Shown: positions 1 through 64,000 of the stretch, in pieces | How positions within the stretch are numbered: position 1 is the stretch's first letter | How the letters are laid out: every line of letters begins with the position of its first letter | Source: Chloroflexota bacterium | GTDB lineage: Bacteria > Chloroflexota > Anaerolineae > UBA1429 | Reading direction: 5' to 3' | Length of the DNA stretch: 64,000 bases | Assembly: GCA_019873625.1 (NCBI GenBank) | Contig: JAIOAW010000004.1 | Coordinates: 33,324 to 97,323, forward strand | Notes under the pieces: generated by a model | The model's database searches: none | What the model was told of the DNA's origin: nothing | The model's input: the letters and a program-made list of their open reading frames with translations, nothing else | Made by a program: the position numbers and the translations under genes

Positions 1-38
1 TCTTCAACATACACGGTCGCAAGGCACATTGGCCCCTC

Positions 39-815
39 CTATTCGCCCAGCAATCGCGACAGAGCGGCCGCAACGTCCGCCTGGGCAGGAGTGCCCAGCG
101 GGGCGCGCCCCTCGAACCCGGCCTCGGCGATGGCCGGATCATAGCGCACGGCGCCGATGACGCGCAACCCCCGCGCCGCGAGGGCGCGCTCGAGAGATTC
201 CCTAACGGCCTCGGAAGGCACTTTGTTCAAGAGCGCCAGCGCCCCCGGCAGGTGGTTCTGAAGGGCCATCTGGTGGACCTGCGCGGCCAATTCGATGGCA
301 TCGTAGGAAGGATCCACGACCGCTACCACGGCCTCGGCCCCCTCTTCTACGCCTCGCCCAAAGTGCTCGATGCCCGCCTCCGTATCCACAAGGGCGATTT
401 CGTCCTCATCCAGGGCCAGGCGGCGCAGAAACTGGCGGCTGAGGAACCCGATGGGGCAGGCGCAGCCCTCCATAGATTGCAAAATCTTGCCGGAGGCGAC
501 GAGCGTCATCCCGTCGGCCGAGGTGCGGTAGGCCTCGGGCAGGTCGCTCACGCGGATGCGCTCCTGCAAGAGCACGGGGTTCTCCGGCGATTGCTCGCCG
601 CTGTAGCTCTTGATGACGCTTTTTTTGCCACCCAGGAGGTCCATCAGGGGCAGGGGGCGCGCGGCCAGCCCCAGCAGGCGGTGCAGGCCGGGGTTCGATT
701 CATCCGCATCCAAGACGAGCACGCGGTAGCCGCGGCTCCGTAGGGTGTGAGCCAGGAGTGCGACGAGGGTGCTCTTGCCCGAGCCGCCCTTGCCGCAGAG
801 GACGATCTTTTGCAT
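39..815 (-). CDS. cooC: CooC/AcsF-like nickel-insertion ATPase (MinD/ParA superfamily)
   Basis: MQKIVLCGKGGSGKST deviant Walker A, LDADESN, EGCACP metal motif and DTEAGIEHFGRG are typical of CooC. Start placed at the ATG at 815; the ORF-track extension is not supported. Confidence 0.8.
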   Translation of the reverse strand: MQKIVLCGKGGSGKSTLVALLAHTLRSRGYRVLVLDADESNPGLHRLLGLAARPLPLMDLLGGKKSVIKSYSGEQSPENPVLLQERIRVSDLPEAYRTSADGMTLVASGKILQSMEGCACPIGFLSRQFLRRLALDEDEIALVDTEAGIEHFGRGVEEGAEAVVAVVDPSYDAIELAAQVHQMALQNHLPGALALLNKVPSEAVRESLERALAARGLRVIGAVRYDPAIAEAGFEGRAPLGTPAQADVAAALSRLLGE

Positions 816-923
816 AGAAGGGGTCTCCTCTCTGAGCAGTTTATTCCTGCGCATTGTAACGCCTTTTGGCGTTGCGTCAAACTGCAATTGCAAATGAATG
901 CAAGTATTGGGGGAGATTGGGGA

Positions 924-952
924 TTTGTGCACCCCCTTTGGGCGCATATAAT
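924..952 (+). promoter_or_regulatory. Putative sigma70 promoter of aspS-rnc-smc
   Basis: TTTGTG/TTGTGC - 17/16 nt - TATAAT (947-952), about 115 nt upstream of the aspS ATG. Confidence 0.45.
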
Positions 953-1066
953 ACAAGAATAAGCGCGGCGAGATGCTCCGGAGAGCGCCACAGCGCCGTG
1001 TGCGCCGTTTGCATCGGGGGGCCGGCCCAAGGCCGCGCCAGACCTTTCGATTGTGGAGGGTTTTGT

Positions 1067-2830
1067 ATGCTCAAGACGCACACTTGTGGCGAACTCCGTT
1101 TGAAGAATGTGGGGCAGGCCGTCTGGCTGGCGGGCTGGGTGCACCGGCGCCGCGACCACGGGAATTTGATCTTCCTCGATTTGCGCGACCGTTGGGGGCT
1201 GACGCAAGTCGTGTTCAACCCCGCGGTTTCCGAGGCCGCGCATGACCTCGCGGCGCAGTTGCGCAACGAGTACGTCATCCGCGTGCACGGCACGGTGGCC
1301 GCGCGCCCCGAAGGGATGCAGAACCCCAAAATGCCCACGGGGGAAATCGAGGTGCTGGCCGATGCCCTCGAGATCCTCAACGAGGCCAAGACGCCCGTTT
1401 TTTACATCAACGAAGAGACGGAGGTGGAGGAAACCCTTCGCCTGCGTTACCGATACCTGGACTTGCGCCGCGCCCGTATGCAGCGGAACCTTATCCTGCG
1501 CCACCGCGTGGTCAAATTCATCCGAGATTACCTTTCGGCGCGCGATTTCATCGAGATTGAGACGCCTATCCTCATCAAGAGCACGCCTGAAGGGGCGCGC
1601 GACTATGTGGTGCCCAGCCGCCTGCACCCCGGCAAATTCTATGCCTTGCCCCAATCTCCTCAGCAATTGAAACAACTTTTGATGGTGGCGGGCTTTGAAC
1701 GCTATTTTCAGATCGCTCGCTGCTTCCGCGATGAGGACCAGCGCGCCGACCGCCAGCCCGAATTCACCCAGTTGGATTTGGAGATGTCTTTTGTAGATCG
1801 CGAGGATATCCTTCAACTCATCGAGGGGCTGTTCATCGCGATCGTCGAGAACGTAACGCCCGAAAAGCGCATCCTGTACATTCCTTTCCCGCGCCTTTCA
1901 TACGAAGAGGCGATGGCGCGCTACGGTTCCGATAAGCCCGATATCCGCTTCGGGATGTGCCTGACGGATGTATCGGACCTCGTGGCCTCTGGTGGGTTTC
2001 ACGTCTTTGCCGAGGCGGTGGCCGCCGGCGGCCAAGTGAAGGGCATCGTCGCGCCGGGTTGCGCTTCCTACACGCGCCGCCAGTTGGACGAGCTGAACAG
2101 CCTCGTTCAGACGTGGGGTGCCAAGGGGCTGGTGTGGATGGCCGTGCAGGAGGGAGGGGTGCGTTCGCCCATCGCCAAATTCCTGAGCGAGGGGGAGACC
2201 GCCGCGCTCCTAGAGCGCCTCGGGGCGAAGGCGGGCGACCTCATCCTTTTGATGGCCGATCAACCGGCGGTGGTGGCTGAGGCGCTGGGGCAACTTCGCT
2301 TGGAGATGGGCCGCCGCTTGGGCCTGATGGACGATGACGTGTTGGGCTTTGCCTGGATCCTCGATTTTCCGCTCTTGGAATGGAATGCCGAAGAGGGGCG
2401 CTATCAGGCCAAACATCACCCCTTCACCGCGCCTATGGATGAGGATTTGGCGCTGTTGGAGACCGACCCCGCGCGGGTGCGCGCCAAGGCCTATGACATC
2501 GTGGCCAACGGCTATGAGGTGGGCGGGGGGAGCATCCGTATTCACCGGCGAGATGTGCAATCGCGTATGTTCCGGGCCATCGGGCTGACGGAGGAGCAGG
2601 CTCAGGCTCAGTTCGGCCATCTCCTCGAGGCCTTTGAATATGGCGCGCCGCCCCATGGGGGCATCGCCCCGGGGATCGATCGCCTCGTGATGCTCCTGGC
2701 CGGCGAGCCGAACATCCGCGAGGTGATCGCCTTCCCCAAGACGCAAAGCGCTGTGGATTTGATGACCCAGGCGCCTTCGCCGATCACCGAACGGCAACTC
2801 AAAGAATTGCACATTCGGCTCGACCTCTAG
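1067..2830 (+). CDS. aspS: Aspartate--tRNA ligase
   Basis: [12 protein letters not shown]-terminus, OB-fold ([14 protein letters not shown]), motif 2 ([28 protein letters not shown]), motif 3 ([14 protein letters not shown]). GGAGG RBS precedes the ATG at 1067. Confidence 0.97.
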
Positions 2831-2848
2831 GGCTAGGCAGAGAGGGCT

Positions 2849-3556
2849 ATGGACGAGCGCAAAGAAGGGCTAGAGGCATTGGCGCGCCGTTTGGGCATCT
2901 CGTTTGGAGAGTGGGCGCTCCTCGAAGAGGCACTCACCCACAGTTCCTTTGTGAACGAAAACCCCGAAAGTGGCGCCAAAGATAATCAGCGCCTCGAGTT
3001 CCTCGGTGATGCCTTTCTCGGCTTTGCCGTGGGAGATTGGTTGTTTCGGCGTTACCCGGAGGCCCAAGAAGGCGAATTGACCAGCCTCCGCGCTTGGATC
3101 GTCTGCACCGACAGTTTGGCGGCCCTGGCGCGCGAATTCGCCTTGGGCGAGTTTTTGCGCCTAGGGCACGGCGAGGCCGCAAGCGGCGGCGCCGACCGCC
3201 CTGCGAACCTATGCGCCGCCTTTGAGGCCGTGGTGGGGGCCGTTTATCTCGATCGCGGCCTAGAGGAGGCCGTCCGTTGGGTGCACAGCCTTCTCGATCG
3301 GCACGCGAGCAAGATCGAGGCCCAGCGCTGGCGCAAGAATGCCAAAAGCCTCCTTCAGGAATATACCCAGGCCATACTGCACATCACGCCCTCGTATCGC
3401 ATCGTGCGCGAAGAAGGGCCAGACCATGCCAAGGTGTTCACGGCGCAGGTGCTGGTGGGAGATGAAGTGTGGGGCGAAGGCACCGGCCCAAGTAAGCAGG
3501 CCGCCCAGCAGGCCGCCGCTGAGGCGGCCTATGCGCGCAGGATCGCCGAAAAGTAG
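2849..3556 (+). CDS. rnc: Ribonuclease III
   Basis: NQRLEFLGDA signature, AFEAVVGAVYLD, and a C-terminal dsRBD (KSLLQEYTQ...GPDHAKVF...SKQAAQQAAA). Confidence 0.96.
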   Translation: MDERKEGLEALARRLGISFGEWALLEEALTHSSFVNENPESGAKDNQRLEFLGDAFLGFAVGDWLFRRYPEAQEGELTSLRAWIVCTDSLAALAREFALGEFLRLGHGEAASGGADRPANLCAAFEAVVGAVYLDRGLEEAVRWVHSLLDRHASKIEAQRWRKNAKSLLQEYTQAILHITPSYRIVREEGPDHAKVFTAQVLVGDEVWGEGTGPSKQAAQQAAAEAAYARRIAEK

Positions 3557-3562
3557 GGAGCG

Positions 3563-6500
3563 ATGCGCCTCAAACGGCTCGAAATCTATGGCTACAAAAG
3601 TTTCGCCTCGCGCTGCACCTTCGAATTCAACGAGGGCATTACGGCCATCGTCGGCCCGAACGGGAGCGGCAAGAGTAACGTGGCCGATGCCGTGCGGTGG
3701 GTGCTCGGCGAGCAGAGTTACCGCCTCCTTCGGGCGAGCAGCACGGAGGATATGATCTTTGCGGGCGCGCCGGGCCGGCCCCGTTTGGGCATGGCGGAGG
3801 TGATCCTCACCTTCGATAACGCGGACGGCTGGCTCCCCATTGATTATTCCGAGGTGACCGTGGGCCGGCGCGCCTATCGCTCCGGCGAGAACGAATACCT
3901 TCTGAACGGCCAGCGCGTGCGCTACCGCGACATTTTAGACCTGTTGGGTGCGGCCGGCCTCGCGCGGAGCAGTTACCTCGTCATTGGCCAGGGGATGGTG
4001 GATGCCGCCTTGGCCCTGCGCCCCGAGGCGCGCCGCACGCTCTTTGAAGAGGCGGCGGGCATTGGGCCGCACTTGCGCAAGCGCGAAGAGGCCCTGGCGA
4101 ACATCGCCGAGACGGAGCGCAACCTCGAGCGCGTCCAAGATATCCTCAACGAATTGCGGCCGCGCGGCGAGGTCTTGCGCAAGCAGGCGGAACGCGCCGA
4201 GGAGTATCTCCTCCTGCGGCAAGATTTGCGCGAACTCCAGCGCATCTGGTATGGCTATGCGTGGCAGCGGCTCCAGCGCGACCTCGCGGCTGCCGAAGAG
4301 CAGGTGCGCGAACATCGGGCGCGGCTGGAAGCGCAGCGCACGTATATGCAGGCCTGCCAGGAAGATATCCGCCAGGTGGAGGCGCGGGAGGCGCAGTGCG
4401 CGGCGCTCATCGAGGAACTGACGGCCCAATGGGCGGCCCTCCGCACCGAGATGGAGGGTCTGCGCCGCGAGGCCGCCGTGGCGGCCGAACGCCAGCGCTT
4501 ATACCGCACACAGCGCGGCGATCTCCAGGAGGAATTGCAGGCCCTCGCCTCACGCCGGGCCGTCTTTGAGCAAGAGGCGGCGCGCGCTGAACAGGAACTC
4601 GAAGAGCACCTTTCGGCCGCGAGGGACCTCGCCGCAGCGCTTGAAGAGGCGCGGCAGACCCTTCGGAGCGAAGAGGCCGCGCGAGAGGACCTCGCCCGTG
4701 CCTTGGCCGAATTGGAAAAGCGGCTGGCCAACCTGGAGCGCGCCATTGCCCAAAGCGAGATGCGCCGCGAGGAATTGGCCGAGCGAGGCCGGCGCCTGGA
4801 GGGCGAAATCCAAGCGCTGGATGCCAAGGTTGCGGCGCTGGCCGGGCGCCTTGAATCCCTCCAGAGGGAGGGGGAACGCCTCCGCGAGCGATCCGAAGCG
4901 CTGGAAGTGGCCCAACGTGCGGCGCGAGATGGTCTGGCGGCCTTGGAGCGCGAGATTGCGGCGCTCCAAGGGCGTTTGGCCGAGGCTGAGCAGGCCTTTC
5001 GCGAGGCGCGGGCCGAGCGCGACCGGCTCACCTCGCGGCGAGATGCCCTCTTGAGGCTACGCCAAGAGGGAGCGACCTATCACCCCGGCGTGCGGAGGGT
5101 GCTGGCGCCGGATGCGGGGTTGAGGGGCATCTTGGGCACGGTATCCAACCTGATGAGCGTGCCCCAAGAATACGAGGAGGCCATCGAGGCGGCGCTCGGC
5201 TCGCGCCTGCAGAACATCCTCGTCGAGCATTGGGCAGATGCCGAGGCCGCGATCGCCCTGCTCAAGCGCACCCGTGCGGGGTGGGCCACCTTTCTCCCCC
5301 TAGATACCTTGCGCGCGCCCACGCCCCTCGTGGCGCCATCCTTACCCGGCGTGGTGGGCGTGGCGAGCCGCTTGGTGCGCTTTGAAGAGCGCCTGCGGCC
5401 GGCCTTCGAACTCCTTCTGGGGCGCGTGCTCGTGGTAACCGATTTGGCAGCCGCGCGGCGCCTCCTGGGCGAGCGCACGGGCGCCTCGCTCATCGTGACG
5501 CTGGAAGGCGAGACCGTTCAGCCGAGCGGCGCGGTGAGCGGCGGAGCGCGCGCCGAGAGGGGGCACCTCTTGGCCCAAGAGCGCGAATGGCGCGAACTCC
5601 CCGAACGCCTGGAAGCCGCCGAGGCGGCCGTGCAAGAGGCGGCGCGCCAACTTGAGGCGTTGCAGGCCCAAGAGCAGGCCCTGAGAAACCAACGCGCCGA
5701 GGGCGAACGGGCACTTTCTGCCAAACGCCGCGAGTGGGAGGCCGCCCAAGAGGCGCTGGCAACCCACCGCCGTGAGGTGCGCGATGCCGACCGCGAGCGG
5801 GATTGGCTTGCCAACCGCCGCCAGGAGGCCGCCCAAGAGCGGGAAGATTTTCAGGCTCAAGAGAGGGCTTTGGAAGGGCGGCTCGCCGAGGCCAAGGTGG
5901 AGAGGGCATCGCTTGCGGAACAGGTGGAGGCCTTGCGGGCGCGCCTAGCGGAGATGGCGAACCACCCCTCGCGCCAAACCGTCGCCACGATTGAGACGCG
6001 CCTGGCCGTGGCCCAGCGTACCGCCGAGAGCCAGCGCCGCTTGGCAGAAAGCCACCGAGAGAACCTCAAACAACTGGAAGCCCAAATCGCGGCCAAAAAG
6101 GCGCAATCTCAAGCCCTGGAAGAGGCCTTGAAGCGCTTAGAGGCCGAGATAGAAGCCCAGGCGAAGCGGATGAAAGCGCTTGCCGAAGAGGGCGAGGCCA
6201 TCCAGGCGCGGCTTGGGCCGGCGCGGGAGGCGCGAGCGCGCTGTGAAGAGGATCGCCGCGCGGCGGAGGAACGCTATGCCCAGAGCCTAGAACGGCTCCA
6301 CGAGGTGGAATCGGAACTCAACCAGGCCGCCCTGCATCGCGACCGCTTGCAAGATCAGCGCGAGGCGCTCGCCCGGGAAATCGAAGCCGAACTTGGCCCT
6401 ATAGACCTGCCCGAGGCCCAATCTCACCAGTTACGGCTGAACCTAGGGGATGATGCCATCGAACTTCCCCACGTGCCCACCTTGCCAGCGGGCCTTGGGG

Positions 6501-7180
6501 AGGAGATTCGGCAACTCAAGGCGCGCCTCCGCCGCTTGGGAGATATCAACCCCGAGGCGCCCCACGAATACCAGCAACTCCTCGAGCGCCAGACCTTCCT
6601 ACAAGGGCAGATTGCCGACCTCAAAGGGGCCATCGCCGCGCTCCATGAGGTCATCCAAGAACTCGACGCGATCATCGAACGGGATTTTGTGCAAACGGTG
6701 CGCGTGGTGGATGAGGCCTTTTGCGCCTATTTTGCGCGCCTTTTCGGCGGGGGTACGGCTCGCCTGGAGTTGACCGCGCCTGAAAGCCCTAGCACGAGCG
6801 GCGTGGAGATCATCGCGCACCCGCCCGGCAAGCGCGCCCAAAGCCTTTCGCTCCTTTCGGGGGGCGAGAGGGCGCTCACGGCTGTGGCGCTGATCTTTGC
6901 CCTGTTGCGGGCCAACCCCGTGCCCTTTTGCTTTTTAGACGAGGTAGATGCCGCCCTCGATGAGGCCAACGTGGGCCGCTTCCGCGACCTCCTCCTGGAG
7001 CATGCCCGCGCCACCCAATTCATCGTCATCACGCACAATCGCCACACCATTGACGCGGCGGACACGATTTATGGCATCTCGATGGGAGAGCAGGGCGTCT
7101 CTCAGATGGTGTCGTTGCGGCTGGCCGATGCGCGCGAGGCCTCTTGGGTGGGCGAGGAGAGACTCTCCGCCGAATCCTAG
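3563..7180 (+). CDS. smc: Chromosome segregation protein SMC
   Basis: YKSF, Walker A GPNGSGKSN, long coiled coils, hinge (GWATFLPL, TLEGETVQPSGAVSGG), LSGGE signature and DEVDAALD; 1205 aa, directly after rnc. Confidence 0.96.
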   Translation: MRLKRLEIYGYKSFASRCTFEFNEGITAIVGPNGSGKSNVADAVRWVLGEQSYRLLRASSTEDMIFAGAPGRPRLGMAEVILTFDNADGWLPIDYSEVTVGRRAYRSGENEYLLNGQRVRYRDILDLLGAAGLARSSYLVIGQGMVDAALALRPEARRTLFEEAAGIGPHLRKREEALANIAETERNLERVQDILNELRPRGEVLRKQAERAEEYLLLRQDLRELQRIWYGYAWQRLQRDLAAAEEQVREHRARLEAQRTYMQACQEDIRQVEAREAQCAALIEELTAQWAALRTEMEGLRREAAVAAERQRLYRTQRGDLQEELQALASRRAVFEQEAARAEQELEEHLSAARDLAAALEEARQTLRSEEAAREDLARALAELEKRLANLERAIAQSEMRREELAERGRRLEGEIQALDAKVAALAGRLESLQREGERLRERSEALEVAQRAARDGLAALEREIAALQGRLAEAEQAFREARAERDRLTSRRDALLRLRQEGATYHPGVRRVLAPDAGLRGILGTVSNLMSVPQEYEEAIEAALGSRLQNILVEHWADAEAAIALLKRTRAGWATFLPLDTLRAPTPLVAPSLPGVVGVASRLVRFEERLRPAFELLLGRVLVVTDLAAARRLLGERTGASLIVTLEGETVQPSGAVSGGARAERGHLLAQEREWRELPERLEAAEAAVQEAARQLEALQAQEQALRNQRAEGERALSAKRREWEAAQEALATHRREVRDADRERDWLANRRQEAAQEREDFQAQERALEGRLAEAKVERASLAEQVEALRARLAEMANHPSRQTVATIETRLAVAQRTAESQRRLAESHRENLKQLEAQIAAKKAQSQALEEALKRLEAEIEAQAKRMKALAEEGEAIQARLGPAREARARCEEDRRAAEERYAQSLERLHEVESELNQAALHRDRLQDQREALAREIEAELGPIDLPEAQSHQLRLNLGDDAIELPHVPTLPAGLGEEIRQLKARLRRLGDINPEAPHEYQQLLERQTFLQGQIADLKGAIAALHEVIQELDAIIERDFVQTVRVVDEAFCAYFARLFGGGTARLELTAPESPSTSGVEIIAHPPGKRAQSLSLLSGGERALTAVALIFALLRANPVPFCFLDEVDAALDEANVGRFRDLLLEHARATQFIVITHNRHTIDAADTIYGISMGEQGVSQMVSLRLADAREASWVGEERLSAES

Positions 7181-7181
7181 C

Positions 7182-7703
<522 letters not shown>

Positions 7704-7752
7704 GCTTTACCTCATCCCATCCCATCGTTCTTTTGGGCGTATTCGCAGGGCC

Positions 7753-8283
7753 TTGCGCATCGCTTCCACCGCCGTGCTCCTCGCCGTGGCCGTACTCTTG
7801 GCGGGCTGCAGCGCGCCCGAGGGCACGATCACGCCGCCCCCTTCGAGGGAGATTCGCCCTCTGCCCCAGGCGGCCGAACGTTTGAAGGCGCGCCTGGCCG
7901 CTCTGGAGGGCACGGACGCGCCCACCAGCCTGCTCATCACCGAAGAGGAACTCAATGCCTATCTGAACGAATCGGCAGGCCCTCTGGCGCCGCTGCGCCT
8001 TTGGTTCACCCGCGACAAGGTGTTCCTCTCTGCCGAGGTGAAATGTCTGGGCCGACACCGTTTAGAAGCCTGGGCCACCCTTGAGGCCGCCCAAGGGGTG
8101 CTGCGGGTCTCCTTCACGGAGGCGGCCTGGGATGGGCACCCCCTGCCGCGATACATCGTGCGCGCTCTCAGCGGCGTGGCGCAGGCCGCCCTTGAAGACG
8201 CGCATCTCCCCTGGACCATCGAGCACATCACCCTCAACGAGGGGATGGCGCTCCTCGTGGTGCGGGGGGTGCCCCCCAAGTGA
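7753..8283 (+). CDS. Putative lipoprotein of unknown function
   Basis: Hydrophobic stretch ending in the lipobox VLLAG-C, followed by a Pro-rich linker and a globular domain (SLLITEEELNAYL). The start is uncertain; TTG at 7753 was chosen to avoid overlap with scpB. Confidence 0.55.
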   Translation: MRIASTAVLLAVAVLLAGCSAPEGTITPPPSREIRPLPQAAERLKARLAALEGTDAPTSLLITEEELNAYLNESAGPLAPLRLWFTRDKVFLSAEVKCLGRHRLEAWATLEAAQGVLRVSFTEAAWDGHPLPRYIVRALSGVAQAALEDAHLPWTIEHITLNEGMALLVVRGVPPK

Positions 8284-8287
8284 TGGC

Positions 8288-9040
8288 CTAATTCTCCTCG
8301 CCTTGGGCTGGCAAGGTCTCTTCTTCCGCCGGCTCCTCTGGTTCGAGCGCTGGGGCCGGTTCCTCGGGCGCCGCGGTTACAGGTTCAACGGTTGGGGCAG
8401 GGGCCGGCCGCGCGGTGGGCGCTGGCCTAGGGCGCGCCTGGGTGAGCGTGGGCGTCGTGGCGATGGCCGCTTCACCCAAGGGGCCTGTGGGGGGCATCGT
8501 GCCGCGCGGATAAGGCTCGTGCCGCACGTTCACCACCACTTTGCCGCGAATCTTGACGCCCAATTGCTCCTCGACGATGCTATGGCACAAATCCACCACC
8601 TGGTCAGTCAGCACGGGCACGTTCACCGAGGGGCTGGTGTCGAGATCTACGATCACTTCGACATCTCGCCCGTGGCTGATGATGCGCGGGTGCACCTTGC
8701 GCACGCCGGCTAACTCGTCAATACGGTACTCCAGGCTCTGCATCACCGATTCCACGCCGAGTTGTGCCTTCCCACCGCTCTTGGTGCGGATGCGCACGAA
8801 TTTACGGCGCGGCCGGCGCACCTCCAAGATAAAGAGGACGATCATCAGCACCGCCCAAAGGCCCGTCGCGGCCAAAAAGGCGTAAAAGATCATCGGGTCC
8901 GCATAGAGCGCGTCACGCAAGGCATTCACGGCGTTGCCGATGGTTTCTAGGCCGTACACGTGGGTAGCGAATAAAAAGACGGCCGCCGCAAGGCTCAGCA
9001 AGATCAAAATGCACATCACGATGCGATTGAAGACGTTCAT
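8288..9040 (-). CDS. AmaP-like membrane anchor protein with Asp23-like domain and Pro-rich tail
   Basis: Two N-terminal TM helices, then GVESVMQSLEYRIDELAGVRKVHPRI...DLDTSPSVNVP...VEEQLGVK resembling the AmaP/Asp23 fold. Start at MNVFNRI. Confidence 0.6.
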   Translation of the reverse strand: MNVFNRIVMCILILLSLAAAVFLFATHVYGLETIGNAVNALRDALYADPMIFYAFLAATGLWAVLMIVLFILEVRRPRRKFVRIRTKSGGKAQLGVESVMQSLEYRIDELAGVRKVHPRIISHGRDVEVIVDLDTSPSVNVPVLTDQVVDLCHSIVEEQLGVKIRGKVVVNVRHEPYPRGTMPPTGPLGEAAIATTPTLTQARPRPAPTARPAPAPTVEPVTAAPEEPAPALEPEEPAEEETLPAQGEEN

Positions 9041-9158
9041 CTTCTTCCCCTTTCTCTGTGCGGGTAAACCCCCCAGCCGATCCATACACTGCGGCGATTA
9101 TAGGCCGTTTGGTGCGAAAAGTCCAGCGCCGCCGGGCCGCGCGGCCCTTGGCCAGGCC

Positions 9159-11756
9159 CTATCGGCGATGTAGCAGCCCCCTCAAGGCCAGGGGCCGGTA
9201 GCGGAAGATCACCTCGTGCTCGCCCGGCGCGAGAAAGACGGCGCGAAACACCCCATCCGCCACCAAGATGGGCGCTGGAGTGCCGTCCACGGTGGCCTCC
9301 CAGCCGGGGTAAAAAAGGTCGGCCAGGATGAGGTAACTCGGCTCTTCAACCTGGGCCGTAAGGTGCACGCGTTCATCGGCATAGGTGTGAATGGCAGCGG
9401 GCTGGGCGAGGCCCTTGAGCGAACCGGGCGGCAAATCGAGCGCTTTGCCGTGCCTGATCACCGCCCTTTGGGGCAGGGTATAGGCGCGGGGGAGGGCGTC
9501 TTCGTTGCGGTAAACGAGGACGTCCTCCGACCGGTACACGATGGTATGATCGCCCAACCCCAGCCGATGGTTGAGGAGCGTGCTCCGGCCGGCGGCGTCC
9601 TCCCAGCGGAGGCGCTCAATGCGCACAAAGGCCTCCGGCAGGATGGGCCTCAGGAATATGCCCGTCACGCGGAGAGGGGTGGGCCAACTCCAGCGGGCGA
9701 GGTAAGTATGGCCCGGATGCTCTTCGGGCGGGAACCCCGACGAGGCCGGCCAGGTGGAGGCGACCTGCGCCTTGCGGTGGGCCACCTTGGCGAGGACGTC
9801 GGATCGCTCATAGGCCCACTCGGCCGTTTCCAGCCCAGCGCGCAAGGGGAGGGTGATTTGCTCACCCCCAGCCGTGCGCAGGATGATCTCGGCGGCTAGC
9901 GTCCCATCGGGCAAGTCGGTGGCATGGCTCAAGTAGGATTCCACCTCGAGGTCGGCCACTGTCTCTTCGGGCAACTCCACCCATTTTCCCAAGGGGAGGG
10001 CGCTGAAAGGGTTTAGCACGTCATACAGTTCGCTGGCCGCATCCACGGGCAACAGTTGGGGGATGAGCTCATAGCGCACGTTCAGGCGATTCAGGCGCTC
10101 GGCGGTGAGGTCGGCCATATAGCGGCGGTAAGCCTCCGGTAGGAGGGGCGCGTAAAGGTTGGCGCTGGCCACGCCGTGCGTGACGTTCATATTCGGGTAG
10201 AGCGAGGCCTCCATAACGCTCAAGGCGGGAAGGATCTCCTCCTTGGTGTAGATGCGGTAGGGCGCCTCCTCTTTTTGGAGGAGCGCGAGCACCGCCGGCG
10301 GGCGAGCGATTTCCGCAGCCGGGCGCGAGGCGTTATAGGTGCGATCGAGCACGGCCCCAAAGGCGTACAGATCCGCCGCGAGGAGGCAGAACGCCGCGGC
10401 CACCCACAGGGGCCGGTAGGCGCCGCGCATCGAGAAAAAGAGGATGCCCGTGCCTATGGCCCAGGCCAGGGGCAGCCACTTCCACAGCGCGATGAGCGCC
10501 TCTACCCCTGGGGAACCCTGGCACCAGGCGGCCAGCCCCAAGGCGGCGATCGCCACAAAGGCGCAGAGGGCGCTCACCCCACGGCGCGGCGCGGCGCGCT
10601 GGGGGGCAAGGGCATCCCAGCCGGCGCCGGCGAGGATGGCCAAAGCGAGGGTTACCCAGTACAGGTAGCGCGCCGGCACGCGGAAAAGGTTCAGCACGGG
10701 CACCTGGCTGAGCAGCCGATAGGCCGGGTTCCAGCGCCCCCAGGCTAGCACGAACCCCACCAGGCCCATCGCCAGCCAGAACCAGGGCGGGCGCTCGTGG
10801 CGGCGCGTCAACCCGGCCCAACCCAAGGCCAAGGGGAGGATGCCCACGTAACCCATCAACTCGATGGACCCCTCTGGATAGGGGTTGCCCAGCACAAAGG
10901 GAGAAAGGTAAGTTGCCGCGAGGAAGGGATGAAAGGAATAACTGGTGAAAAAGGCGGGGTCCAGCCCGCCGGCCCGTTGGGAGAGGAGGGTCAGTTCCAG
11001 GCTGGGCAGGAGTTGCGGCGCGCCGAGTAGGATGCCCCCGGCAAGGCCTCCTAACCACAGGGCGAGGCCCCTCCAAGGCCGCTCGCGTCGCCGCTCCCAG
11101 AGGAGATACAGGGCATACGCTGCGACGAGCATCCCGCCCAAGAGGGACATCTGCGGGTGGCCGGCCAGGAATTGCAGGCCCGTGAAGGCGGCCAAGGCCG
11201 CGACGCGCCCCCCTTGGCGTGGCCCCCTGGGCCTGGCGAGCAAGGCATACGTCTCCAAGAGCATCCACGGGTGCCAGGCCATCACGGCGATGATGCTGAG
11301 GTGGCTCAAATGGGCCACGCCGAAACCGCCCAAGGTGGGGATGATGGCCGTTATTAGGGCCGCCTCGCGCGAACGCCCCATCTGCCGCGCCCAACGGTAA
11401 AATCCCACGGCGGCGATGGCATAATGCGCGATGATCGAGAGGGATATCCCTACCGCCGGGGAGGGCCACGCCGCCAAGAGCCAATAGAGGGGATAGAGGG
11501 CGCCCGTCTCCCCTTCCGCCAAGAGGGGGTAGCCCAGGCCCATCTGCGCATTCCACCAAGGGAGGCGAAAGTCTTTCAGGGCGCGGACGAGCGCGACGCG
11601 CTGGGGGAGGTAAAGCCGCGCGAGGTCGCCGCCATCGTAGGCGCGGCCCTGCACGAGGACCTCGCCGAAAAACGCCAAGAAGAGCACCACGCCACACGCC
11701 CATACCCACAGCCAACGCCGCGAAGGTGCCTCGGCAGAGTGCGGCCTCCTTATCAT
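9159..11756 (-). CDS. YfhO-family (GT-C type) membrane glycosyltransferase
   Basis: GD..LYLPQR...PWWNAQMGLGYPLLAEGE N-terminus, LAGHPQ, FRVPARY, multiple TM helices, and a C-terminal YLILADLFYPGWEATVDG...FRAVFLAPGEHEVIFRY domain. Confidence 0.8.
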   Translation of the reverse strand: MIRRPHSAEAPSRRWLWVWACGVVLFLAFFGEVLVQGRAYDGGDLARLYLPQRVALVRALKDFRLPWWNAQMGLGYPLLAEGETGALYPLYWLLAAWPSPAVGISLSIIAHYAIAAVGFYRWARQMGRSREAALITAIIPTLGGFGVAHLSHLSIIAVMAWHPWMLLETYALLARPRGPRQGGRVAALAAFTGLQFLAGHPQMSLLGGMLVAAYALYLLWERRRERPWRGLALWLGGLAGGILLGAPQLLPSLELTLLSQRAGGLDPAFFTSYSFHPFLAATYLSPFVLGNPYPEGSIELMGYVGILPLALGWAGLTRRHERPPWFWLAMGLVGFVLAWGRWNPAYRLLSQVPVLNLFRVPARYLYWVTLALAILAGAGWDALAPQRAAPRRGVSALCAFVAIAALGLAAWCQGSPGVEALIALWKWLPLAWAIGTGILFFSMRGAYRPLWVAAAFCLLAADLYAFGAVLDRTYNASRPAAEIARPPAVLALLQKEEAPYRIYTKEEILPALSVMEASLYPNMNVTHGVASANLYAPLLPEAYRRYMADLTAERLNRLNVRYELIPQLLPVDAASELYDVLNPFSALPLGKWVELPEETVADLEVESYLSHATDLPDGTLAAEIILRTAGGEQITLPLRAGLETAEWAYERSDVLAKVAHRKAQVASTWPASSGFPPEEHPGHTYLARWSWPTPLRVTGIFLRPILPEAFVRIERLRWEDAAGRSTLLNHRLGLGDHTIVYRSEDVLVYRNEDALPRAYTLPQRAVIRHGKALDLPPGSLKGLAQPAAIHTYADERVHLTAQVEEPSYLILADLFYPGWEATVDGTPAPILVADGVFRAVFLAPGEHEVIFRYRPLALRGLLHRR

Positions 11757-11819
11757 CCTGTGGCGTCTCCTGGCATCGCGTAAAGGGGCTAACGCTTGGC
11801 CAGCCCCCTCTTTTTGACT

Positions 11820-12245
11820 CTATTGATACACGGGGCGTATGCCCATATAGACGGGCCCCGCCGTCAAAATGCGCAGGAGGATCTGCGGAGGGCGACGATC
11901 CAGCAATTCATAGAGTTCGTTCACCGAAAGCGGTTTGTTGCCGTTGGCCAAAAAGGTGCGGAACACGGCCTCCACGATGGGCATATTGGGCGTGATGTAA
12001 TTGGGGCGCTTGCTGCAACAGGTGCGCAGGCTGTGCCACAGGCTATCTACGCGGTTCACCTCGCCGGTTTGCTCATCCACCCAATCTACCTCATCGGAGG
12101 AGCCGCCCGCCTCATAGGCCATGCGGCATTCGGGGCAAAGCATATCGCGGATGTACACGCGGATATCGCGCTGGTTTTCTTCCCACCATTCCATATCAAT
12201 GTGGAACTTGGTATCTACCGTAGGGCGTTGCCACGTCAGCGCCAT
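11820..12245 (-). CDS. Conserved hypothetical protein with possible Zn-binding CxxC...CC and a helix-turn-helix-like C-terminus
   Basis: ORF starts MALTWQRPTVDTKFHIDMEWW after a GGAG-type RBS; contains LCPECR, RTCCSKR and NKPLSVNELYELL. Confidence 0.7.
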   Translation of the reverse strand: MALTWQRPTVDTKFHIDMEWWEENQRDIRVYIRDMLCPECRMAYEAGGSSDEVDWVDEQTGEVNRVDSLWHSLRTCCSKRPNYITPNMPIVEAVFRTFLANGNKPLSVNELYELLDRRPPQILLRILTAGPVYMGIRPVYQ

Positions 12246-12256
12246 TGCTCTCCTCT

Positions 12257-13945
12257 CTAGCGGGCCAGGTAGCGGGTTACTTGGTCTCGTGCCCTCATAC
12301 CGCGCGCCGACAAGGGGCGCTCCATCATCTCTTCGGGCGTCTCGTAGACGCGGCCAACCAGGTTCTGGTCGAAGGCCCATTGGCCGTCTCCCACCGGGTC
12401 ATAACAGGCGTGGCGCGTGAGGATGGCAAAAATGGGCACCGCGCCGCTGCGCCGGAACATATTGACCACGGCGTAGATGCCCTTGGCGTGGGCGTAACCC
12501 TGGCTGTTCAGTTTGGCCAATTCCAGGAAGGCCATCCGCACGAGCGCAAAGAGGGAAGTGTTGGCCTCCTCATAATGGGCCATCAATTGGGCCACGGCCT
12601 CTTTGTTAGGGATGTCTATCAGCATATTGGGGTCGCAACGCACGGCCACATTGGCGCGCTGAATCTGCAACACCAGGCGGCCGTCTTCCACCGTGGCGGT
12701 GCGCACCCATTGGCTGCGGCCGCCGCGGGCCGTGGCGATGTTGGCACTCAAGGTGAACGGTTCGCCCGTGGGCGAAAGGGCGATTTCGGCGCCTACGGTC
12801 ATCCCCGTGGAGGCGTACCAGTCGCCCAGGCCGCAGATGTAGCGATAGGCCGGCACGACCCAGGCCTCGAACCGTTTGCCGGTGCGGCCATCTACGATGG
12901 TGATGGGGAAGCGGCTGCGCTCCCTTTGCCCCAAGAAGCGCAAGAGCGGTTCGCTCGCTGGGGCCGTGCCCGCATAGAGGTGCGGGAAGTTCAGTTCAAA
13001 ACGAAAGTCTCGCGCGGGGCGCGCCATAGCCCCCTCGATGAGATCGAGTTCATCGCCGATCTCCTCGACGAGGTCCACCATCGTCAGGCCGATGAGGTCA
13101 TCTTCCCCGGCCACAAAGGCCGGCTTGAGCACGGCCGGCCGCTCCAGCGCAGCGGGAGGCTCTAGCGCGCGCAAATACCAGATGCGCTCTTCCTGGGTGC
13201 CCACGTTATCAAAGCGCGCATCGTTTGCCAGCGCGTGGTTTAGGGCGAACAGTTGAGCCGCCTCGGAGGCCGTGGGCGAAAGGTCGAGGTGGGCAAGCAT
13301 CTCTTGGGCCGTGACGGGCCTTCCGGCCTCGTAGATAATCGCCTCGGCCAGGTTGAGGTGCCCCACGTGCACCTCGGGCAAAAGGCCGCTCAGGAACCAC
13401 TGCCCATTGAGCCGCACCCAGTCGCTCAAACTCTGGAGGCGCTCCTCCAGGCGAGGCGCCACATAGGGCAAAAAAGTGCGGATGGCCTCTTCCTCCGTCA
13501 ACCCTTGCCCTTGGCTCAAGGTGAGTTCTTCGATGGGGCGGTTCAGGGGGTGGGGGTGGTCGAATTCGGCGGCGAACTCGCGCTCACGGCCATCCCCAAA
13601 GGCCACGCGGATGACGGAAAACGACCCATAGCGGGGGTTGTGCCCCGCCCGAAGGCCGACCACTTGCCCCTCGGCAAAGTCAAGCGCGGTAAAGACGAGC
13701 CTTTCGCCCACTTGGTAGGTATCCATTGGGCGGTAGACGCGGCTGGTGACGGTCTCTCGCGCGGCGGCCTCTTGCTCCAGCCGGCAATGGTGAGCAATGA
13801 GAGCACTCGCCAATTGTTCGGTGCTCTGCGGTTTGCCTGCCTCGAGGATCAGGCCGGTAAGGAAATCGAGGTCGGCCTCGGAGATGCGGAATTCGTCTCG
13901 CCAGAAGGCCTCTGTATGCGTTTTGAGCCGGAGACCCGCAACCAT
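12257..13945 (-). CDS. Large hypothetical multidomain protein (562 aa)
   Basis: Long ORF with native-looking codons and a GGGAGG RBS before MVAGLRLKTHT. No catalytic motif was recognised. Confidence 0.75.
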   Translation of the reverse strand: MVAGLRLKTHTEAFWRDEFRISEADLDFLTGLILEAGKPQSTEQLASALIAHHCRLEQEAAARETVTSRVYRPMDTYQVGERLVFTALDFAEGQVVGLRAGHNPRYGSFSVIRVAFGDGREREFAAEFDHPHPLNRPIEELTLSQGQGLTEEEAIRTFLPYVAPRLEERLQSLSDWVRLNGQWFLSGLLPEVHVGHLNLAEAIIYEAGRPVTAQEMLAHLDLSPTASEAAQLFALNHALANDARFDNVGTQEERIWYLRALEPPAALERPAVLKPAFVAGEDDLIGLTMVDLVEEIGDELDLIEGAMARPARDFRFELNFPHLYAGTAPASEPLLRFLGQRERSRFPITIVDGRTGKRFEAWVVPAYRYICGLGDWYASTGMTVGAEIALSPTGEPFTLSANIATARGGRSQWVRTATVEDGRLVLQIQRANVAVRCDPNMLIDIPNKEAVAQLMAHYEEANTSLFALVRMAFLELAKLNSQGYAHAKGIYAVVNMFRRSGAVPIFAILTRHACYDPVGDGQWAFDQNLVGRVYETPEEMMERPLSARGMRARDQVTRYLAR

Positions 13946-14027
13946 AACCCCTCCCAGGGATGACGATATGCCGATATTACGCCATAAAGGCCCCGGCCAT
14001 CTTCGCCGAGGCCTTTTTCTCTCCCTA

Positions 14028-14100
14028 TGGGCGAAACAGGTCTCGAACCCGTGACCTCTTCCTTGTAAGGGAAGCGCTCTCCCAACTGAGCTATTCGCCC
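14028..14100 (-). tRNA. tRNA-Val(TAC)
   Basis: Reverse complement GGGCGAATAGCTCAGTTGGGAGAGCGCTTCCCTTACAAGGAAGAGGTCACGGGTTCGAGACCTGTTTCGCCCA folds as a cloverleaf with anticodon TAC. CCA is not encoded. Confidence 0.97.
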
Positions 14101-14115
14101 TCGCCAAGTAACCAT

Positions 14116-14144
14116 AGTTTACCATATTCAGGGGGATACGTCAA
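14116..14144 (-). promoter_or_regulatory. sigma70 promoter of tRNA-Val
   Basis: TTGACG-17 nt-TAAACT on the minus strand, ending 15 nt upstream of the tRNA 5' end. Confidence 0.75.
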
Positions 14145-14173
14145 AGATTCGTGGTCCTTGCGCCATTTTCCGC

Positions 14174-14202
14174 TTGCGCCTTTTGTGTGAGCGCCCTATA
14201 CT
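14174..14202 (+). promoter_or_regulatory. sigma70 promoter of the first cluster gene
   Basis: TTGCGC-17 nt-TATACT, back-to-back with the tRNA promoter. Confidence 0.6.
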
Positions 14203-14240
14203 GGAGGGTGAATGCCTTATCATCTCGTAAAGGAGCCGAA

Positions 14241-15317
14241 ATGAAGACTTTTAAGGTCGCGCTGGTTGGGGCGGGCACCATCGCCAAGGACCATTACCTT
14301 CCACAAATCAAGGCGATGGAGAACGCCGAGTTGGTGGCCGTGGCCGATAACGTCGAGGCCGCGGCGCGGTTTGCCGCCGAAAAGTTCGGCATCCCCCATT
14401 GGTTCACGCGCATTGACGACCTCCTCGATAAGGTGGATTGCGATATCGTGGTGGATACCGCCGCCATCCAGGCGCACTATGAGATCAACCTGAAGGCGCT
14501 TCAGGCGGGCAAACACCTCTATTCGCAAAAACCCCTGGCCCTTACCGTGGAAGAAGCCACCACCCTTATCGAGACGGCCAAAGCGAAGGGCCTCAAGATC
14601 AGCGCCTCGCCCATCCATATGCTGCGCCCCACGGTGCAGGCCATCCGCAAGATGGTGCGTGAGGGCGTCATCGGCAAGGTGCAGTGGGCGCGCATCCGCT
14701 CCTCGCACGGCGGGCCAGAGTATTATCAACGTTCGCGCCTCTCGGACCCCTCTTGGTTCTATCAGCCCGGCGCGGGGCCGATCTTTGACCTCGGCGTGCA
14801 TGGCCTGCACACCATCACGGGAATCCTTGGGCCAGCCAAGGCCGTTACCGCGATGTCGGGCATCACGGTGCCCACGCGGGCCGCGGTGGGTTGCGGCGGC
14901 GAGTACGAAGGCGTGCCCTTTGAAGTCAAGATTGACGATTGCAGCCTGGCCCTGCTCGACTTTGGCAACAACACCTTTGCCTTTATTGATATGACGTACT
15001 GCGTCAAAGATTACGAGGGGCCGAATTTGGAGATCTTTGGCAGCCGCGGCGTCATCAGCCAGACGCGCAAAGGAGGCTCCGCGACGCGCCTCTTCCGCGC
15101 GATGCCGGAGGATGGTGGCCCCGGTTGGGAAGAACCCCCTATGCCCGAGGAGCCGCGCTATCAATCCATCGGCGTCAAAGACCTGATAGATGCCATCATC
15201 GAGGGGCGTGACCCGGTGCTGACGCCCGAGCATGCCCGCCACGTCATCGAGATTATGAACAAGTGCTACCAGGCCGCGCGCGAACGCCGCACGTTGGATA
15301 TCGAGACGACGTTCTGA
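14241..15317 (+). CDS. Gfo/Idh/MocA-family oxidoreductase (#1)
   Basis: VGAGTIA Rossmann motif, GKHLYSQKPLA and GAGPIFDLGVHGL; AAGGAG RBS. Confidence 0.9.
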   Translation: MKTFKVALVGAGTIAKDHYLPQIKAMENAELVAVADNVEAAARFAAEKFGIPHWFTRIDDLLDKVDCDIVVDTAAIQAHYEINLKALQAGKHLYSQKPLALTVEEATTLIETAKAKGLKISASPIHMLRPTVQAIRKMVREGVIGKVQWARIRSSHGGPEYYQRSRLSDPSWFYQPGAGPIFDLGVHGLHTITGILGPAKAVTAMSGITVPTRAAVGCGGEYEGVPFEVKIDDCSLALLDFGNNTFAFIDMTYCVKDYEGPNLEIFGSRGVISQTRKGGSATRLFRAMPEDGGPGWEEPPMPEEPRYQSIGVKDLIDAIIEGRDPVLTPEHARHVIEIMNKCYQAARERRTLDIETTF

Positions 15318-15330
15318 CGCGTTGCATTGC

Positions 15331-15359
15331 TGGACAGGCATTTGCCCGTGAGGTAAGAT
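15331..15359 (+). promoter_or_regulatory. Putative internal sigma70 promoter
   Basis: TGGACA-17 nt-TAAGAT upstream of oxidoreductase #2. Confidence 0.5.
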
Positions 15360-15422
15360 ATCCCTTTGGGCGCGCCAAGCGGCGCGCCTACCCAATACTC
15401 GCCGCGCGCGGAAGGAGAGAAG

Positions 15423-16472
15423 ATGACTCAGCAAGTAGTTCGGGTGGGCATCGTAGGGATGGGCATCGGCAGGGCCAATGGTCGGGCCATTCAGGCCGAC
15501 CCGCGAGGTGAGGTCGTGGCCCTGTGCGACCTTATCCCCGAGAGGATGGAGGAATTCGCCAAAGAACTGCCGAGGCCGGTCAAGTTCTACACTGACTACA
15601 AAGCGATGTGCCAAGACCCCGATGTGGATGCCGTGATGGTGGGCACGCCGAACCAGTGGCATGTGCCCGTGGCCCTGGAGGCGGTGAAAAACGGCAAGCA
15701 CGTCCTCGTTACCAAGCCTTTGGCCGATTCGGAAGAGGCCGCCCGCGAACTCGTAGAGGCCGCAGAGGCCGCCGGCGTGGTGAATATGATGTCTCTGGGG
15801 ATGCGCTTTTCAGACCAGGTGATGTACCTGGAGGCCCTGCGCCAGCAAGGGTTCTTTGGCGAGTTGTACTATGCCCATGCCCGAGCCTTGCGCCGCAGTC
15901 GCATCCCCGATTGGAACCTGGGGTTCATCCAGAAAGGCGGTGGGGCCTTTCGCGATATGGGGGTGCACGTGCTCGATGCGTGCTGGTCGCTCTTGGGCAA
16001 GCCCAAGCCGGTGGCCGTGTTGGGCGTGGCCGGGGCCAAGTTCGGCCCGCGCGGCCTGGGGTATTGGGATTTTCGCCAGCCCAAGCCCGAATACTATACC
16101 CAATTCGCGGCTGATGATTACGGCGGAGGGTTCATCCTCTTTGAGGGGGGCCTGGGGATGCAGGTGGAATCCTTCTGGGCGGGCCACCACGAGCACATCG
16201 AGATGACGCAAATCGAACTCTTTGGCACGGAGGCCGGCGCCAAACTACGCCCGCTCACCCTCTACCGCACGGTGAACGGCGCGCCGCAGGATATCGTGGT
16301 GAACGTGCCCAAAAAGGCCGAGGGATTCAGCGAGGTGGCCAAGCACTTTATCGCCTGCATTCTGGATGGCATCCCCTGTGAGGCGCCTTTGCGCCACGGC
16401 CTCATCGTGCAGCAGATGATGGAGGCGCTCTTGAGGAGCGCGGAGACGGGCAAAGAGGTTCGTTTGGATTGA
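15423..16472 (+). CDS. Gfo/Idh/MocA-family oxidoreductase (#2)
   Basis: VGMGIG, GKHVLVTKPLA and GGGAFRDMGVHVLD; GGAG RBS. Confidence 0.9.
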   Translation: MTQQVVRVGIVGMGIGRANGRAIQADPRGEVVALCDLIPERMEEFAKELPRPVKFYTDYKAMCQDPDVDAVMVGTPNQWHVPVALEAVKNGKHVLVTKPLADSEEAARELVEAAEAAGVVNMMSLGMRFSDQVMYLEALRQQGFFGELYYAHARALRRSRIPDWNLGFIQKGGGAFRDMGVHVLDACWSLLGKPKPVAVLGVAGAKFGPRGLGYWDFRQPKPEYYTQFAADDYGGGFILFEGGLGMQVESFWAGHHEHIEMTQIELFGTEAGAKLRPLTLYRTVNGAPQDIVVNVPKKAEGFSEVAKHFIACILDGIPCEAPLRHGLIVQQMMEALLRSAETGKEVRLD

Positions 16473-16485
16473 TCACACGATGCGC

Positions 16486-16514
16486 TTGCCAAAGGTTGGC
16501 AAACGGCGCATACT
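16486..16514 (+). promoter_or_regulatory. Putative internal sigma70 promoter
   Basis: TTGCCA-17 nt-CATACT upstream of oxidoreductase #3. Confidence 0.45.
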
Positions 16515-16566
16515 GCGCGTTGCAAGCCCGCTTGGGCAAAATCTCTTTTAGGAGTGGGATGGCGAA

Positions 16567-17613
16567 ATGGACAAAGTGCGCGTGTGCATCGTAGGGATGG
16601 GCATTGGCCGGCCGAACGGCCGGGCCATCGCGGCGAACCCGCGCGGCGAGGTGACGGCGCTGTGCGACCTCATCCCCGAGAGAATGGAAGAGTTCGCCAA
16701 GGAACTGCCGGGGCCAGTCAAGTTCTATACCGACTACAAGGAGATGTGCCAGGACCCGGATATTGACGCGGTGTTCGTGGGGACGCCGAACCAGTGGCAT
16801 GTGCCCATCGCGCTGGAGGCCGTGAAGAACGGCAAGCACGTGATGGTTACCAAGCCCTTGGCCGATTCGGAAGGCGCGGCCAAGGAGTTGGTAGAGGCCG
16901 CGGAAGAGGCCGGCGTGGTGAATATGATGTCGCTCTCGATGCGTTTTTCGGACCAGGTGCAGTACCTGGGCAAACTGCGCACGCAGGGCTTTTACGGCGA
17001 CCTGTACTACGCCCACGCCCAGGCGCGCCGGCGCAGTCGCATCCCCGATTGGAACCTGGGGTTCATCGAAAAAGGCGGCGGGGCCTTCCGCGATATGGGG
17101 GTGCACGTGCTCGACTCCGTCTGGTGGCTTTTGGGGATGCCCAAGCCGGTGGCTGCTCTGGGGGTAGCCGGGGCCAAGTTCGGCCCGCGCGGCCTGGGGT
17201 ATTGGGATTTTCGCCAGCCCAAGCCCGAGTTCTATACCCGCTTTGCGGCCGATGACTATGGCGGAGGGTTCATCCTCTTTGAGAATGGCACGGGGCTGCA
17301 GGTGGAATCCTTCTGGGCGGGCCACCACGGCGAGATGGATGCGACGCAGATCGAACTCTTTGGCACGGAGGCCGGCGCCAAACTGCGCCCGCTCACCCTC
17401 TACCGCACGGTGAATAACGCGCCGCAGGATATCACGGTAACCCTGCCTGAGACCAAGCGCACCTCCTGGAATAACATCGCCGACCATTTCATCGCCTGCA
17501 TTCTGGATGGCATCCCCTGTGAGGCGCCTTTGCGGCACGGCCTCATCGTCCAGCGGATGATGGAGGCCATCCTCAAGAGCGGCGAGACGGGTAAAGAAGT
17601 GCGGTTGGATTGA
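16567..17613 (+). CDS. Gfo/Idh/MocA-family oxidoreductase (#3), close tandem paralog of #2
   Basis: Same motifs as #2 and long identical stretches at both protein and DNA level. Confidence 0.9.
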   Translation: MDKVRVCIVGMGIGRPNGRAIAANPRGEVTALCDLIPERMEEFAKELPGPVKFYTDYKEMCQDPDIDAVFVGTPNQWHVPIALEAVKNGKHVMVTKPLADSEGAAKELVEAAEEAGVVNMMSLSMRFSDQVQYLGKLRTQGFYGDLYYAHAQARRRSRIPDWNLGFIEKGGGAFRDMGVHVLDSVWWLLGMPKPVAALGVAGAKFGPRGLGYWDFRQPKPEFYTRFAADDYGGGFILFENGTGLQVESFWAGHHGEMDATQIELFGTEAGAKLRPLTLYRTVNNAPQDITVTLPETKRTSWNNIADHFIACILDGIPCEAPLRHGLIVQRMMEAILKSGETGKEVRLD

Positions 17614-17655
17614 CCTTTGACGCCTATATCTTGAAACACATAGGAGAGGGATACG

Positions 17656-18450
17656 ATGAAACTCGGGTTTATCGCTTCGAACGACCTCGACGGCCTCGAG
17701 GCGGATGCGAAATTTGCCGCCGAGAATGGCTTTGAGGGGTTGGAGTTCAACTACTGGGCGGCCTTTGCCGACTTAACGCCAGAGACCGTGGGCAAGATGG
17801 CCGCCATCCTCGATCGCTACGGCGTGGCTTGCTCTTCCTTCGGCCTGTGGGGCTGGAACCACACCGCCCCAGATCCGGCCGAGCGCGAGCGGAGTTTGCA
17901 GATGCTCGACCGGGCCATTACCTACGCGGCGGCGCTGCGGGCACCCATCTTTATCACGGGCGGCGGGCAGACGGGCGGCGACTTGGCCAGCAACGTCAAG
18001 GCCTTTTGCGAGGTCTTTCCGCCGTACATCGAAAAGATGGAAAAGAACGGGATGAAGTTCGCGGCCTATGCCGTGCACGGCAATTCCTTCTTTGAGAACA
18101 TCGAGTGCTACAAGGCCGTGTGGGAGAAATTCCCCAACGTGGGCATCAAACTCGACCCGCTCAACATCATCCACCACGGAGATGACCCCTACATCTGGCT
18201 GCGCGATTATGCCCACCGCGTGTATGAGGTGCACATCAAAGAGGGTATCTTTATGGATGGCAAACTCGTCTCTCAGCCGGCGGCGGGGATGGGAGATGTC
18301 CACTGGGGCAAGGTGATGGCCTTCCTCTATGAGGTCAATTATGACGGCTATCTGATTATGGAGCCGCACGGGCCTATCTGGAGCCGTGGGCCGATGAAGC
18401 GCAAGATGCTCCTTTTGAGCAAAAAGTACCTGAGCCAGTTCTTGCTGTAG
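17656..18450 (+). CDS. Sugar phosphate isomerase/epimerase (xylose-isomerase-like TIM barrel, AP_endonuc_2 family)
   Basis: GFEGLEF, IKLDPLNII, YEVHIKE, PAAGMGDVHWGKVMAFLYEVNYDGYLIMEPH metal-binding pattern. Confidence 0.85.
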   Translation: MKLGFIASNDLDGLEADAKFAAENGFEGLEFNYWAAFADLTPETVGKMAAILDRYGVACSSFGLWGWNHTAPDPAERERSLQMLDRAITYAAALRAPIFITGGGQTGGDLASNVKAFCEVFPPYIEKMEKNGMKFAAYAVHGNSFFENIECYKAVWEKFPNVGIKLDPLNIIHHGDDPYIWLRDYAHRVYEVHIKEGIFMDGKLVSQPAAGMGDVHWGKVMAFLYEVNYDGYLIMEPHGPIWSRGPMKRKMLLLSKKYLSQFLL

Positions 18451-18535
18451 ATCGGGGTGCAAACGTGGTGGCGGCCTAACGCCGCCCCCACGAGAGGAAT
18501 TCGCCTTCACCGCGTTGAAGAAAGGAAAGGACAAG

Positions 18536-19669
18536 ATGAGCAAGACCTATCGCCTTGGAGCCATCGGGTTCGCCCATATGCACATCAACCACCTGCTCGA
18601 TGAGTTCAACAAACTCCCGAACATCGAATGGGTGGCCTGTGCAGATAACACGCCCGCCGTGCCTTCACGGACGATGAAGCCCTCCGGCCGGCTGATGAAC
18701 CTCAAGTATGCCCATGAGACGATCGGCATCCCCAAGGTGTACGATTGCTACCATGAGATGCTTGAGAAGGAAAAGTTCGACATCATCATCTTCTGCCCCG
18801 AGAATGCCAAGCATGGCGAGGTGGCGGAGGCCATCGCCAAGGCCGGCGCGCATATGGTTACCGAAAAGCCGATGTCGGCTAGCCTTTCGGATGCGCTGCG
18901 TATGGTGCGCGCCTGCAAAAAGTACAAGGTGGAGTTGATGGTGAACTGGCCCACCACCTGGTCGCCCGCGGTGCGCAAGGCCAAGGAACTCATTGACTCG
19001 GGCATCATCGGCGATGTGTGGGAGGTCAAGTGGCGCAACGGGCCTTCGATGGGGCCGCTCTCCTACTCCACGGGCGACCAAGCCTGGCTGCCCGAGGAAA
19101 AGGGCGAGGAATGGTGGCACCAGGCCGCGCCGGGCGGCGGCGCCTTGCTGGACTATTGCTGCTACGGCGCGTGCCTTTCGCGGTGGTATATCGGCAAGCC
19201 CGCGGTGGCGGCCACGGCGATGAAGGCCAACTTCACCAGCCACTATGGCGATGCGGATGATAACGCCATCATCGTGGTGCGCTATCCGGAGGCGTTTACC
19301 ATCCTCGAGGCGACGTGGACCACCTGGCATACGGGCATCCCCACGGGGCCGATCATCTACGGCACCAAGGGTACCCTGGTGGTGACGAATATGGTCAAAG
19401 AGGGGCACCGCGTGCCGGTGGTGCAGGTATTCACCACGCGTGGCTACGGCTACGAGCCGGACCAGGTCGTGGAGGGCGATCCGTTGCCCGAGGGGCGCGC
19501 GACGCTGGCCGAGGAGTTCATCTACCACCTGGAGACGGGCGAGCCGTTGCACCCCACGCTGGAGATGATGCAGAACCTGCAAGTGATGGCCATTTTGGAT
19601 GCGGGCATCCGCTCTGCGGCCTCGGGCAAGGTGGAACTCGTCAACGACGCGAACTGGTGCATTGGCTAA
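18536..19669 (+). CDS. Gfo/Idh/MocA-family oxidoreductase (#4; DYCCY / C-terminal WCIG subgroup)
   Basis: IGFAHMH, HMVTEKPM, GGGALLDYCCYG; ends NDANWCIG. Confidence 0.88.
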   Translation: MSKTYRLGAIGFAHMHINHLLDEFNKLPNIEWVACADNTPAVPSRTMKPSGRLMNLKYAHETIGIPKVYDCYHEMLEKEKFDIIIFCPENAKHGEVAEAIAKAGAHMVTEKPMSASLSDALRMVRACKKYKVELMVNWPTTWSPAVRKAKELIDSGIIGDVWEVKWRNGPSMGPLSYSTGDQAWLPEEKGEEWWHQAAPGGGALLDYCCYGACLSRWYIGKPAVAATAMKANFTSHYGDADDNAIIVVRYPEAFTILEATWTTWHTGIPTGPIIYGTKGTLVVTNMVKEGHRVPVVQVFTTRGYGYEPDQVVEGDPLPEGRATLAEEFIYHLETGEPLHPTLEMMQNLQVMAILDAGIRSAASGKVELVNDANWCIG

Positions 19670-19704
19670 AGGATGCAAGGGCGGGTTCCCTGTGAGCCGC
19701 TGGC

Positions 19705-19733
19705 TTGACAAGGAACCCGCCTTCGCCTACAAT
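19705..19733 (+). promoter_or_regulatory. Consensus sigma70 promoter of the glycyl radical enzyme gene
   Basis: TTGACA-17 nt-TACAAT. Confidence 0.8.
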
Positions 19734-19734
19734 G

Positions 19735-19754
19735 CGATGTGAACGTTCACATCG
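19735..19754. promoter_or_regulatory. Perfect 20-bp palindromic operator at the predicted transcription start
   Basis: CGATGTGAACGTTCACATCG is its own reverse complement and starts 2 nt after the -10 box. The core TGTGAACGTTCACA resembles LacI-family operators. Confidence 0.75.
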
Positions 19755-19832
19755 AGAGCGGTTTGGGGGCGTTAGCAAAAGCGGCTACCCTTTACCGATG
19801 GGCACATTCGTATTACCGTTGGAGGCCTGATT

Positions 19833-22076
19833 ATGAGTGTAGAGACGACCGTGCAAGAAATCACCTATCAGATGCGCTTGGATTCGCTGCGCGAAACCAA
19901 GATGCGCCACACCCGCGAGAAGCAAGAGATCGTCGGTTCGATGGATCATGACGACTGGGCCTTGATCCTACCGCCGCCCGACCGGCGCAAGGTCGTCAAG
20001 ACGATTAGCACCTCGGGTATGCCGATCACCGATGTCCTCATCGAGGGGTACGAGCCGGTGCCCAACCACCCGAGCGGCGGGTTCTTTGGCCCCAAGGCCT
20101 GCGGCGAGAACTTTGGCGCGCTCTTGCGCGCTCACCCGCCCTATGTGGACCCCATGGCCTCGCTTTTGGGCGGGTACAACGTCAACTTTTCGTCGTACCG
20201 CAAGGTCCGCTGGAACCCCGATTTCGACTACTCGCACCTCCAGCCTTACATTGACAAGTACAAGTTGATCTCGGGCATCGGCGCCTCGCAGCATTTTTGC
20301 CAGGATCTCGAAATCGGCCTGAAACTGGGTTGGGGCGGCCTGCTGGATAAGATTCGCTTCTACCGCGCCCAGCACGGCCCCGAAAAGGCCGATTTCTACG
20401 ACGGCCTGGAGGCCATCGTCACCGGAATGCAGGCTTGGATCAAGACGAATGTGGATGAGGCCCGCCGCTTGGCCGAAAAAGAGGAAAACCCGCAACTGCG
20501 CGAGAACCTTCTCAAACTGGCCGATATGAACGAGCGCCTCATCACCGAGCCGCCGCAGACCTTCCATGAGGCCTGCCAGTGGATCGCCTGGTATCAGATG
20601 GCGGCCCGTATGTATAACGGAAGCGGCTCGTTGGGGCGGCTGGATGTCATCCTCCAGCCGTATTATGAGCGCGACGTGGCCGCCGGCATCTTGACGGATG
20701 AAGAGGCCATCTTCCACATCGCGAACATCCTCCTTCTGGATACGGCTTACATCCAGTTGGGCGGCCCCTTGCCCGATGGGCGCGACGCCACGAGCAAGGT
20801 CTCGTACTTGGTGCTCGAGGCGGCGCATCGCCTGCGCATCCCCGCCAATATCGGCGTAACCGTGGGGCCGAGCACAGACCCTGGCCTGCTCCGCCGCGGC
20901 GTGGAGATTATGTTCCAAGACCGGACGGGCATCCCCAAGTTCTTGGGCACCGATAACATCATCGAGGGCTTTGCCCGCAACGGGTATGACCTCTCGATGG
21001 CGCGCCAACGCGCTTATTCCGGCTGCCACTGGTTCGCCATCCCCGGCCGCGAGTACACCTTGAACGACTGCGTCAAGATCAACCTGGGCGCGGTGTTCGA
21101 GGTGGCCTGGGAAGAGATGATGCAGGATGTCTCCACGGCGAGCGTGGAGAAACTGTGGAACCTCTTCCAGTACCATCTCAAAGAGGCCATCAAGTGGTTG
21201 GCCCGCTGCCTAGACTTTCATATGGAGCATATGCATCAGGTCTTCCCCGAACTCGTGCTCGATCTCTTGTGCTATGGGCCGATCGAGCGCGGGGAGGATG
21301 CCTCGCACGGCGGGGTGGATTACTACAACCTCTGCGTGGATGGCGCGGCCTTGGCCACGGTTACCGATTCCTTTGCGGCGCTCGAGCAGCGCATCGAAAA
21401 GGAAAAGGTGATGACCTGGGAAGAGATCAAGCGCTATATCGAGACGAACTGGGCCGGCCCTGAAGGCGAACGCGCCCGGCTGATGATGCACAACATCCCG
21501 CGCTTTGGCTCCGGCGGATCTCGGGCCGATGAGTGGGCCGTCAAGATCACCGAGGTCTTTACGCGGCTCGTGAAAGAAAGCCCCACGCCGAACGGCTTCA
21601 ATATGATTCCGGGCTACTTCTCGTGGGCAAACACCATCCCTATGGGCAAGGTGCTCAAGGCCACGCCGAATGGCCGCCGCGCGGGCGAGCCGATTTCTCA
21701 TGGGGCGAACCCCGACCCCGGCTTTCGCAAAGACGGGGCGCCGAGCGCCATGGCCGTGGCCATCGCGAGCGTCCAGCCCGGCTGGGGCAACTCGGCCCCG
21801 ATGCAGATCGAACTTGACCCCGGCATCACGCGCGATGAGGAGGGCGTCGAGAATATCGCCAACCTCATCAAGGCCCATATGGACCTCGGCGGCACCCAGA
21901 TCAATATGAACGTGATGGATGCGGACAAGGTGCTGGAAGCGCATAAAGACCCCAGCAAATATCCCGACCTCGTGGTGCGGGTGACGGGCTTTAGCGCCTA
22001 CTTTGCCAGCCTCTCGCCCGAGTTCCGCCAACTCGTGGTTGATCGCATCATCCGCGAACGAGAGGCGTCGAGTTAG
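19833..22076 (+). CDS. Glycyl radical enzyme (PFL-like superfamily) of unknown specificity
   Basis: C-terminal radical domain YPDLVVRVTGFSAYF (Gly719), ATPNGRRAGEPISHGANP, SLGRLD..LQPYYERD, and Cys loop AYSGCHWF (Cys398). Confidence 0.92.
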   Translation: MSVETTVQEITYQMRLDSLRETKMRHTREKQEIVGSMDHDDWALILPPPDRRKVVKTISTSGMPITDVLIEGYEPVPNHPSGGFFGPKACGENFGALLRAHPPYVDPMASLLGGYNVNFSSYRKVRWNPDFDYSHLQPYIDKYKLISGIGASQHFCQDLEIGLKLGWGGLLDKIRFYRAQHGPEKADFYDGLEAIVTGMQAWIKTNVDEARRLAEKEENPQLRENLLKLADMNERLITEPPQTFHEACQWIAWYQMAARMYNGSGSLGRLDVILQPYYERDVAAGILTDEEAIFHIANILLLDTAYIQLGGPLPDGRDATSKVSYLVLEAAHRLRIPANIGVTVGPSTDPGLLRRGVEIMFQDRTGIPKFLGTDNIIEGFARNGYDLSMARQRAYSGCHWFAIPGREYTLNDCVKINLGAVFEVAWEEMMQDVSTASVEKLWNLFQYHLKEAIKWLARCLDFHMEHMHQVFPELVLDLLCYGPIERGEDASHGGVDYYNLCVDGAALATVTDSFAALEQRIEKEKVMTWEEIKRYIETNWAGPEGERARLMMHNIPRFGSGGSRADEWAVKITEVFTRLVKESPTPNGFNMIPGYFSWANTIPMGKVLKATPNGRRAGEPISHGANPDPGFRKDGAPSAMAVAIASVQPGWGNSAPMQIELDPGITRDEEGVENIANLIKAHMDLGGTQINMNVMDADKVLEAHKDPSKYPDLVVRVTGFSAYFASLSPEFRQLVVDRIIREREASS

Positions 22077-22081
22077 CACGT

Positions 22082-22121
22082 AATCCCCCTTGCGGGGCTT
22101 GACAAACCCGCAAGGGGGATT
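22082..22121. terminator. 15-bp perfect stem-loop after the GRE gene, with TTGACA in the loop
   Basis: AATCCCCCTTGCGGG-gcttgacaaa-CCCGCAAGGGGGATT. It may act as a terminator or RNA stabiliser and also as a promoter (CATTAT lies 17 nt after TTGACA). Confidence 0.6.
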
Positions 22122-22177
22122 CATTATTCTAACCAAGCACGTTTCGCGTGCTCCAAAACTGCTTTTAGGAGGGTATC

Positions 22178-23290
22178 ATGGCAAAGGACAAGTTCAAGGT
22201 TGCGATTATCGGGGCCGGTATGATCGCCAACGCGGCACACATCCCTGCGTGGAAGGACCTCCCCAACGACGTCGAGATCGTGGCCGTTATGGATGTCTTT
22301 GAGGCGAATGCCCAGAATACGGCCAAGATGCACGGCATCCCCAAGGCCTACACCAATGCCGAAAAGATGCTCGAAGAGTGCAAGCCCGATATCGTCTCGG
22401 TATGCACGCCCAACTGCTATCACAAGCAATACACCATTCTGTCGCTCGAGGCGGGGGCGCACGTCTTGTGCGAAAAGCCCGTGGCCACGAGCGCGCGCGA
22501 TGCCGCCGAAATGTTCGATACCGCCGAGCGCGTGGGCAAACTCCTCTTTGTGGGGCAAACGATGCGCTGGAGCGGCAACGTCATCGCGGCCAAAGAGCTT
22601 GTGGATCTGGGCAAACTGGGCGAGATGTACTATGCCGAGACGGCCTCGCTGCGGCGGCGCGGCGTGCCCAAGTGGGGTATGTTCCATATGAAGGAGCACA
22701 ACGCGGGCGGCCCGCTCTATGATATCGGCGTGCACTCGCTCGACGCCCTTTTGTGGATTATGGGCAACCCCAAGGTGATTGCCGCGAGCGGCGCCACCTA
22801 CCTCAAGATCGCCAACCGCGATGAGGGCCTCAGGACGTCTCTCGCCGATAGCGGCGCGCCGCTGGGCCTGTTCACGCCACGCCCCTATGATTACCGCGAG
22901 TTCAACGTCGAAGATTTTGGCGTGGGCTTTATGCGGCTCGAAGGCGGCGCCACCATCTACCTCAAGGCCTCTTGGGCGGCGAACATCGCCGAGGGGATGG
23001 GCGGCACCTTCATCTTGGGCACCGAGGGCGGCCTTAAACTCCAGCCGCTGACCTATGTGACCAATATGGGGAGTTATATGGTGGATGTTACGCCGCACGT
23101 GCCGCAGGAGCGCCAGGTGGCCTTCTTTGGCCATTTCAAGGAGTGCGAGCACTTTGTGCGGGTCATCCGCGGCGAGGAAAAGGAACTCTTGGTCAAGCGC
23201 GCCGAGGCCCTGAACGTGATGCGCGCGCTGGATGCCATCTACAAATCCGCCGAAGTGGGGCATGAAGTCCCGGTCGAGGACGTGAACTGA
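22178..23290 (+). CDS. Gfo/Idh/MocA-family oxidoreductase (#5)
   Basis: IGAGMIA, AHVLCEKPVA and GGPLYDIGVHSLD. Confidence 0.9.
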   Translation: MAKDKFKVAIIGAGMIANAAHIPAWKDLPNDVEIVAVMDVFEANAQNTAKMHGIPKAYTNAEKMLEECKPDIVSVCTPNCYHKQYTILSLEAGAHVLCEKPVATSARDAAEMFDTAERVGKLLFVGQTMRWSGNVIAAKELVDLGKLGEMYYAETASLRRRGVPKWGMFHMKEHNAGGPLYDIGVHSLDALLWIMGNPKVIAASGATYLKIANRDEGLRTSLADSGAPLGLFTPRPYDYREFNVEDFGVGFMRLEGGATIYLKASWAANIAEGMGGTFILGTEGGLKLQPLTYVTNMGSYMVDVTPHVPQERQVAFFGHFKECEHFVRVIRGEEKELLVKRAEALNVMRALDAIYKSAEVGHEVPVEDVN

Positions 23291-23348
23291 GGCTCGCCCG
23301 CCCTGTGCGGGCGAGGTGCACACACAAGCAAGGGAAAGGAGTCTCGCT

Positions 23349-24476
23349 ATGGCCAAGAAATACCGCGTCGGGATTATCGGGTTTGGGCATATGCACGTGA
23401 ACAACGTGGCCCAACTCTATGCGGATCATCCGCAGGTGGAGTGGGTGGCCTGCGCCGATACCAAGCCGCTCAAGCCGGAACTGCGTGTGGCCCCCTATAC
23501 GCGCCAGTGGAACCAAAAGTTCCTTATGGAGAAACTCGGCATCCCCAAAAAGTACGATTGCTACCACGAGATGCTCGAGAAAGAAAAGTTTGACATCATC
23601 ATCGTGCAAAGCGAGAACGCCCAGCACCCGGATATCGTCGAGGCCTGCGCCGCCAAGGGCGTGAACGTCTGCGTGGAAAAGCCGATGGCGATGTCCCTTT
23701 CGGATGCCCTGCGTATGGCGCGCGCCGTGCGGGCCAACGGCACGAAACTCATCGTCAACTGGCCGCTCACCTGGAGCCCGGCGGCCCGCAAGGCCAAGGA
23801 ATTGATTGACCAGGGCGTCATCGGGCGGGTGCTGGAAGTCAAGTGGCGCTCCGGCCATACCGGCCCCCTCGGCCCGGGTGCGCATCACGCCGGCGTGAGC
23901 GACACGGCGGCCCCGATGACCGGCCCCGAGCGCGCGGCCACTTGGTGGCATCAAGAGGCGGCCGGCGGCGGCGCCTTGCTTGATTACTGCTGCTACGGCG
24001 CGATGGTCTCGTATTGGTACATCGGCGAGCCGGGCGTGGCCGCGGTGGGTATGAAGGCTAACCTCAACAGCGAGTGGGGCGATGCCAACGATAACGCCGC
24101 CCTGGTGATTCGCTTCCCGCGGGCTATGGCGCTCCTCGAAGGCTCGTGGACGACCTGGGATCACGGCGTGCCGGGCGGGCCGATCGTCTATGGGCAGACG
24201 GGCACCCTCGTGGTGGAGACGGTAGAAGGCAAGCAGCGCGTGCGCCTGGAGCGCGGCCATGGGCAGACCACCATTTATGAGCCAGACCCCCTGCCGAAGG
24301 GGCGCCATGACGTGGCCCACGAGTATATCCATCACCTGGAGACGGGCGAACCGGTGCACATCACGCTCGACCTCGACTTTAACCTGCAGGCGATGGCCAT
24401 CCTCGATGCGGGTGCGCGCGCCGCGGCCTCTGGCAAGATGGAACTCGTGAACAACGAGACCTGGTGCATCGGCTGA
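23349..24476 (+). CDS. Gfo/Idh/MocA-family oxidoreductase (#6; DYCCY/WCIG subgroup)
   Basis: IGFGHMH, VCVEKPM, GGGALLDYCCYG; ends NNETWCIG. AAGGAG RBS before MAKKYR. Confidence 0.88.
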   Translation: MAKKYRVGIIGFGHMHVNNVAQLYADHPQVEWVACADTKPLKPELRVAPYTRQWNQKFLMEKLGIPKKYDCYHEMLEKEKFDIIIVQSENAQHPDIVEACAAKGVNVCVEKPMAMSLSDALRMARAVRANGTKLIVNWPLTWSPAARKAKELIDQGVIGRVLEVKWRSGHTGPLGPGAHHAGVSDTAAPMTGPERAATWWHQEAAGGGALLDYCCYGAMVSYWYIGEPGVAAVGMKANLNSEWGDANDNAALVIRFPRAMALLEGSWTTWDHGVPGGPIVYGQTGTLVVETVEGKQRVRLERGHGQTTIYEPDPLPKGRHDVAHEYIHHLETGEPVHITLDLDFNLQAMAILDAGARAAASGKMELVNNETWCIG

Positions 24477-24598
24477 GCGCCTGTGGCTCGCCCTGTGAGA
24501 TGAGATGCGGTCACACCGGGGTGCCCCTCTAAAAGAGGGGCACCCGCCTGTAGGCTGAAATCAAGAATACCTCAATTCGCCCGTTTAGGAGAGGCATT

Positions 24599-25726
24599 AT
24601 GGCCAAAAAATATCGCGTCGGGATCATCGGCTTTGGGCATATGCACGTGAATAACGTCGCCCAACTCTATGCGGCGCATCCGCAGGTGGAGTGGGTAGCC
24701 TGCGCCGATACGAAGCCGATGAAGCCCGAGTTGCGCGTGGCGCCGTACACCCGCCAGTGGAACCAGCAGTATCTCATGGAGAAACTGGGCATCCCCAAAA
24801 AGTACGATTGCTACCATGAGATGCTGGAAAAGGAAACCTTCGATATTATGATCGTGCAGACGGAAAACGCCCTCCACCCTGAGGTGGTGGAGGCCTGCGC
24901 GGCTAAGGGCGTGAACGTCTGCGTAGAAAAGCCAATGGCCGTCTCCCTTTCGGCGGCGCTGCGTATGGTGCGCGCCGTCCAAAATGCGGGGACGAAACTC
25001 CTCGTCAACTGGCCGCTTACCTGGAGCCCGGCGGCCCGCAAGGCCAAGGAATTGGTTGACCAGGGCCTCATTGGGCGGGTGCTGGAAGTCAAGTGGCGCG
25101 CGGCGCACACTGGCCCCCTCGGCCCGGGCGGTATGCACACGGGCGTGAGCGGCACCACAGAACCGATGACCGGCCCCGAGCGCGCCGCCACTTGGTGGCA
25201 TCAAAGCGCCGCGGGCGGCGGGGCTATGCTCGACTTTTGCTGCTACGGGGGGATGATCTCGCGTTGGATCATCGGCGAGCAGGCCGTGGCCGCCGTGGGC
25301 TTTAAGGCGAACCTCGATAGCACCTGGGGAGACGCTGAGGATAACGCCGTGATCTTGGTGCGCTTCCCCAAGGCGATGGCCGTGTGGGAAGGCTCGTGGA
25401 CGACCTGGGATAGCGGCGTGCCGGGCGGCCCTATCATCTATGGGGAAACGGGCACGCTCGTGGTGGAAACGCGCGAGGGCAAACCCGTGGTGCGCCATGA
25501 GCGCGGCGGCGGGCGCACGACGATTTATGAGGCCGAGCCTCTCCCCCAGGGCCGGCATGATGTGGCCTATGAGTACATCCACCATCTGGAGACGGGCGAG
25601 CCGCTCCATCCCTCGCTGGAGATGATGTTCAACCTGGAGGTGATGGCCATCCTCGATGCGGGGGTGCGTTCGGCGGCGAGCGGCCGGGTGGAACTCGTCA
25701 ATAACGCGCATTGGTGCATCGGCTAA
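24599..25726 (+). CDS. Gfo/Idh/MocA-family oxidoreductase (#7), close tandem paralog of #6
   Basis: N-terminal half nearly identical to #6; GGGAMLDFCCYG; ends NNAHWCIG. Confidence 0.88.
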   Translation: MAKKYRVGIIGFGHMHVNNVAQLYAAHPQVEWVACADTKPMKPELRVAPYTRQWNQQYLMEKLGIPKKYDCYHEMLEKETFDIMIVQTENALHPEVVEACAAKGVNVCVEKPMAVSLSAALRMVRAVQNAGTKLLVNWPLTWSPAARKAKELVDQGLIGRVLEVKWRAAHTGPLGPGGMHTGVSGTTEPMTGPERAATWWHQSAAGGGAMLDFCCYGGMISRWIIGEQAVAAVGFKANLDSTWGDAEDNAVILVRFPKAMAVWEGSWTTWDSGVPGGPIIYGETGTLVVETREGKPVVRHERGGGRTTIYEAEPLPQGRHDVAYEYIHHLETGEPLHPSLEMMFNLEVMAILDAGVRSAASGRVELVNNAHWCIG

Positions 25727-25734
25727 GAAGGTAA

Positions 25735-25769
25735 GGGGCCTCGTAAAGGGATTCCCCTTACGAGGCCCC
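25735..25769. terminator. Stem-loop after oxidoreductase #7
   Basis: GGGGCCTCGTAA-agggattcccc-TTACGAGGCCCC inverted repeat; no U-tract. Confidence 0.45.
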
Positions 25770-25950
25770 CTGTGGGAGCCTAGGGAAGCGATTCCCTCTT
25801 TTTTGAAGCGAAAATTGCTTCGAGGCCAAACCTTTTCTGTGCGCATAGCCCCGGAGCGCGCTGTGTGGGGCCAAAATGGCCTTGCATTGCCCTTGGCCAA
25901 TCGAGTAAGATAGGCGTTGCGCGCCGAATCTCATCTTTGAGGAGGTGGGT

Positions 25951-27084
25951 ATGACCAAGACGTACCGCATCGGGGCCTTGGGGTTTGCCCAGGGTCACAT
26001 TTTTGGCTTTGTGCAATCTTTCCTGAGGCTCTCCAACGTAGCCATCGAGTGGGTGGCCTGCGCCGATACCGTCCCTCCCAAACCCTCGCTTCTTGGCCGC
26101 ACGGAGAAGGCCGTCAAGCGCTTTCAAGAACTCACGGGCTGCACACGCGCCTACGAGCGTTGGGAAGAGATGTTGGAAAAGGAACGCTTCGACATCATCA
26201 TTTCTTGCCCGGAAAATGCCCGTCACGGCGAGGTGGCTGAGGCGATCGCCGCCCACGGCGCCCATATGATCACGGAAAAGCCGATGGCCGCGAGCCTTGC
26301 GGATGCCCTGCGGATGGTGCGCGCCGCTCAGGCGAACAACGTCTCCGTGATGATCAACTGGCCCACGACGTGGAACCCGGCCGTGCGTAAGGCGAAGGAG
26401 TTGATTGACCAGGGTGTCATCGGCGAGGTGTGGGAGGTCAAGTGGCGCAACGGCGGCTCGATGGGGCCGCTCACCTATTCGGAGCCGGAGCCAAGCGGCC
26501 CTGAAAAGGGCGCGGAATGGTGGCACCAGGCGGCTCCGGGGGGTGGGGCGCTCTTGGATTACTGCTGTTATGGGGCCTGCCTGGCGCGGTGGTATTTGGG
26601 CCAGGGCGCTGTGGCGGCTTACGGCCTGCGCGCCAACATCACGAGCCACTATGGCGATGCGGATGATAACGCGGTCATCACCGTGCGCTTCCCCAAGGCG
26701 CTGGCCATCCTTGAGGCGACGTGGACGACCTGGAACGTCGGCGTGCCCACGGGGCCGATCATCTACGGCACACGGGGCGCTCTGGTGGTTACGCGCCCGC
26801 GTGGCGCACCGGAGGGGCAGGCGCGCCAAGTGGTGGAGGTCTACACCTCGCGGGCGCACGGCCTGGTCGAACCGGATGAGATCATCGTGCCGGATCCCTT
26901 GCCTGAGGGGCGCGCCACCCTTGCGGAGGAATTCATCCATCATCTGGAGACGGGCGAGCCTCTGCACCCCACGCTCGATATGATGTTCAACCTAGAGGTG
27001 CAGGCCATTTTGGATGCGGGCATCCGTTCGGCGCAAAGCGGCCGGCTCGAACTCGTGAACAACGCCACCTGGTGCATCGGCTGA
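25951..27084 (+). CDS. Gfo/Idh/MocA-family oxidoreductase (#8; DYCCY/WCIG subgroup, closest to #4)
   Basis: LGFAQGH, HMITEKPM, GGGALLDYCCYG; ends NNATWCIG. GAGGAGG RBS; TTGCAT-18-TAAGAT promoter-like sequence at 25882-25911. Confidence 0.88.
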   Translation: MTKTYRIGALGFAQGHIFGFVQSFLRLSNVAIEWVACADTVPPKPSLLGRTEKAVKRFQELTGCTRAYERWEEMLEKERFDIIISCPENARHGEVAEAIAAHGAHMITEKPMAASLADALRMVRAAQANNVSVMINWPTTWNPAVRKAKELIDQGVIGEVWEVKWRNGGSMGPLTYSEPEPSGPEKGAEWWHQAAPGGGALLDYCCYGACLARWYLGQGAVAAYGLRANITSHYGDADDNAVITVRFPKALAILEATWTTWNVGVPTGPIIYGTRGALVVTRPRGAPEGQARQVVEVYTSRAHGLVEPDEIIVPDPLPEGRATLAEEFIHHLETGEPLHPTLDMMFNLEVQAILDAGIRSAQSGRLELVNNATWCIG

Positions 27085-27114
27085 GAATCCTTAGGGGGGA
27101 GCGCTTTTCCATCT

Positions 27115-28632
27115 ATGACCAAGGCCCAAGGAGCACACGAATTCTCTTCTGGCGATAAACGGTACCTACTGGCCCTCGATATCGGTTCCACCACGGTGCG
27201 AGCCGTCCTGTTTAATGTGGAAGGGTTGCCTGTGGCGGAGGCCTACCGGGAGCCTCCGGTGCATTACCCCGGCGCGAACCGCGCTGAGATTGACGTCACG
27301 CTGCGTTGGGAGGCCTCGGTGGAGGTCATCCGCGAGGTGCTGGCCAAGTCGGCCATTTCGCCGGCGGAGATTGCGGCCATCGGCCTGACGGGCCTTCTCC
27401 ACGCGCTGACGCCCATTGACCGCGAAGGCCGCCCTTTGGCGCGGGCTATGCTGTGGATGGATCAACGCTGCCAGCCCCAGGTGGAGTGGATGGTGCGCGA
27501 ACACGCGGATATCCTGGAGCGCGAGGTCGGCTCCACGCGGGCCAGCACCACGTGGTCTGCCCCGAAATTGCGCTGGATTTACGAGCACCAGCCGGACCTT
27601 CTTGAGCGCACCTACAAATTTATGCCCACGAAGGATTACATTCGCTTTCGCCTGACGGGGACGATCGAGACGGATCCCTCCGAGGCGGGCGGCACGATGC
27701 TCTTTAACCGGGAGACGGGCGATTGGTCTCGCCCGATGCTCGAACTGGTGGGCGTGCCCTTGGAAAAGATGCCCGTCATCAAGCCCTCTTCCACCGTGGT
27801 GGGCGGCGTTACGCGCGAGGCGGCCTTGGCCACCGGCCTGCAAGAGGGCACGCCGGTGGTCATCGGCGGGGGAGATACCAAGTGCACTCGCCTGGGCGCG
27901 AACAGTGAGGGAAACGGCCGCGCTTGCCTTTATATCGGCACGGCGGCCTGGACGGCGGTGCCCTCCCGCCGGCGCCAGGCCTTTGGGGCCACGGCCACCA
28001 CGGGCGCCGCGCTCAAGTGGATTACCTCTGTGGTGGGGCTGAACGATCCTTCCTCGCCCGGCGAGGGGTATGCGCAACTCTTGGCTGAGGCAGAGCGCGT
28101 GCCTTCCGGCGCGGGGGGGCTTCTTTTCTTGCCCCACCTGATGGGCGAGCGCGGCCCCCAGCCGAACGCCAAGGCCACGGGCACCTTTTTCGGGCTGACC
28201 TTGGGCCACGGCCGTGCCGAACTGGCCCGGGCCGTGCTGGAGGGGTGCGCCTTTCATCTGCGCTCCATCTTGGAAAACATCAGCGAGGTGCCCATTGAAG
28301 AGATGACCCTCGTCGGGGGCGGAGCCAAGAGCGCCCTTTGGCGGCAGATCATCGCCGATGTGACGGGCATTCGCCTCTTGGTGCCCCGCGTTTTGGAGGC
28401 CGGCGCGCTGGGCGCGGCCATTCTGGCAGGGGTGGGTGTGGGCATTTACCCCAGCGAGCAGGAGGCGGCGGATCGCGTCGTCCAGTTCGTCGAACGGCGC
28501 GAACCGGATGCGGAACGGCACGCCTTCTACAGCCAAATCTACCCCTATTATCTCGACCTGGAAGCGCGCGTCGCGCCGCTCTATGGGCAAATTCCGATGA
28601 AGATGCGAGAGGAGGAAGTACCATGCGCGTAA
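27115..28632 (+). CDS. FGGY-family carbohydrate kinase (xylulokinase-like)
   Basis: LALDIGSTTVRA, AMLWMDQR, KLRWIYEHQPD, TDPSEAGGTMLF, LFLPHLMGERGP, ARAVLEG, VGGGAKSALWRQIIADV. Confidence 0.92.
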   Translation: MTKAQGAHEFSSGDKRYLLALDIGSTTVRAVLFNVEGLPVAEAYREPPVHYPGANRAEIDVTLRWEASVEVIREVLAKSAISPAEIAAIGLTGLLHALTPIDREGRPLARAMLWMDQRCQPQVEWMVREHADILEREVGSTRASTTWSAPKLRWIYEHQPDLLERTYKFMPTKDYIRFRLTGTIETDPSEAGGTMLFNRETGDWSRPMLELVGVPLEKMPVIKPSSTVVGGVTREAALATGLQEGTPVVIGGGDTKCTRLGANSEGNGRACLYIGTAAWTAVPSRRRQAFGATATTGAALKWITSVVGLNDPSSPGEGYAQLLAEAERVPSGAGGLLFLPHLMGERGPQPNAKATGTFFGLTLGHGRAELARAVLEGCAFHLRSILENISEVPIEEMTLVGGGAKSALWRQIIADVTGIRLLVPRVLEAGALGAAILAGVGVGIYPSEQEAADRVVQFVERREPDAERHAFYSQIYPYYLDLEARVAPLYGQIPMKMREEEVPCA

Positions 28633-29600
28633 TTGCCATTGTGAACGGCTATACGGGGGCACTCTGCCTGCAAGAGTTGGTGGATCAGGGTGATGAGGTG
28701 GTGGCCGTGGTAACAAGCCCCGGCGACCCCAGGCCCGGCGCCGACCCCAAGACCTCGGTCAAGTTGACGGCCGACCGCAACTTTTTGCCGGTCTATCAGC
28801 CGCCCATCACCGAGGTGAACAACCCGCAGTTCGTCGAAAAACTGCGCAAGTTAGAACCGGACCTCATCGTCTCGATGCACTATGCGCAAATCTTTAAAGA
28901 GCCGCTCTTGAAGCTCCCCAAACTCGGATGCGTCAATGAGCATCCCTCGCGCCTGCCGGCGGGCCAGGGGATGACGCCCTCTTACTGGCATATGATCATC
29001 GGCGATGATCGCAACTGGATTACCCTGCATTACCTCGACCCCGGCATTGATACGGGCGACATCATCGCCCAGGGGTCCGTGGAGATCACCCCCGACGATA
29101 CGGGGATGACTACGAGCCGCAAACTCTCGGAAGAGGGGCACCGCATCTTTGCCGAGAACCTGCCGCTCATCCGTGAGGGGCGGGCGCCGCGCATCCCGCA
29201 AAAGGAGTGGGGCAGGATGCACGGCATCAAACGGAGTTACGTCTCTTGGAAGCCTCACCACGCCTGTATGGATTGGGGCAAATCGGCCAAGATGTTGGCG
29301 CTCCATGTGCGCACGCTGACCATCCCACGCGGGCAGACCACGTGGGTGGGGCCGGCCTATACCTTCTTGGGCGGCAAAAAGGTTACCGTGTATAGCGCCC
29401 AAGTGCTGGAGGACCCCCGCTGGTGCCCGAAAGAGGCAACGCCGGGCGAGGTGCTGGGCCTAGGCGGAGGCGGCCTGCTGGTGATGACGGGCGAAGGAAT
29501 CTTGCAGATTAGCGATGCGGATATCGAGGGGGCCGAGGGCCAAGGGCTGGCCGGCCTTCTGCCTTACCTTTCGACCACCCTGCCCATTCGTTTGGGGTAA
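28623..29600 (+). CDS. Formyltransferase of the Fmt/ArnA-N type, probably not the initiator-tRNA Fmt
   Basis: VNEHPSRLPAGQGMTPSYW (variant of NxHPSLLPxxRG), LHYLDPGIDTGDII and a C-terminal Fmt_C-like domain. The start overlaps the kinase stop. Confidence 0.8.
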   Translation: MRVIAIVNGYTGALCLQELVDQGDEVVAVVTSPGDPRPGADPKTSVKLTADRNFLPVYQPPITEVNNPQFVEKLRKLEPDLIVSMHYAQIFKEPLLKLPKLGCVNEHPSRLPAGQGMTPSYWHMIIGDDRNWITLHYLDPGIDTGDIIAQGSVEITPDDTGMTTSRKLSEEGHRIFAENLPLIREGRAPRIPQKEWGRMHGIKRSYVSWKPHHACMDWGKSAKMLALHVRTLTIPRGQTTWVGPAYTFLGGKKVTVYSAQVLEDPRWCPKEATPGEVLGLGGGGLLVMTGEGILQISDADIEGAEGQGLAGLLPYLSTTLPIRLG

Positions 29601-29637
29601 GCGCGTTCTGCGCATTTTGTTAAAGAGGAGATGAGCG

Positions 29638-30693
29638 ATGAAAGCGGCGTTGTTTTATGGCGGCAAAGACATTCGCGTGGGCGAAGTGCCCACCCCCAAG
29701 CCGGGGCCGGGCGAGGTGCTCGTGCGCGTGTTGGCGGCGGGCATCTGCGGGAGCGACCTGCACGGCTATCGTGACCCCAGCCGCGCGATGGGCCGCGAGG
29801 TGCCCTACCTTTCTGGGCATGAGTTGGCCGGCGTGGTGGCCGAGGTGGGCGAGGGGGTTACGAACGTCCAAGTGGGCCAGCGCGTAGGCGTGGAGCCGGG
29901 GCACCTCTTGGGCTGCGGCAAGTGCCGCTACTGCCTGCGGGGAGATTACCAATTGTGCCCGGAAATCGGCATCGTGAACGGCAAGCGCGTCCATTCCACG
30001 GGGTTTGCCGAATATTCCCTTGAGAAGGCGCACAAGGTCTATCCCTTGCCCGATCACGTGGTGATGGAAGAGGCGGCCATCCTCGATGTGTACGCCTGCG
30101 CCGTGCATGCCCTGCACCTGGCGCCCGTTACCCCGGTGGATTACGTGGCCGTGCAGGGGGCCGGGCCGATCGGCCTCACGGCGGCGGAACTCTTCCGCTA
30201 CGGCGGGGCGAAGGATGTCATCATCCTGGATGTGCTCGATTCCTCGCTCGAGGCGGCCAAGAAGATGGGCTTCACCTCCTTGGTCAACAGTGCCAAGGTG
30301 GATCCCGTGGAGGCCGTGATGGACCTCACCGAGGGCCACGGCGCCACAGTGGTGGTGGAGGCCGTAGGCGGCAACGCGCCCACCTTTGAGACGGATTGCA
30401 AAATCGTGGGGCGCGGCGGGCAAATCCTCGTCATCGGGATGTTCGCCAAGCCGCAGAGCCTGGATATGCGCCTCCTCCAGCGCAAAGAGGGGATGGTGCA
30501 CCTGGCCTGGAGTTACGGCCTATGGCAGGGCGTGCCCGAGTTCAAGATCGCGCTCGACCTGCTCGCGGCCGGCAAACTGCGCGCGGCGGATTACATCACG
30601 CACACCTTCCCGCTCGACCAAATCGCCGAGGGGTTCGCCGCGGCAGATAACAAGGCGCAGTCCGGCGCCATCAAAGTGGTCATCAAACCCTAG
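29638..30693 (+). CDS. Zn-dependent medium-chain dehydrogenase (threonine/sorbitol DH-like)
   Basis: GICGSDLH, GHELAG, CGKCRYC..GDYQLC structural Zn site, QGAGPIG. Confidence 0.92.
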   Translation: MKAALFYGGKDIRVGEVPTPKPGPGEVLVRVLAAGICGSDLHGYRDPSRAMGREVPYLSGHELAGVVAEVGEGVTNVQVGQRVGVEPGHLLGCGKCRYCLRGDYQLCPEIGIVNGKRVHSTGFAEYSLEKAHKVYPLPDHVVMEEAAILDVYACAVHALHLAPVTPVDYVAVQGAGPIGLTAAELFRYGGAKDVIILDVLDSSLEAAKKMGFTSLVNSAKVDPVEAVMDLTEGHGATVVVEAVGGNAPTFETDCKIVGRGGQILVIGMFAKPQSLDMRLLQRKEGMVHLAWSYGLWQGVPEFKIALDLLAAGKLRAADYITHTFPLDQIAEGFAAADNKAQSGAIKVVIKP

Positions 30694-30807
30694 CCGGCCT
30701 TTGGACGGCGGGGTTGATGAAAGGGTATCGGGGGCGCAGGCCTGAGGGGCCTGCCTTGCCGGGGCATCCCGCGCAAGCCACATTTCGCATCAGAAGAGAG
30801 GTGCACA

Positions 30808-31887
30808 ATGAAAAAGATCGGAGTCGGCGTACTCGGGTGTGGGGTGATCTCCAACAGCACGTATCTCCCCGCCATCAGCAAGATGGAGAAGGCCAACCTC
30901 GTGGCCGTGTGCGATATGGTGCCCGAACGAGCGCAATCCGCCGCGGCCAAGTTCGGCGTGCCCAAGGTCTATACTGACCTGGACAAGTTCTTGGCCGATC
31001 CGGAAATCGAACTCGTCGTCAACCTGACGCACATCCAGGCCCACTTTGAGACGAACCTGGCGGCGCTCCAGGCGGGCAAGCACGTCTACAGCGAAAAGAC
31101 GATGACGGTTACCGTGGAGGAGGCCACCACGCTCATCGAAGAGGCTAAGAAGCGCGGCCTGAAACTGGGCGCGGCGGCGGCCACGATGCTCAGCCCGGTG
31201 AACATCAAGGTCAAGAGCCTCATCCAGAGCGGGGCCATCGGCCGGGTGTGCTACGTCACGGGGCGGCATTCGCACTTTGGCGCGGCCGATTTTGAGCCGT
31301 GGTCCACCGACCCTACCTGGTTCTTCAAGCCCGGCGCGGGGCCCATCTTGGATATGGGGGTGTACGGCCTGCACAGTTACACGGGCATCCTCGGCCCGGT
31401 GAAGCGCGTGGCCTGTATGTCGGGCATTTCGGTGCCCAAGCGCAGGGTGCGCAGCGGCCCGGTGGCCGGCAAGGTGATTGACGTCGAGATTGACGACAAC
31501 TCGCAAATCCTTATGGATTTCGGCAACAACACCTTCGGCTTCCTCGATGCCACCTATTGCGCCAAGGCCGCCAAAGGCCCGCGGATGACCTTCTATGGCG
31601 ATGAGGGTGTGATCACCGTGAACGACTATGGCGACCCGCACCCCATCTCGCTCTTCCGCGACGACCGCGACCGCTTCGGCTACCAGGGCTGGACGGAGAT
31701 TGACCTGCCGCGCGGGGCCACGTGGGGCCTGCCGATGGGCGTGGAGCACCTCATCGAGTGCATCCTCGACCCCTCCAAGCCGATCATCACGAGCGCCGAG
31801 CATGCGCGGCACGTCATCGAGTTGATGAACAAGTGCTACGTGGCCGCCCGCGAGGGGCGCACCATCGAACTGGAGACCACCTTCTAG
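30808..31887 (+). CDS. Gfo/Idh/MocA-family oxidoreductase (#9), paralog of #1
   Basis: LGCGVIS, GKHVYSEKTM, GAGPILDMGVYGL. Shares TDP.WF..PGAGP and the C-terminal AEHARHVIE.MNKCY..ARE.RT...ETTF with #1. Confidence 0.9.
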   Translation: MKKIGVGVLGCGVISNSTYLPAISKMEKANLVAVCDMVPERAQSAAAKFGVPKVYTDLDKFLADPEIELVVNLTHIQAHFETNLAALQAGKHVYSEKTMTVTVEEATTLIEEAKKRGLKLGAAAATMLSPVNIKVKSLIQSGAIGRVCYVTGRHSHFGAADFEPWSTDPTWFFKPGAGPILDMGVYGLHSYTGILGPVKRVACMSGISVPKRRVRSGPVAGKVIDVEIDDNSQILMDFGNNTFGFLDATYCAKAAKGPRMTFYGDEGVITVNDYGDPHPISLFRDDRDRFGYQGWTEIDLPRGATWGLPMGVEHLIECILDPSKPIITSAEHARHVIELMNKCYVAAREGRTIELETTF

Positions 31888-31968
31888 GGTGCTGCACGCT
31901 GGGGCAGGCCGCTCGAGCGGCCTGCCCCACAGAACGCATTGCGAAATCTTTCAGAAGAGGCTTATACC

Positions 31969-33012
31969 ATGGCTGGGAAAACTCTGCGCATGGGCATTGC
32001 GGGTATGGTGAACGACCATATCTGGTTTATGGCCGATGCCCTCCACGCGCTCCCCAACGTCGAACTCGTCAGCGCGGCCGAACCCTATGAGGAACTGCGC
32101 CAGAGGGCCGTCGAGCGCTACGGCGTCAAAACGACCTATGCCTCCTACGAAGAGATGCTCGATAAAGAGCAACTCGATGCCATCGTCGTCTGCAGCGATA
32201 ACGCCTCCAAATCCAAAATCGTGGCCGCCGCGGCCAAGCACGGCGTGCACTGCTATGTGGATAAGGCGATGAGCGCCTTCCTCCATCAGGCGGATGAGAT
32301 GATCGCCGCGGCCAAGGAGGGGGGCATCAAGGTGATGATCGCCTACCATCCCTACTTTTCCACCGCTTACAAGAAGGCCAAGGCGTGGATTCAAGGCGGG
32401 CAGATCGGCCAGGTCTATCTCGCCAAGGCCTCCATCGGCCACGCCGGGCCGCGCGAGATCAACCTCTCCAAGTATTTCTGCGAATGGCTGGAGAGCAAGG
32501 AGCGCGGCGGGGGTGGCGTTTTTGTGGACGAGGCCTGCTACTCTATCGCTACCTTTACGGACTACCTGGGGCCGATCACCGAGGTGTGCGCCTTTATGAC
32601 CCAGCAGGGCTGGCGCGATTACCTGCCGCCCGATGTGGAGGATAACTCGGTGGCCATCTTGAAATTTGCGAGCGGCGCCCTGGGCGTGATTGACGCCAAG
32701 TGGGGGCAGATCGGCCGCCCGCCGTATAGCAACTCTTACCACGGCACGGATGGCACGCTCCTCACGGGCTGGGATTCTTTGCGCATCTATACGCGCAAAG
32801 GGGTGCCCAAAGAGTTGGAAGGGTGGATTGAGATCCCCGTGATGCGCGAGCCGCGCGGCGTGGGCGAGGCCTCTTATTTTGTCGAGACGATCCTCTCCGG
32901 CGGAGACTTTACGGGCGTCATCGGCCTGGAGGGAGCGCGCGCCGTGCAAGAGGTCATCGAGGCGTGCTACCTCTCCGCCCAGCGGGGGGAGATCGTCAAA
33001 CTGCCGCTCTAG
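31969..33012 (+). CDS. Gfo/Idh/MocA-family oxidoreductase (#10)
   Basis: GIAGMVNDH, VHCYVDKAM and GGGVFVDEACYS. Confidence 0.85.
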   Translation: MAGKTLRMGIAGMVNDHIWFMADALHALPNVELVSAAEPYEELRQRAVERYGVKTTYASYEEMLDKEQLDAIVVCSDNASKSKIVAAAAKHGVHCYVDKAMSAFLHQADEMIAAAKEGGIKVMIAYHPYFSTAYKKAKAWIQGGQIGQVYLAKASIGHAGPREINLSKYFCEWLESKERGGGGVFVDEACYSIATFTDYLGPITEVCAFMTQQGWRDYLPPDVEDNSVAILKFASGALGVIDAKWGQIGRPPYSNSYHGTDGTLLTGWDSLRIYTRKGVPKELEGWIEIPVMREPRGVGEASYFVETILSGGDFTGVIGLEGARAVQEVIEACYLSAQRGEIVKLPL

Positions 33013-33072
33013 AGTCGAGTCAAAACTTGGGGCGCTCAACGATGGGCGCCCCACGGAAAGGAAAGAGATACG

Positions 33073-34101
33073 ATGGCCGAGATGATGAAGGCAGCGCTCT
33101 TGTACGCCGCGGGAGACCTACGCGTGGGCGAAGCGCCCCGCCCAGAGATCACCCATCCCGATGACGTCCTTATCCGCGTGCGCGCCTGCGGCATTTGCCC
33201 CAGCGACCTGCGCGCTTATACGGGTGTGCGCAGTGGTATGCGCGAGATGCCCTATACGCCAGGCCACGAATGGGCCGGCGAGGTGGTGGCCGTGGGCGAG
33301 GCGGTCAAAAGCGTCCAGGTGGGCGACCGGGTGGTGCCCAGTTGGCGGGTGGTGTGCGGCAAGTGCTACTATTGCACCCGTGGCCTCTACAACTATTGCG
33401 AGAACCTCCAGCGGCGCGTGCGCGGCGGGTTCGCCCAATACGGCGTGGCCGCGGAGGAGAGCCTTTTAAAGATTCCCGATCACGTCTCGTATTACGAGGC
33501 GAGTTTCTGCGAGCCGCTGGCCTGCTGCATCAACGGCAGTTTGTGGAGTATGATCGGGTTTGGCGATGATGTGGTCATCGTGGGGGCGGGGCCGATCGGC
33601 CTGATGCACCTGCAATTGGCCAAAATCCAGGGGGCGCGCGTCATTGTGAGCGAGTTCCTCGAAGAGCGCCTGGCCAAGGCCAAGGAATTGGGCGCCGACG
33701 AGGTGATCTGCGCGGCCAAAGAGGACCCCGTGGCGCGCGTGAAGGAATTGACCCAGGGGCGCGGGGCGAACGTCGTCATCGTGGCCGTGGGGGCGCCCAA
33801 GGCGCTCCAGCAGGCGCTGGAGATGACGGCCATCGGCGCCTCGGTGAACTATTTTGCGGGCACCTACCCGCCCACGACCATCCCCCTCGACCCGAACGTG
33901 ATTCACTATAAGCAGATTCGGCTCACCGGCAGCCATGACTACACGCCTCAGCACTTCCGCAGTGCGCTGCGGTTCATCTCGCTGGGGATGGTGCGCGTGA
34001 TGCCGCTCATCAGCCACATCCTGCCGCTGGAGCAGGTGAAAGAGGGGTTCGATATCGTGGCGGGCCAAAAGGGCCTGAAGGTGATGATTGATACGGAATA
34101 A
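33073..34101 (+). CDS. Zn-dependent medium-chain dehydrogenase
   Basis: GICPSDL, GHEWAG, CGKCYYC..GLYNYC, EPLACC, VGAGPIG. Confidence 0.92.
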   Translation: MAEMMKAALLYAAGDLRVGEAPRPEITHPDDVLIRVRACGICPSDLRAYTGVRSGMREMPYTPGHEWAGEVVAVGEAVKSVQVGDRVVPSWRVVCGKCYYCTRGLYNYCENLQRRVRGGFAQYGVAAEESLLKIPDHVSYYEASFCEPLACCINGSLWSMIGFGDDVVIVGAGPIGLMHLQLAKIQGARVIVSEFLEERLAKAKELGADEVICAAKEDPVARVKELTQGRGANVVIVAVGAPKALQQALEMTAIGASVNYFAGTYPPTTIPLDPNVIHYKQIRLTGSHDYTPQHFRSALRFISLGMVRVMPLISHILPLEQVKEGFDIVAGQKGLKVMIDTE

Positions 34102-34111
34102 GCGCAGGCCA

Positions 34112-34161
34112 GAGGCAAGACCCTCACCCTAGCCCTCTCCCGCGTGAGCGGGAGAGGGGAT
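34112..34161 (+). repeat. 50-bp palindrome-containing repeat, copy 1
   Basis: GAGGCAAGACCCTCACCCTAGCCCTCTCCCGCGTGAGCGGGAGAGGGGAT; 48/50 identical to 37058-37107. Partial relatives at 34271-34297 and about 41025-41060. Confidence 0.85.
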
Positions 34162-34203
34162 CAAAGCGCTCCGGATATGGAGTGCTGAAGCCTTGGCTTC
34201 AGC

Positions 34204-34227
34204 AGGGGCACGCGCTAGCGTGCCCCT
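34204..34227. repeat. REP-like palindrome, copy 1
   Basis: AGGGGCACGC-gcta-GCGTGCCCCT; the same arms occur at 41702-41725. Confidence 0.65.
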
Positions 34228-34308
34228 ATGCTTTTTCGGGTGCGAGAGAGGCCCGCGCTCCATATATACGGCCCTCTCCCGCCCCAGCGGGAGAGGGAGC
34301 GAGGGAGG

Positions 34309-36861
34309 CTAGGAGGCTTCTCCCCTCGACCCTTGGGACGAGGAGAGGATCTGTTGGATGGCCTTGAGCAAATCCCCAACGCCGTAGGGCTTTTGCAGGA
34401 AGGGGTACCCCCTTTCGCGCCCAACCAGGGCTTGCCCCGCCCAGCCGCTCGTCAGGAGCACAGGGAGGCCCGGCCGTTTGGCATAGATCGCGGCGAGAAG
34501 GTCCAGGCCCGTGCCATCGGGGAGGATAAAATCGGTAAAGAGGGCGCCCCAGGCCCCCTCCTCTTGGGCAAAGAGGGCCAGCGCCTCGCGGATGCTCCCC
34601 GCTTGGCCCACCTGGTAGCCGTAAGCCTCGAGCGTGGTTACGGCGAACCGCCGCACGCGCTCATCATCCTCCACGACCAAAATGCGCTCGCCCCGGCCCC
34701 CCGTGGCCGCCTCCGCCGGCACGGCGAGGCGCGTCGCTACGGCGCGCTCGGGGAGTGCCGGCAGGTAAATGTGAAAGGTGGTGCCCCGGCCCACTTCACT
34801 GTAGACGTTGATCCACCCCTCGTGTTGGCGGACAATGCCGTACACGGTGGAAAGGCCCAGCCCCGTGCCCTCGCCTTTGGGTTTGGTGGTGAAGAACGGC
34901 TCGAAGATATGCTCCAGCACCTCGGGGGGCATCCCCGTGCCCGTATCCGTTACGGCCAGCCGCACAAAGTGCCCCGGCCGGGCAAAGGGTACCTTGCGGG
35001 CGTATTCTTCGTCCAACGTTACGTTCTCCAGTTGGAGGGTCAGTTCGCCGCCTTGGGGCATCGCATCGCGCGCGTTGACGGCCAGGTTCATCACCACCTG
35101 CTGGAGTTGCAGGGCATCTCCCTCGATGGGCCAGAGGCCGGGGGCGACCTCGGTGCGGATAGCGATCTGCTCGCCGAGGAGCCGCCGCAACATCTTGAGG
35201 ATATCTTGCAAGACCTGCCCCACGTCGAGCACGGCCCTTTCGATGGGCTGGCTGCGGCTGAAGACGAGCAGTTGGCGGGCGAGTTGCGCGGCGCGGTCGC
35301 CCGAGGCGCGCGCCTCCGCCAGGTTAGCCCGAAGGGGGGAATCCTCGGGCGTATCCATCAGGGCCAGGTCAATGTGGCCCAAGATGGCCGTCAGCATATT
35401 GTTGAAATCGTGCGCCACGCCCCCCGCGAGGAGGCCAATGCTTTCCAGCCGCCGGGCCTGCTCCATCTGCCGGGCGATGCGCTCCGCTTCTTCCTCGGCG
35501 CGTAGGCGTTCGGTGACATCGCGGATGGAGCCGATGCAAGCGACGGCCTGCCCATTGAGGATGAGCGGGGCAGCCGTAACCGCGCCGTAGCGCAGAGACC
35601 CGTCTTTGGCCACAAAGCGGTAGATGGCCATGGGTTGATCCTCGCCTCGGAAGGTGCGTTCCGCATCGGCGAGGAGGCGGGGGAGATCCTCTGAGAAGAC
35701 CAGGCCGCTCTTCGGGAGGCCTTGGCCGATCAATTCGCCCGGCTCGTAGCCAAAGGTCGCGCGCACCGAAGGGGAGATCTCCTGGAGGCACAGGTTCGCA
35801 TCCAAGACGAATAGGACATCTACGATGTTCTCAAAGATGAGCCGGTAGCGCGCCTCGGCCTCCTGAAGCGCCTTCTCGGCCTGCGCGCGGCCGGTCGTTT
35901 CCTCTTCCAGCGCGGCACGGCTGGCCTGAAGTGCTCGCTCGCGCTGCACGGCGCGGCGCCGATAGAGGATGGCGCTCACCGCGCCCGCAAGGGCCACGGC
36001 CCCGCCGCCGAAGATCAGCGCCCAATGCTGCCAAGGGGTGCGGCGAGAGGGGAGATGCCCAAGGTATTTATCGAGCAGGGCATAGTATACCGAGTGAGGG
36101 TCGGCCTTGAGGGCGACGAGGTGGCGATCTATCGCATTCAGGAGATCCTCATTGGCGCCTTTGGGGGCGGCATAGTGCAGGCTGACGGGCAGGATGATGA
36201 CGGGCGTACGCGAGACGCCATACTTTTCGGCGTACAACTCGCCATAAAGGTGGCTCACCACGCCCGCATCGGCGGTCCCCTGGGCGAGCGCCTCAAAGAC
36301 TGCTTGATATGACCCCAGTTCGACCATCTCGATGGTAATCCCCAGATTGGGGATCATTTTCTTGAGTTCGTCCGCATAAATACCTCCTCGGCTGGTCGCC
36401 ACTCTGCGGCCATTGAGATCGAGGAGCGACTCCAACTTGATGCCTTTGCGGGTATAGACCTCCCCCCAGTTGTTCAGCACCGTCTCTCGGTTGAAGGAGA
36501 GCGTTTGGGCGCGCTCATCGGAATAGGCCACCACGGGGACGAGATCCACCTGGCCAGCGCGGGCCATATCGAGACAGGCGGAGAAGGAGCAAAAGACGTA
36601 GCGCACTTGCCAGCCTTCGCGCTCGGCGATGTACTGCAAAAGGTCTACGAAAAACCCTTCTGTTTTGCCTTCTGCTGAGATGCCCGCAAGAGGGGGATTA
36701 TGGTAGATCGCTACGCGCACTGTGCGCTGGGTAACCGCTGGCGAGAGGGGAGGAAGCCTATCCGTAAAGGGATTCTGGGCCTGGGCTGGGGTGAAAGGGA
36801 GGCACAGCAAAAGGATGGCGGCGGCAAGGAAAGGTCGGCAGGCATAGAACCAATGCTTCAT
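34309..36861 (-). CDS. Hybrid sensor histidine kinase (amino-acid-type substrate-binding domain, TM, PAS, HisKA, HATPase, REC)
   Basis: Signal peptide, SBP_bac_3-like domain (GFFVDLLQYIAEREGW), TM helix, PAS, LAGGVAHDFNNML H-box, NLAVNARDAM, DTGTGM...FEPFFTTK...GTGLGL, and a receiver domain (VVEDD...TDFILP..TG...LQKP). Confidence 0.93.
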   Translation of the reverse strand: MKHWFYACRPFLAAAILLLCLPFTPAQAQNPFTDRLPPLSPAVTQRTVRVAIYHNPPLAGISAEGKTEGFFVDLLQYIAEREGWQVRYVFCSFSACLDMARAGQVDLVPVVAYSDERAQTLSFNRETVLNNWGEVYTRKGIKLESLLDLNGRRVATSRGGIYADELKKMIPNLGITIEMVELGSYQAVFEALAQGTADAGVVSHLYGELYAEKYGVSRTPVIILPVSLHYAAPKGANEDLLNAIDRHLVALKADPHSVYYALLDKYLGHLPSRRTPWQHWALIFGGGAVALAGAVSAILYRRRAVQRERALQASRAALEEETTGRAQAEKALQEAEARYRLIFENIVDVLFVLDANLCLQEISPSVRATFGYEPGELIGQGLPKSGLVFSEDLPRLLADAERTFRGEDQPMAIYRFVAKDGSLRYGAVTAAPLILNGQAVACIGSIRDVTERLRAEEEAERIARQMEQARRLESIGLLAGGVAHDFNNMLTAILGHIDLALMDTPEDSPLRANLAEARASGDRAAQLARQLLVFSRSQPIERAVLDVGQVLQDILKMLRRLLGEQIAIRTEVAPGLWPIEGDALQLQQVVMNLAVNARDAMPQGGELTLQLENVTLDEEYARKVPFARPGHFVRLAVTDTGTGMPPEVLEHIFEPFFTTKPKGEGTGLGLSTVYGIVRQHEGWINVYSEVGRGTTFHIYLPALPERAVATRLAVPAEAATGGRGERILVVEDDERVRRFAVTTLEAYGYQVGQAGSIREALALFAQEEGAWGALFTDFILPDGTGLDLLAAIYAKRPGLPVLLTSGWAGQALVGRERGYPFLQKPYGVGDLLKAIQQILSSSQGSRGEAS

Positions 36862-37057
36862 TGCAAAAACCTTTCATATGGGGGGAGAAGATATGCACGG
36901 TTATGCGTAAGGTAGGATATACTGAATATACGATTTGTCAAGAAAAAGCGCCATTTTATAGCGAGTGACGTGGCGTGGAACGTGAATCTCATATAAATCC
37001 TCGCATAGGAGATGAGAAAAAAGGAACGCAAGGCGTCCGCCTCGCGTCGCGGGCCGG

Positions 37058-37107
37058 GAGGCAAGACCCTCACCCTGGCCCTCTCCCGCGTAAGCGGGAG
37101 AGGGGAT
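37058..37107 (+). repeat. 50-bp palindrome-containing repeat, copy 2
   Basis: GAGGCAAGACCCTCACCCTGGCCCTCTCCCGCGTAAGCGGGAGAGGGGAT, a direct repeat of 34112-34161. Confidence 0.85.
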
Positions 37108-37159
37108 GAAGGCGCGAGGGGAATTTTAGAAAAACCCCCGAAATTCCCCCTTTACCCCC

Positions 37160-37216
37160 TTGACAAATGAGGCTCAATCTGCTAGAATATTAGCAGTCAA
37201 GATTCTTGAGTGCTAA
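37160..37216 (+). promoter_or_regulatory. hrcA promoter P1 with CIRCE element
   Basis: TTGACA-17-TAGAAT followed immediately by TTAGCAGTC-N9-GAGTGCTAA (37190-37216). Confidence 0.9.
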
Positions 37217-37274
37217 ATATTTGACCATAACGAACGAGTTTCAAACGAGCGGCTTTTTCAGGCTCGAAAAGGCC

Positions 37275-37333
37275 TTGACAACGGCGCCCAAAGGTGCTAT
37301 GATGTCTTAGCACTCAAAAAGGGCGATTGCTAA
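37275..37333 (+). promoter_or_regulatory. hrcA promoter P2 with CIRCE element
   Basis: TTGACA-17-TATGAT (extended TG), then TTAGCACTC-N9-GATTGCTAA (37307-37333). Confidence 0.9.
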
Positions 37334-37368
37334 AAGGCGCCTCCGAGGGCGCTTAGAAGGAATAGGCT

Positions 37369-38439
37369 ATGACCGATGAACAGCGCGAGCCAGAACGCCA
37401 GGAGGAGGAAGCGCTGACCCCGCGCCAGCGCGAAATCCTGCGGCTCCTGATTCAGGAATATATTGATACCGCTACACCGGTCGGCTCGCACACCCTGCGG
37501 GCCATCGGCGGCCTCGGGGTGAGTTCGGCCACCATCCGCAACGAGTTGGCCGTGCTCGAGGAGATGGGGTATCTCGCCCAGCCCCATACCTCCGCAGGGC
37601 GCGTACCAACGGTCAAGGGGTATCGCTATTTCGTAGAGCGCCTGCTGGGCGATGTGGACTTGCCCTTGCCCAGCAAGCGGATGATCCGCCACCAATTCCA
37701 TCAGATTCGGCTCAACTTGGATCAGTGGATGGAGTTGACGGCGGCCGTGCTGGCGCATACCACGCGGGCCGCCTCGCTCGTCACGGCGCCGCACGCCTCC
37801 AATGCGCGGTTCCGGCACATCCAACTCATCTCCATCCGCGATACGCTGTGCCTGATGATCTTGGTGCTGCAGGATGGGAGCATCCATCAGGAGATGCTGG
37901 TTACCACGGAACCTATCTCGCAGGAGGCGCTGAGCCAGTTATCGAACCAGTTCAACGCCCTCCTGTATAACAAGACGGTTCAGGAGATTGAGGAATCGTC
38001 TCACCCGGAATTGGCCGCGCTGGAGGGCTGGCGGGCCGAGGTCTTGCGGCATGCTCTCTACCTGATGGAGCAGGTGGATCGCCGCTCCATCAGCGAGATT
38101 CACCGCGATGGGCTGATCAACGTCTTGCGCCAGCCCGAGTTCGACGATGCCGAACGCCTGCTCCACGTGCTCGAACTCTTGGAGCAGCGGCACCTGTTGG
38201 AATCCATCTTGGCCAAGACGTTGAACGCCAACGGCGTGCAGATCATCTTTGGGGGCGAAGGCCCTTACGAGGATATCTCGGACGTCAGCCTGGTGCTCTC
38301 GCCGTACGGCGTCCGAGGCAAGGCCACGGGGGTCTTGGGTATCCTGGGGCCGATGCGTATGCCTTACGGCCGCGCCATTTCGGCAGTGCAATATGTGGCG
38401 GAGTTGATGAGCGGGTTGATCCGCGAGATTTATGGATAG
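37369..38439 (+). CDS. hrcA: Heat-inducible transcription repressor
   Basis: LTPRQREIL..LIQEYI.TATPVGS, SSATIRNELA.LE.MGYL.QPHTSAGRVPT.KGYR, LGILGPMRMPY. Confidence 0.97.
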   Translation: MTDEQREPERQEEEALTPRQREILRLLIQEYIDTATPVGSHTLRAIGGLGVSSATIRNELAVLEEMGYLAQPHTSAGRVPTVKGYRYFVERLLGDVDLPLPSKRMIRHQFHQIRLNLDQWMELTAAVLAHTTRAASLVTAPHASNARFRHIQLISIRDTLCLMILVLQDGSIHQEMLVTTEPISQEALSQLSNQFNALLYNKTVQEIEESSHPELAALEGWRAEVLRHALYLMEQVDRRSISEIHRDGLINVLRQPEFDDAERLLHVLELLEQRHLLESILAKTLNANGVQIIFGGEGPYEDISDVSLVLSPYGVRGKATGVLGILGPMRMPYGRAISAVQYVAELMSGLIREIYG

Positions 38440-38472
38440 ACCTATCTCAAAAGGAGTGTGCGGGAATATACG

Positions 38473-39066
38473 ATGGAGGAGACATTGAATAAGGAGACGA
38501 CCCAAGAGCAGGGAGAAACGAGGCCCTCTCAGGAGGAGACGCCGCCCGTGACGGCGCTGGCGCAGGACTTGCGGCAGGAACTGGAGAACTGGCGCAGCAA
38601 AGCCGATGAGTACCTGGACCGCTACCGCCGCAGCGTGGCCGAGTTCGATAACTATCGCAAGCGCCTGGAGCGCGAGCGCGATAGCGAGCGCCTGCGTCTG
38701 AAGATGGAACTCTTGCGAGAGGTGCTCCCTTTGGCAGATGACTTGCACCGCGCGCTCGAGCACCTGCGCGATGACAAGGCCGACGAGACCTGGGTGGAGG
38801 GCGTGGCGCTCATCGCCCGCAAGTTTGATAAACTCCTGGCCGATTCCGGCGTAACGCCCATCGAGGCGGTGGGCAAGCCGTTTGACCCGAACTATCACTC
38901 GGCGGTGATGCGCGAAGAGAGCCTCGAATATCCCGAAGGCATCGTCATCGAAGAATTGCAGAAAGGGTACTTGCTTGAAGGGGCAGTGCTCCGGCCCACG
39001 ATGGTCAAAGTATCGAGCGGGCCTGGCCCGCAAAAGCCCTCGGAGCAGGGCGAACAATCCAAGTAG
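38473..39066 (+). CDS. grpE: Nucleotide exchange factor GrpE
   Basis: [52 protein letters not shown]. Confidence 0.96.
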
Positions 39067-39095
39067 CAATCGTTGGTCATTCATAGGAGGAAACC

Positions 39096-40988
39096 ATGGG
39101 AAAGATTATCGGAATTGATTTGGGCACCACGAACTCGGTCGTTGCCGTGATGGAAGGGGGCCAGCCGGTGGTGATCCCCACGGCGGAGGGATCTAACTTG
39201 TGCCCGTCGGTGGTGGCGGTGAACCCCAAGACGGGCGAGCGCTTGGTGGGGCAATTGGCCCGGCGCCAGGCGATCACCAACCCGGAGAACACCATCTATT
39301 CCATCAAGCGCCTGATGGGCCGCAAGTTCAACGACCCTGAAGTGCAAAAGGCGCGGCGCGTTTTGCCGTACAAGATCATCGAAAAGGAAAATGGCGACGC
39401 TTGGGTGGTGATGGGCGGTAAGGAGTATTCTCCCCCCGAGATTTCGGCGATGATCTTGGCCAAACTCAAGGCGGATGCCGAGGCCTACCTGGGCGAGAAG
39501 GTGACGCAAGCCGTCATCACGGTGCCGGCCTATTTCAATGACGCCCAACGCCAGGCCACCAAAGACGCCGGCCGCATCGCCGGGCTGGAGGTCTTGCGCA
39601 TCATCAACGAGCCGACGGCCTCGGCCCTGGCTTACGGTCTGGATAAAAAGAAGGACGAGCGCATCGCCGTGTATGACCTGGGCGGCGGTACGTTCGATAT
39701 CTCCATCTTGGACCTGGGCGAAGGCGTGTTCGAGGTGAAATCCACCAATGGAGACACCTTCCTGGGTGGAGATGATTTTGACCAAATCATTATGGATTGG
39801 ATCATCAGCGAGTTCCGCAAGGACCAGGGGATTGACCTGCGCAACGATCGCATGGCCTTGCAGCGCCTCAAGGAGGCCGCCGAGAAGGCCAAGATCGAAC
39901 TTTCAACGGTGCAGCAGACCGAGATCAACCTGCCGTTCATCACGGCGGATGCCTCTGGCCCCAAGCACCTGAATATGACGTTGACCCGCGCCAAGTTGGA
40001 GCAGTTGGTGGAGCACCTGGTGGAGCGCACGTTTGGCCCGGTGGAACTGGCCCTGCGCGATGCCGGCCTGCGGCCTGAGGAGATTGACGAGGTCGTGCTG
40101 GTGGGCGGGCAGACGCGTATGCCGCTCGTCCAGCGGCGCGTCGAAGAGTTCTTCCGCAAGGCGCCGCACAAGGGCATCAACCCCGATGAGGTAGTGGCCA
40201 TCGGTGCGGCCATCCAGGCGGGCGTTCTCGCCGGCGAGGTGAGCGATGTGCTCTTGCTTGACGTAACGCCCCTGACCTTGGGCATCGAGACCCTCGGTGG
40301 GGTGGCTACGCCGATTATCGAGCGCAACACGACCATCCCGGTGCGCCGCAGCCAGATCTTCTCGACCGCCTCGGATAACCAGACGCAGGTGCAGATCAAC
40401 GTCGTCCAAGGCGAGCGCCCTATGGCGGCCGATAACAAACTGTTGGGCACCTTTATCTTGGATGGCATCCCACCCGCGCCGCGCGGCGTTCCGCAAATTG
40501 AGGTGACCTTCGATATTGACGCGGACGGCATTCTGCACGTCTCGGCGAAGGATAAGGCCACCGGCCGCGAGCAAAAGATCACCATCACGGCCTCGAGCGG
40601 CCTGACGCAAGAGGAGATCGAGCGGATGGTCAAAGAGGCCGAGCGCCACGCCGCGGAGGACCGCCGCCGCAAAGAGTTGGCCGAGGCCCGCAACCAGGCG
40701 GATACGATGGCCTATACGGCAGAAAAGACCTTGCGCGACTTGGGCGATAAGGTGCCGGCGGGGATCCGCTCCAACGTGGAAGATAAAATCAAGGCCGTGC
40801 GCGAGGCGCTCAACAGCGAGGATATCGCCCGTCTGCGCCGTGTGACGGACGAACTGAGCCAGGCCCTCCAGCAGGTGGGCGCGGCGGCCTATCAGCAGCA
40901 GCCGGGCAGCAATCCGCCGCCCTCCGGTGGCAGTGAGCGGCGCGGCGGTGATGATAAGACGGTGGATGGCGAGTTCCGCGAGGTGTAA
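39096..40988 (+). CDS. dnaK: Molecular chaperone DnaK
   Basis: [57 protein letters not shown]. Confidence 0.98.
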
Positions 40989-41178
40989 CGCGCCTTAGCG
41001 AAAGTATACGGTTAGGGTCGCCTTTCCCTCGGCTCTCTCCTGTGCGAGAGGGCCGAGGGAGAGGGGTGGCGAGGCGGGCGCGAAAGGAGCGCGAGGCTCC
41101 TGCCTCGCGTCGTGGGCCGGGAGGCCCGCGCTCCGAGTGAAGATTTCGCGCTCTATCTGATTGACGAGGGTTCCTCCG

Positions 41179-41649
41179 ATGGCGGATGATAGTCGGCCCT
41201 ATGATAATGGCACGGGCCTTTCGGAAGAGGCGCTGACGCGCAAGGCGCTCTTCCCCGGCCTGGTGTATAACGAACAAGGCCAGCCTGCCGAGGTGGCCTA
41301 CATCGGCGGGGTGGCGCACTATGCCATCCCCGATGATGGCTTCTTGCGCCATGTGGAGGCCTGGGCCGTGGATCGCGTGGTCATCGCCGCGCTCAAAGAG
41401 CAAATCGCCTCCGTCAAAGACGATCTGGTGCTCGCCATCTTGCAGATGCTCGGCAAGGAGGATATCTTTACCAAGGCCGCCGTGGAGGCTTCCATCCGCA
41501 ACCTGGAGCATAACCTGGCGCACGGAGACCCCAACCAGTGGGCGCCTTGGCTCAAACTGATGGGGTTCCGCATCGTGGTGAACGTGCACGGCGAGGTGGT
41601 GGAGATCATCTTCCCCGGCCAGCCGGGCGAAGACGAGGGTGACGAATAG
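41179..41649 (+). CDS. Conserved hypothetical protein
   Basis: ORF after dnaK (LFPGLVYNEQGQPAEVAYIGGVAHYAIPDDGFLRHVEA...LKLMGFRIVVNVHGEV). No recognisable family; it is not DnaJ. Confidence 0.7.
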   Translation: MADDSRPYDNGTGLSEEALTRKALFPGLVYNEQGQPAEVAYIGGVAHYAIPDDGFLRHVEAWAVDRVVIAALKEQIASVKDDLVLAILQMLGKEDIFTKAAVEASIRNLEHNLAHGDPNQWAPWLKLMGFRIVVNVHGEVVEIIFPGQPGEDEGDE

Positions 41650-41701
41650 CCTTTCTCCCAAGCAATGCGGGCCAGGAGGCCTGCGCTCCGGTGTGATATA
41701 G

Positions 41702-41725
41702 AGGGGCACGCGGCAGCGTGCCCCT
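41702..41725. repeat. REP-like palindrome, copy 2
   Basis: AGGGGCACGC-ggca-GCGTGCCCCT between convergent genes. Confidence 0.65.
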
Positions 41726-41730
41726 GTGGT

Positions 41731-42417
41731 TTACGCCCCTCTCAACCTTGCCGCCGGGGCGAGGGGTTTTAGGGCCTCGAGAATCCTCCCCAATGCCTCC
41801 GCCGAGAGGGCTGGCCCCTTTTCTCGCACGGTTTCCGTGGGCACGAACGGCTGAAGGTACCAAGTCTCTTGAGGCTCGATAAGGCGGGCCATATCCAAGA
41901 GGTCTTTTGGGGTGAGGCTGGGGCCGACGGTCGTGCGCAGTTCGTATGGGCAGCGCCCCTGGCGAAGGAGGGCCAGGCTCTCGCGCAGGGCCTCAAGCGG
42001 CACCCGAACGCCCGCCACGCGATGATAGCGCGCATCGAGGGGGGCTTTTAGGTCCAGCGCGATGTAGTCGAGCAGGCCCTCGCCCAGCAACGTGCGCAAG
42101 GCCCCCGGCCGGGTGCCGTTCGTATCGAGTTTGAGGGCAAACCCGAGTGCCTTGATCTCGCGGGCGAGATCCACCAATTCGGCGTGGATGGTCGGTTCGC
42201 CGCCACTGAGGCACACGCCGTCAAGGAGGCCCCGGCGCGTCTGCAGCCAGGCCAATAGGGCCTCGCGGGAGAGCGCCTCCTCGACGGCGTTTTCGTCGAG
42301 CATCCAGCGGTTGTAGCAGTAGCCGCAATCCAGATTGCAACCCGCCAAAAAGACGGTCGCAGCGACCTTTTCCGGAAAGTCTATCAGGCTGACCTTTTGC
42401 AGACCCGCGATCTTCAT
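41731..42417 (-). CDS. nrdG: Anaerobic ribonucleotide reductase activating enzyme (radical SAM)
   Basis: KIAGLQKVSLIDFP...GCNLDCGYCYN (CxxxCxxC), GGEPT, KLDTNG; overlaps the nrdD stop. Confidence 0.9.
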   Translation of the reverse strand: MKIAGLQKVSLIDFPEKVAATVFLAGCNLDCGYCYNRWMLDENAVEEALSREALLAWLQTRRGLLDGVCLSGGEPTIHAELVDLAREIKALGFALKLDTNGTRPGALRTLLGEGLLDYIALDLKAPLDARYHRVAGVRVPLEALRESLALLRQGRCPYELRTTVGPSLTPKDLLDMARLIEPQETWYLQPFVPTETVREKGPALSAEALGRILEALKPLAPAARLRGA

Positions 42418-44561
42418 GAGGCCGCCGTCTCGACCGCCTCCGGCTCAGAACGCGTTTCGATCACGAACGTCTTGCGGAGGGCGTATTCGCTCTTTTTGCC
42501 CTTGTTCCACTGCTGGACGGGCCGCAAATACCCCACCACCCGCGAATAGACCTCGCACGGCTGATGGTCTTCGCACTTGGGGCACTCAAAGTGTTCGCCG
42601 GGCAAATAGCCATGCACCGGGCAGACGCTAAAAGTCGGCGTGAGCGTAAAGTAGGGCAGGCGATAGTGCGTGGCGATGCGCCGCACGAGTTCTTTGGTGG
42701 CCTTGACGGAGGGCAACCGTTCGCCGAGGTAAACGTGCATCACCGTGCCGCCGGTGTATTTGGTCTGCAGTTCGTCTTGCCATTCGAGGGCCTGGAAGAG
42801 ATCGTCCGTCGCATCCACGGGGAGTTGCGTCGAGTTCGTATAATACGGTTCGGCGCCTTCCACGTGGCTCGCCGCGTGGATGATATCCGGGTAGAGGTTG
42901 CGGTCGAGCAGGGCAAAGCGGTAACTCGTGCCCTCGGCGGGGGTCGCCTCCAGGTTGAACATTTGCCCCGTCTCTTCTTGGTATTTCTGCAAGCGGTCGC
43001 GCATAAAATCCAAGACGCGCGCGGCAAAGGCGCGGCCTTTGGGATCGGTGAGGTCCACACCCATAAAGTTCAGGAGGGCCTCGTTCATCCCGTTCAGGCC
43101 GATGGTGTTAAAGTGGTTCGCCCAATACTGGCCAAAGCGCGCCTTGACGCCATCCAAATAGTGCCGGGAGTAAGGGTACAACCCGTGCTCGGTAAAGTTC
43201 TCGATGACCCGCCGGCGGATGAGCAGGCTCTCTTTGGCGATGTCCATCAAACGCGCCACGCGCTCAAAGAACTCGTCTTCCGTCTTGGAAAGGTAGCCGA
43301 TGCGCGCCATATTCAGCGTCACCACGCCGATGCTCCCGGTGAGCGGGTTCGAACCGAACAGCCCGCCGCCGCGCTTGATGAGTTCTTTATTCGAAAGGCG
43401 CAAGCGGCAGCACATCGAGCGCACATCCTCAGGGCGCAGGTCCGAATTGACGAAATTGGCAAAGTAAGGGATGCCGTATTTGGCCGTCATCTGCCAAATG
43501 GGGTCGAGGTTGGGGTTATCCCAATCGAAATCGGCCGTGATGTTGTAGGTGGGGATGGGGAAGGTAAAGACGCGCCCGCGCGCATCCCCCTCGAGCATCA
43601 GTTCGGCGAATGTCCGGTTGAGGAGGTCCATCTCCGGCTGGAACTCGCGATACGTCGCCTCTTGGAATTCGCCGCCGATGATGACTGGCTCGTCGGCCAT
43701 CGTCTGGGGCACCACGAGGTCCATCGTCAAGTTCGTAAAGGGCGTCTGAAAGCCCACCCGCGTGGGCACGTTCAGGTTAAAGATGAACTCTTGCAGGGCC
43801 TGGCGCACCTCTTTAGGCCCTAGGCCGTCATAACGGATAAAGGGCGCCAGGTAGGTGTCAAAGGAGGAAAAGGCCACGGCCCCAGCCGATTCGCCCTGGA
43901 TGGTGTAGAAAAAGTTGACCACCTGCCCCAAGGCGGAGCGAAAATGCTTGGGCGGTTTGCAATCTATCTTCCCGGGCACGCCGCCGAAGCCGCGCAAGAG
44001 GAGATCGCGCAAATCCCACCCGCAGCAGTACACGGCCAGGATGTAGAGATCGTGCAGGTGAATATCGCCGTTGATGTGCGCGTCGCGCACTTCTTTGGGG
44101 TAGAGGCGGTTGAGCCAATAGGCGCTGTTGACCGCCGAAAAGATGTGGTTGTTCAGCCCCTGGAGCGAGAAACTCATATTGCTGTTTTCGTTCACGCGCC
44201 AATCCAAATGCCCCAGGTAGCCCTCGATGAGTTCGTTGGCATCCACCAAGGCGCGGATATCGCGCAGTTTGCTGTGCAGGTCTCGATAGAGGATGTAGGC
44301 CTTGGCCGTTTTGGCATGGCCGTGATGGATAAGCGCCTTCTCGACGAGGTCCTGGATATCCTCCACGGAGGGGATGCGCTGATCTCCGAACTGCGCCTCG
44401 ATCATCTCGACGACGCGGTCGGAGATAAAGACGGCGCGCTCGCGATCATCGCCACCGACGGCCTGGGCCGCCTTGAAGATGGCGTTGGTAATCTTTTCCT
44501 GATCGAAGGGCACGATGCGCCCATCGCGCTTGCGGACGAACTGGACTTTGCGCTCTGCCAT
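42414..44561 (-). CDS. nrdD: Class III (anaerobic) ribonucleoside-triphosphate reductase with ATP cone
   Basis: ATP cone (VRKRDGRIVPFDQEKI), YCCGW, SMCCRL finger loop, Zn site CPVHG...CPKC, and glycyl motif EVYSRVVGYLRP. Confidence 0.95.
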   Translation of the reverse strand: MAERKVQFVRKRDGRIVPFDQEKITNAIFKAAQAVGGDDRERAVFISDRVVEMIEAQFGDQRIPSVEDIQDLVEKALIHHGHAKTAKAYILYRDLHSKLRDIRALVDANELIEGYLGHLDWRVNENSNMSFSLQGLNNHIFSAVNSAYWLNRLYPKEVRDAHINGDIHLHDLYILAVYCCGWDLRDLLLRGFGGVPGKIDCKPPKHFRSALGQVVNFFYTIQGESAGAVAFSSFDTYLAPFIRYDGLGPKEVRQALQEFIFNLNVPTRVGFQTPFTNLTMDLVVPQTMADEPVIIGGEFQEATYREFQPEMDLLNRTFAELMLEGDARGRVFTFPIPTYNITADFDWDNPNLDPIWQMTAKYGIPYFANFVNSDLRPEDVRSMCCRLRLSNKELIKRGGGLFGSNPLTGSIGVVTLNMARIGYLSKTEDEFFERVARLMDIAKESLLIRRRVIENFTEHGLYPYSRHYLDGVKARFGQYWANHFNTIGLNGMNEALLNFMGVDLTDPKGRAFAARVLDFMRDRLQKYQEETGQMFNLEATPAEGTSYRFALLDRNLYPDIIHAASHVEGAEPYYTNSTQLPVDATDDLFQALEWQDELQTKYTGGTVMHVYLGERLPSVKATKELVRRIATHYRLPYFTLTPTFSVCPVHGYLPGEHFECPKCEDHQPCEVYSRVVGYLRPVQQWNKGKKSEYALRKTFVIETRSEPEAVETAAS

Positions 44562-44678
44562 GGGGGTTCCTCCTGTAAGGGTCCGTGATGCTATGGGTAA
44601 ACCGAACCGCGCGCGCGGCCTTTGCCCAAAGATAGAAGACGCCCCATCGAAGGGGCCTCTTGGAACGCTACCATCTCT

Positions 44679-44707
44679 ATTATACACGGAATCTCGCCGG
44701 GACGCAA
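44679..44707 (-). promoter_or_regulatory. sigma70 promoter of nrdDG
   Basis: TTGCGT-17 nt-TATAAT on the minus strand. Confidence 0.7.
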
Positions 44708-44823
44708 GACTTCCTGCGTAAATTTTGGGCGGATTTTTTCAAGGGTACTAGCCCTAGTAAAAGGGTATAATAAGCATACGAGATATGCCCTATGATGGCG
44801 CGTTTCAATAAACGGTAAAACTA

Positions 44824-44835
44824 GAACATATGTTC
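44824..44835. promoter_or_regulatory. LexA (SOS/Cheo-type) box
   Basis: Perfect GAAC-ATAT-GTTC palindrome in the nrdD/yedF divergent intergenic region. Confidence 0.7.
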
Positions 44836-45022
44836 AGGCTCACTCGAAATGCAGAATTTCCTGCAAAAATATCCTCTCCTCTTTTTCTTGAAGGGTGCAA
44901 CGCCTTACCGCCTCGCGCCCAACCATTTGAACACCGTACGGAACATAGGCGCTTGCCATAAGCCGATGGGTTCGCTACAATGGGAGCGCGAACGCTCCAA
45001 GAATCAGAAGGAGGATGGTCCG

Positions 45023-45622
45023 ATGCCCCTTGAGGTAGACGCCCGCGGCCTCCCTTGCCCACAGCCCGTTATCCTGACGCGCAACGCGATGCGCGAGGCA
45101 GAGGAGGTCATTACCTTGGTCTCGGCGCAAGACCAGGTCGCGAACGTGCGGAGGCTCGCCGAAAAGGCCGGCTGGCGGGTTCACGTCGAGGCGCGTGGAG
45201 AGGCCTTTGCCATCCACATTACCAAGCCCCAAGCCGCCCCTCAGGCCCAGCTGACGCCGGCGGAAAGCGCCCCTTCGCCCGCACCGGGCAGGCGCGTCGT
45301 CGTCATCTCCAGCGACCGCATGGGCCGGGGCGAGGACGAACTTGGCCTCATCCTGATGCGCTCCTTCCTCTACGCCCTGGGCGAAGTGGAGCCGGTGCCG
45401 CAGACGATGATCTTTTTCAACACGGGCGTCAAACTCACCGCGGAGGGGTCTCCGGTGCTGGAGGAACTCGCCGCGCTCCAGGCGCGCGGGGTCGAGATCC
45501 TCGTCTGCGGCACCTGCCTGGACTATTTTGGCCTCAAAGATCGCGTGCAAGTGGGCACCATCTCGAATATGTACACCATCGCCGAGACGCTCCTTGCGGC
45601 AGGCCACACCATCACGGTATGA
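45023..45622 (+). CDS. YedF-type sulfurtransferase-like selenium metabolism protein (TusA + DsrE domains)
   Basis: DARGLPCPQPV TusA motif, then MGRGEDELGLILMRSFL...FFNTGVKLT...VCGTCLDYF...GTISNMYTI. Confidence 0.88.
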   Translation: MPLEVDARGLPCPQPVILTRNAMREAEEVITLVSAQDQVANVRRLAEKAGWRVHVEARGEAFAIHITKPQAAPQAQLTPAESAPSPAPGRRVVVISSDRMGRGEDELGLILMRSFLYALGEVEPVPQTMIFFNTGVKLTAEGSPVLEELAALQARGVEILVCGTCLDYFGLKDRVQVGTISNMYTIAETLLAAGHTITV

Positions 45623-45650
45623 TCCATCCCCGCGCATTGACGAGGAGACA

Positions 45651-47276
45651 ATGAACGATAGCCCCCCTCAAACCGTCCGAGGAGACGAGGCCCTGGCCCT
45701 GGGCGCCCTGGCTGCCGGCATCGGCCTGGCCGTGGGCTACCCCGGCGCGCCGGCCACGGGCATTTTCGAGGCGCTGGCGCGCCTTTCGGTGCCTGGGCAG
45801 GTTACCCTAGAATGGGCCGCGAATGAAAAGGTGGCCATCGAGATGGCCATCGGCGCCTCCCTCGCGGGCACGCGCGCCTTGGTGATCGTCAAAGGGGTGG
45901 GGCTGAACATCGCCCTGGACCCGCTCGCGACGATGTCTTATGCCGGCTGTCATACGGGGTTGGTCATTGCCGTGGGAGATGACCCCGGCGGCTGGTCCTC
46001 GCAGAACGAACAGGATTCGCGCTGGCTTGCCCGCCTGGCCGAGGTGCCCATCGTAGAGGCCACCGAGACGGCCTCGGCGGCGGCGCTTATGGCCCAGGCC
46101 TTTGCCTGGAGCGAAGGGCTGTACACGCCCGTAATCCTGCGCTTGACGCGCGGCCTAGCCCAAGAGCGCGCCGCCCTGCGCGAACCGCCTTGGCAACTCC
46201 CGCCCGCGCTGGGGCGATTTCTCCGCAAAGAGGATCGGTGGATGGTTTACCCCCGCGTGGTGGTGCGGCGCCGCCACAGCCTGCACCGGCGGCTGCGGTC
46301 GTTCGCGCAGGCGCTCGTCAGTTCGCCGTATGACGCCCTATGCGGCGCAGGAGACCTGGGCATCTTGGCGGCCGGGCACCCCTTTTCAAAGGTGCGCCGC
46401 CTTGTGGAGGGGAATGGGAACATCTCCCTCTTGGGTATGGCTAGCGCCTGGCCCTTGCCCGAGGAGCGGCTCATCCCTTGGATGCGCACCTTGCGCCGCC
46501 TGCTCATCCTCGAGGAGGGCGGGCCGTTCGTCGAGGAGCAAATCCGCGCCCTGGCCCAACGGGCCGGCCTATCTTTGGAAATCTTGGGGCGCGCGAACCG
46601 GGCCATCCCCGAAGAGGGGGAGATCGTCGAAGAGGACCTGCGCAGGGGCCTGATGGCGCTCACCGCCGAAGGGCCTTTTGAACGGGTGAACACATGCACC
46701 GAGCCGCCCATCCCCCCTTCTTCCCTCTGTGAAGATTGCCCTTACCGCCCCACGTTCGAGGCCTTGCGCGCCGCGATGGAACGCCAAGGGGGGCGCGAGC
46801 GCTACCTCGTGGTCGGCGAGACGGGTTGTATGGTGCGGGCCATCCCCACCGGCCTTTTTGACGTGAAGTACTCGCTGGGGTCGGCCTTGGGCATTGCCCT
46901 GGGGCTGGCCCTCTATGAAAGGCACCATCGCGTCATCGCGCTCGTGGGAGATTCCTGCTTTTTCCACAGCGAGGTGAACGCCTTGCCCACCTTAGCCCAA
47001 TGCCGGGCGCCTGTCGCAATCCTCTTGCTGGATAATGGCTCCACGGCGCAGACGGGCGGCCAACCCCACCCCGGCACGCCTTATGACGCGCGGCATTCGC
47101 CAAGGGCGCCGGTGGAAATCGAACGCGTCCTTGCGGCCTACGGCCTGGAGGCGGAGGTCCTTTCGCCCCGCAACCCCTCGGCCTTGCAGGCCGCCTTCGA
47201 GGCGGCGCTTGGCGCCGAAGGGCCAAGGGTGCTCATCGTCCGCGAACCCTGCCCACGCTACCGCCAGGGAGGGTGA
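45651..47276 (+). CDS. Indolepyruvate:ferredoxin oxidoreductase alpha-subunit-like TPP enzyme
   Basis: GDEALALGAL..G....GYPGAPAT.I, NEKVAIE.A.GASLAG, K.VGLNIALD, SSQNEQDSR, LCEDCPYR, GDSCFFHS...LDNGSTAQTGGQPHPGT. Confidence 0.85.
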   Translation: MNDSPPQTVRGDEALALGALAAGIGLAVGYPGAPATGIFEALARLSVPGQVTLEWAANEKVAIEMAIGASLAGTRALVIVKGVGLNIALDPLATMSYAGCHTGLVIAVGDDPGGWSSQNEQDSRWLARLAEVPIVEATETASAAALMAQAFAWSEGLYTPVILRLTRGLAQERAALREPPWQLPPALGRFLRKEDRWMVYPRVVVRRRHSLHRRLRSFAQALVSSPYDALCGAGDLGILAAGHPFSKVRRLVEGNGNISLLGMASAWPLPEERLIPWMRTLRRLLILEEGGPFVEEQIRALAQRAGLSLEILGRANRAIPEEGEIVEEDLRRGLMALTAEGPFERVNTCTEPPIPPSSLCEDCPYRPTFEALRAAMERQGGRERYLVVGETGCMVRAIPTGLFDVKYSLGSALGIALGLALYERHHRVIALVGDSCFFHSEVNALPTLAQCRAPVAILLLDNGSTAQTGGQPHPGTPYDARHSPRAPVEIERVLAAYGLEAEVLSPRNPSALQAAFEAALGAEGPRVLIVREPCPRYRQGG

Positions 47277-47278
47277 CT

Positions 47279-48568
47279 ATGGGCGCGACCTTTTTGCACG
47301 CCGCCGATGTGCACTTGGGGTATGAGCAGTATAACTGCCCTGAGCGATATGACGATTTCGCCCGCGCCTTTGAGCACCTCGTTCACGAGGCCATCCAACG
47401 GCGGGTGGATGCGCTCCTTCTGGCCGGGGACCTTTTCCACAAGCGCACCCTCGAGCCGCGCACCCTTTTGCAGGCCAGTTACTTCCTGCAAACCCTGCGT
47501 GAGGCGGGCATCCCCGTCATCGCCGTGGAGGGCAACCATGACCGCCCGCGCTTTCATAACGAACTTTCCTGGTTGGATTACCTCGCCGAACTCGGCCTGC
47601 TCACGCTCCTCGCCCCTTCTCTCGAGGGGAATCGGGTTACCCTCACCCCTTGGGATCCCGCCACGCGCCAAGGGGCCTATATAGACCTCCCCTGCGGCTT
47701 GCGCGTGGTGGGCTGCCCGTACTACGGCGCGAGCACCCCGCGCGTCTTACGAGAGATGGCCGAACCACTCCACACGCTGCGCGCGCAGGGTGGCGCGCCG
47801 TTTACTGCGCTCCTCATCCACGCCGGGTTGCAGGGCATCCTCGATGAATACGCCGGCACCCTCACCCGGCAAGACCTGGAGCCTCTGCGCGGCGCGATAG
47901 ATTACGTGGCCCTCGGGCACATCCACAAGCCCTTCATCCAGGATGATTGGCTCTATAACCCCGGCTCTTTGGAGACGAACAGCGTGGACGAGGCCGGTTG
48001 GGACGATCGGGGCTATTTTTACGTGGAGGTGGAGCCTTCTCGCCGCCCGGCGCACCGCGCGCAGGCCATCCGCGGGCGACGTCGGCCTTTTTTGCGATTC
48101 TCCTTCGCGGTGGACGCCTACCGCTCGCCCGAGGTGCTCGAAGAGGCCCTCCTCGCCTTTCTCGATCGCCAAACCTCCGAGGCCATCCGCCGCGAAAGGC
48201 CCGTGGTCGAACTCGCCCTGCGAGGCGTGCTCGCCTTTGACGCGGCGCGCCTCGAACTCGCCCGCCTGGAGGAATTCGTTCGCGAACGCTTTCAGGCCGT
48301 GTATTGCCATTTGCGCAACCTCACCGCGCCCACGGCCTTCGAGGTTTCACCGACGGAGGAGATGACCCGAGATGAGTTGGAGCGCTACGTCTTGCAGGAA
48401 CTCATCTCGCGGGATGCCCAACGCCAGCCCCAGAGCGAGCGTTGGGCGCGGCTCCTCCTTGACCTCAAACGCCTCGGGCTGGAAGAACGGCCGCCCGAGG
48501 AGGTCATCGCCCTGTTAGAGGGCGCCCTCGGCGAGATCGAACCTCTTGAAGGGGATGCCGAATGCTGA
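47279..48568 (+). CDS. Mre11/SbcD-family DNA repair nuclease
   Basis: FLHAADVHLG, LLAGDLFH, VEGNHD, HAG, YVALGHIHK...YNPGSLE phosphoesterase motifs. Confidence 0.93.
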   Translation: MGATFLHAADVHLGYEQYNCPERYDDFARAFEHLVHEAIQRRVDALLLAGDLFHKRTLEPRTLLQASYFLQTLREAGIPVIAVEGNHDRPRFHNELSWLDYLAELGLLTLLAPSLEGNRVTLTPWDPATRQGAYIDLPCGLRVVGCPYYGASTPRVLREMAEPLHTLRAQGGAPFTALLIHAGLQGILDEYAGTLTRQDLEPLRGAIDYVALGHIHKPFIQDDWLYNPGSLETNSVDEAGWDDRGYFYVEVEPSRRPAHRAQAIRGRRRPFLRFSFAVDAYRSPEVLEEALLAFLDRQTSEAIRRERPVVELALRGVLAFDAARLELARLEEFVRERFQAVYCHLRNLTAPTAFEVSPTEEMTRDELERYVLQELISRDAQRQPQSERWARLLLDLKRLGLEERPPEEVIALLEGALGEIEPLEGDAEC

Positions 48569-51285
48569 TCGAGCAACTCGAGTTGGAGAATTTCAAGAGT
48601 TACGTCCACGCCGTCATCCCCCTGGCGCCGGGCACGAATGCCATCGTCGGGGCGAACGGCGCGGGCAAGAGCAGCCTCCTCGAGGCGCTGGGGTTTGCCC
48701 TGTTTGGCGTCATCCCCGATGGGTTCAAACTGGCCAACCTCCTCCGCGAGGGGAGCACGGTTGGGCGCGTGGTCATCACCCTATGCTCCTCCGCCGACGA
48801 GCGCCGCTACGAGGTGGAGCGGAGTTTCAACGCCAACACGACGACGCGCTACCGCGTGTATGACCTCGAACTGGGGCGCGCCATTGTGGCCGAGGGGCAA
48901 GAGGCCGTGGCGAATTGGATGCGCTACCATCTGCGCATGGAGCCTTCGGCGAACCTAGGGCAGTTTTTTGAAAACACCATCGGCGTGCCTCAGGGGACCT
49001 TCACCACGCCCTTTTTACAAGCGGCTAGAGAGCGCAAGACCATCTTCGATGCGCTCCTACAGGTGGAGGATTACCGCAGGGCGAGCGAAAAACTTTTGGA
49101 TGCCGAACGGTTCCTCGAGGGGCGCCTCAACGCGCTCGAGCGCGATATGGCCCGCCTTGAGGGGGAATTGAGCAGCCTCCCGGCCCTGGAGGAAGAGGCC
49201 CAGGCGCTCGCCGAGCGCATCGCCGCCCTTGGGGAGGAGGAAAAGGCCTCACGTGAGGCGCTGCATCGGGCCGAAGAGGCGCTTGCCGCCTATGAAGAAG
49301 CCGAAAAGCGCCTGCAAGAGGCGCAAAGCCGCTTCGAGCAGGCCCGCGAGCGCCTCCGCGCGCAGGAGGGCCTCGTTCAAGAGGCCGAGCGCGCCGTGGC
49401 CGAGGCCGAAGAGGCGGCGCGCGTCGTAGAAGAGACGCACGCCGACCATAAGGCCTTCCTTGAGGCAGAGGCGCGTTGGGGCGCCCTGGAGGAGGCCCGC
49501 CGCACGCGAGACGCCCTTCGGGAGGAGAGAAACGCCCTCCTGCGCGAGCGCGACCAGATCTCCTTCGAGCGCGCCCAAGCGCTCAAACGCCTTCAAGAAC
49601 TGAGGGAAATCGCCGCCGCCCTGGAAGCGCTTGCGCCCGCAGTGGCCGAACAGGAGCGCCTCGAAGGGGCCTTGGAAGAGGCCAAACGGCGCTGTTTGGA
49701 ATATGAACAGGTGGCCAAACAACTGGCCGATGGGGAGGCCCAAGTGGCCTCCGCCCAAAGGGAAGCCGAGCGCCTGGCCCAAGAGGCGGCGCGGGCCGCC
49801 GCCCTGGCCCAAGAGATTACGGCCCTCCAAGCCGAGGCCCAAGCGCGGCGCGAGGAGGCCGGCCAAGCGGCTTCCCACTTGGCCGTGCTCTCGGCAGAAC
49901 GGGCGCGCCTAGAGAGCCAGTCGGAGGCGCTCCGGCAGGCCCAAGAGGCGCGCTGCCCGGTGTGCGAATCGGAACTCGCCCCCGAGCGCCGCGATGAACT
50001 CTTGGCGCGCAACGCCCAGCGCATCGCCGAGTTAGAAGGGAAAGAGGCAGAAGCCGCCCGCCTCCGCCGCGAAGCGGAACGCGCCGCCCAAAAGGCCGAA
50101 GCGGAGGCCGCCCGCCTGCAAAAGGAGCGCGAGCGCCTGGCCGGAGAGGCGGAAAGCGCGCGCGCACGCCAGCGTTTGGCCGATCTCGAAGGGCGCTGTG
50201 CCCAAGCCCGCCGTGCCCTCGAGACCCTGGCCGATGCCCCCGCCGCGCGCGAGGCCCTTTCGGCGCAACTCCAGGCCCTGGGGAACCCGCGCCAGCAGGC
50301 CCACCTGTATGCGGCCCAACTCCGCGAGCGCCCCCGCCTTGAAGAGGAATCCGCCCGGTTGGAGGGCGCCTTAGGCGCCCTCGCTACGCGCCTCGAAGCG
50401 CTGGAGGGGGAACTTGCCGCCTACGAACGTTTGGATGACGAACTGGCCGCCCTCCGCGCGGAACGCGAGCGGCACCGCGCCGGGCATGAGCGCTACCTGG
50501 CCCATGCGCACACCGCTGGCCAACGGGAACCCCGCCGCGCCGCGCTGGAGGAACGCCTGAAGGCGCGCGAGGCGGCCCAAAGGGCGCTTGAGGCGCTGGC
50601 CGCCCAGGTGGCGGAGGCCCAGGCCGCTTACGATGGGGCGGCGCACCGCGCGGCGCGCGAGCGGTTCCTCGCCCTGCGCGATGAGGCCTCGCGCTTGGCC
50701 GCCGAACGCGCCGCCAAAGAGGCGCGCCACCGGCAGGTGCTCGAGCACATCCAAGCCCTTTACGCCCGCCGTGAGGAACTGGCGCGCCAGAAGCGGGAGC
50801 ACGCTCGCACCGCACACCTACGCCAAACGCTCAAGTGGGCGCGCAACCTGTTGCGCGAGGCCGGGCCGTACATCACCCGGCAGTTGGTGCGGCGCATCTC
50901 GCACGAGGCCTCGACCCTTTACGGCGATATTATGGGAGATTACAGCGGCCATCTGGAATGGTCCGAGGATTACGAACTCGCGCTGGAGGTGCGGGGCAAT
51001 CGCCGCACCTTCCGCCAACTTTCTGGGGGCGAGCAGATGTGCGCGGCGCTTGCCCTGCGTTTGGCGCTCTTGCGCGAAATGTCGCATATTGATATCGCCT
51101 TTTTCGATGAGCCGACCACGAACTTGGATGCCGACCGGCGCGAGGGTTTGGCCGAACGCATTATGCAGGTGCGCGGCTTTACTCAACTTTTCGTCATCAG
51201 CCACGATGATACCTTTGAGCGCGCTGCCCAGAATTTCATCCGCATCGTCAAAGATGCCTCCGGCAGCCGTGTGGAGACGGCCTAA
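48562..51285 (+). CDS. Rad50/SbcC-family ATPase with zinc hook
   Basis: NFKSY, GANGAGKSS, central CPVC zinc hook in coiled coil, LSGGEQ, FFDEPTTNLD, VISHD; 907 aa. Confidence 0.94.
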   Translation: MLIEQLELENFKSYVHAVIPLAPGTNAIVGANGAGKSSLLEALGFALFGVIPDGFKLANLLREGSTVGRVVITLCSSADERRYEVERSFNANTTTRYRVYDLELGRAIVAEGQEAVANWMRYHLRMEPSANLGQFFENTIGVPQGTFTTPFLQAARERKTIFDALLQVEDYRRASEKLLDAERFLEGRLNALERDMARLEGELSSLPALEEEAQALAERIAALGEEEKASREALHRAEEALAAYEEAEKRLQEAQSRFEQARERLRAQEGLVQEAERAVAEAEEAARVVEETHADHKAFLEAEARWGALEEARRTRDALREERNALLRERDQISFERAQALKRLQELREIAAALEALAPAVAEQERLEGALEEAKRRCLEYEQVAKQLADGEAQVASAQREAERLAQEAARAAALAQEITALQAEAQARREEAGQAASHLAVLSAERARLESQSEALRQAQEARCPVCESELAPERRDELLARNAQRIAELEGKEAEAARLRREAERAAQKAEAEAARLQKERERLAGEAESARARQRLADLEGRCAQARRALETLADAPAAREALSAQLQALGNPRQQAHLYAAQLRERPRLEEESARLEGALGALATRLEALEGELAAYERLDDELAALRAERERHRAGHERYLAHAHTAGQREPRRAALEERLKAREAAQRALEALAAQVAEAQAAYDGAAHRAARERFLALRDEASRLAAERAAKEARHRQVLEHIQALYARREELARQKREHARTAHLRQTLKWARNLLREAGPYITRQLVRRISHEASTLYGDIMGDYSGHLEWSEDYELALEVRGNRRTFRQLSGGEQMCAALALRLALLREMSHIDIAFFDEPTTNLDADRREGLAERIMQVRGFTQLFVISHDDTFERAAQNFIRIVKDASGSRVETA

Positions 51286-51287
51286 CG

Positions 51288-52472
51288 ATGCTCAGCCCAC
51301 CCCATGTCCTCGCCGCGCTCGAAGCGAAGCGCGCCGCCTTTGAAGGCTACGAACTGCGCACTGGCCAGGCCCTCGAGCACTATCGCCAAGCCCTGGCCTG
51401 GTTCGCCGGCCAAGAGTATGCCTCCCTCAGAGCGCGCCTGGCGGGTTCGGCGGCCCCCGGTGCGCGCCCCAGTTGCGAGCGGGAGGCAGGGCGGCCCTTC
51501 ATCCGCCCCTTTGGCCTCACGTGGGAGCATCACGCCCAGGCCCGCGCTTGGGCTATGGAGGTCCTTCGCGGCGTCATCACCGCCGCGGTGGATGGCTCGC
51601 AGATTACGCCGAGCGCGGATTTCTCCATCCCCGTGGGGGCCGTGCAGGTGGGTTGGTTCGTCAACCCCCATCGGGAGGGGGCGCCCTATATCAAAGATTT
51701 GGCCTTTGAGGTGCTGGCCCCCGCCGAACTCCAGCCCGGCCAAGAGATGGCCGAGCGTGAATTCCCAGACCTACAAGTGAACTTGCGCCGCTTTGAGCGG
51801 GAGTGCGCCCAACTTATCCGCTTGATGGAGCGCTTCCAGCGGGAGGGGGCCAAGGCGCTCTGCTTTTTCGATGGGTCGCTCGTGATCTCTTTTGCGGGGC
51901 ATATGCGGCCCGAACTACGCGCCCGGTATATAGATGCCATCGTCGCGCTCATCGAGGCCTCCGAACGGACGCGCATCCCCCTCGTGGGGTATATTGATAC
52001 GTCTCACGCCGCCGACCTGACGGCTATGCTCGACTACCTGTTGGGCCGTTCGCCCGCTGCCCGCCCGAGCGACGCCTCCCTTTTGCGCCGCGAGATGGCC
52101 TGGGGAGACCGCACCGAGGCCTTGCAGTGTGCCCGGCAAGACCTCGTCTTTGACGAGGGCGTTCGCCCTAGTTATTACGAGCGCGTCTATTTTGTCTATC
52201 TGAAGACGACCTCCGAAAACGCGCCGGCCCGGCTAGATCTGCCCGGTTGGATTGTGGAAGAGGGCCTGCTGGGTTGGGTGCTTGATGTGGTGCGCGCCGA
52301 ATGCGTCGTGGGCACGGGGTACCCCTATGCCCTTGAGACGGCGGATGCCCTGGCGGTGATCACCACCCCAGATCGGGAACGATTCTACCGCCTGTGCCAA
52401 GAGTTCTTGGCGCAAAGCCAAATCCCCTTGCGTTATTCGCGCAAGGCTTACAGCAAGCGGAGCAGGCGCTGA
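51288..52472 (+). CDS. nurA: NurA-family 5'-3' nuclease
   Basis: AAVDGSQ, FFDGSL and GYPYALETAD.LA motifs; located between rad50 and herA. Confidence 0.85.
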   Translation: MLSPPHVLAALEAKRAAFEGYELRTGQALEHYRQALAWFAGQEYASLRARLAGSAAPGARPSCEREAGRPFIRPFGLTWEHHAQARAWAMEVLRGVITAAVDGSQITPSADFSIPVGAVQVGWFVNPHREGAPYIKDLAFEVLAPAELQPGQEMAEREFPDLQVNLRRFERECAQLIRLMERFQREGAKALCFFDGSLVISFAGHMRPELRARYIDAIVALIEASERTRIPLVGYIDTSHAADLTAMLDYLLGRSPAARPSDASLLRREMAWGDRTEALQCARQDLVFDEGVRPSYYERVYFVYLKTTSENAPARLDLPGWIVEEGLLGWVLDVVRAECVVGTGYPYALETADALAVITTPDRERFYRLCQEFLAQSQIPLRYSRKAYSKRSRR

Positions 52473-52493
52473 ACTTGCAGGGAGTGCGAGGCG

Positions 52494-53081
52494 ATGATCG
52501 GCAAGATCACCAGTTCGAGTTCGCATATCACCTATGTGTGCCAAGTCTATGGCGAGCGCGAGGTGCCCAACCCCCCGCGCGCCGAAGAGTACGGGTTCGG
52601 CACCTTCGTGGGCATCTCTCAACGCGGGGGCGGTTACCTTGTGGGGGTCATCTCCAATACGACCCTCCTCAACCCCGAGTTCGGCACCTTGGGGCCGCGC
52701 CTCTCGCCGGAGGCGGATTTGGCCGTCTTTGCGCCCGATTACCTCTCTGAAAAGTTGACGCTCGTCTCCATCACCATCCTTGGCGCGGTGGATGACGCCG
52801 GCCGCGTGACCCAAGGGGTGCCCACCGTCGCCGCCGAGATAGATGCCCCCGTGCGGCGCCTCACGCAAGAGGAGATCATCGCCTTCCACCGCGCGGGCGG
52901 TTCTTTGCAAATCGCTTATCTGCCGATGTTGTTGAATAACGCCTCCAAGGACCCCCTGATGGGGGCCTTGGCGCTCGACCTCATCGGCCAACTGGAACGG
53001 CTTTTCCCCGAAGAGGGTTCCCGCCTGGCCCTTTTGAAGGGGAACGTCGCCTGGCGCGCCCGCGTCGAACCGTTAGGGTAA
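52494..53081 (+). CDS. Stand-alone HAS-barrel-like protein
   Basis: MIGKITSSSS...YGFGTFV...LVGVISN...L.NPE...APDYL beta-barrel pattern parallels the HerA N-terminal HAS barrel; no ATPase motifs. Confidence 0.65.
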   Translation: MIGKITSSSSHITYVCQVYGEREVPNPPRAEEYGFGTFVGISQRGGGYLVGVISNTTLLNPEFGTLGPRLSPEADLAVFAPDYLSEKLTLVSITILGAVDDAGRVTQGVPTVAAEIDAPVRRLTQEEIIAFHRAGGSLQIAYLPMLLNNASKDPLMGALALDLIGQLERLFPEEGSRLALLKGNVAWRARVEPLG

Positions 53082-53094
53082 AGAGGAGGGGACG

Positions 53095-54789
53095 ATGCTC
53101 CAGGAACCCATCGGCACCACCAAGGGGCCGGGCGAAACGCCCCACGAATATACCTTTATCACGCGAGATCCCGACCAGCGCGTGAAATATGGCGAGTTCG
53201 TGTACTATTGTGCGCCGGTTGAGGGCGAGAGGCGCGAGATCTTGGCCCGCGTCAGCCGGCGCGAACCGATCCGCCTTTACCCCGATACCTTTTTGGCGGA
53301 CCCCTCCGTGCCCCCGCAGGAACTAGGGCGCCTGCTGGGGTACGATCAACCCGCGGACCTCTTTCAAATCACCGCCACCATCCTCGGCTATTACGACCAA
53401 ACCCTGGGCTTCGTCAACCCGCGCACGCCGCCCCCGGCCGGCACGCCCATCTACATCGCGCCCGATGAAATGTTGCGGGCCGTCCTATGCCGGCGCCAGG
53501 TGGGCGAGGAGGGTGCCATCCACGTGGGGTCGCTGCTCAGCCGCGCCCGAGACCGCGTGCCCGTCGTGCTCGATGCACGGGGATTCACGAGCACGCACCT
53601 GGCCATCATCGCCTCCACCGGTTCCGGCAAGAGTTACCTGGCTGGGGTCATCTTAGAGGAGTTGATGAAGCCCACCACCCGCGCCGCCGTGCTCGTGGTG
53701 GACCCCCACGCCGAGTATCACACCCTCGCCGAGATGGAGAACCTCCCCGCCTTTGCCGCGGAGGGCTATCGCCCTCGCGTCAAGGTCATCCGCCCCGACG
53801 ATATCAGGGTGCGCGTCTCCTCGTTGGATTTGGGCGACCTACGCTACCTTCTCCCCAACCTTTCGGAGCGGATGCACTACCTCTTGGGGCAGGCCTACCG
53901 CCGGGTGCGGCGGGAATATGGCGACAAGTGGACCCGCGCCCATCTGCGTATGGCCATCCGCCAGGGTATAGGAGATAAAGACGCGCCCCCGCCCGAGGAG
54001 GAGGGCACAGATGAGGATTCCACCGTGGGCGCGCTCATTTGGCGGGTGAATTCCATCCTCGAGAGCAAGATCTTTGACGATTTCGTCAGCCTCCCCTTAG
54101 GGGACCTCTTTTGCCCTGGCCAATGCACCATCTTGCAGTTGAACGAAATCGCCGAACGCGAACAACAGATCGTGGTGGCCACGCTCCTACGGCGCCTGAA
54201 CCAGGCCCGCGTAGAGACGGTGGGCGGCCGCACCCAACCCGGAGACGAGTACTACCTCCCTTACCCCGCCTTTGTGATGATCGAAGAGGCGCACCGCTTT
54301 GCCCCCGCCAACGCCGAGATCATCACAACGAACATCCTAAAGCAAATCCTCTCCGAAGGGCGCAAGTTCGGCGTGGCCGTGGGGTTGATCAGCCAGCGCC
54401 CGGGCAAACTCGATAGCGACGTCCTCTCGCAATGTATGACGCAGTGCATTATGCGCATCGTCAACCCGGTTGATCAGGCGCGCATCGCCGAAAGCGTGGA
54501 ATCGGTGGGGAGGGACCTCTTGATGGAACTGCCCGGCCTCACCAAAGGGCAGGTGATCATCGCAGGCACCTCCGTGAATACGCCCCTCCTCGCCCAGGTG
54601 CGCCAGCGCCTGACGCGCCACGGCGCCGAAGATCCCGACGCCCCGCGCCAGTGGCAGGCTTTCTTCCGCGAGGAAAACGTGGCCCAACGCGCGCGCGACG
54701 AGGCCTTGCCCGTGGGCGAACGGCGCCCCGCAGGCCGCGGGCGCCTGTTCAAGGCCACCGATGCGGATGGCGAACCTTTGCCCTTCTAA
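53095..54789 (+). CDS. herA: HerA-family hexameric helicase/translocase
   Basis: N-terminal HAS barrel, HLAIIASTGSGKS, VVDPHAEY, MIEEAHRFAP, EGRKFG..LISQRPGKLDSDVLSQC. Confidence 0.92.
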   Translation: MLQEPIGTTKGPGETPHEYTFITRDPDQRVKYGEFVYYCAPVEGERREILARVSRREPIRLYPDTFLADPSVPPQELGRLLGYDQPADLFQITATILGYYDQTLGFVNPRTPPPAGTPIYIAPDEMLRAVLCRRQVGEEGAIHVGSLLSRARDRVPVVLDARGFTSTHLAIIASTGSGKSYLAGVILEELMKPTTRAAVLVVDPHAEYHTLAEMENLPAFAAEGYRPRVKVIRPDDIRVRVSSLDLGDLRYLLPNLSERMHYLLGQAYRRVRREYGDKWTRAHLRMAIRQGIGDKDAPPPEEEGTDEDSTVGALIWRVNSILESKIFDDFVSLPLGDLFCPGQCTILQLNEIAEREQQIVVATLLRRLNQARVETVGGRTQPGDEYYLPYPAFVMIEEAHRFAPANAEIITTNILKQILSEGRKFGVAVGLISQRPGKLDSDVLSQCMTQCIMRIVNPVDQARIAESVESVGRDLLMELPGLTKGQVIIAGTSVNTPLLAQVRQRLTRHGAEDPDAPRQWQAFFREENVAQRARDEALPVGERRPAGRGRLFKATDADGEPLPF

Positions 54790-54794
54790 AAGCG

Positions 54795-54830
54795 AACGGG
54801 CTTGGCAGGGCGCCCTGCCAAACCCGTTTT
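54795..54830 (+). terminator. Rho-independent terminator after herA
   Basis: AACGGGcTTGGCAGGG-cg-CCCTGCCAAaCCCGTT followed by TT; lies between convergent genes. Confidence 0.65.
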
Positions 54831-54907
54831 GATGGCGCCTGAAGCGGGGCTGGCGCGGCCTCATCGGCAAAGGACGAGCCAGGTGGCCCAGTTCACAATA
54901 AGGGCAT

Positions 54908-55468
54908 TTACCCCGTGCGGCGGGCCGCCTCTTGGGGCGGCTCGGCGGCCTCCGAGGATTCTTCTAGGCCGTCATTATTCTCCCCAGGGGGGCGCTCGCC
55001 TTGGGCGATGGCGAGTTGTTCGCGCCGGTGCGCCTCGAGGACGCTGATGCCGTTGGCGATGACGCGGCGCAGATATTCGACCTGATCGGCCAACTCGCGC
55101 AGGGTTCGCGCGGCGTATTCATCGGCATCCGCACGGATGCGCGCCGCCCGCTCCTCGGCCTCCTTTAGGATCATCTCGGCCTGCTCTTCGGCCTGGCGGC
55201 GGATGTCGTGCTCATCCAAAAGGCGCGCCGCATCTTCGCGCGCTTGGGCGATGAGGTGCTCTGCCTCTTCCTGGGCCTTGGCGATCAAGCGGTCGCGTTC
55301 CAGTTCGAAATCTTGGGCGCGCTTGATCTCTTGGGGCACGACGATCCACATCTGGGCGATGATCTTGCGAAAGGCATCGCCATCTACAGCCACGCGCCGG
55401 CTGAAGGGTAAGCGCCACCCCGCGCCCACCAATTCTTCAAGGCGATCCAGCAATTGCAAGATGTCTAT
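54908..55468 (-). CDS. Conserved coiled-coil protein downstream of coaD (DivIVA/ATP-synthase-b-like), probable ATA start
   Basis: (I/M)DILQLLDRLEELV...VAVD...I.QM...VPQEIKRA...A..EA coiled coil. RBS AAAGGGGGGG lies 5 nt before ATA. Confidence 0.75.
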   Translation of the reverse strand: MDILQLLDRLEELVGAGWRLPFSRRVAVDGDAFRKIIAQMWIVVPQEIKRAQDFELERDRLIAKAQEEAEHLIAQAREDAARLLDEHDIRRQAEEQAEMILKEAEERAARIRADADEYAARTLRELADQVEYLRRVIANGISVLEAHRREQLAIAQGERPPGENNDGLEESSEAAEPPQEAARRTG

Positions 55469-55496
55469 GGCGACCCCCCCTTTCCGCAGCCCTGCC

Positions 55497-56003
55497 TCAC
55501 TGAGGCGCGCTCGCCGCGAGCCTTCGCGCCGCCGCGCGGGCCTTGAGCGCCGCCTCGACGTGAGGGGGCACAAATTGGAGCACCGATCCACCCGCCATGG
55601 CGATATCTTTGACGATGGTCGAACTTACAAAGGCGTACTCTAGGCTGGTCATCAGACAGACCATATCGAGTTCCGGGGCGAGTTTGCGCGTCGTAAGGGC
55701 CATTTGATATTCGACCTCGAAGTCGGAAATCACCCTCAGCCCCCGCACTAGGACGCGCGCACCCTGGCGCCGTGCAAAATCCGCCGTCAACCCCGAATAA
55801 GAGAGCACTTCCACGTTCGCCACATTGGCCAGGGCCTCGCGCGCCATCTGCACGCGCTCTTCCGTGGCGAACATCACGCTTTTCTGCGGGCGATCATAGA
55901 CGCCCACGATCAGTTTGTCAAACAGTTCCGCTGCCCTTTGGGCGATATCAATGTGCCCATAGTGGATCGGATCGAACGTGCCGGGGTACACTGCGATGGT
56001 CAA
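55497..56003 (-). CDS. coaD: Phosphopantetheine adenylyltransferase
   Basis: AVYPGTFDPIHYGHIDI, LVRGLRVISDFEVEYQMA, VSSTIVKDIA; TTG start. Confidence 0.96.
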   Translation of the reverse strand: MTIAVYPGTFDPIHYGHIDIAQRAAELFDKLIVGVYDRPQKSVMFATEERVQMAREALANVANVEVLSYSGLTADFARRQGARVLVRGLRVISDFEVEYQMALTTRKLAPELDMVCLMTSLEYAFVSSTIVKDIAMAGGSVLQFVPPHVEAALKARAAARRLAASAPQ

Positions 56004-56018
56004 TATCCCCTCCCACCG

Positions 56019-58505
56019 TTAGGATAGTTCCACCCCTCGCCAAAAGCGCCCCACCGCCTCCGCCAAGGGGGCATGCTCGGGCTTGGCGAGTTGCGGGTCT
56101 TGCTCAAAGAGGGCCACGGCCTGCTCGCGCGCCACTTGCAGCACGGCCGTATCGCTCAATTGGGCCACGCGCAACTGGGGCAGGCCGTGTTGGCGCACCC
56201 CGAAAAAGTCCCCTGGGCCGCGCATCTCCAAATCCTTTTCGGCCAGCACGAACCCGTCCGTCGTCTCTTCCATAATGGCCAGGCGCTCCATACTCTCTTC
56301 CGAGGGGTCGTCCGAAAGGAGGATGCAGTAGGATTTGTGCTCTCCCCTGCCGACGCGCCCACGAAATTGGTGCAACTGGGCCAAGCCGAAGCGCTCCGCG
56401 CCCTCGATGAGGATGACCGTGGCGTTGGGCACGTCAATGCCCACCTCCACCACCGCCGTCGAGACGAGGATGTCATACTCGCCCCGCTTGAAGGCCGCCA
56501 TCACTTCCTCTTTTTCTTCGGCCTTCATCCGCCCGTGCAATAGCCCCAGGCGCAGATGGGGAAAGACCTCCTCTTGCAGGCGCTTGTGCTCGGCCACGGC
56601 CGCTTTGGCATCCACCCGGTCGGATTCCTCCACAAGCGGGCAGATGATAAAAGCCTGCCGCCCCTGGGCCACCTGGCCTTCGATGAACGAGTAAATCCGC
56701 TCGCGGCTGCGGCGGTCTCGCACGGCGGTTACGATGGTTTGCCGTTTGGGGGGCAATTCATCCAGCACGGAGATATCGAGGTCGCCGTACATCGTCAGCG
56801 CCAAGGTGCGCGGGATGGGCGTCGCGCTCATCACCAAGAGGTGCGGCTGGGCCTCTCCCCCTTTGGCCGAAAGGGCGCCGCGTTGCATCACGCCGAAGCG
56901 GTGCTGCTCATCCACCACGGCCAAGCCCAAGCGCTGGAAGGTAACCGTCTTTTGGATGAGGGCGTGCGTGCCCACCACGAGGTGCACCTGGCCCGCGGCG
57001 ATCTCTTGATGAAGGCGTGCCTTTTCCGAGTTCGAGAGGCTGCCCATCAACAACTCGCAACGGATTTCGGGAAAGGGCGCGAGCAACTGCTGGAGGGTGC
57101 GGTAGTGCTGTTCCGCCAAGACGGAAGTCGGCGCCATAAGGGCCGCCTGATAGCCATTCCAGGCGGCCACGAGCATAGCCACCACGGCCACCACCGTCTT
57201 GCCAGACCCCACATCTCCCTGCAAGAGGCGGCTCATCGGCACGGGGCGCTGGAGATCGTCCAAAATGGCCAAGATGGCCCGCCGTTGGGCGCCTGTGAGC
57301 GTAAAAGGGAGCGAGGCGATGAACTGTTCGACCTTTTCTTGCGGAACGTGGAACGCGTACCCCTCCTGAGAGCGCCACATACGCCGCCGGCTGAGGATGC
57401 CCAACTGCAGGAGGAACAATTCGTCAAAACATAGGCGGCGCCGCGCCGCCTCGAGAGAGGCCCAATCATCCGGAAAGTGCACCTGGCGGATGGCCTCTTG
57501 CAGGCCCATCAACTTAGCCCCCTCACGCACGGCAGGGGGCAAATACTCGCGCAGGCGATCGGCCCATTCGCTGAGCGCCGTGCGCACCAGGCGGCGCATC
57601 CAGCGGCTCGTAATCCCCTCTGTAAGGGGATAGACGGGCACCAGCCGCCCCGTATGCAATAAGTCTCGTCGCAAAGGTTCCCACTCGGGGGAGGTAAAAA
57701 CGAGGCGCCCCAGGTATTCATCCACCTTGCCGCTGATGACGATTTCGCGGCCCGCCTTGAGGCTTTTGGCCAAATAGGGCTGGTTGAACCAGACGCACTC
57801 GATGGCCCCTGTGCCATCGCTGACGGTTACGCGGATGATGGGGATGCCGCTGCGCCCCTGCTGCGTTTCGACGCGGCGCACCACGCCCACTACGGTAACC
57901 TCCTCACCCCAATTTAGGCGGTTGATCGTCTTCAAGTGGGCATAGTCATCGTAGCGCCGGGGGAGATGGTAAAGCACGTCTCCCACCGATTTGAGGCCCA
58001 GGCGCGCCAGGCGCCGCTGGTAGGCCGTGCTCACACCGTAGAGGGCTGTTACGGGCACCTCAAAGAGGTCAAGGATGCGCGCCGGTTCCGGCGCGGCCGG
58101 GCGGCTCGGCTCGGCGGGGGCCTTGAGAGATTTCTCCTCCGGCGGCGCGGGGGGCGCCCCCACCGGCGCGGGCACCTGGCTAGAGGGCGGCGCAACCTCC
58201 TGCGGCACGGGAGGGAGGGCATTCTGCTCCGGAGCGCCCTTCTGGGGCTGCGCCAAGGAGGCCAAAAGCGCGGCGATCGCCTCTCGCCGGGAGGCTGGCG
58301 GTTTGGCTTCATAATCTCGCAGGGCTTCCAACACCTCTTCGACGCGCGGGCCAGCCGGGGTAGCGCCCGAGGCCTGCTCCTCAAGGGCCTGCTTTTGCCA
58401 ATAGGCCAGGAATCGCTCCAGGCCGCCGATGACCGCGCGGTTTCGGCAGCCCTGTTCCAGTTCCAACTGCAAAATGCGACCGAGTTTCTCAAACGCAGAA
58501 GACAT
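56019..58505 (-). CDS. recG: ATP-dependent DNA helicase RecG
   Basis: Wedge/OB domain, RLLQGDVGSGKT, VGTHAL, VVDEQHRFGV, MSATPIPRTL, QLHQFRGRVGRG, DLEMRGPG; N-terminal extension with a Pro-rich linker. Confidence 0.96.
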   Translation of the reverse strand: MSSAFEKLGRILQLELEQGCRNRAVIGGLERFLAYWQKQALEEQASGATPAGPRVEEVLEALRDYEAKPPASRREAIAALLASLAQPQKGAPEQNALPPVPQEVAPPSSQVPAPVGAPPAPPEEKSLKAPAEPSRPAAPEPARILDLFEVPVTALYGVSTAYQRRLARLGLKSVGDVLYHLPRRYDDYAHLKTINRLNWGEEVTVVGVVRRVETQQGRSGIPIIRVTVSDGTGAIECVWFNQPYLAKSLKAGREIVISGKVDEYLGRLVFTSPEWEPLRRDLLHTGRLVPVYPLTEGITSRWMRRLVRTALSEWADRLREYLPPAVREGAKLMGLQEAIRQVHFPDDWASLEAARRRLCFDELFLLQLGILSRRRMWRSQEGYAFHVPQEKVEQFIASLPFTLTGAQRRAILAILDDLQRPVPMSRLLQGDVGSGKTVVAVVAMLVAAWNGYQAALMAPTSVLAEQHYRTLQQLLAPFPEIRCELLMGSLSNSEKARLHQEIAAGQVHLVVGTHALIQKTVTFQRLGLAVVDEQHRFGVMQRGALSAKGGEAQPHLLVMSATPIPRTLALTMYGDLDISVLDELPPKRQTIVTAVRDRRSRERIYSFIEGQVAQGRQAFIICPLVEESDRVDAKAAVAEHKRLQEEVFPHLRLGLLHGRMKAEEKEEVMAAFKRGEYDILVSTAVVEVGIDVPNATVILIEGAERFGLAQLHQFRGRVGRGEHKSYCILLSDDPSEESMERLAIMEETTDGFVLAEKDLEMRGPGDFFGVRQHGLPQLRVAQLSDTAVLQVAREQAVALFEQDPQLAKPEHAPLAEAVGRFWRGVELS

Positions 58506-58533
58506 AGGCCTCTTTTCTCTCAAGCGTTACGGC

Positions 58534-59373
58534 CTAATATTCGAGGGCCACCACGCCCAGGGCGGTCGGGCCGATGAGGGAGGAGAGAAGGGGGCCGTAG
58601 ATATGCTCTTCATAGTGCATTTGGGGGAGCACCAAGGCGAGTTGCTCTTTGAGCGGCTCATAATAAGGCGAAAGGCCCGTGTGCAGAATATATAACTCTT
58701 TGACGAGGTTGAACTCGGCGATGAACTCCACGATGCGCTCCACTGGCTCGCCCCGGCGCCGCGAACGCTGAAGGGGGACGATCTGCCCCTCTTCCAAGAG
58801 CATAATGGGCTTGTAGGTTGGGGTGATGCCGATCTGCTCGCGCGAGCCGCGCAACAGGCCGGTGCGAAAGAGATTATCCAACGCGTCGGTGTAAAAGGCC
58901 AGGTAGGTCCGCGAGATGGCCCCGTTCACGGCGCGCACCACATCGCCCAGGGTGCCCCCGGCCTGGGCCACGTCCGCCCCCACCATCACCAAAAGCCCCA
59001 ACGCCTTGGAGAGGAATTGCGAATCCACCACTTGGATGTCGCAGCGCCCCATAAGTTCCAGCCTCCCTTGCCGCGCCGCCTGCAAGGCCTGGCTCAATTC
59101 CGCCGCCCCGTGGATAGAGACGATCTGGTCGGTCTCCTCAGCCAGGCGGCGATACGCCTCGGCGAACTGCCTCGCCGTGGGCGGGAGAAGCGAGGGCGTG
59201 CGCCGCTTTTTGACCATATCTTGATAGAATTCGGGCGTGCGCAGGGCTGGCCCATCTTCAAGCGTTTCCGTGCCGATTTGCACGCGCCAGGGCACAACGG
59301 TGATATCAAACGCCTCGATGATCTCCTGAGAGAGTTCGGCGGCGCTATCTGTGACGATCTTGACTGGACTCAT
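58534..59373 (-). CDS. DegV-family (FakB-like) protein with divergent binding-site residues
   Basis: VKIVTDSAAEL, I.VVDSQFLS...GLLV, KPIMLLEEGQI..L.R; adjacent to the DAK2 gene. Confidence 0.85.
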   Translation of the reverse strand: MSPVKIVTDSAAELSQEIIEAFDITVVPWRVQIGTETLEDGPALRTPEFYQDMVKKRRTPSLLPPTARQFAEAYRRLAEETDQIVSIHGAAELSQALQAARQGRLELMGRCDIQVVDSQFLSKALGLLVMVGADVAQAGGTLGDVVRAVNGAISRTYLAFYTDALDNLFRTGLLRGSREQIGITPTYKPIMLLEEGQIVPLQRSRRRGEPVERIVEFIAEFNLVKELYILHTGLSPYYEPLKEQLALVLPQMHYEEHIYGPLLSSLIGPTALGVVALEY

Positions 59374-59398
59374 CTGGCCCGTTCTCCTTTGCGCTCCG

Positions 59399-61078
59399 CT
59401 ACTCCACGGAGATGATATAGTGATAGTGGGGCTGCCCCCCTCTCAAGACCTCCACCTCCAGGTCTCCATAGCGCGCTCGCACGGCCTCGGCGATATGATG
59501 CGCTTCCTCCTCGGAAACGTCTGCCCCGTAATAGATGGTGATGATCTCATACTCTTCGGCTTGAATCTTTTCCAAGAGAGCCAAGATGACCTCCAAGCAA
59601 CCCTGGCCAACGGTCTTGAGATCATCGTTCAACAGGCCGATGAACTGCCCCTCTTGGATCGCCAGCCCGTTCACCTGCGCCGAACGCACGGCGCGGGTGA
59701 CCTCGATGGTTTGCACTTGGGCCGCGGCCTGGGCCATCGCGGCGACGTTGGTCTCCAAATCTGCCTGATAGTTGAAGGCCAATAGGGCCGCGATGCCCTG
59801 GGGGACAGTCCGCGTGGGCACGATGGCCACGGGGCGATCGGCCAAGGCCTTGGCCTGTTCCGCCGCCAGGAGGATATTCCCATTATTCGGCAGGACGATT
59901 ACCTTCTCGCAGCGCAAGGACTGGATCGCCTCGAGGATATCCTGCGTGCTGGGGTTCATCGTCTGCCCACCGGGGACGATGGCATGAACCCCCAGGCTCT
60001 CCAGCACGGTCTGCAACCCATCGCCCGAGGCGACCGCCACGAGGCCGATTTCGGCGAGGGGCGCGGAGACTTGCGCCGGTTTGGGCGCCGCTTGGCGCTG
60101 TGCGGCGAGGAAGGCCTCATATTGCAACTGCATATTCTCGATGACGACATCCGTCACCTGCCCCTGGGTAAGGCCATATTCCAGCACCTGGCCGGGATGG
60201 TCGGAATGGACGTGTACTTTGATCGTCTCGGCATCGCCCACCACGAGCACCGAATCGCCCATCTCGGCGATGGCCCGGCGAATGGCCTCGACATCCAACC
60301 CTTGGCCCTTGATGATGAACTGGGTATCGTAATTGTATTGGCCCTCTGGAGCATATGCCATTTGAAGGTGAGCCTCGCGTTGTGCCACGGCGCTGGCCGT
60401 CTCGCCGCGCAAAAACCGCCACATCCCCTCCAGGATGTAAACCAGCCCCTGCCCGCCGGCATCCACCACGCCCGCCTCCGCAAGGACGGGCAAAAGGGAA
60501 GGGGTCCGTTCTAAAGAGGCTTTCGCCTCCATCACAGTATATTCCAGCACCTCTTCTAAATCCGCCCCCGAGGCAGCGGCCCGTTCGGCCGCCTCGGCCG
60601 CCTCGCGGATGACGGTCAGGATAGTCCCTTCCACTGGGCGCATCACCCCTTTGTAGGCGGTGGCGGCGCCCTCGCGCAAGGCCTCGGCAAAATCGCGGGC
60701 ATTGACCGTCTTTTTCGCATCGAGGCTCCGCGCAAACCCACGCAAGATTTGCGAGAGGATCACCCCCGAGTTGCCCCGCGCGCCCATCAGGGCGCCGTGG
60801 GCCGCGACTTTGGCCGCCTCCGAGGCGGAATCATACGTCTTCTGGTTCACCTCTTGCAGGGCGGCCCGCATCGTGAGCGACATATTCGTGCCCGTATCGC
60901 CATCGGGCACGGGGAAGACGTTCAGCGCGTTCACCTCCTCGATATGCGCATCGAGCCAGGCCCCTGCCGTGCGGAGGGCCTCCAGCAAGGCGGCGCTATC
61001 GAGCGTAGCCGCCCTCTGCGGCGTAAGCCGCTCTCCCGCTTCGTTCCGTTTCATCCCTTTCGCCGATGCCTCGTCCAA
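59399..61078 (-). CDS. DAK2-domain fatty acid kinase subunit (FakA/YloV)
   Basis: INALNVFPVPDGDTGTNM, GARGNSGVILSQ, PVEGTILTV, VVDAGG, KVHVH, GGQTMNPS, GGQPHYHYIISVE; TTG start with a strong RBS. Confidence 0.93.
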   Translation of the reverse strand: MDEASAKGMKRNEAGERLTPQRAATLDSAALLEALRTAGAWLDAHIEEVNALNVFPVPDGDTGTNMSLTMRAALQEVNQKTYDSASEAAKVAAHGALMGARGNSGVILSQILRGFARSLDAKKTVNARDFAEALREGAATAYKGVMRPVEGTILTVIREAAEAAERAAASGADLEEVLEYTVMEAKASLERTPSLLPVLAEAGVVDAGGQGLVYILEGMWRFLRGETASAVAQREAHLQMAYAPEGQYNYDTQFIIKGQGLDVEAIRRAIAEMGDSVLVVGDAETIKVHVHSDHPGQVLEYGLTQGQVTDVVIENMQLQYEAFLAAQRQAAPKPAQVSAPLAEIGLVAVASGDGLQTVLESLGVHAIVPGGQTMNPSTQDILEAIQSLRCEKVIVLPNNGNILLAAEQAKALADRPVAIVPTRTVPQGIAALLAFNYQADLETNVAAMAQAAAQVQTIEVTRAVRSAQVNGLAIQEGQFIGLLNDDLKTVGQGCLEVILALLEKIQAEEYEIITIYYGADVSEEEAHHIAEAVRARYGDLEVEVLRGGQPHYHYIISVE

Positions 61079-61125
61079 TCGGTCTCCTCCCCTCGCATCC
61101 CCCCGAACTCGCGCGGGGATCTCGC

Positions 61126-61482
61126 CTAATAATCGCTATCGCTCACGCGCACGCCCTGGACGTGCACATTCACCTGGGCCACGGGCATCGCCAGAGATTT
61201 CTCCACGTGGAATTTGACGGTCTCCATAATGTTCTGGGCCACTTCGGAGATGCGCGTGCCGAACTCCACCACCACATAGAGGTCAATGACGATCTCATCG
61301 TTTACCACATTGACCTCGACGCCGCGGTGCGAACTCTCTACCTGCAAGATTTCGGCGATGCCATCTCGCAGTGTAGCCGCGGCCATACCCACTACGCCGT
61401 AGCAAGAAAGCACGGCCTTGCTGGCGATATTCGCGATGGCCCGAGGCGAAACTTTGATCGTTCCCGGTGTCGAATCACTCAT
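61126..61482 (-). CDS. Asp23/Gls24-family protein (YloU-like)
   Basis: GTIKVS..AIANIA..A...CYGVVGMA...IDLYVVVEFGTRISEVAQN...VNVHVQGVRV; conserved rpmB-yloU-yloV context. Confidence 0.92.
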   Translation of the reverse strand: MSDSTPGTIKVSPRAIANIASKAVLSCYGVVGMAAATLRDGIAEILQVESSHRGVEVNVVNDEIVIDLYVVVEFGTRISEVAQNIMETVKFHVEKSLAMPVAQVNVHVQGVRVSDSDY

Positions 61483-61640
61483 ACGAGCGCTCCTTATGTC
61501 ACGGGGCATAGGAAAGCGTCCTCCTTATCAAACCCTGGCCCAGGGCGCGGGTTTTGCAGAGAGGGCCTATCTATGGTATTATAAACAATGTCTTGTGCAA
61601 ATTGAAGGCCGCGCTAGGCGGCCCGAAGGGGGAAGTTCGA

Positions 61641-61826
61641 ATGGCCAAATGCGATCTCTGTGGCAAGGGCCCACAGTTCGGGCACAATGTGAGCCATTCT
61701 AAACGGCGCACCAACCGCCTATGGGCACCGAATATCCAGAATGTTACCGTAGAGATTGACGGCGCGCTGCGGCGGCTGCGCCTCTGCACGCGTTGCCTGC
61801 GCACCGTCACCAAACTCAACCGTTAG
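61641..61826 (+). CDS. rpmB: 50S ribosomal protein L28 (Zn-binding C+ form)
   Basis: [33 protein letters not shown]...LCTRCLR. Confidence 0.96.
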
Positions 61827-61866
61827 CCCCTGCGCCGCAAACACCATACGCACCTCTCACAAAAGG

Positions 61867-62562
61867 TCAGCCCTGCTCCTGCGGGGCTGACCCGATGCTT
61901 TTTAGAATCTCCCGATAGTGGCGGATGGCCGCGGTGACCCCGCCGGCATAGCCAAAAATCGCCGAACCCATCACCAAAACGTCCGCCCCCGCGCGGACGG
62001 CCTCCCCAATCGTATCGCCGTTGATGCCGCCATCCACCTCGATGAGGCAGGAGGTCAGGCCACGTGCCTTGAGCATCTCCCTCAAGCGGCGCACCTTGCC
62101 CAAGGTCTGGGGGATGAGGGTTTGGCCGCCGTTGCCGGGGTTCACCGTCATCACGAGGACCAGGGCCACCTGGTCGAGCACCTCCTCCAAGAGGATCAAA
62201 GGGGTGGCCGGGTTGAGCACGACGGCAGGCTTGGCCCCCGCTTCGCGGATCATCTCCAGCGTGCGGTGCAAGTGGGGGCACGTCTCTATATGCACGGTAA
62301 TCAACTCGGCCCCCGCCTCCGCAAAGGCCGCGATGTGCCGCTCGGGGTTTTCCACCATCAAATGCACGTGGAGCGGTAAGCGCGTGACGCGGCGCAAGGC
62401 CGCTACGACGAGCGGCCCCACGGTGATCTGCGGCACAAAGTGGCCGTCCATCACGTCAATATGGATGAGGTCGGCCCCCGCGGCCTCGGCCTCGCGCACC
62501 TGCTCGCCCAGCCGCGCAAAATCCGCCGAGAGGATCGAAGGAGCAATCTGCACAGAGGCCAT
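61867..62562 (-). CDS. rpe: Ribulose-phosphate 3-epimerase
   Basis: IAPSILSADF, IHIDVMDGHFVP, HVHLMV, LVMTVNPG.GGQ, IEVDGG, VMGSAIF. Confidence 0.96.
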   Translation of the reverse strand: MASVQIAPSILSADFARLGEQVREAEAAGADLIHIDVMDGHFVPQITVGPLVVAALRRVTRLPLHVHLMVENPERHIAAFAEAGAELITVHIETCPHLHRTLEMIREAGAKPAVVLNPATPLILLEEVLDQVALVLVMTVNPGNGGQTLIPQTLGKVRRLREMLKARGLTSCLIEVDGGINGDTIGEAVRAGADVLVMGSAIFGYAGGVTAAIRHYREILKSIGSAPQEQG

Positions 62563-62576
62563 CGTTTACCCCTCGC

Positions 62577-63641
62577 TCATTGGGCAAGGACGCGCCCGCG
62601 AAGTTGGCCGCATCCCGCCTCGATTTCTACGCCTCGCCGCAGGCGCACGGTCGTCTGCACCTTGCCTTTGACGAGGATCTCCTGAAACCGCAAGATACGC
62701 GCCCTAGGCGGCGGCTCATAGGGGCAGCCCGGCACGGGGTTCACGGGGATGAGATTGACGTGGCACAGCAGCCCCCGCAAGAGTTCCACAGTCTTGGCTG
62801 CGCACTCGTCCGAGTCGTTGACGCCGTTCACCAGGGCATATTCGAACGTTACCCGCCGCCCGGTGCGTTCCACGTAAAAGCGGCAGGCCTTGAGCAGTTG
62901 TTCCAGCGGGTAATGCCGATTGATGGGCACCAGTTGGTTGCGCAGGGCATCATCGGGCGCGTGGAGAGATACGGCCAGGCCCACCTCGGAACTCTCTTGG
63001 GCCAAGCGCTCGATGCCCGGCACGATGCCCACGGTCGAGATGGTAAACCGCCGAATCCCCAAGGCGAGGCCTTCGCCATCGTTCAAATTGCGGATGGCCT
63101 TCCACACGGCATCGAAATTGAGGAGCGGTTCGCCCATCCCCATCATCACGACGTTCGTCACGTGCGCGCCCCTTTCGGCCAACTTTTGGGCATAGTACAG
63201 CACTTGGGCGCTGATCTCGCCGGCCGTCAGATTGCGTACAAAGCCCTGCTGGCCCGTAGCGCAAAAGGGGCACCCGATGGCACAGCCGATTTGCGAGGAG
63301 ACGCATACCGTGTTGCGGTTCGTGTAGCGCATAAGGACCGTCTCGATGACTTGGCCATCCCGCGTAGCAAAGGCCACCTTTTCCGTCAGGCCATCTTCCG
63401 AGGTGATGGTATCCACCACGCGCAGGCGCCCCACATAGGTCTCTTGCGCCAAACGCTCGCGCAGGGTGTGGGGCAAATTCACCATCTCCTCAGGATCCGC
63501 CTTGAGGCTGTGGTACACCCAACGCCAAATCTGCGTGGCGCGAAACCGTGGCTCGCCCCAATCGGCCACAAGGCGAGTCAGTTCCTCGCGCGAGAGGTCG
63601 AGGAGGTCTATGCGTTCTGCCGGCATCGGCTTATCCGCCAT
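62577..63641 (-). CDS. rlmN: Dual-specificity RNA methyltransferase RlmN
   Basis: [47 protein letters not shown]. Confidence 0.95.
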
Positions 63642-63677
63642 GGGTCAGCATCCTTTATGTGCGGCCGGGTAGGGCCT

Positions 63678-64000
63678 TTAGAAGCGGCGCCGCCGGCCGC
63701 TGTTCAGCAAAAAGAGATAGTACAGGATGGTGGAAATGGCCTGCGCAGCCGCCGCCACATAGGTCAGCGCCGCCGCCGAGAGGATGCTCCGCGCGCCCTT
63801 TTCTTCCACGGTGCTCAAGAGGCCCGCTCGTTTGAGCATCGCGATGGCGCGGCGGCTTGCGTCAAACTCCACGGGCAGCGTCACGAGGGCAAAGATCAGC
63901 GTGGCCGAAAAGAGGATTAGCCCTACGAGCGAAAGGTTCGGGATGGGCAGGAACATACCCGCGATAAAGAGGATCGGCCCCAACCACGAACCGATCTGCA
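63678..64000 (-). CDS. Neutral zinc metallopeptidase (YugP-like), 5' part outside the window
   Basis: LVTLPVEFDASRRA...L.AAALTYVAA C-terminal family signature. Confidence 0.85.
   Translation of the reverse strand, partial: QIGSWLGPILFIAGMFLPIPNLSLVGLILFSATLIFALVTLPVEFDASRRAIAMLKRAGLLSTVEEKGARSILSAAALTYVAAAAQAISTILYYLFLLNSGRRRRF

Follow-up and report, generated by a model that had tools for sequence, protein, structure and literature searches.

The locus described here raises the question of whether ten dehydrogenases of one enzyme family, lying around an oxygen-sensitive glycyl radical enzyme (GRE) in a 20-kb island of an uncultured Anaerolineae bacterium (Chloroflexi), form a single pathway. 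GREs perform some of the hardest anaerobic reactions, and newly assigned classes have opened pathways for choline, hydroxyproline, isethionate and anhydro-sugars. The window, that is, the whole 64,000-nucleotide stretch of DNA analysed, contains 16 consecutive plus-strand genes at positions 14241-34101. Pfam scans matched exactly the content and strand that an earlier note on this DNA had listed: ten Gfo/Idh/MocA oxidoreductases (gfo1 to gfo10) and two Zn-dehydrogenases, along with single genes for a xylose-isomerase-like TIM barrel, a GRE, an FGGY kinase and a formyltransferase. Start codons were refined, including by comparison with genes called independently in a sister assembly. Gene order is identical in two independent assemblies whose GREs are 98% identical, and the island is therefore not mis-assembled. 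The 2.76-Mb genome carries 41 Gfo genes, 79% of random 20-kb windows have none, and the Gfo density of the cluster is far above chance; sampled 20-kb windows with at least five such genes were provisionally ascribed to this cluster. The GRE system is real, undescribed and sugar-linked, and the island may harbor an undescribed step of anaerobic sugar breakdown.

The GRE gene (19833-22076) encodes a protein of 747 aa with PFL-like and Gly_radical Pfam domains. Judged by its sequence, the enzyme is an intact member of a branch of uncharacterised GREs here called C-x-W. Its glycyl radical motif, RVTG719FSAYF (Gly loop RVTG719FS), is present with a Gly_radical score of 57 bits. In the alignment, the loop YSGC398HW brings Cys398 to the position of the catalytic Cys in PflD and in HpsG; the PFL-like domain scores 311 bits. 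The RVxG motif was matched in 93 of 95 GRE relatives, the regular expression having no match in the other two. A further conserved motif is QH154FCQD, in which His154 lines up with the conserved His of a separate, canonical G-C-V-E GRE encoded on contig C8 of the same genome; that His is taken here to correspond to GDH His164. The GRE fold was confirmed by an AlphaFold model (TM 0.62-0.69), which served this purpose only. Because both the Cys loop and the Gly loop have pLDDT values under 50 in it, the active-site geometry is read from the alignment alone.

It is the Cys loop that sets this enzyme apart. All characterised GRE eliminases and isomerases keep a C-x-E motif whose glutamate acts as the general base (PMC13450708). 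In the window GRE the loop reads G-C-H-W, with Trp400 at the glutamate position, and Trp replaces this glutamate in every C-x-W member found; G-C-H-W occurs in 88 of the 95 relatives, and a paralogue clade carries C-N-W. The formate lyases PFL and TdcE do not match either, as the loop has a single Cys and no Cys-Cys, and the score against TIGR01255 is 105 bits with a cut-off of 994. Against the PflD/YbiW equivalog PRK09983 the score is 233 bits, with a cut-off of 1109. The GRE thus falls below every curated cut-off, its Cys loop is neither C-x-E nor C-C, and its placement outside every characterised class was borne out.

PflD and YbiW are GRE isomerases that open the rings of 1,5-anhydromannitol-6-phosphate and 1,5-anhydroglucitol-6-phosphate (PDB 8yjo, 8id0, 8id7). 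The window GRE shares with them its fold, the best match (1e-59; TM 0.67), the Gly and Cys loops and a sugar-related context with a kinase. It differs from them in its C-H-W loop, its shorter length and a family-specific, highly conserved N-terminal stretch of 150 residues, and its identity to PflD, the nearest structure, is 24%. With the GRE 1,2-eliminases (B12-independent glycerol and propanediol dehydratases, CutC, HypD, IslA, HpsG) it has in common the fold and the need for a PFL-AE-type radical-SAM activase, whereas it lacks their catalytic glutamate and reaches no equivalog cut-off.

The cluster had been described as built around the GRE, which the transcription signals contradict as far as a single operon is meant. 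A strong hairpin 3' of gfo4 (19675-19721; -35 kcal/mol, z -4.8) overlaps the -35 box of the GRE promoter, TTGACA-17-TACAAT, which is followed by the perfect palindrome GATGTGAACGTTCACATC, a predicted LacI/cre-type operator (19705-19753, plus strand). Past the GRE stop lies a second hairpin with a perfect 15-bp stem (22082-22127; -31 kcal/mol, z -6.0), inside which another promoter-like site, TTGACA-17-CATTAT, stands ahead of gfo5. The two hairpins insulate the GRE, and its operator is common only to a distant activase and an operon with a LacI-family gene. The operator, TGTGAACGTTCACA, is a 14-bp CG-centred palindrome that overlaps the -10 boxes at C4:53061, C8:29903 and C21:42806. The exact 14-mer has just these three sites in 2.76 Mb (about 0.01 expected), which belong to the GRE promoter, the activase promoter on contig C8 and an operon on contig C21. 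The operator-bearing gene of the latter encodes a LacI-family protein with LacI and Peripla_BP domains, and a Zn-ADH and a CitMHS transporter gene follow. A LacI-family regulon is predicted from the operators at the promoters together with the LacI gene that itself carries one.

Through this common operator the C8 protein (C8:28898-29899) becomes the candidate radical-SAM activase of the window GRE. It is the single GRE activase of the genome, the only protein above the TIGR02494 cut-off (357 bits against 174). Within the window the GRE can rightly be called an "orphan"; in the genome it cannot, as the sole activase there shares the exact operator. Likewise, the statement that the cluster contains no regulator is literally true, but a separate promoter with a LacI-type operator serves the GRE, and directly downstream of the island lies a gene for a hybrid histidine kinase (34309-36861, minus strand). 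No transporter or hydrolase was identified within the window. The operator is absent from the other cluster genes in this genome, and co-induction of GRE and dehydrogenases is therefore not indicated; it is not conserved in other genomes either, which makes the regulon a lineage-specific one.

Rather than forming one designed set, the ten dehydrogenases make up an aggregate. They resolve into conserved two-gene pairs, which commonly occur without any GRE, and into further genes that include recent duplicates. All are encoded on the plus strand and were recognised by Pfam. The first gene, gfo1 (14241-15317), is 48% identical to gfo9. It is followed by gfo2 (15423-16472) and gfo3 (16567-17613), tandem duplicates with 83% identity, of which the gfo3 type is the conserved partner of the gfo4 type. 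Between gfo3 and gfo4 (18536-19669) lies the TIM-barrel gene (17656-18450; AP_endonuc_2), whose product is remote from every solved structure. Downstream of the GRE, gfo5 (22178-23290) and gfo6 (23349-24476) form a conserved adjacent pair, with gfo7 (24599-25726) as an 80%-identical duplicate of gfo6. The third pair is gfo8 (25951-27084) with gfo9 (30808-31887), here separated by the genes for the kinase, the formyltransferase and ADH1. The cluster-specific gfo10 (about 31969-33012) completes the set. A "gfo6-type" subfamily comprises gfo4, gfo6, gfo7 and gfo8, which are 56-80% identical and, within this genome, restricted to the cluster. Other genomes hold gfo3+gfo4 pairs (loci L197, L199, L213, L215, L217, L221 and L222), adjacent gfo5+gfo6 (L098, L190-L196, L206-L208) and adjacent gfo8+gfo9 (L198 and L224). 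In some pair-bearing genomes (G002, G024) a search for a GRE gave no match at E<=1e-50. The relatives of the Gfo proteins include 1,5-anhydrofructose reductase and DgpA; gfo5 matches DgpA (PDB 7xr9) over its full length (residues 4-360; 211 bits, 2.4e-61) and reaches no curated model, and every NCBIfam glycoside-3-dehydrogenase model falls well short of its cut-off.

Between gfo8 and gfo9, the FGGY carbohydrate kinase (27115-28632) is xylulokinase-like. It scores 319 bits against the XylB model TIGR01312, under the cut-off of 380 bits, and is not assigned to xylulokinase XylB. The start of the ArnA-N/Fmt-like formyltransferase (28623-29600) overlaps the kinase stop. Both of its domains (Formyl_trans_N/C) are matched, and the Asn-His-Asp triad is kept in the motifs N-E-H-P-S and G-I-D-T-G-D, which are presumed to be the equivalents of the E. 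coli Fmt motifs. It reaches no equivalog cut-off, and its distant homologues (37-44% identity) occur in heterogeneous, uninformative contexts. The two Zn-dependent dehydrogenases are the polyol/threonine dehydrogenase-like ADH1 (29638-30693) and the IolM/Tdh-like ADH2 (33073-34101), the latter below cut-offs.

Linkage in other genomes was proposed as a check of whether the GRE and its neighbors belong together, and the outcome is mixed. Across the GRE family, Gfo genes are not enriched: one lies within 10 kb at 14 of 80 loci, compared with a background of 21%, and none at the other 66. The activase adjoins the GRE at 37 of these 80 loci and the kinase at three. The closest GRE relatives (74-75%) occur in unrelated contexts, and other recurrent neighbors are MR_MLE sugar-acid enzymes, an aldo-keto reductase and URO-D-like proteins. 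Nevertheless, several cluster members recur beside GRE homologues in other lineages: the gfo5+gfo6 pair, the gfo6 type, a TIM barrel, the two Zn-ADHs, the formyltransferase and the FGGY kinase. A GRE(-activase)-gfo5-gfo6 arrangement is found in at least four lineages, for instance as GRE-activase-gfo5-gfo6 at L192 and L193, as GRE-gfo5-gfo6 at L208, and at L098 as gfo5-gfo6-TIM-x-x-GRE-activase-transketolase-FGGY. Among 32 gfo6-type loci in 19 genomes, six have a C-x-W GRE within 10 kb, three an activase only and two a GRE of another class, where about 2% would be expected.

A larger module, gfo6type-GRE-FGGY-Fmt-ADH-Gfo-ADH-TIM, occurs in at least three genomes. It is complete with the TIM barrel at L057 and L138, L136 being a contig-truncated part, and every gene, including the GRE, shows 48-68% identity. 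Linkage of kinase and formyltransferase to GRE homologues, which the note had also raised, holds in a few genomes but not beyond. In a FastTree phylogeny the window GRE stands apart from the module-clade GREs; an AU test did not reject their monophyly (p 0.52). Relatives encode kinases, a split transketolase and a GH2 enzyme, and the module is bordered in relatives by PKD/DUF11 surface proteins. The ORFs in the activase-gfo3 interval in genus g20 and the two that precede the GRE at L098 gave no Pfam matches.

The reading considered somewhat better than even is that this anaerobic Anaerolineae bacterium carries here an island for the catabolism of carbohydrates or glycosides, built from reusable units, with the GRE activated in trans and co-repressed. 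One kind of unit would be the dehydrogenase pair, a canonical Gfo/Idh/MocA enzyme with a distinct gfo6-type partner, the duplicates gfo2 and gfo7 raising the count. The other would be the conserved module of gfo6-type, GRE, FGGY kinase, formyltransferase, Zn-ADH, gfo10 and Zn-ADH. The GRE would form its own transcription unit, activated by the single activase on another contig and co-repressed with that activase and the LacI/Zn-ADH/CitMHS-transporter operon via the one operator. In chemical terms, the DgpA-like pair may oxidise the sugar ring, typically at C3, and the TIM-barrel enzymes may isomerise or eliminate. The GRE could then act on an intermediate derived from the sugar, cleaving a C-O or C-C bond or isomerising it by radical chemistry without a glutamate base; Trp400 takes the place of that residue, and His154 is retained. 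The kinase, together with the split transketolase in one relative, would route the product into central metabolism.

The strongest competitor, although rather unlikely, is that the GRE is a functionally independent passenger that arrived in, or was kept by, a dehydrogenase-rich island. Its partners would be the members of its own regulon, among them a CitMHS-type organic-anion transporter, and its substrate would be an organic acid or sugar acid that is imported and has nothing to do with the Gfo enzymes on either side. The separate promoter, operator and flanking hairpins would be expected of such a gene, as would an operator common only to the activase and the C21 operon, the lack of family-wide Gfo enrichment and the MR_MLE, aldo-keto reductase and URO-D-like neighbors found elsewhere. 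However, families f1, f3 and f44 and a Chloroflexia MAG repeatedly show the GRE next to gfo5+gfo6 or a gfo6-type gene, all parts of the module have been conserved to a similar degree of divergence, and no homologues of the C21 ADH, CitMHS or LacI genes were found near other GRE loci.

Two further readings fare worse. That the dehydrogenases, as in the note's scheme, funnel diverse sugars to one anhydro-sugar or polyol, which the FGGY kinase phosphorylates and the GRE ring-opens in the manner of YbiW and PflD, is improbable: no protein matches better than PflD in sequence and fold, the kinase lies within the module, and 1,5-anhydrofructose reductase and DgpA are among the Gfo relatives, but identity to PflD is only 24%, the score of 233 bits compares with a cut-off of 1109, a kinase is adjacent at only three of 80 loci, and the analogy fails on its defining residue, the C-x-E glutamate that deprotonates the C2-OH in YbiW/PflD. 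Still further from likely, indeed very improbable, is a biosynthetic cluster for an N-formylated or otherwise modified sugar or cyclitol of the cell envelope. The ArnA-like formyltransferase with its intact triad, a YfhO-type membrane protein upstream and the surface proteins beside the module in relatives are consistent with it; against it, an aminotransferase, a nucleotidyltransferase and a glycosyltransferase are absent from every version of the cluster, and the GH2 enzyme, split transketolase and kinases of relatives are typical of catabolism.

The catabolic island resembles DgpA/DgpBC and the glycoside 3-dehydrogenase/TIM-barrel lyase pathways (levoglucosan, BT2157-2160, YcjQRS) in combining Gfo enzymes, xylose-isomerase-like TIM barrels and Zn-ADHs, with gfo5 as the DgpA-like member, whereas those systems lack a GRE, a formyltransferase and a gfo6-type partner. 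In the library searched, no paper was found that joins a GRE with Gfo enzymes, DgpA or a xylose isomerase, in agreement with the view that no described pathway has this combination. Anaerolineae are abundant in digesters and sediments, and the pathway could for this reason matter for anaerobic carbon turnover. The locus offers several handles: a candidate activase found via the common operator, a candidate repressor with a ligand that ought to point to the substrate, and a DgpA-like pair that recurs beside the GRE.

A wider proposal, held tentatively and as possible rather than probable, is that C-x-W GREs form a further mechanistic class which acts, with a DgpA-like/gfo6-type pair, on oxidised (keto) sugars or glycosides by radical C-O or C-C cleavage or by epimerisation without a glutamate base. 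If true, the island would be the most elaborate natural version of such a pathway, in which a kinase captures the product and an unexplained formyl transfer depends on folate. The C-x-W branch is large: of the 8,000 candidates scored, at least 2,400 sequence clusters (90% identity) belong to it. It is also very conserved, with 62-75% identity between Chloroflexota, Bacillota, Bacteroidota, Armatimonadota, Planctomycetota and an archaeal MAG, and its members are routinely mislabelled as pyruvate formate-lyase.

All sixteen plus-strand ORFs at 14151-34101 match, in Pfam, the families assigned to them in the earlier note, namely ten GFO_IDH_MocA proteins (gfo1 to gfo10 in window order), one AP_endonuc_2 TIM barrel, one 747-aa protein with PFL-like and Gly_radical domains (the glycyl radical enzyme, GRE; 19833-22076), one FGGY kinase, one Formyl_trans_N/C protein (Fmt), with its start (28623) overlapping the stop of the kinase gene, and two Zn-dependent dehydrogenases (ADH1 and ADH2). 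The source genome is a MAG from the Anaerolineae, 2.76 Mb in size and 97.6% complete, and the gene order is the same in two assemblies obtained independently, in which the GRE is 98% identical. Since 79% of random 20-kb windows of this genome hold none of its 41 Gfo genes, ten in one window represent a real hotspot.

The dehydrogenase array is assembled from conserved adjacent pairs, as seen in related genomes. In such genomes, gfo5 and gfo6 stand side by side in 11 other loci, gfo3 and gfo4 in 7, and gfo8 and gfo9 in 2; in the window, the TIM barrel lies between gfo3 and gfo4, and the FGGY-Fmt-ADH1 block between gfo8 and gfo9. Duplication is also evident: gfo2 and gfo3 are 83% identical, the members of the gfo6-type subfamily (gfo4, gfo6, gfo7 and gfo8) share 56-80% identity, gfo1 and gfo9 share 48%, and gfo5 and gfo10 are singletons. 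Within the host genome, the gfo6-type, gfo10 and the formyltransferase are confined to the cluster. The gfo5 product aligns over its full length to the C-glycoside 3-oxidoreductase DgpA (2.4e-61), and the gfo6-type is far from all solved structures (top score 52 bits). Pairs occur without a GRE as well, both in an arrangement where two canonical Gfo genes precede one of the gfo6-type and then two TIM barrels, and in two genomes (G002 and G024) with no GRE match at E<=1e-50. The count of ten therefore reflects aggregation and duplication, and the proposal of one set built around the GRE is not upheld.

The conserved linkage expected in the earlier note depends on the side from which it is viewed. 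Around 80 genomic loci of GRE homologues, a Gfo gene occurs within 10 kb at 14, versus a background of 21%, and thus no enrichment is seen; an adjacent activase is present at 37 of the 80, an FGGY kinase at 3 and a formyltransferase at 2. Other recurring neighbours are URO-D-like proteins, MR_MLE enzymes, an aldo-keto reductase, GH20, GH116, sugar ABC transporters and fructosamine kinase, and the nearest GRE relatives (74-75%) lie in unrelated gene contexts. From the dehydrogenase side, the result is different: among 32 gfo6-type loci, found in 19 of 401 genomes of the class, six carry a GRE of the same Cys-loop type (the C-x-W branch) within 10 kb, with about 2% expected. Three of the 32 have a GRE activase without a GRE, and two a GRE of another class.

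Five arrangements were found. These are GRE-activase-gfo5-gfo6 (L192 and L193, family f44); GRE-gfo5-gfo6 (L208, family f3, and the window); Gfo-Gfo-TIM-x-gfo5-gfo6-TIM-x-x-GRE-activase-split transketolase-FGGY (L098); gfo6-type-GRE-FGGY-Fmt-ADH1-gfo10-ADH2-TIM-CobD/CbiB-like (L057 and L138); and, in genus g20, an activase about 3 kb from gfo3-gfo4. At L136, the fourth order is matched from the gfo6-type gene to Fmt, where the contig ends. Between the window and L138/L057, identity is 48-68% for each gene of the module running from the gfo6-type to ADH2 (GRE 62%), and an AU test does not reject a single origin of the module GREs. The recurrent arrangements, taken with the lack of enrichment seen from the GRE side, indicate that the linkage is real but facultative. 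At L057 and L138 the module adjoins PKD/DUF11 surface proteins, and at L138 also GH2; it is closed by a CobD/CbiB-family membrane protein (L057 1056-2108; L138 19257-20189; weak Pfam matches of 44-46 bits), which is absent from the window. In genus g20 (L199, L215 and L217), the activase lies upstream of gfo3 and gfo4, the intervening ORFs have no Pfam match, and the C-x-W GRE of the genome is encoded elsewhere.

The GRE superfamily itself is known already, but no description of the C-x-W branch, its loop or its partnership with dehydrogenases was found in the literature searched. The GRE has the Gly loop RVTG719FS and the Cys loop YSGC398HW, and alignment with PflD and HpsG places Trp at the position of the C-x-E glutamate, a motif kept in all characterised eliminases and isomerases, while many clades are unassigned (2026 review, PMC13450708). 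It reaches no NCBIfam cut-off in comparison with curated models and, as the earlier note supposed, falls in no characterised class; PflD is the top match by sequence (1e-59) and fold (TM 0.67, 24% identity), although all classes score similarly. C-H-W occurs in 88 of 95 relatives collected, and this large family shows strong conservation across several phyla (62-75% identity), with up to seven copies per genome within the host's family. C-N-W marks a 50%-identical paralogue clade, including a second copy in the same genome (contig C3:43885-46236, minus strand; Cys loop G-C-N-W, Gly loop RVTGYS); neither an activase nor a Gfo gene was detected within about 10 kb of this copy. The third GRE of the genome, on contig C8, is a canonical G-C-V-E enzyme. 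In a related genome (L223, 13769-16102, on G041:C1), a non-canonical GRE whose Cys loop reads A-G-C-S-Q has a gfo4-type dehydrogenase 2.7 kb away and may be a further variant outside the assigned classes.

The GRE was called an orphan, yet the genome has one activase (C8:28898-29899; 357 bits against a cut-off of 174), which carries the exact predicted operator of the GRE. Of all promoter matches in the 20 kb, that of the GRE gene (TTGACA-17-TACAAT) is the best, and the perfect palindrome GATGTGAACGTTCACATC comes after it. The genome contains three exact copies of the 14-mer TGTGAACGTTCACA (about 0.01 expected), each overlapping a -10 box: one at the GRE promoter, one at the activase promoter, and one before the gene of a LacI-family regulator, behind which lie genes for a Zn-ADH and a CitMHS transporter. 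A genome-wide search found it on no other cluster gene. The GRE gene is bracketed by hairpins of -35 kcal/mol (z -4.8) and -31 kcal/mol (z -6.0), and 3' of it lies another promoter-like site. A hairpin and promoter also separate the upstream Gfo gene from the GRE in module-bearing relatives; operator conservation was looked for in other genomes and not found. Promoter, operator and hairpins thus define the GRE, as predicted from sequence, as a transcription unit of its own, which belongs together with the activase to a dispersed regulon under a putative LacI-type operator. Because of this separate regulon, the view that the GRE is a passenger in the cluster stays a serious rival to a joint pathway. 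In the region C8:25760-44679, this single activase adjoins a Cys-type sulfatase gene and lies 13 kb from the canonical GRE (C8:42316-44679), with a gfo1/gfo9-like gene in between; one activase may thus serve all three GREs.

The joint pathway that we propose rests on an intact GRE with an activase supplied in trans, co-regulated through the predicted LacI-type operator. A DgpA-like dehydrogenase pair stands recurrently beside the GRE, and the kinase is predicted to be translationally coupled to a formyltransferase whose sequence retains the Asn-His-Asp triad. Gfo pairs and TIM barrels would bring about the oxidation and rearrangement of a sugar, a glycoside or a cyclitol, and the GRE would act by radical chemistry, with no glutamate base, on an intermediate derived from the sugar. 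Since loop residue i+2 points into the pocket in known structures, Trp400 would do so too. His154 aligns with a conserved His of the canonical G-C-V-E GRE of the genome, which we take to correspond to the His that serves as general acid in glycerol dehydratase. The product would be channelled onward by the kinase, and in L098 also by transketolase.

The cluster is flanked by housekeeping or unrelated genes (aspS, rnc, smc, a YfhO-type membrane protein, hrcA-dnaK and nrdDG) and by a minus-strand hybrid histidine kinase (34309-36861), which converges on the cluster end and combines an N-terminal SBP_bac_3/phosphonate-binding-like domain with PAS, HisKA, HATPase and receiver domains. Directly upstream, a divergent 622-aa ORF (12257-14125, minus strand) has no Pfam match. 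Further along, at 47273-54789 on the plus strand, genes for a Metallophos (Mre11-like) protein and for a Rad50-like SMC protein that has a zinc hook, together with the genes after them, resemble an archaeal-style end-resection operon.

Follow-up and report, generated by a model that had tools for sequence, protein, structure and literature searches.

A glycyl radical enzyme of an uncharacterised branch with Trp in place of the Cys-loop Glu, encoded in a carbohydrate-related locus of an Anaerolineae bacterium

[quoted passage not shown] The Glu of this C-X-E motif hydrogen-bonds or deprotonates the substrate (PMC13450708, PMC8473560, PMC13598205) and forms a further hydrogen bond to the Cys-loop backbone (PMC13450708, PMC13598205), and the middle residue is usually Val or Ile, with no catalytic role assigned to it (PMC13450708, PMC8473560). 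Pyruvate formate-lyase (PFL) and TdcE carry a Cys-Cys pair instead (PMC13450708, PMC13598205), and the usual loops are in this respect as an earlier, sequence-only reading of this DNA had described them. PflD and YbiW (8yjo, 8id0, 8id7), the described enzymes to which the protein considered here comes closest, are isomerases that open the ring of 1,5-anhydromannitol-6-P and 1,5-anhydroglucitol-6-P, with Glu433 or Glu443 deprotonating the C2 hydroxyl (PMC13450708). A further site common to C-X-E enzymes lies on strand beta1, where H160 of HypD, D216 of CutC and Q193 of IslA are equivalent (PMC8473560).

The window, meaning the whole stretch of 64,000 nucleotides that was analysed, holds a gene at 19833-22076 on the forward strand, to which all features of the window given below also belong, and its 747-aa product (P0001) is, by its domains, a member of the PFL-like GRE superfamily. 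Pfam placed in it the ten-stranded barrel of the PFL-like domain (PF02901, 1.8e-92) and a C-terminal glycyl radical domain (PF01228, 2.7e-15), and the open reading frame with its translation, an AlphaFold2 model and Foldseek led to the same assignment. The codons TCC GGC TGC CAC TGG at 21018-21032, within RQRAYSGCHWFAIPGRE, encode S396-G397-C398-H399-W400 (C398 at 21024-21026), and the glycyl radical motif R716-V-T-G719-F-S721 (21978-21995) stands intact in VVRVTG719FSAYF and conforms to the RVxG[FYW] pattern of the superfamily, so that both motifs were confirmed from the DNA and its translation as first described. The radical position is Gly719, unlike that of the Ala, Ser or Thr aminoacyl radical enzymes; P0251, an unrelated representative of the superfamily, reads RVAAY and has a non-glycine at this position. 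The AlphaFold2 model (pLDDT 92.4, pTM 0.92) presents SGCHW as a five-residue hairpin tip between strands 394-395 and 401-402, and T718-G719 as the tip of a second hairpin formed by strands 714-717 and 720-723. When the model was searched with Foldseek, TM-scores of 0.75-0.82 were obtained to about 50 GRE chains, with values of about 0.8 at 20-22% identity to PflD, the glycerol and propanediol dehydratases and CutC.

The assignment of Cys398 as the thiyl radical residue, predicted by the sequence-only reading, was upheld by alignment to solved GREs. In phmmer alignments C398 falls on the Cys of G-C-V-E in Escherichia coli PflD and in CutC, of G-C-T-E in HpsG (6lon) and IseG (5ymr) and of G-C-I-E in IslA, thus on the Cys of five solved GREs, and in the model it occupies the hairpin tip. 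W400 pairs with the Glu of the same five loops, and therefore stands where C-X-E enzymes have Glu: the query loop reads C398-H-W400. C398 is the sole Cys conserved across all 85 full-length superfamily representatives aligned (85/85), and no alternative radical Cys presents itself. C156, on beta1, was considered as a second catalytic Cys; it is kept in 46 of 50 GCHW orthologues, and was rejected as a branch feature because it is not conserved in the sister C-x-W families.

Of the 120 homologues closest to the query (68-98% identity), at least 93 carry the motif GCHW and one carries GCNW, the other 27 having been missed by the search pattern for other reasons. RVTGFS stands in 120 of the 121 sequences made up of these homologues and the query. 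Across 50 aligned sequences reaching down to 48% identity, neither C398 nor W400 is ever replaced, and H399 is kept in at least 90%. The orthologue group, which occurs in at least 12 phyla including Bathyarchaeia, has GCHW almost without exception, and conservation of this extent marks GCHW as a motif under selection and no chance feature. On the wider tree, one split (SH-aLRT 100) separated all 25 C-x-W representatives (x = H, N, Q, F, G or P) from the 51 with C-x-E and the 9 others; in this tree C-x-W forms one well-supported, monophyletic branch apart from all C-x-E GREs. Its signatures among the 25 representatives are W400, D412 and E473 (100%) and E407, Y408, W167 and T718 (92%), Thr718 giving RVTG instead of RV[AS]G. 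The query carries Trp at Cys+2, Asp at Cys+14, P-E at 472-473 and RVTG, and groups within the monophyletic branch. No solved or curated GRE falls inside the C-x-W branch, no characterised GRE clade carries GCHW, and full-text literature searches found no publication characterising the branch. A pattern scan of species-level genomes confirmed at least 588 relatives, of which the best 80 loci cover at least 12 phyla, archaea included, and GRE identity across phyla is 57-75%.

The sequence-only reading had concluded that a His-Trp pair in place of Val-Glu points to a different reaction class. What stood of this is that the catalytic loop is really changed, in a way absent from every characterised GRE class, and that the change marks a separate, uncharacterised branch, as seen from the representatives and the tree. 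The emphasis on His did not stand: Cys+1 varies among H, N, Q, F, G and P while Trp is at 100%, so by these counts the branch-wide change is Trp, not His, and a His-centred mechanism cannot be the branch-wide chemistry. It is thus distinctly unlikely that His399 acts as the key general base or acid replacing Glu in a new His-assisted isomerisation, ring opening or C-C lyase reaction. The conservation of H399 in at least 90% of the orthologue group down to 48% identity and its place beside the thiyl Cys at the modelled hairpin tip would fit such a role, but N, Q, F, G or P takes the same position elsewhere in the branch, including a GCNW paralogue in this very genome (contig C3), Asn, Phe, Gly and Pro cannot serve as bases, and no catalytic role is assigned to the usual Val or Ile at x of C-x-E (PMC13450708, PMC8473560).

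The query shares its superfamily and its domains with PFL (PflB, TdcE), and its relatives are annotated 'formate acetyltransferase'. Unlike PFL, it has a single Cys in the loop G-C-H-W and no Cys-Cys pair in its translation, only its C-terminal domain aligns well, and the PFL equivalog model TIGR01255 gave 105 bits against a cut-off of 994; by these measures the PFL/formate acetyltransferase annotation is a mislabel. The NCBIfam GRE family models as a whole gave 105-259 bits against cut-offs of 678-1150, among them the PFL2-3 subfamily with 258 bits against 678 and the equivalogs for HypD, CutC, HpsG/HpfG and indoleacetate/hydroxyphenylacetate decarboxylase with 144-239 bits against 1000-1150. 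C-C bond chemistry, in the form of a PFL-like lyase with an acyl product, a hydroalkylase resembling the X-succinate synthases or a decarboxylase, is very unlikely on this evidence. PFL and the X-succinate synthases are indeed the characterised PFL-like GREs without the C-X-E Glu, the GRE of Faecalicatena fissicatena lies beside phosphotransacetylase and 2-oxoacid:ferredoxin oxidoreductase genes, and C1-transfer-like partners recur, in this locus a formyltransferase-like gene and in other loci URO-D-like genes. Against it, in addition to the single loop Cys and the TIGR01255 score, the gaps flanking the gene (163 nt and 101 nt) hold no ORF and are too small for the genes of the small Fe-S subunits that X-succinate synthases possess; BSS and MASS give some of the weakest PDB matches of the GRE (1.8e-20 and 7.7e-26); the C-x-W branch lies apart from representatives with other non-Glu loops such as GCVG; and characterised decarboxylases keep C-X-E (PMC13598205).

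Within the 64-kb window no activase was found except NrdG. The genome contains exactly one PFL-AE-type activase, on contig C8 at 28895-29857 (TIGR02494, 357 bits, above cut-off), which shares 52-69% identity with most activases adjoining GCHW enzymes elsewhere, with identities that track those of the GREs. In 50 of 82 homologous loci the activase is adjacent to the GRE gene on the same strand, and the C8 activase is, by these identities, the cognate of the GRE and the ortholog of the activases beside GCHW enzymes elsewhere. NrdG was also considered as the GRE activase and was rejected, being only about 28% identical to GRE activases, with a cognate activase existing on C8. The lack of any activase but NrdG in the window is what might suggest a degenerate or non-catalytic GRE relic without an adjacent activase, an extremely improbable reading in view of the intact frame, the invariant Gly719 and Cys398, the identity of 57-75% across phyla, which implies strong purifying selection, the cognate activase on C8 and a near-consensus promoter before the gene.

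This promoter is a predicted sigma-70-type site, identified by its match to the consensus, TTGACA-17-TACAAT (19705-19733, 11 of 12 consensus positions), about 100 nt before the GRE start, and a second promoter-like site (22099-22127) precedes the next gene; with a promoter-like site of its own, the GRE gene may not be co-transcribed with its neighbours. Upstream lies an array (14151-19669), assigned by Pfam, of three Gfo/Idh/MocA genes (14151-15317, 15366-16472 and 16567-17613), a xylose-isomerase-like TIM barrel (17656-18450), whose best match among solved structures, 2.5e-06, indicates no close relative, and a more distant copy of the Gfo type designated B (18515-19669). Directly downstream, the type A Gfo gene (22178-23290) encodes a full-length homologue of DgpA (7xr9; phmmer 2.4e-61 over residues 4-360). 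DgpA is the sugar 3-dehydrogenase of C-glycoside cleavage. There follow a tandem of type B Gfo genes (23316-24476 and 24599-25726), a type whose resemblance to scyllo-inositol dehydrogenase in the PDB is no more than weak, a more distant type B copy (25945-27084), an FGGY sugar kinase gene resembling xylulokinase (27115-28632; 319 bits, below the 380-bit cut-off) and a formyltransferase-like gene with Formyl_trans_N and Formyl_trans_C domains (28623-29600), its start at 28623 being set from a 322-aa orthologue. Two Zn-dependent polyol dehydrogenase genes (29638-30693 and 33073-34101) enclose two further Gfo genes (30808-31887 and 31939-33012), all assigned by Pfam, and the PDB neighbours of the first dehydrogenase are threonine, ketose, xylitol and sorbitol dehydrogenases. 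Oxidative C-glycoside cleavage by DgpA-DgpBC and the related 3-keto-glycoside pathways pair a Gfo/Idh/MocA 3-dehydrogenase with a lyase of the xylose-isomerase-like TIM-barrel type. The locus resembles these pathways in the DgpA homologue beside the GRE and in the xylose-isomerase-like TIM barrels, which occur in the array, in the operon of a same-family genome described below and flanking the GCNW paralogue on C3; those pathways need no radical enzyme, and the comparison concerns the neighbours of the GRE, not the GRE itself.

The neighbourhoods of relatives retain part of this arrangement. Type A Gfo orthologues (55-58% identity) adjoin GCHW enzymes in loci of Lentisphaerae, Anaerolineae and Verrucomicrobia, type B orthologues (50-68% identity) do so in L041, L050, L077, L084, L090, L092 and the same-family genome G150, and orthologues of both types flank GCHW enzymes in Chloroflexota, Clostridiales, Lentisphaerae and Verrucomicrobia. 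An FGGY kinase gene lies beside the GRE gene in L041, L050, L094 and G150. The G150 genome has a compact operon in the order type B Gfo, GRE, FGGY, formyltransferase-like, Zn-dependent dehydrogenase, Gfo, Zn-dependent dehydrogenase and TIM barrel; its formyltransferase-like orthologue is 68% identical at the same operon position, and three of the four genes at 29638-34101 are conserved there in order with 51-68% identity, the one at 30808-31887 having no counterpart. The neighbours in other loci include CUT1 sugar ABC transporter, GH130, GH31, GH4, beta-helix, MR_MLE, ROK and AraC genes. In Faecalicatena fissicatena KCTC 15010 the locus runs GH31, URO-D, PTA, activase, GRE, URO-D. The GRE genes of the closest homologues (75% identity) stand in other sugar contexts, accompanied by neither Gfo genes nor an activase, and what constantly accompanies the GRE in Bacteroidota and Ignavibacteria is not a dehydrogenase but a URO-D-like protein. 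The whole ten-Gfo array was rejected as the conserved context, being absent from homologues of 75% identity; only a core of type A and type B Gfo, FGGY kinase, formyltransferase-like gene, Zn-dependent dehydrogenase and TIM barrel is conserved. Clustering of ORFs of at least 90 aa found no conserved small neighbour; several of the large clusters were antisense ORFs of GRE or Gfo genes, and one, which mixed true URO-D-like proteins with antisense Gfo frames, was separated by Pfam. Judged from gene content, the context of the GRE is carbohydrate-related throughout.

The comparison with PflD and YbiW is favourable in several respects. PflD is the top PDB sequence match (E. coli PflD, 1e-59) and the top fold match (TM 0.80), the barrel, the geometry of the Cys and Gly loops and the need for an activase are common to these enzymes and the query, and PflD and YbiW have sugar rings as substrates and are encoded in loci of sugar catabolism, the query locus also being carbohydrate-related. 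The query differs from them in its low identity (about 22%), in Trp instead of Glu, in a locus without PTS or phosphosugar context and in being about 30-60 residues shorter, without the insert after residue 303. The fold is equally close to the B12-independent glycerol and propanediol dehydratases (1r8w, 5i2g, 9rco; TM 0.79-0.80), with which the query has a polyol-related operon and presumably the beta1 His in common; unlike those enzymes it has Trp at the Glu435 site, and the locus has neither microcompartment nor aldehyde-handling genes.

Besides Cys and Trp, further residues are candidates for a role in substrate binding or catalysis. H154 (20292-20294) aligns with Q193 of IslA, at the substrate-contacting beta1 site common to GRE eliminases, and 88% of the C-x-W representatives have His at this position, as do 45 of the 51 C-x-E ones; we take H154 to be equivalent to His164 of glycerol dehydratase. 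D412 (21066-21068; Cys+14), presumably equivalent to D447 of glycerol dehydratase, is a candidate substrate-binding or acid/base residue on the basis of its conservation, with Asp in 100% of C-x-W representatives against 9 of 51 C-x-E representatives. E473 (21249-21251), in the P-E motif, never varies within the C-x-W branch, in contrast to C-x-E GREs, and is a candidate for a relocated base. Because H154 is retained, eliminase- or isomerase-like C-O cleavage, with the base relocated or unnecessary, appears at least as likely as the wholly different class suggested by the sequence-only reading. The enzyme might then be an ordinary 1,2-eliminase of the diol/polyol dehydratase type, with the base moved to E473, E407 or D412 and only the substrate new, and the beta1 His, the invariant acidic residues that the branch has of its own, the polyol dehydrogenases and sugar kinase of the operon and the equal closeness of the fold to the dehydratases and PflD are all in keeping with this. 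Such an assignment is nevertheless rather unlikely, since the C-X-E Glu is kept by every characterised eliminase, isomerase and decarboxylase (PMC13450708, PMC13598205) and the presence of so bulky a residue as Trp throughout a deep branch implies that the pocket has been remodelled.

The reading that we prefer, to which a probability of roughly 0.55 is given as a whole, is that of a functional, presumably oxygen-sensitive GRE of an uncharacterised C-x-W branch that acts on a neutral sugar-ring or polyol substrate by radical C-O cleavage; beyond a functional GRE of this branch in a carbohydrate context, its elements are what we infer. The C8 activase would install the radical on Gly719, as the conserved anatomy suggests, and the substrate would most likely be a neutral sugar-ring or polyol compound. 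W400 may offer an aromatic stacking platform for the sugar ring, H399, where sister families have N or Q, would confer specificity by hydrogen bonding and would not be a universal catalyst, and H154 may be retained as the general acid for the leaving oxygen. The base could be supplied by D412, E407 or E473, or could be unnecessary because the adjacent DgpA-like 3-dehydrogenase would already have oxidised the substrate to a keto-sugar. The likeliest reaction would be a radical C-O cleavage, ring opening or dehydration, similar to that of PflD and YbiW, and the adjacent polyol dehydrogenases together with the FGGY kinase would then process the product. Its place among sugar-oxidising genes makes it probable that the GRE catalyses a step of anaerobic sugar breakdown that has not been described before. 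Several points count against this reading: the neighbourhood is not uniform, given the other sugar contexts of the closest homologues and the URO-D-like partner in Bacteroidota and Ignavibacteria; 3-keto-sugars are already cleaved non-radically by TIM-barrel lyases (beta-elimination), so that the need for a radical enzyme is questionable; and the GRE gene, with its own promoter-like site, is perhaps not co-transcribed with the genes invoked.

More tentatively, the C-x-W enzymes could form a further GRE class, base-free and acting on 3-keto sugar rings or on neutral anhydro- or ether-sugars, a proposal that, with its details, is possible but clearly the less probable. The DgpA-like partner would first oxidise the ring to the 3-keto form, on which the Trp would stack, and the thiyl radical would trigger ring opening or C-O/C-C scission beyond the reach of the ionic 3-keto-sugar lyases, the second Gfo partner and the polyol dehydrogenases returning the hydride. 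If this is true, carbohydrate breakdown without oxygen in sediments, digesters and the gut would include a radical route that is widespread yet unrecognised, with Bathyarchaeia among its carriers.

The replacement of Glu by Trp across a deep, well-populated branch is a strong pointer to chemistry or substrates new to the superfamily. The annotation 'pyruvate formate-lyase' is attached to the branch everywhere, so that formate-producing fermentation is probably assigned wrongly in metabolic reconstructions of Anaerolineae, Bathyarchaeia, Ignavibacteria and others. The link to DgpA-like 3-dehydrogenases, polyol dehydrogenases and a sugar kinase leads to a short, testable list of substrates. A member of the branch occurs in about 12% of the genomes sampled from the same class, and Faecalicatena fissicatena KCTC 15010 is a cultured carrier that opens the question to experiment.

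The gene for the glycyl radical enzyme (GRE) at 19833–22076 (+) encodes a product of 747 aa (P0001), in which the codons TCC GGC TGC CAC TGG at 21018–21032 specify S396-G397-C398-H399-W400, inside RQRAYSGCHWFAIPGRE, and the C-terminal motif is VVRVTG719FSAYF. The sequence-only reading, which had described an SGCHW loop alongside an intact RVTGFS motif, was found to be right in all its coordinates, residue numbers and motifs when the DNA was read and translated. Pfam assigned PFL-like (1.8e-92) and Gly_radical (2.7e-15) domains, and phmmer searches against solved GREs aligned C398 with the cysteine of the G-C-V-E loops of PflD (E. coli) and CutC, the G-C-T-E loops of HpsG (6lon) and IseG and the G-C-I-E loop of IslA, with W400 opposite the glutamate in all five. 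The AlphaFold2 model of P0001, with 50 family sequences as input, was confident (pLDDT 92.4, pTM 0.92). SGCHW forms a five-residue hairpin tip in this model (strands 394–395 and 401–402) and T718-G719 the tip of a second hairpin (strands 714–717 and 720–723), a predicted pair that matches the two GRE finger loops. Foldseek matched the fold to PflD, the glycerol and propanediol dehydratases, CutC, HypD and others, with TM scores of 0.75–0.82 at identities of only 18–23%.

The 120 closest proteins (68–98% identity) were mostly from metagenome-assembled genomes (MAGs) of Chloroflexi and Anaerolineae and carried the names 'formate acetyltransferase' or 'pyruvate formate-lyase'. GCHW was present in almost all of them, GCNW in one, and RVTGFS in 120 of 121 sequences, query included. 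For the superfamily, 1.84 billion representatives were searched and 83 full-length matches were aligned together with P0001 and its paralogue from the same genome, giving 25 rows with Trp two residues after the Cys (C-x-W), 51 with Glu at that place (C-x-E) and 9 with other loops. C398 is the sole cysteine common to all 85 representatives, which argues against any other cysteine as the radical residue. All 25 C-x-W rows were set on one side of a single branch in the IQ-TREE phylogeny of the 85 rows (SH-aLRT 100). The position two after the Cys is Trp (W400) in 100% of the C-x-W rows and Glu in 100% of the C-x-E rows, whereas the residue next to the Cys varies within the branch (GCHW, GCNW, GCQW, GCFW, GCGW, ACPW and VCNW). 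The branch-wide change is thus, as judged from the alignment, the tryptophan and not the histidine on which the sequence-only reading had laid its emphasis; H399 is particular to the orthologue group of P0001 (GCHW enzymes), within which it is at least 90% kept down to 48% identity. Relative to C-x-E enzymes, D412 and E473 (100% of C-x-W representatives) and E407, Y408, W167 and T718 (92%) are further branch signatures, and an insert of the C-x-E enzymes after residue 303 is missing. An unrelated superfamily representative (P0251) was seen to carry an RVAAY radical motif, with Ala for Gly, the pattern of the recently described aminoacyl radical enzymes.

On the full-length GRE models of NCBIfam P0001 reached 105–259 bits, whereas their cut-offs are 678–1150 bits, and its top PDB sequence match was 1e-59, against values below 1e-200 for true family members. 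According to a superfamily review of June 2026 (PMC13450708), C-X-E is kept by all six C-O eliminases, CutC, the C-S lyases and three isomerases, and two cysteines occur only in PFL and TdcE; no Trp loop is mentioned. Decarboxylases likewise keep C-X-E (structure paper of September 2026, PMC13598205), and a full-text literature search for the C-x-W branch found nothing. On these scores, the loops of the known classes and the literature, no already characterised GRE clade was found to carry GCHW. The proposal that this loop signals a chemistry beyond that of the known C-X-E classes is therefore reasonable, since neither another radical cysteine nor a characterised GCHW clade was found, but it needs tempering: H154 occupies the beta1 site of HypD H160, CutC D216 and IslA Q193, with His kept in 88% of C-x-W representatives, and this retention argues for kinship with eliminases and isomerases and against a full break with them.

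The intact GRE scaffold, Gly719, Cys398 and a cognate activase are in place, together with a Cys loop without glutamate. The radical would be relayed from Gly719 to Cys398 and on to a substrate C-H bond, as usual in GREs, and the kept H154 suggests that a leaving oxygen still receives a proton, as in dehydratases. The role of base could be taken over by the branch-specific acidic residues E407 or E473; alternatively, a base might be needless if a DgpA-like partner first makes a keto-sugar. D412 (Cys+14) lies at a position that we take to be that of D447 of glycerol dehydratase. In all solved relatives the loop position of W400 points towards the substrate, and a Trp at a substrate-facing site is expected for sugar-ring stacking, as in carbohydrate-binding sites, so that W400 may stack on a sugar ring. 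The best reading is that the enzyme cleaves a C-O bond of a neutral sugar-ring or polyol compound by radical chemistry, either opening the ring or removing water, and that the product would then be handled by nearby dehydrogenases and an FGGY kinase.

The GRE sits within a run of 16 consecutive plus-strand genes. Ten genes of this array encode Gfo/Idh/MocA oxidoreductases and two encode Zn-dependent polyol dehydrogenases; a xylose-isomerase-like TIM barrel, an FGGY kinase and a formyltransferase-like gene make up the rest. Directly downstream of the GRE lies a type A Gfo (22178–23290, +), a full-length homologue (2.4e-61) of DgpA, the sugar 3-dehydrogenase of C-glycoside cleavage; its orthologues (55–58% identity) adjoin GCHW enzymes in Lentisphaerae, Verrucomicrobia and Anaerolineae. 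Four type B Gfo paralogues are present (23316–24476, 24599–25726, 25945–27084 and 18515–19669, all +), with weak matches to solved dehydrogenases (best 3.4e-13). Orthologues of the first two adjoin GCHW enzymes at 50–68% identity in Chloroflexota, Clostridiales, Lentisphaerae and Verrucomicrobia; type B is the most widely kept dehydrogenase partner of GCHW enzymes (four phyla). In a genome of the same family, a compact operon has the order type B Gfo, GRE, FGGY, Fmt-like, ZnADH, Gfo, ZnADH and TIM barrel, with 51–68% identity to the window genes. The formyltransferase-like gene (28623–29600, +; Formyl_trans_N and Formyl_trans_C), which overlaps the FGGY kinase stop, occupies the same slot there (68% identity). 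Only part of the window array is conserved, and the array looks like this compact core enlarged by Gfo duplication. Near-consensus sigma-70-type promoter-like sites were found just before the GRE (19705–19733, 11/12) and between it and the DgpA-like gene (22099–22127, 10/12), so that the GRE may be a transcription unit of its own inside the array. Divergent from the array's first Gfo gene is a 622-aa ORF (12257–14125, −) with coding-like GC3 and without a Pfam match.

Elsewhere, GCHW enzymes were found in several other arrangements. In Bacteroidota and Ignavibacteria the activase comes first, followed by the GRE, a URO-D-like protein, a sugar-binding protein and two permeases. In these groups and in some Chloroflexi the URO-D-like proteins (about 365 aa) follow the GRE directly, and in Faecalicatena they flank it (homologous loci L066 12217–13341, L022 5885–6979, and L093 6943–8064 and 12129–13466). 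The main URO-D-like group has a conserved W-Y-H-N-C-G ... I-C-(T/S)-K-G-N pattern reminiscent of Zn-dependent MtaA-type methyltransferases, and no corrinoid protein was seen near these genes. A Firmicutes MAG has ROK regulator, activase, GRE, GH130 and MFS transporter, and F. fissicatena has GH31, URO-D, phosphotransacetylase, activase, GRE and URO-D, while homologues of 75% identity have no activase beside them and adjoin MR_MLE, MFS, beta-helix and GH4 genes. All contexts examined are carbohydrate-related, and none is related to aromatic compounds, hydrocarbons or amino acids.

The only activase-type gene within the window is NrdG (41731–42417), paired with an NrdD with ATP-cone domain (pair at 41731–44687, −); this anaerobic ribonucleotide reductase confirms an anaerobic lifestyle. 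NrdG was ruled out as activase of PFL-like enzymes, being only about 28% identical to GRE activases. The window's own genome (2.76 Mb, 97.6% complete) holds three PFL-like GREs: P0001, a canonical GCVE enzyme (contig C8:42319–44682, +) and a second C-x-W enzyme, the GCNW paralogue (contig C3:43882–46134, −; L096 11882–14134), with an RVTGYS motif and about 50% identity to P0001. The neighbours of the paralogue are a xylose-isomerase-like TIM barrel (C3:43016–43816), two SBP_bac_1 sugar-binding proteins, a permease and two NAD-dependent epimerases. Beside parB, 13 kb from the GCVE enzyme, lies the one PFL-AE-type activase of this genome (C8:28895–29857, −), which adjoins none of the three GREs. 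This activase is 52–69% identical to most activases directly beside GCHW enzymes elsewhere, following the GRE identities, and a same-strand adjacent activase was present in 50 of 82 homologous loci. P0001 is therefore not an orphan: its cognate activase has been parted from it here, and all three GREs probably depend on this one activase.

A pattern scan in which each species was represented by a single genome gave at least 588 confirmed relatives. Among the best 80 (53–75% identity), Chloroflexota were represented by Anaerolineae, Thermoflexales and Caldilineaceae, together with Bacteroidota, Ignavibacteriota, Planctomycetota, Acidobacteriota, Spirochaetota, Latescibacterota, Lentisphaerota, Verrucomicrobiota, Poribacteria, Gemmatimonadota, Clostridia (including the cultured Faecalicatena fissicatena KCTC 15010) and several archaeal Bathyarchaeia. 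When the window's own class was sampled evenly, 24 of the 201 genomes, and 18 of the 120 genera, had a member. Same-family enzymes in this sample were 62–67% identical to P0001, compared with 74–75% in some other families, suggesting lateral transfer or old paralogy. Additionally, five Bathyarchaeia MAG contigs (L056, L063, L074, L075 and L080) encode GCHW enzymes 60–66% identical to P0001 with activases adjacent, which suggests transfer between domains.

Follow-up and report, generated by a model that had tools for sequence, protein, structure and literature searches.

In thermophilic archaea (Sulfolobus/Saccharolobus, Pyrococcus, Thermococcus), the genes for HerA, Mre11, Rad50, and NurA lie on one strand in a single operon, ordered herA-mre11-rad50-nurA in Sulfolobales and nurA-rad50-mre11-herA in Thermococcus (PMC13748450). 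In published structures, the HAS barrel is the surface through which HerA docks NurA and multimerises (PMC9960219, PMC3326311), and in the bacteria Deinococcus radiodurans and Thermus thermophilus NurA docks on the HAS-barrel ring of the HerA hexamer (PMC9960219). One study reports that Sulfolobus Mre11 physically binds HerA (PMC2288612). A 2026 review ascribes to bacterial NurA-HerA a role in defence, and it describes work in which T. kodakarensis HerA-NurA degrades both strands, raising a role in the degradation of foreign DNA (PMC13748450). Here we describe what appears to be an archaeal-style machine for processing broken DNA ends, intact in a bacterium and extended by a fifth gene, X. We propose, with a probability of roughly 0.6, that this chromosomal, vertically inherited operon of Chloroflexota encodes a five-component machine devoted mainly to repair, with X as a partner of HerA.

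A five-gene operon in an uncultured Anaerolineae bacterium

The window is the whole stretch of 64,000 nucleotides that was analysed, and all coordinates count from its first letter. Its host is an uncultured bacterium of class Anaerolineae (Chloroflexota), a mesophile-type anaerobe; RecG, DnaK, a bacterial-type SMC (SMC_prok_B), and YloV are encoded within the window, and the relatives are named Anaerolineae or Chloroflexota. The ORF layout places five plus-strand genes at 47279-54789, with the following features in and around them:

44824-44835, no strand assigned: LexA-box-like palindrome GAACATATGTTC, in the nrdD / yedF intergenic region
45651-47276, + strand: iorA-like TPP enzyme gene, abutting mre11 (TIGR03336 388 bits, below the cut-off of 651)
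47279-48568, + strand: mre11, Mre11-type nuclease, 429 aa counted from the ATG at 47279
48562-51285, + strand: rad50, Rad50-type SMC-like ATPase, 907 aa, with a CPVC zinc hook
51288-52472, + strand: nurA, NurA nuclease, 394 aa
52494-53081, + strand: X, DUF8166 (PF26500) protein, 195 aa, predicted free-standing HAS barrel with a C-terminal helical bundle
53095-54789, + strand: herA, HerA hexameric translocase/ATPase, 564 aa, carrying an N-terminal HAS barrel of its own
54794-54829, + strand: terminator-like 15-bp hairpin 3' of herA, running into UUUU at 54827-54830

The spacings are -7 nt (mre11/rad50), 2 nt (rad50/nurA), 21 nt (nurA/X), and 13 nt (X/herA), exactly the tight coupling claimed by a first-pass annotation of the window. 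That annotation had proposed a complete archaeal-style mre11-rad50-nurA-X-herA operon in a bacterium, and this description holds, with all components and motifs intact and bacterial markers in the window. Across related loci that share the five-gene order, the median gaps are -7, 2, 23.5, and 11 nt. Shine-Dalgarno-like sequences precede mre11 (GGAGG, ahead of the ATG at 47279; GTG at 47273 is an alternative start), X, and herA. The terminator expected at the end of the operon has a credible candidate in the hairpin after herA (MFE -25.7 kcal/mol, z -2.24), which a consensus terminator scan did not flag and which is plausibly an intrinsic terminator with a short U tract.

Since the iorA-like gene abuts mre11, the transcription unit may begin further upstream. 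This gene lies 5' of mre11 in 17 related loci (median gap -4 nt) and is a conserved upstream neighbour within the host's family. It is possibly co-transcribed with the operon, and we do not propose it as a member of the machine. Further upstream, GAACATATGTTC is the sole perfect GAAC-N4-GTTC in the window, a motif that arises at least once in 42 of 100 shuffles, and conservation of a LexA-like box upstream of the operon was not found in the related loci. It is a weak candidate operator, and damage induction is unsupported because the box is single and non-conserved. The same motif also occurs upstream of the genome's split helicase-nuclease operon.

The four named proteins fall into their expected families: Mre11 in Metallophos (Pfam E 1e-15), Rad50 in SMC_N and Rad50_zn_hook, NurA in PF09376 (E 5.8e-33), and HerA in DUF87 (E 8.8e-38). 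The best NCBIfam models for Mre11 are archaeal (117, 106, and 80 bits versus 49.4 for sbcD, TIGR00619, cut-off 77.65), and among PDB entries it matches P. furiosus Mre11 best (96 bits), with E. coli SbcD at 34. Rad50 scores 257, 177, and 143 bits against archaeal Rad50 models and 87.5 against sbcC (TIGR00618, cut-off 478.5); its PDB matches are M. jannaschii Rad50 (96 bits) and P. furiosus Rad50 (71 bits). HerA scores 187 and 147 bits against archaeal repair models and 86.8 and 84 against anti-phage models (cut-offs 800 for NF042943 and 850), and among PDB entries it matches T. kodakarensis HerA at 154 bits, S. solfataricus HerA at 130, and defence HerAs at 82 or less. A sequence search found no PDB match for NurA. 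The archaeal repair scores of Mre11, Rad50, and HerA are thus two to three times those against SbcCD, Deinococcus HerA, and anti-phage HerA, although they fall far under the archaeal NCBIfam equivalog cut-offs (117 vs 600, 257 vs 700, and 187 vs 970, respectively), so that by this standard the window proteins are not orthologs of the archaeal ones. Judged by these score comparisons and a partial tree, Mre11, Rad50, and HerA resemble archaeal repair proteins more than they do SbcCD or defence HerA.

Catalytic motifs are intact in all four proteins, and key residues are invariant in 33-69 orthologs with one exception, the motif II His of Mre11. Of 33 Mre11 orthologs, 76% keep that His, and all keep the other catalytic residues of phosphoesterase motifs I-V. 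Rad50, put at about 900 aa with a CPVC hook in the first-pass annotation, indeed has 907 aa and carries the hook at C465-C468; orthologs show no variation in its Walker A and B, Q-loop, signature motif, H-loop, or CxxC. Both DGS motifs and the TAD motif of NurA are invariant in 46 orthologs, as are Walker A and B, EGRKFG, and QRPG of HerA in 69. The EAHRFAP, EGRKFG, and SQRP motifs, which had been called archaeal-type, are all present in HerA with core residues invariant in orthologs, but they form the Walker B, sensor, and arginine-finger region and are not specific to archaea.

What else in this genome could resect a DNA end? The window's rad50 is its only Rad50/SbcC-class gene, the operon holds its only Mre11-Rad50 pair, and nurA is single copy. 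Neither RecB, AddA, nor AdnA was detected at curated cut-offs (the recB and addA models scored far below), RecQ had no match above cut-off, and no canonical RecBCD, AddAB, or RecQ was found. The whole genome contains one PD-(D/E)XK RecB-type nuclease domain (PDDEXK_1), and its only RecBCD/AddAB/AdnAB relative is a split, AdnAB-like operon of three genes (UvrD-like / UvrD / PD-(D/E)XK). The opposing picture of an ordinary SbcCD alongside a full AddAB was not what we found, given the low sbcC and sbcD scores and the lack of AddA at cut-off. However, the genome also carries two recJ genes, and with the AdnAB-like operon these mean that the five-gene operon is not the only candidate resection route. 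The earlier suggestion that this lineage may use an archaeal-like resection machine is thus supported by scores and motifs, but not as the sole route.

Gene X and its predicted fold

The first-pass annotation left X open. Precomputed Pfam assigns it to PF26500 (DUF8166), together with all 120 relatives listed; the PF26500 model is absent from the Pfam copy that we scanned locally, and the assignment is the precomputed one. We found no mention of DUF8166 in the searchable literature. The AF2 model of X (pLDDT 87.4, pTM 0.83) was compared with the PDB by Foldseek, and the best 50 matches are all HerA chains (best E 2.8e-6), with query-normalised TM-scores of 0.38-0.49 across about 127-208 aligned columns. 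Moreover, the order of secondary-structure elements in X is that of the N-domain of the neighbouring HerA, whose own AF2 model (pLDDT 80.6) includes an N-terminal barrel. The resemblance leaves no trace in sequence: a profile comparison of X with the HerA N-domain gave an hhalign probability of 4.6%, and a Pfam scan of X returned no HAS-barrel match. The predicted fold of X is the N-terminal HAS barrel of HerA followed by a helical tail.

Gene linkage points to the same partner. In 76 of 80 related loci, herA lies downstream of X on the same strand. Dispersal of nurA, mre11, and rad50 does not part X from herA: in Caldilineae-type genomes the two stay paired, and the same genomes carry nurA and rad50 at other sites. 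Some divergent DUF8166 genes (loci L130 and L128) sit apart from herA. A free-standing version of the HerA docking barrel, encoded nearly always just upstream of herA, is probably an overlooked subunit, and from fold and linkage we consider X most likely an accessory subunit or partner of HerA. X is the most novel part of the operon and, if this reading is true, a HerA partner that was previously undescribed.

Inheritance and probable function

The operon is a conserved feature of its lineage and no peculiarity of a single genome. Of 80 related Chloroflexota loci, 35 have the order mre11-rad50-nurA-X-herA, which is kept in at least seven families. In a phylum sample of 301 genomes, 24 genomes from seven families have X and rad50 no more than about 5 kb apart; 67 genomes have both X and a window-type Rad50, 2 have only X, 16 have only the Rad50, and 216 have neither (Fisher p 9e-49, uncorrected for phylogeny). 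The 16 genomes with Rad50 only, together with the loci in which NurA-X-HerA lacks an adjacent mre11-rad50 (L059, L060, L069), would suit a different view, in which two modules share an operon: an ordinary Mre11-Rad50 equivalent to SbcCD, and NurA-HerA, with X regulating HerA without being a structural subunit, perhaps as a chaperone for its assembly or as an inhibitor capping, or competing with, the HAS-barrel ring. At least four families have retained all the genes while scattering them over the chromosome, so co-transcription is not required, and HerA retains a complete HAS barrel, leaving no missing domain for X to supply. Nevertheless, the strong co-occurrence of X and window-type Rad50, and a gene order shared across Chloroflexota families and haloarchaeal plasmids, argue against independent modules, as does the reported binding of Mre11 to HerA in Sulfolobus (PMC2288612). 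The same class also contains a second, distant type of NurA-HerA that shows no preference for archaeal repair models, and the two genomes checked with this type lack the window-type Rad50. We therefore regard the two-module arrangement as rather improbable.

Could the operon instead have arrived recently in this genome, as a mobile island with no settled cellular role? X is missing from most other families of the class (found in 0 of 16 in one count and 1 of about 21 in another), and the cross-domain relatives are plasmid-borne. However, the operon's GC content of 65.5% is within the normal range of the genome (mean 63.3 +/- 1.9%; 92nd percentile), and neither an integrase nor a transposase was seen adjoining the operon. 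Genera of the same family share its synteny, with the iorA-like gene upstream and a conserved 227-aa ORF and recG downstream. The earlier call for trees of each gene has been answered in part, by a partial tree of HerA rather than full phylogenies; there, Caldilineaceae, Chloroflexaceae, and host-family copies each cluster by named taxon, the window HerA groups with its own family (SH-aLRT 98), and haloarchaeal copies fall outside the Chloroflexota clade. Recent acquisition is accordingly very hard to sustain.

A function directed mainly against foreign DNA deserves closer attention. Here, Mre11-Rad50 and NurA-X-HerA would degrade the linear ends of phage or plasmid DNA in a RecBCD-like manner, and repair would be secondary at most. 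The same five-gene cassette occurs on haloarchaeal megaplasmids among mobile or defence-like neighbours, several proven defence systems, themselves among the fold matches of X, have HerA as their motor, and in locus L121 the distant NurA-HerA type adjoins restriction-modification methylases. The defence role given to bacterial NurA-HerA in the review favours this function as well (PMC13748450). Yet the operon's neighbours are housekeeping genes such as recG, with no flanking defence genes and neither SIR2, DUF4297, nor any other effector beside it. Whereas patchiness and variability are usual in defence islands, the Chloroflexota genes are single copy, occur in most genera of the family, and include a taxon-clustered HerA that scores 87 bits against the anti-phage model versus 187 against the repair model. 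Moreover, the operon supplies the genome's only Mre11-Rad50. PADLOC gave no match for X, NurA, or the flanking ORF, and PHROGs gave none for X or NurA. We consider a mainly anti-foreign-DNA function unlikely.

The primary role is most likely housekeeping repair of double-strand breaks and forks, a reading based on the sole Mre11-Rad50 pair, the occurrence of X in 19 of the host family's 24 other genera, the taxon clustering, the normal GC content, and the housekeeping neighbours. We infer that the five products assemble physically. From the known families, Mre11-Rad50 would recognise and trim DNA ends, and the HerA hexamer would translocate duplex DNA into a NurA nuclease dimer docked on its ring of N-terminal HAS barrels; NurA would then degrade strands, leaving resected ends for RecA. 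X may be a duplicate of the HAS-barrel domain of HerA in which a helical tail replaces the ATPase. Bound to HerA, it could add another ring of barrels, or it could be an adaptor through which NurA (or Mre11-Rad50) is coupled to the motor or gated on it.

Comparison with known systems

The operon of thermophilic archaea has the same four families on one strand, with intact nuclease and ATPase motifs, a Rad50 zinc hook, and a HerA built from a HAS barrel and a RecA-like core, and proteins and models from these archaea give Mre11, Rad50, and HerA of the window their highest scores. It differs from the window operon in host, in gene order, and in lacking the fifth gene, DUF8166. The closest copies outside Chloroflexota are on three haloarchaeal megaplasmids (Natrinema zhouii NZ_CP084885, halophilic archaeon DL31 CP002989, and Halobaculum marinum NZ_CP119991), where the gene order is identical, including an X homolog. 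These collinear cassettes share 44% identity in HerA, 30-34% in X, 32-34% in Mre11, 30-32% in NurA, and 26-30% in Rad50. Unlike the window operon, they are plasmid-borne in archaeal hosts and have mobile or defence-like surroundings: upstream are genes for an ATP-binding protein and a DEAD/DEAH helicase or, in Halobaculum, one for phospholipase D, and the DL31 cassette has a transposase, a UvrD helicase, and an adenine methyltransferase as neighbours. Their proteins are annotated only as hypothetical or generically, and we found no study of them.

Deinococcus and Thermus share with the window a bacterial NurA nuclease and HerA hexamer. However, theirs are two-gene pairs that lack X and are unlinked to mre11-rad50, whereas here X lies between nurA and herA. 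According to the review, the DG motifs of their NurA are degenerate, in contrast to the invariant DGS motifs of the window NurA. A phmmer search with the window HerA at E 1e-3 did not recover D. radiodurans HerA, which surfaces only as a fold match to X.

The anti-phage systems SIR2-HerA/Nezha, DUF4297-HerA, and TdpAB are likewise built on a HerA-family hexameric ATPase, with the effector held on its HAS-barrel face, and they are structural matches to X. The window operon has no SIR2, DUF4297, or TdpB-type effector, and its distribution is lineage-wide and stable, not patchy. Finally, bacterial SbcCD is the same superfamily pair of a nuclease and an SMC-like ATPase, but the window pair is linked to nurA and herA and, as the only Mre11-Rad50 in the genome, probably covers SbcCD-type duties too.

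Layout and surroundings of the operon

The ORF calls place mre11, rad50, nurA, X and herA in one co-oriented string whose spacings (-7, 2, 21 and 13 nt) are exactly those claimed in the first-pass annotation. The hook and HerA motifs on which that annotation also relied were all found in the translated proteins.

Features of the operon and its flanks (window coordinates)
44824-44835: perfect LexA-box-like palindrome, GAACATATGTTC
45651-47276, + strand: iorA-like TPP-enzyme gene
47279-48568, + strand: mre11 ORF; ATG start at 47279, alternative GTG start at 47273; Pfam Metallophos
48562-51285, + strand: rad50 ORF; Pfam SMC_N plus Rad50_zn_hook; CPVC hook
51288-52472, + strand: nurA ORF; Pfam NurA, E 5.8e-33
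52494-53081, + strand: X ORF; no match in local Pfam
53095-54789, + strand: herA ORF; Pfam DUF87; motifs EAHRFAP, EGRKFG and SQRP
54794-54829: hairpin, -25.7 kcal/mol, z -2.2, followed by UUUU
54908-55591, - strand: 227-aa ORF between herA and recG, downstream of recG

Shine-Dalgarno-like sequences lie 5' of mre11 (ATG 47279), X and herA. The terminator proposed after herA held up in part: the hairpin does run into UUUU, but the U tract is short, and a terminator is only plausible here. At the other end, the iorA-like gene abuts mre11, so transcription may begin further upstream. This gene scores 388 bits against TIGR03336, below the 651 cut-off, and has no iorB beside it, making it an orphan indolepyruvate-ferredoxin-oxidoreductase-alpha-like gene. 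Related loci carry it too (L002-L030, L081, L112-L118); its place directly 5' of mre11 is conserved in 17, where the gap has a median of -4 nt. The TPP oxidoreductase gene may be translationally coupled to the DNA-repair operon. The 227-aa ORF has no matches in Pfam, NCBIfam, PADLOC or PHROGs and keeps its place in several genomes of the family (L113, L115, L116, L118). Same-family genomes thus share both flanks, the iorA-like gene upstream and the 227-aa ORF plus recG downstream.

The palindrome at 44824-44835 is the sole GAAC-N4-GTTC site in the 64-kb window and falls between divergent nrdD and yedF-like genes, 5' of the yedF-iorA-mre11 gene string. SOS control of the operon through this LexA-like box is unsupported, as the site is single and non-conserved: no such palindrome precedes the operon in 80 related loci, or in 7 loci of the same family for which about 6 kb 5' of the operon was covered. 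We give the box little weight.

Inheritance across Chloroflexota

The window also encodes RecG, DnaK, a bacterial-type SMC, YloV and an anaerobic ribonucleotide reductase, which identify the host as a bacterium. Relatives of X carry the names Anaerolineae or Chloroflexota, and Thermoflexus belongs to the same class. Scanning one genome per species, we found X in 226 species; our gene-order counts cover the best 80 of these loci, all labelled Chloroflexota. The full five-gene order of the window is present in 35 of the 80, with the iorA-like gene upstream in 17 of those 35, and median gaps within the operon across the set are -7, 2, 23.5 and 11 nt. The other loci are cut by contig ends, hold nurA-X-herA alone or, in about 20 Caldilineae-type cases, X-herA alone.

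In 9 of 10 genomes where the genes are dispersed, a nurA ortholog (40-45% identity) lies elsewhere, one copy being fragmentary. Seven of the 10 have a full-length rad50 orthologous to that of the window (window-type; 33-39% identity) at another place, and 2 more hold it in fragments. Neither mre11 nor rad50 was found within 9 kb of nurA at the five extended nurA loci of dispersed genomes. One window-type rad50, in a Caldilineaceae genome (G001, contig C28, 31318-33956), is split into pieces, with an in-frame TGA read through; it may be a pseudogene or an assembly error.

Among 301 genomes sampled from the phylum, 69 have X and 83 window-type Rad50. Both occur in 67, X only in 2, Rad50 only in 16 and neither in 216 (Fisher p = 9e-49, a value that ignores shared ancestry). 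By coordinates in this sample, X lies no more than about 5 kb from rad50 in 24 genomes of 7 families, and the two share a contig but are far apart in 9 genomes of 4 families. X is found in 19 of the 24 other genera of the host's family. Of 121 genomes in the class, 115 have NurA of either the window type or a second, distant type. In the HerA tree, the window falls in a clade with its family (SH-aLRT 98), and Chloroflexota copies group by named taxon. The GC content of the operon is 65.5%, against 63.3 +/- 1.9% for the genome. The conserved order, HerA tree, GC content and shared flanks speak for an operon long inherited vertically rather than a recent island. We rejected recent horizontal transfer on composition, synteny and the HerA tree.

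Affinities of the enzymes and other resection genes of the host

The archaeal-like character claimed for the machine is supported for Mre11, Rad50 and HerA by profile and structure-database comparisons, in which archaeal repair references outscored SbcCD and the anti-phage HerAs.

Scores against archaeal repair references and other references (all NCBIfam scores lie below curated cut-offs, and none of the window proteins is an equivalog)
Rad50, NCBIfam: archaeal repair 257, 177 and 143 bits; sbcC 87.5
Rad50, PDB: M. jannaschii 96, P. furiosus 71; T. maritima 57
Mre11, NCBIfam: archaeal repair 117, 106 and 80 bits; sbcD 49
Mre11, PDB: P. furiosus 96, M. jannaschii 50; T. maritima 45, E. coli SbcD 34
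HerA, NCBIfam: archaeal repair 187 and 147 bits; anti-phage HerA 87 and 84
HerA, PDB: T. kodakarensis 154, S. solfataricus 130; defence HerAs <= 82, D. radiodurans not detected

Despite the sub-cut-off scores, the ranking is consistent from one comparison to the next; these scores and a partial HerA tree are the basis for an archaeal-repair affinity. The distant NurA-HerA type (Thermoflexus and others; about 25% identity) matches repair and anti-phage models equally well (61-76 bits), so the archaeal affinity is specific to the window type. NurA itself gave no matches in a PDB sequence search or against PADLOC and PHROGs. The catalytic residues that we checked are invariant across 33-69 orthologs, except for the Mre11 motif II His (76%).

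Does the host have another way to resect DNA ends? Its genome is 2.76 Mb and 97.6% complete. The window Rad50 is the sole gene of the Rad50/SbcC class, and NurA is single copy.

Other candidate resection genes in the host genome (G000)
Contig C3 (locus L086), 3728-9002: split helicase-nuclease operon of three overlapping genes, encoding a degenerate UvrD-like protein (716 aa), a UvrD-type helicase (755 aa) and a stand-alone PD-(D/E)XK nuclease (287 aa)
Contig C2, 75519-77111: recJ
Contig C30, 29686-31293: recJ

A check for recBCD, addAB and adnAB found the canonical forms absent and turned up only the split cluster, which scores far below the recB and addA cut-offs. Its nuclease, on another contig than the operon studied here, carries the only PD-(D/E)XK domain of RecB type in the genome and is the only RecB-family nuclease. 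A GAAC-N4-GTTC motif also precedes this cluster (GAACGCTTGTTC, 32 nt upstream). RecQ was not found above cut-off in the host genome, and one RecJ paralog lies in an 858-aa open frame, much longer than a typical RecJ. Since two recJ genes and the split cluster are present, mre11-rad50-nurA-X-herA is not the sole candidate resection route.

Gene X, its plasmid copies and the role of the operon

X, the 195-aa protein encoded between NurA and HerA, has no matches in local Pfam (which lacks the PF26500 model), NCBIfam, PADLOC or PHROGs; its precomputed Pfam label is PF26500, or DUF8166, a name with no mention in the searchable literature. DUF8166 is a compact family, accounting for 345 of the 50%-identity clusters in a set of 1.84 billion representatives; almost all are about 195 aa long. 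Conservation is strong: the X family has 37 invariant columns, including an NPxFGxLGPxLS loop at residues 60-71. An AF2 model (pLDDT 87.4, pTM 0.83) predicts an N-terminal beta-barrel (3-122) and a helical C-terminal part (125-194). The best 50 Foldseek matches in the PDB were all HerA chains (top E 2.8e-6; query-normalised TM-scores 0.38-0.49), drawn from archaeal repair complexes, D. radiodurans and defence complexes of the SIR2, DUF4297 and TdpAB types. In the predicted models, the neighbouring HerA retains its own N-terminal barrel, whose secondary-structure order resembles that of X almost element for element, and both have a conserved low-confidence loop at about residues 60-72. We rejected a sequence link between X and the HerA N-domain, as their profiles gave no signal of kinship (hhalign probability 4.6%), and a profile search of X against PDB sequences gave nothing meaningful.

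[quoted passage not shown] In 76 of the 80 loci, herA lies 3' of X in the same orientation (median gap 11 nt), and the pair persists even where nurA is a megabase away. This linkage in dispersed genomes makes HerA the likeliest partner of X; judging from fold and linkage, X would bind HerA and modulate docking.

In the distant NurA-HerA type, too, nurA and herA are separated by a gene of about 200 aa.

Distant-type loci with a gene of about 200 aa after nurA
L120 (Thermoflexus), 9346-13051
L121, 9357-14509; contains an inserted methyltransferase, with an Eco57I-type restriction-modification methylase 3' of herA
L124

The Thermoflexus gene shares 166 aligned columns with the X profile (hhalign E 1.8e-5, probability only 78%), and its counterpart in another distant-type genome has a weak Pfam HAS-barrel match below the curated cut-off. 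These alignments hint that the genes are remote X/HAS-barrel relatives and that small HAS-barrel partners may be more general than DUF8166. Window-type Rad50 is absent from both distant-type genomes checked. Divergent metagenomic DUF8166 genes occur as Rad50-DUF8166-HerA, as NurA-unknown-DUF8166 and as one solitary copy. In a MAG labelled Acidobacteria (L128/L129, 4443-9603), AAA_5 (MoxR-like), VWA, NurA, a 153-aa unknown and DUF8166 stand in a row with no HerA adjoining and a Mre11-like gene nearby on the opposite strand, so that the same parts are wired differently.

A tblastn search of X found no matches in phages and four among 72,556 plasmids, all haloarchaeal. Three plasmids carry the full order (metallophosphoesterase, SMC ATPase, NurA, hypothetical protein X, DUF87 ATPase), and the fourth has X-HerA at the record boundary. 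Identities to the window are 44% for HerA, 30-34% for X, 32-34% for Mre11, 30-32% for NurA and 26-30% for Rad50.

5' neighbours of the plasmid cassettes
L133 (Natrinema zhouii), 1-3176: conserved ATP-binding protein and DEAD/DEAH helicase pair
L134 (halophilic archaeon DL31), 1-3368: the same pair
L135 (Halobaculum marinum), 129-2195: phospholipase D family gene

These 5' genes may be extra components of the plasmid version. The four haloarchaeal HerAs branch as a separate clade (SH-aLRT 98), outside that of the Chloroflexota (97), in a tree whose root lies on very long branches, and thus give no sign of recent transfer in either direction.

With an ATP-binding protein and DEAD/DEAH helicase, transposase, UvrD helicase, methyltransferase or phospholipase D gene nearby, the cassette surroundings look mobile or defence-like. 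Defence is a possible role for the operon, favoured by these plasmid contexts and by recent doubts about the role of the archaeal system (PMC13748450); the stable, lineage-wide, single-copy distribution in Chloroflexota argues instead for a core function. The analysis shows the genes with their intact motifs, their conserved order and co-occurrence, how X is predicted to fold, and that the genome lacks canonical RecBCD/AddAB. The operon is best read as a housekeeping five-component DNA-end-processing machine with X as an accessory HAS-barrel partner of HerA. Going by their families, Mre11-Rad50 would recognise DNA ends and HerA would drive DNA into NurA.

A more ambitious proposal, to which we give roughly one chance in three, is that DUF8166 is the obligate third subunit of a distinct HerA-NurA class across two domains of life. 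Stacked on HerA as a detachable HAS-barrel ring or as an adaptor, it would gate or couple the NurA dimer or bridge HerA-NurA to Mre11-Rad50. The five-component apparatus would then be the main double-strand-break resection route in much of the RecBCD/AddAB-less Chloroflexota and would also travel on haloarchaeal megaplasmids. DUF8166 is an uncharacterised partner candidate for HerA, a motor that is being actively studied for its structure and mechanism, and if X is a real subunit, two-component HerA-NurA models are incomplete for these lineages. Chloroflexota carriers, or a plasmid copy in a tractable haloarchaeon, offer a direct route to telling whether the machine acts in repair, in defence or in both.

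Together, NurA-HerA and Mre11-Rad50 are regarded as the archaeal counterpart of RecBCD. Neither a conserved mre11-rad50-nurA-herA cluster in bacteria nor a stand-alone HAS-barrel partner is described in the searchable literature, although older foundational work may mention one. The enzymes themselves are familiar; what is new here is the host range, the fixed five-gene architecture and the uncharacterised fifth component. A 2026 review of NurA describes bacterial nurA as lacking stable four-gene co-clustering (PMC13748450), a statement that the conserved Chloroflexota cluster contradicts for a large bacterial phylum. The same review reports degenerate DG motifs in characterised bacterial NurAs (PMC13748450), whereas both DGS motifs are among the invariant residues of the window type.
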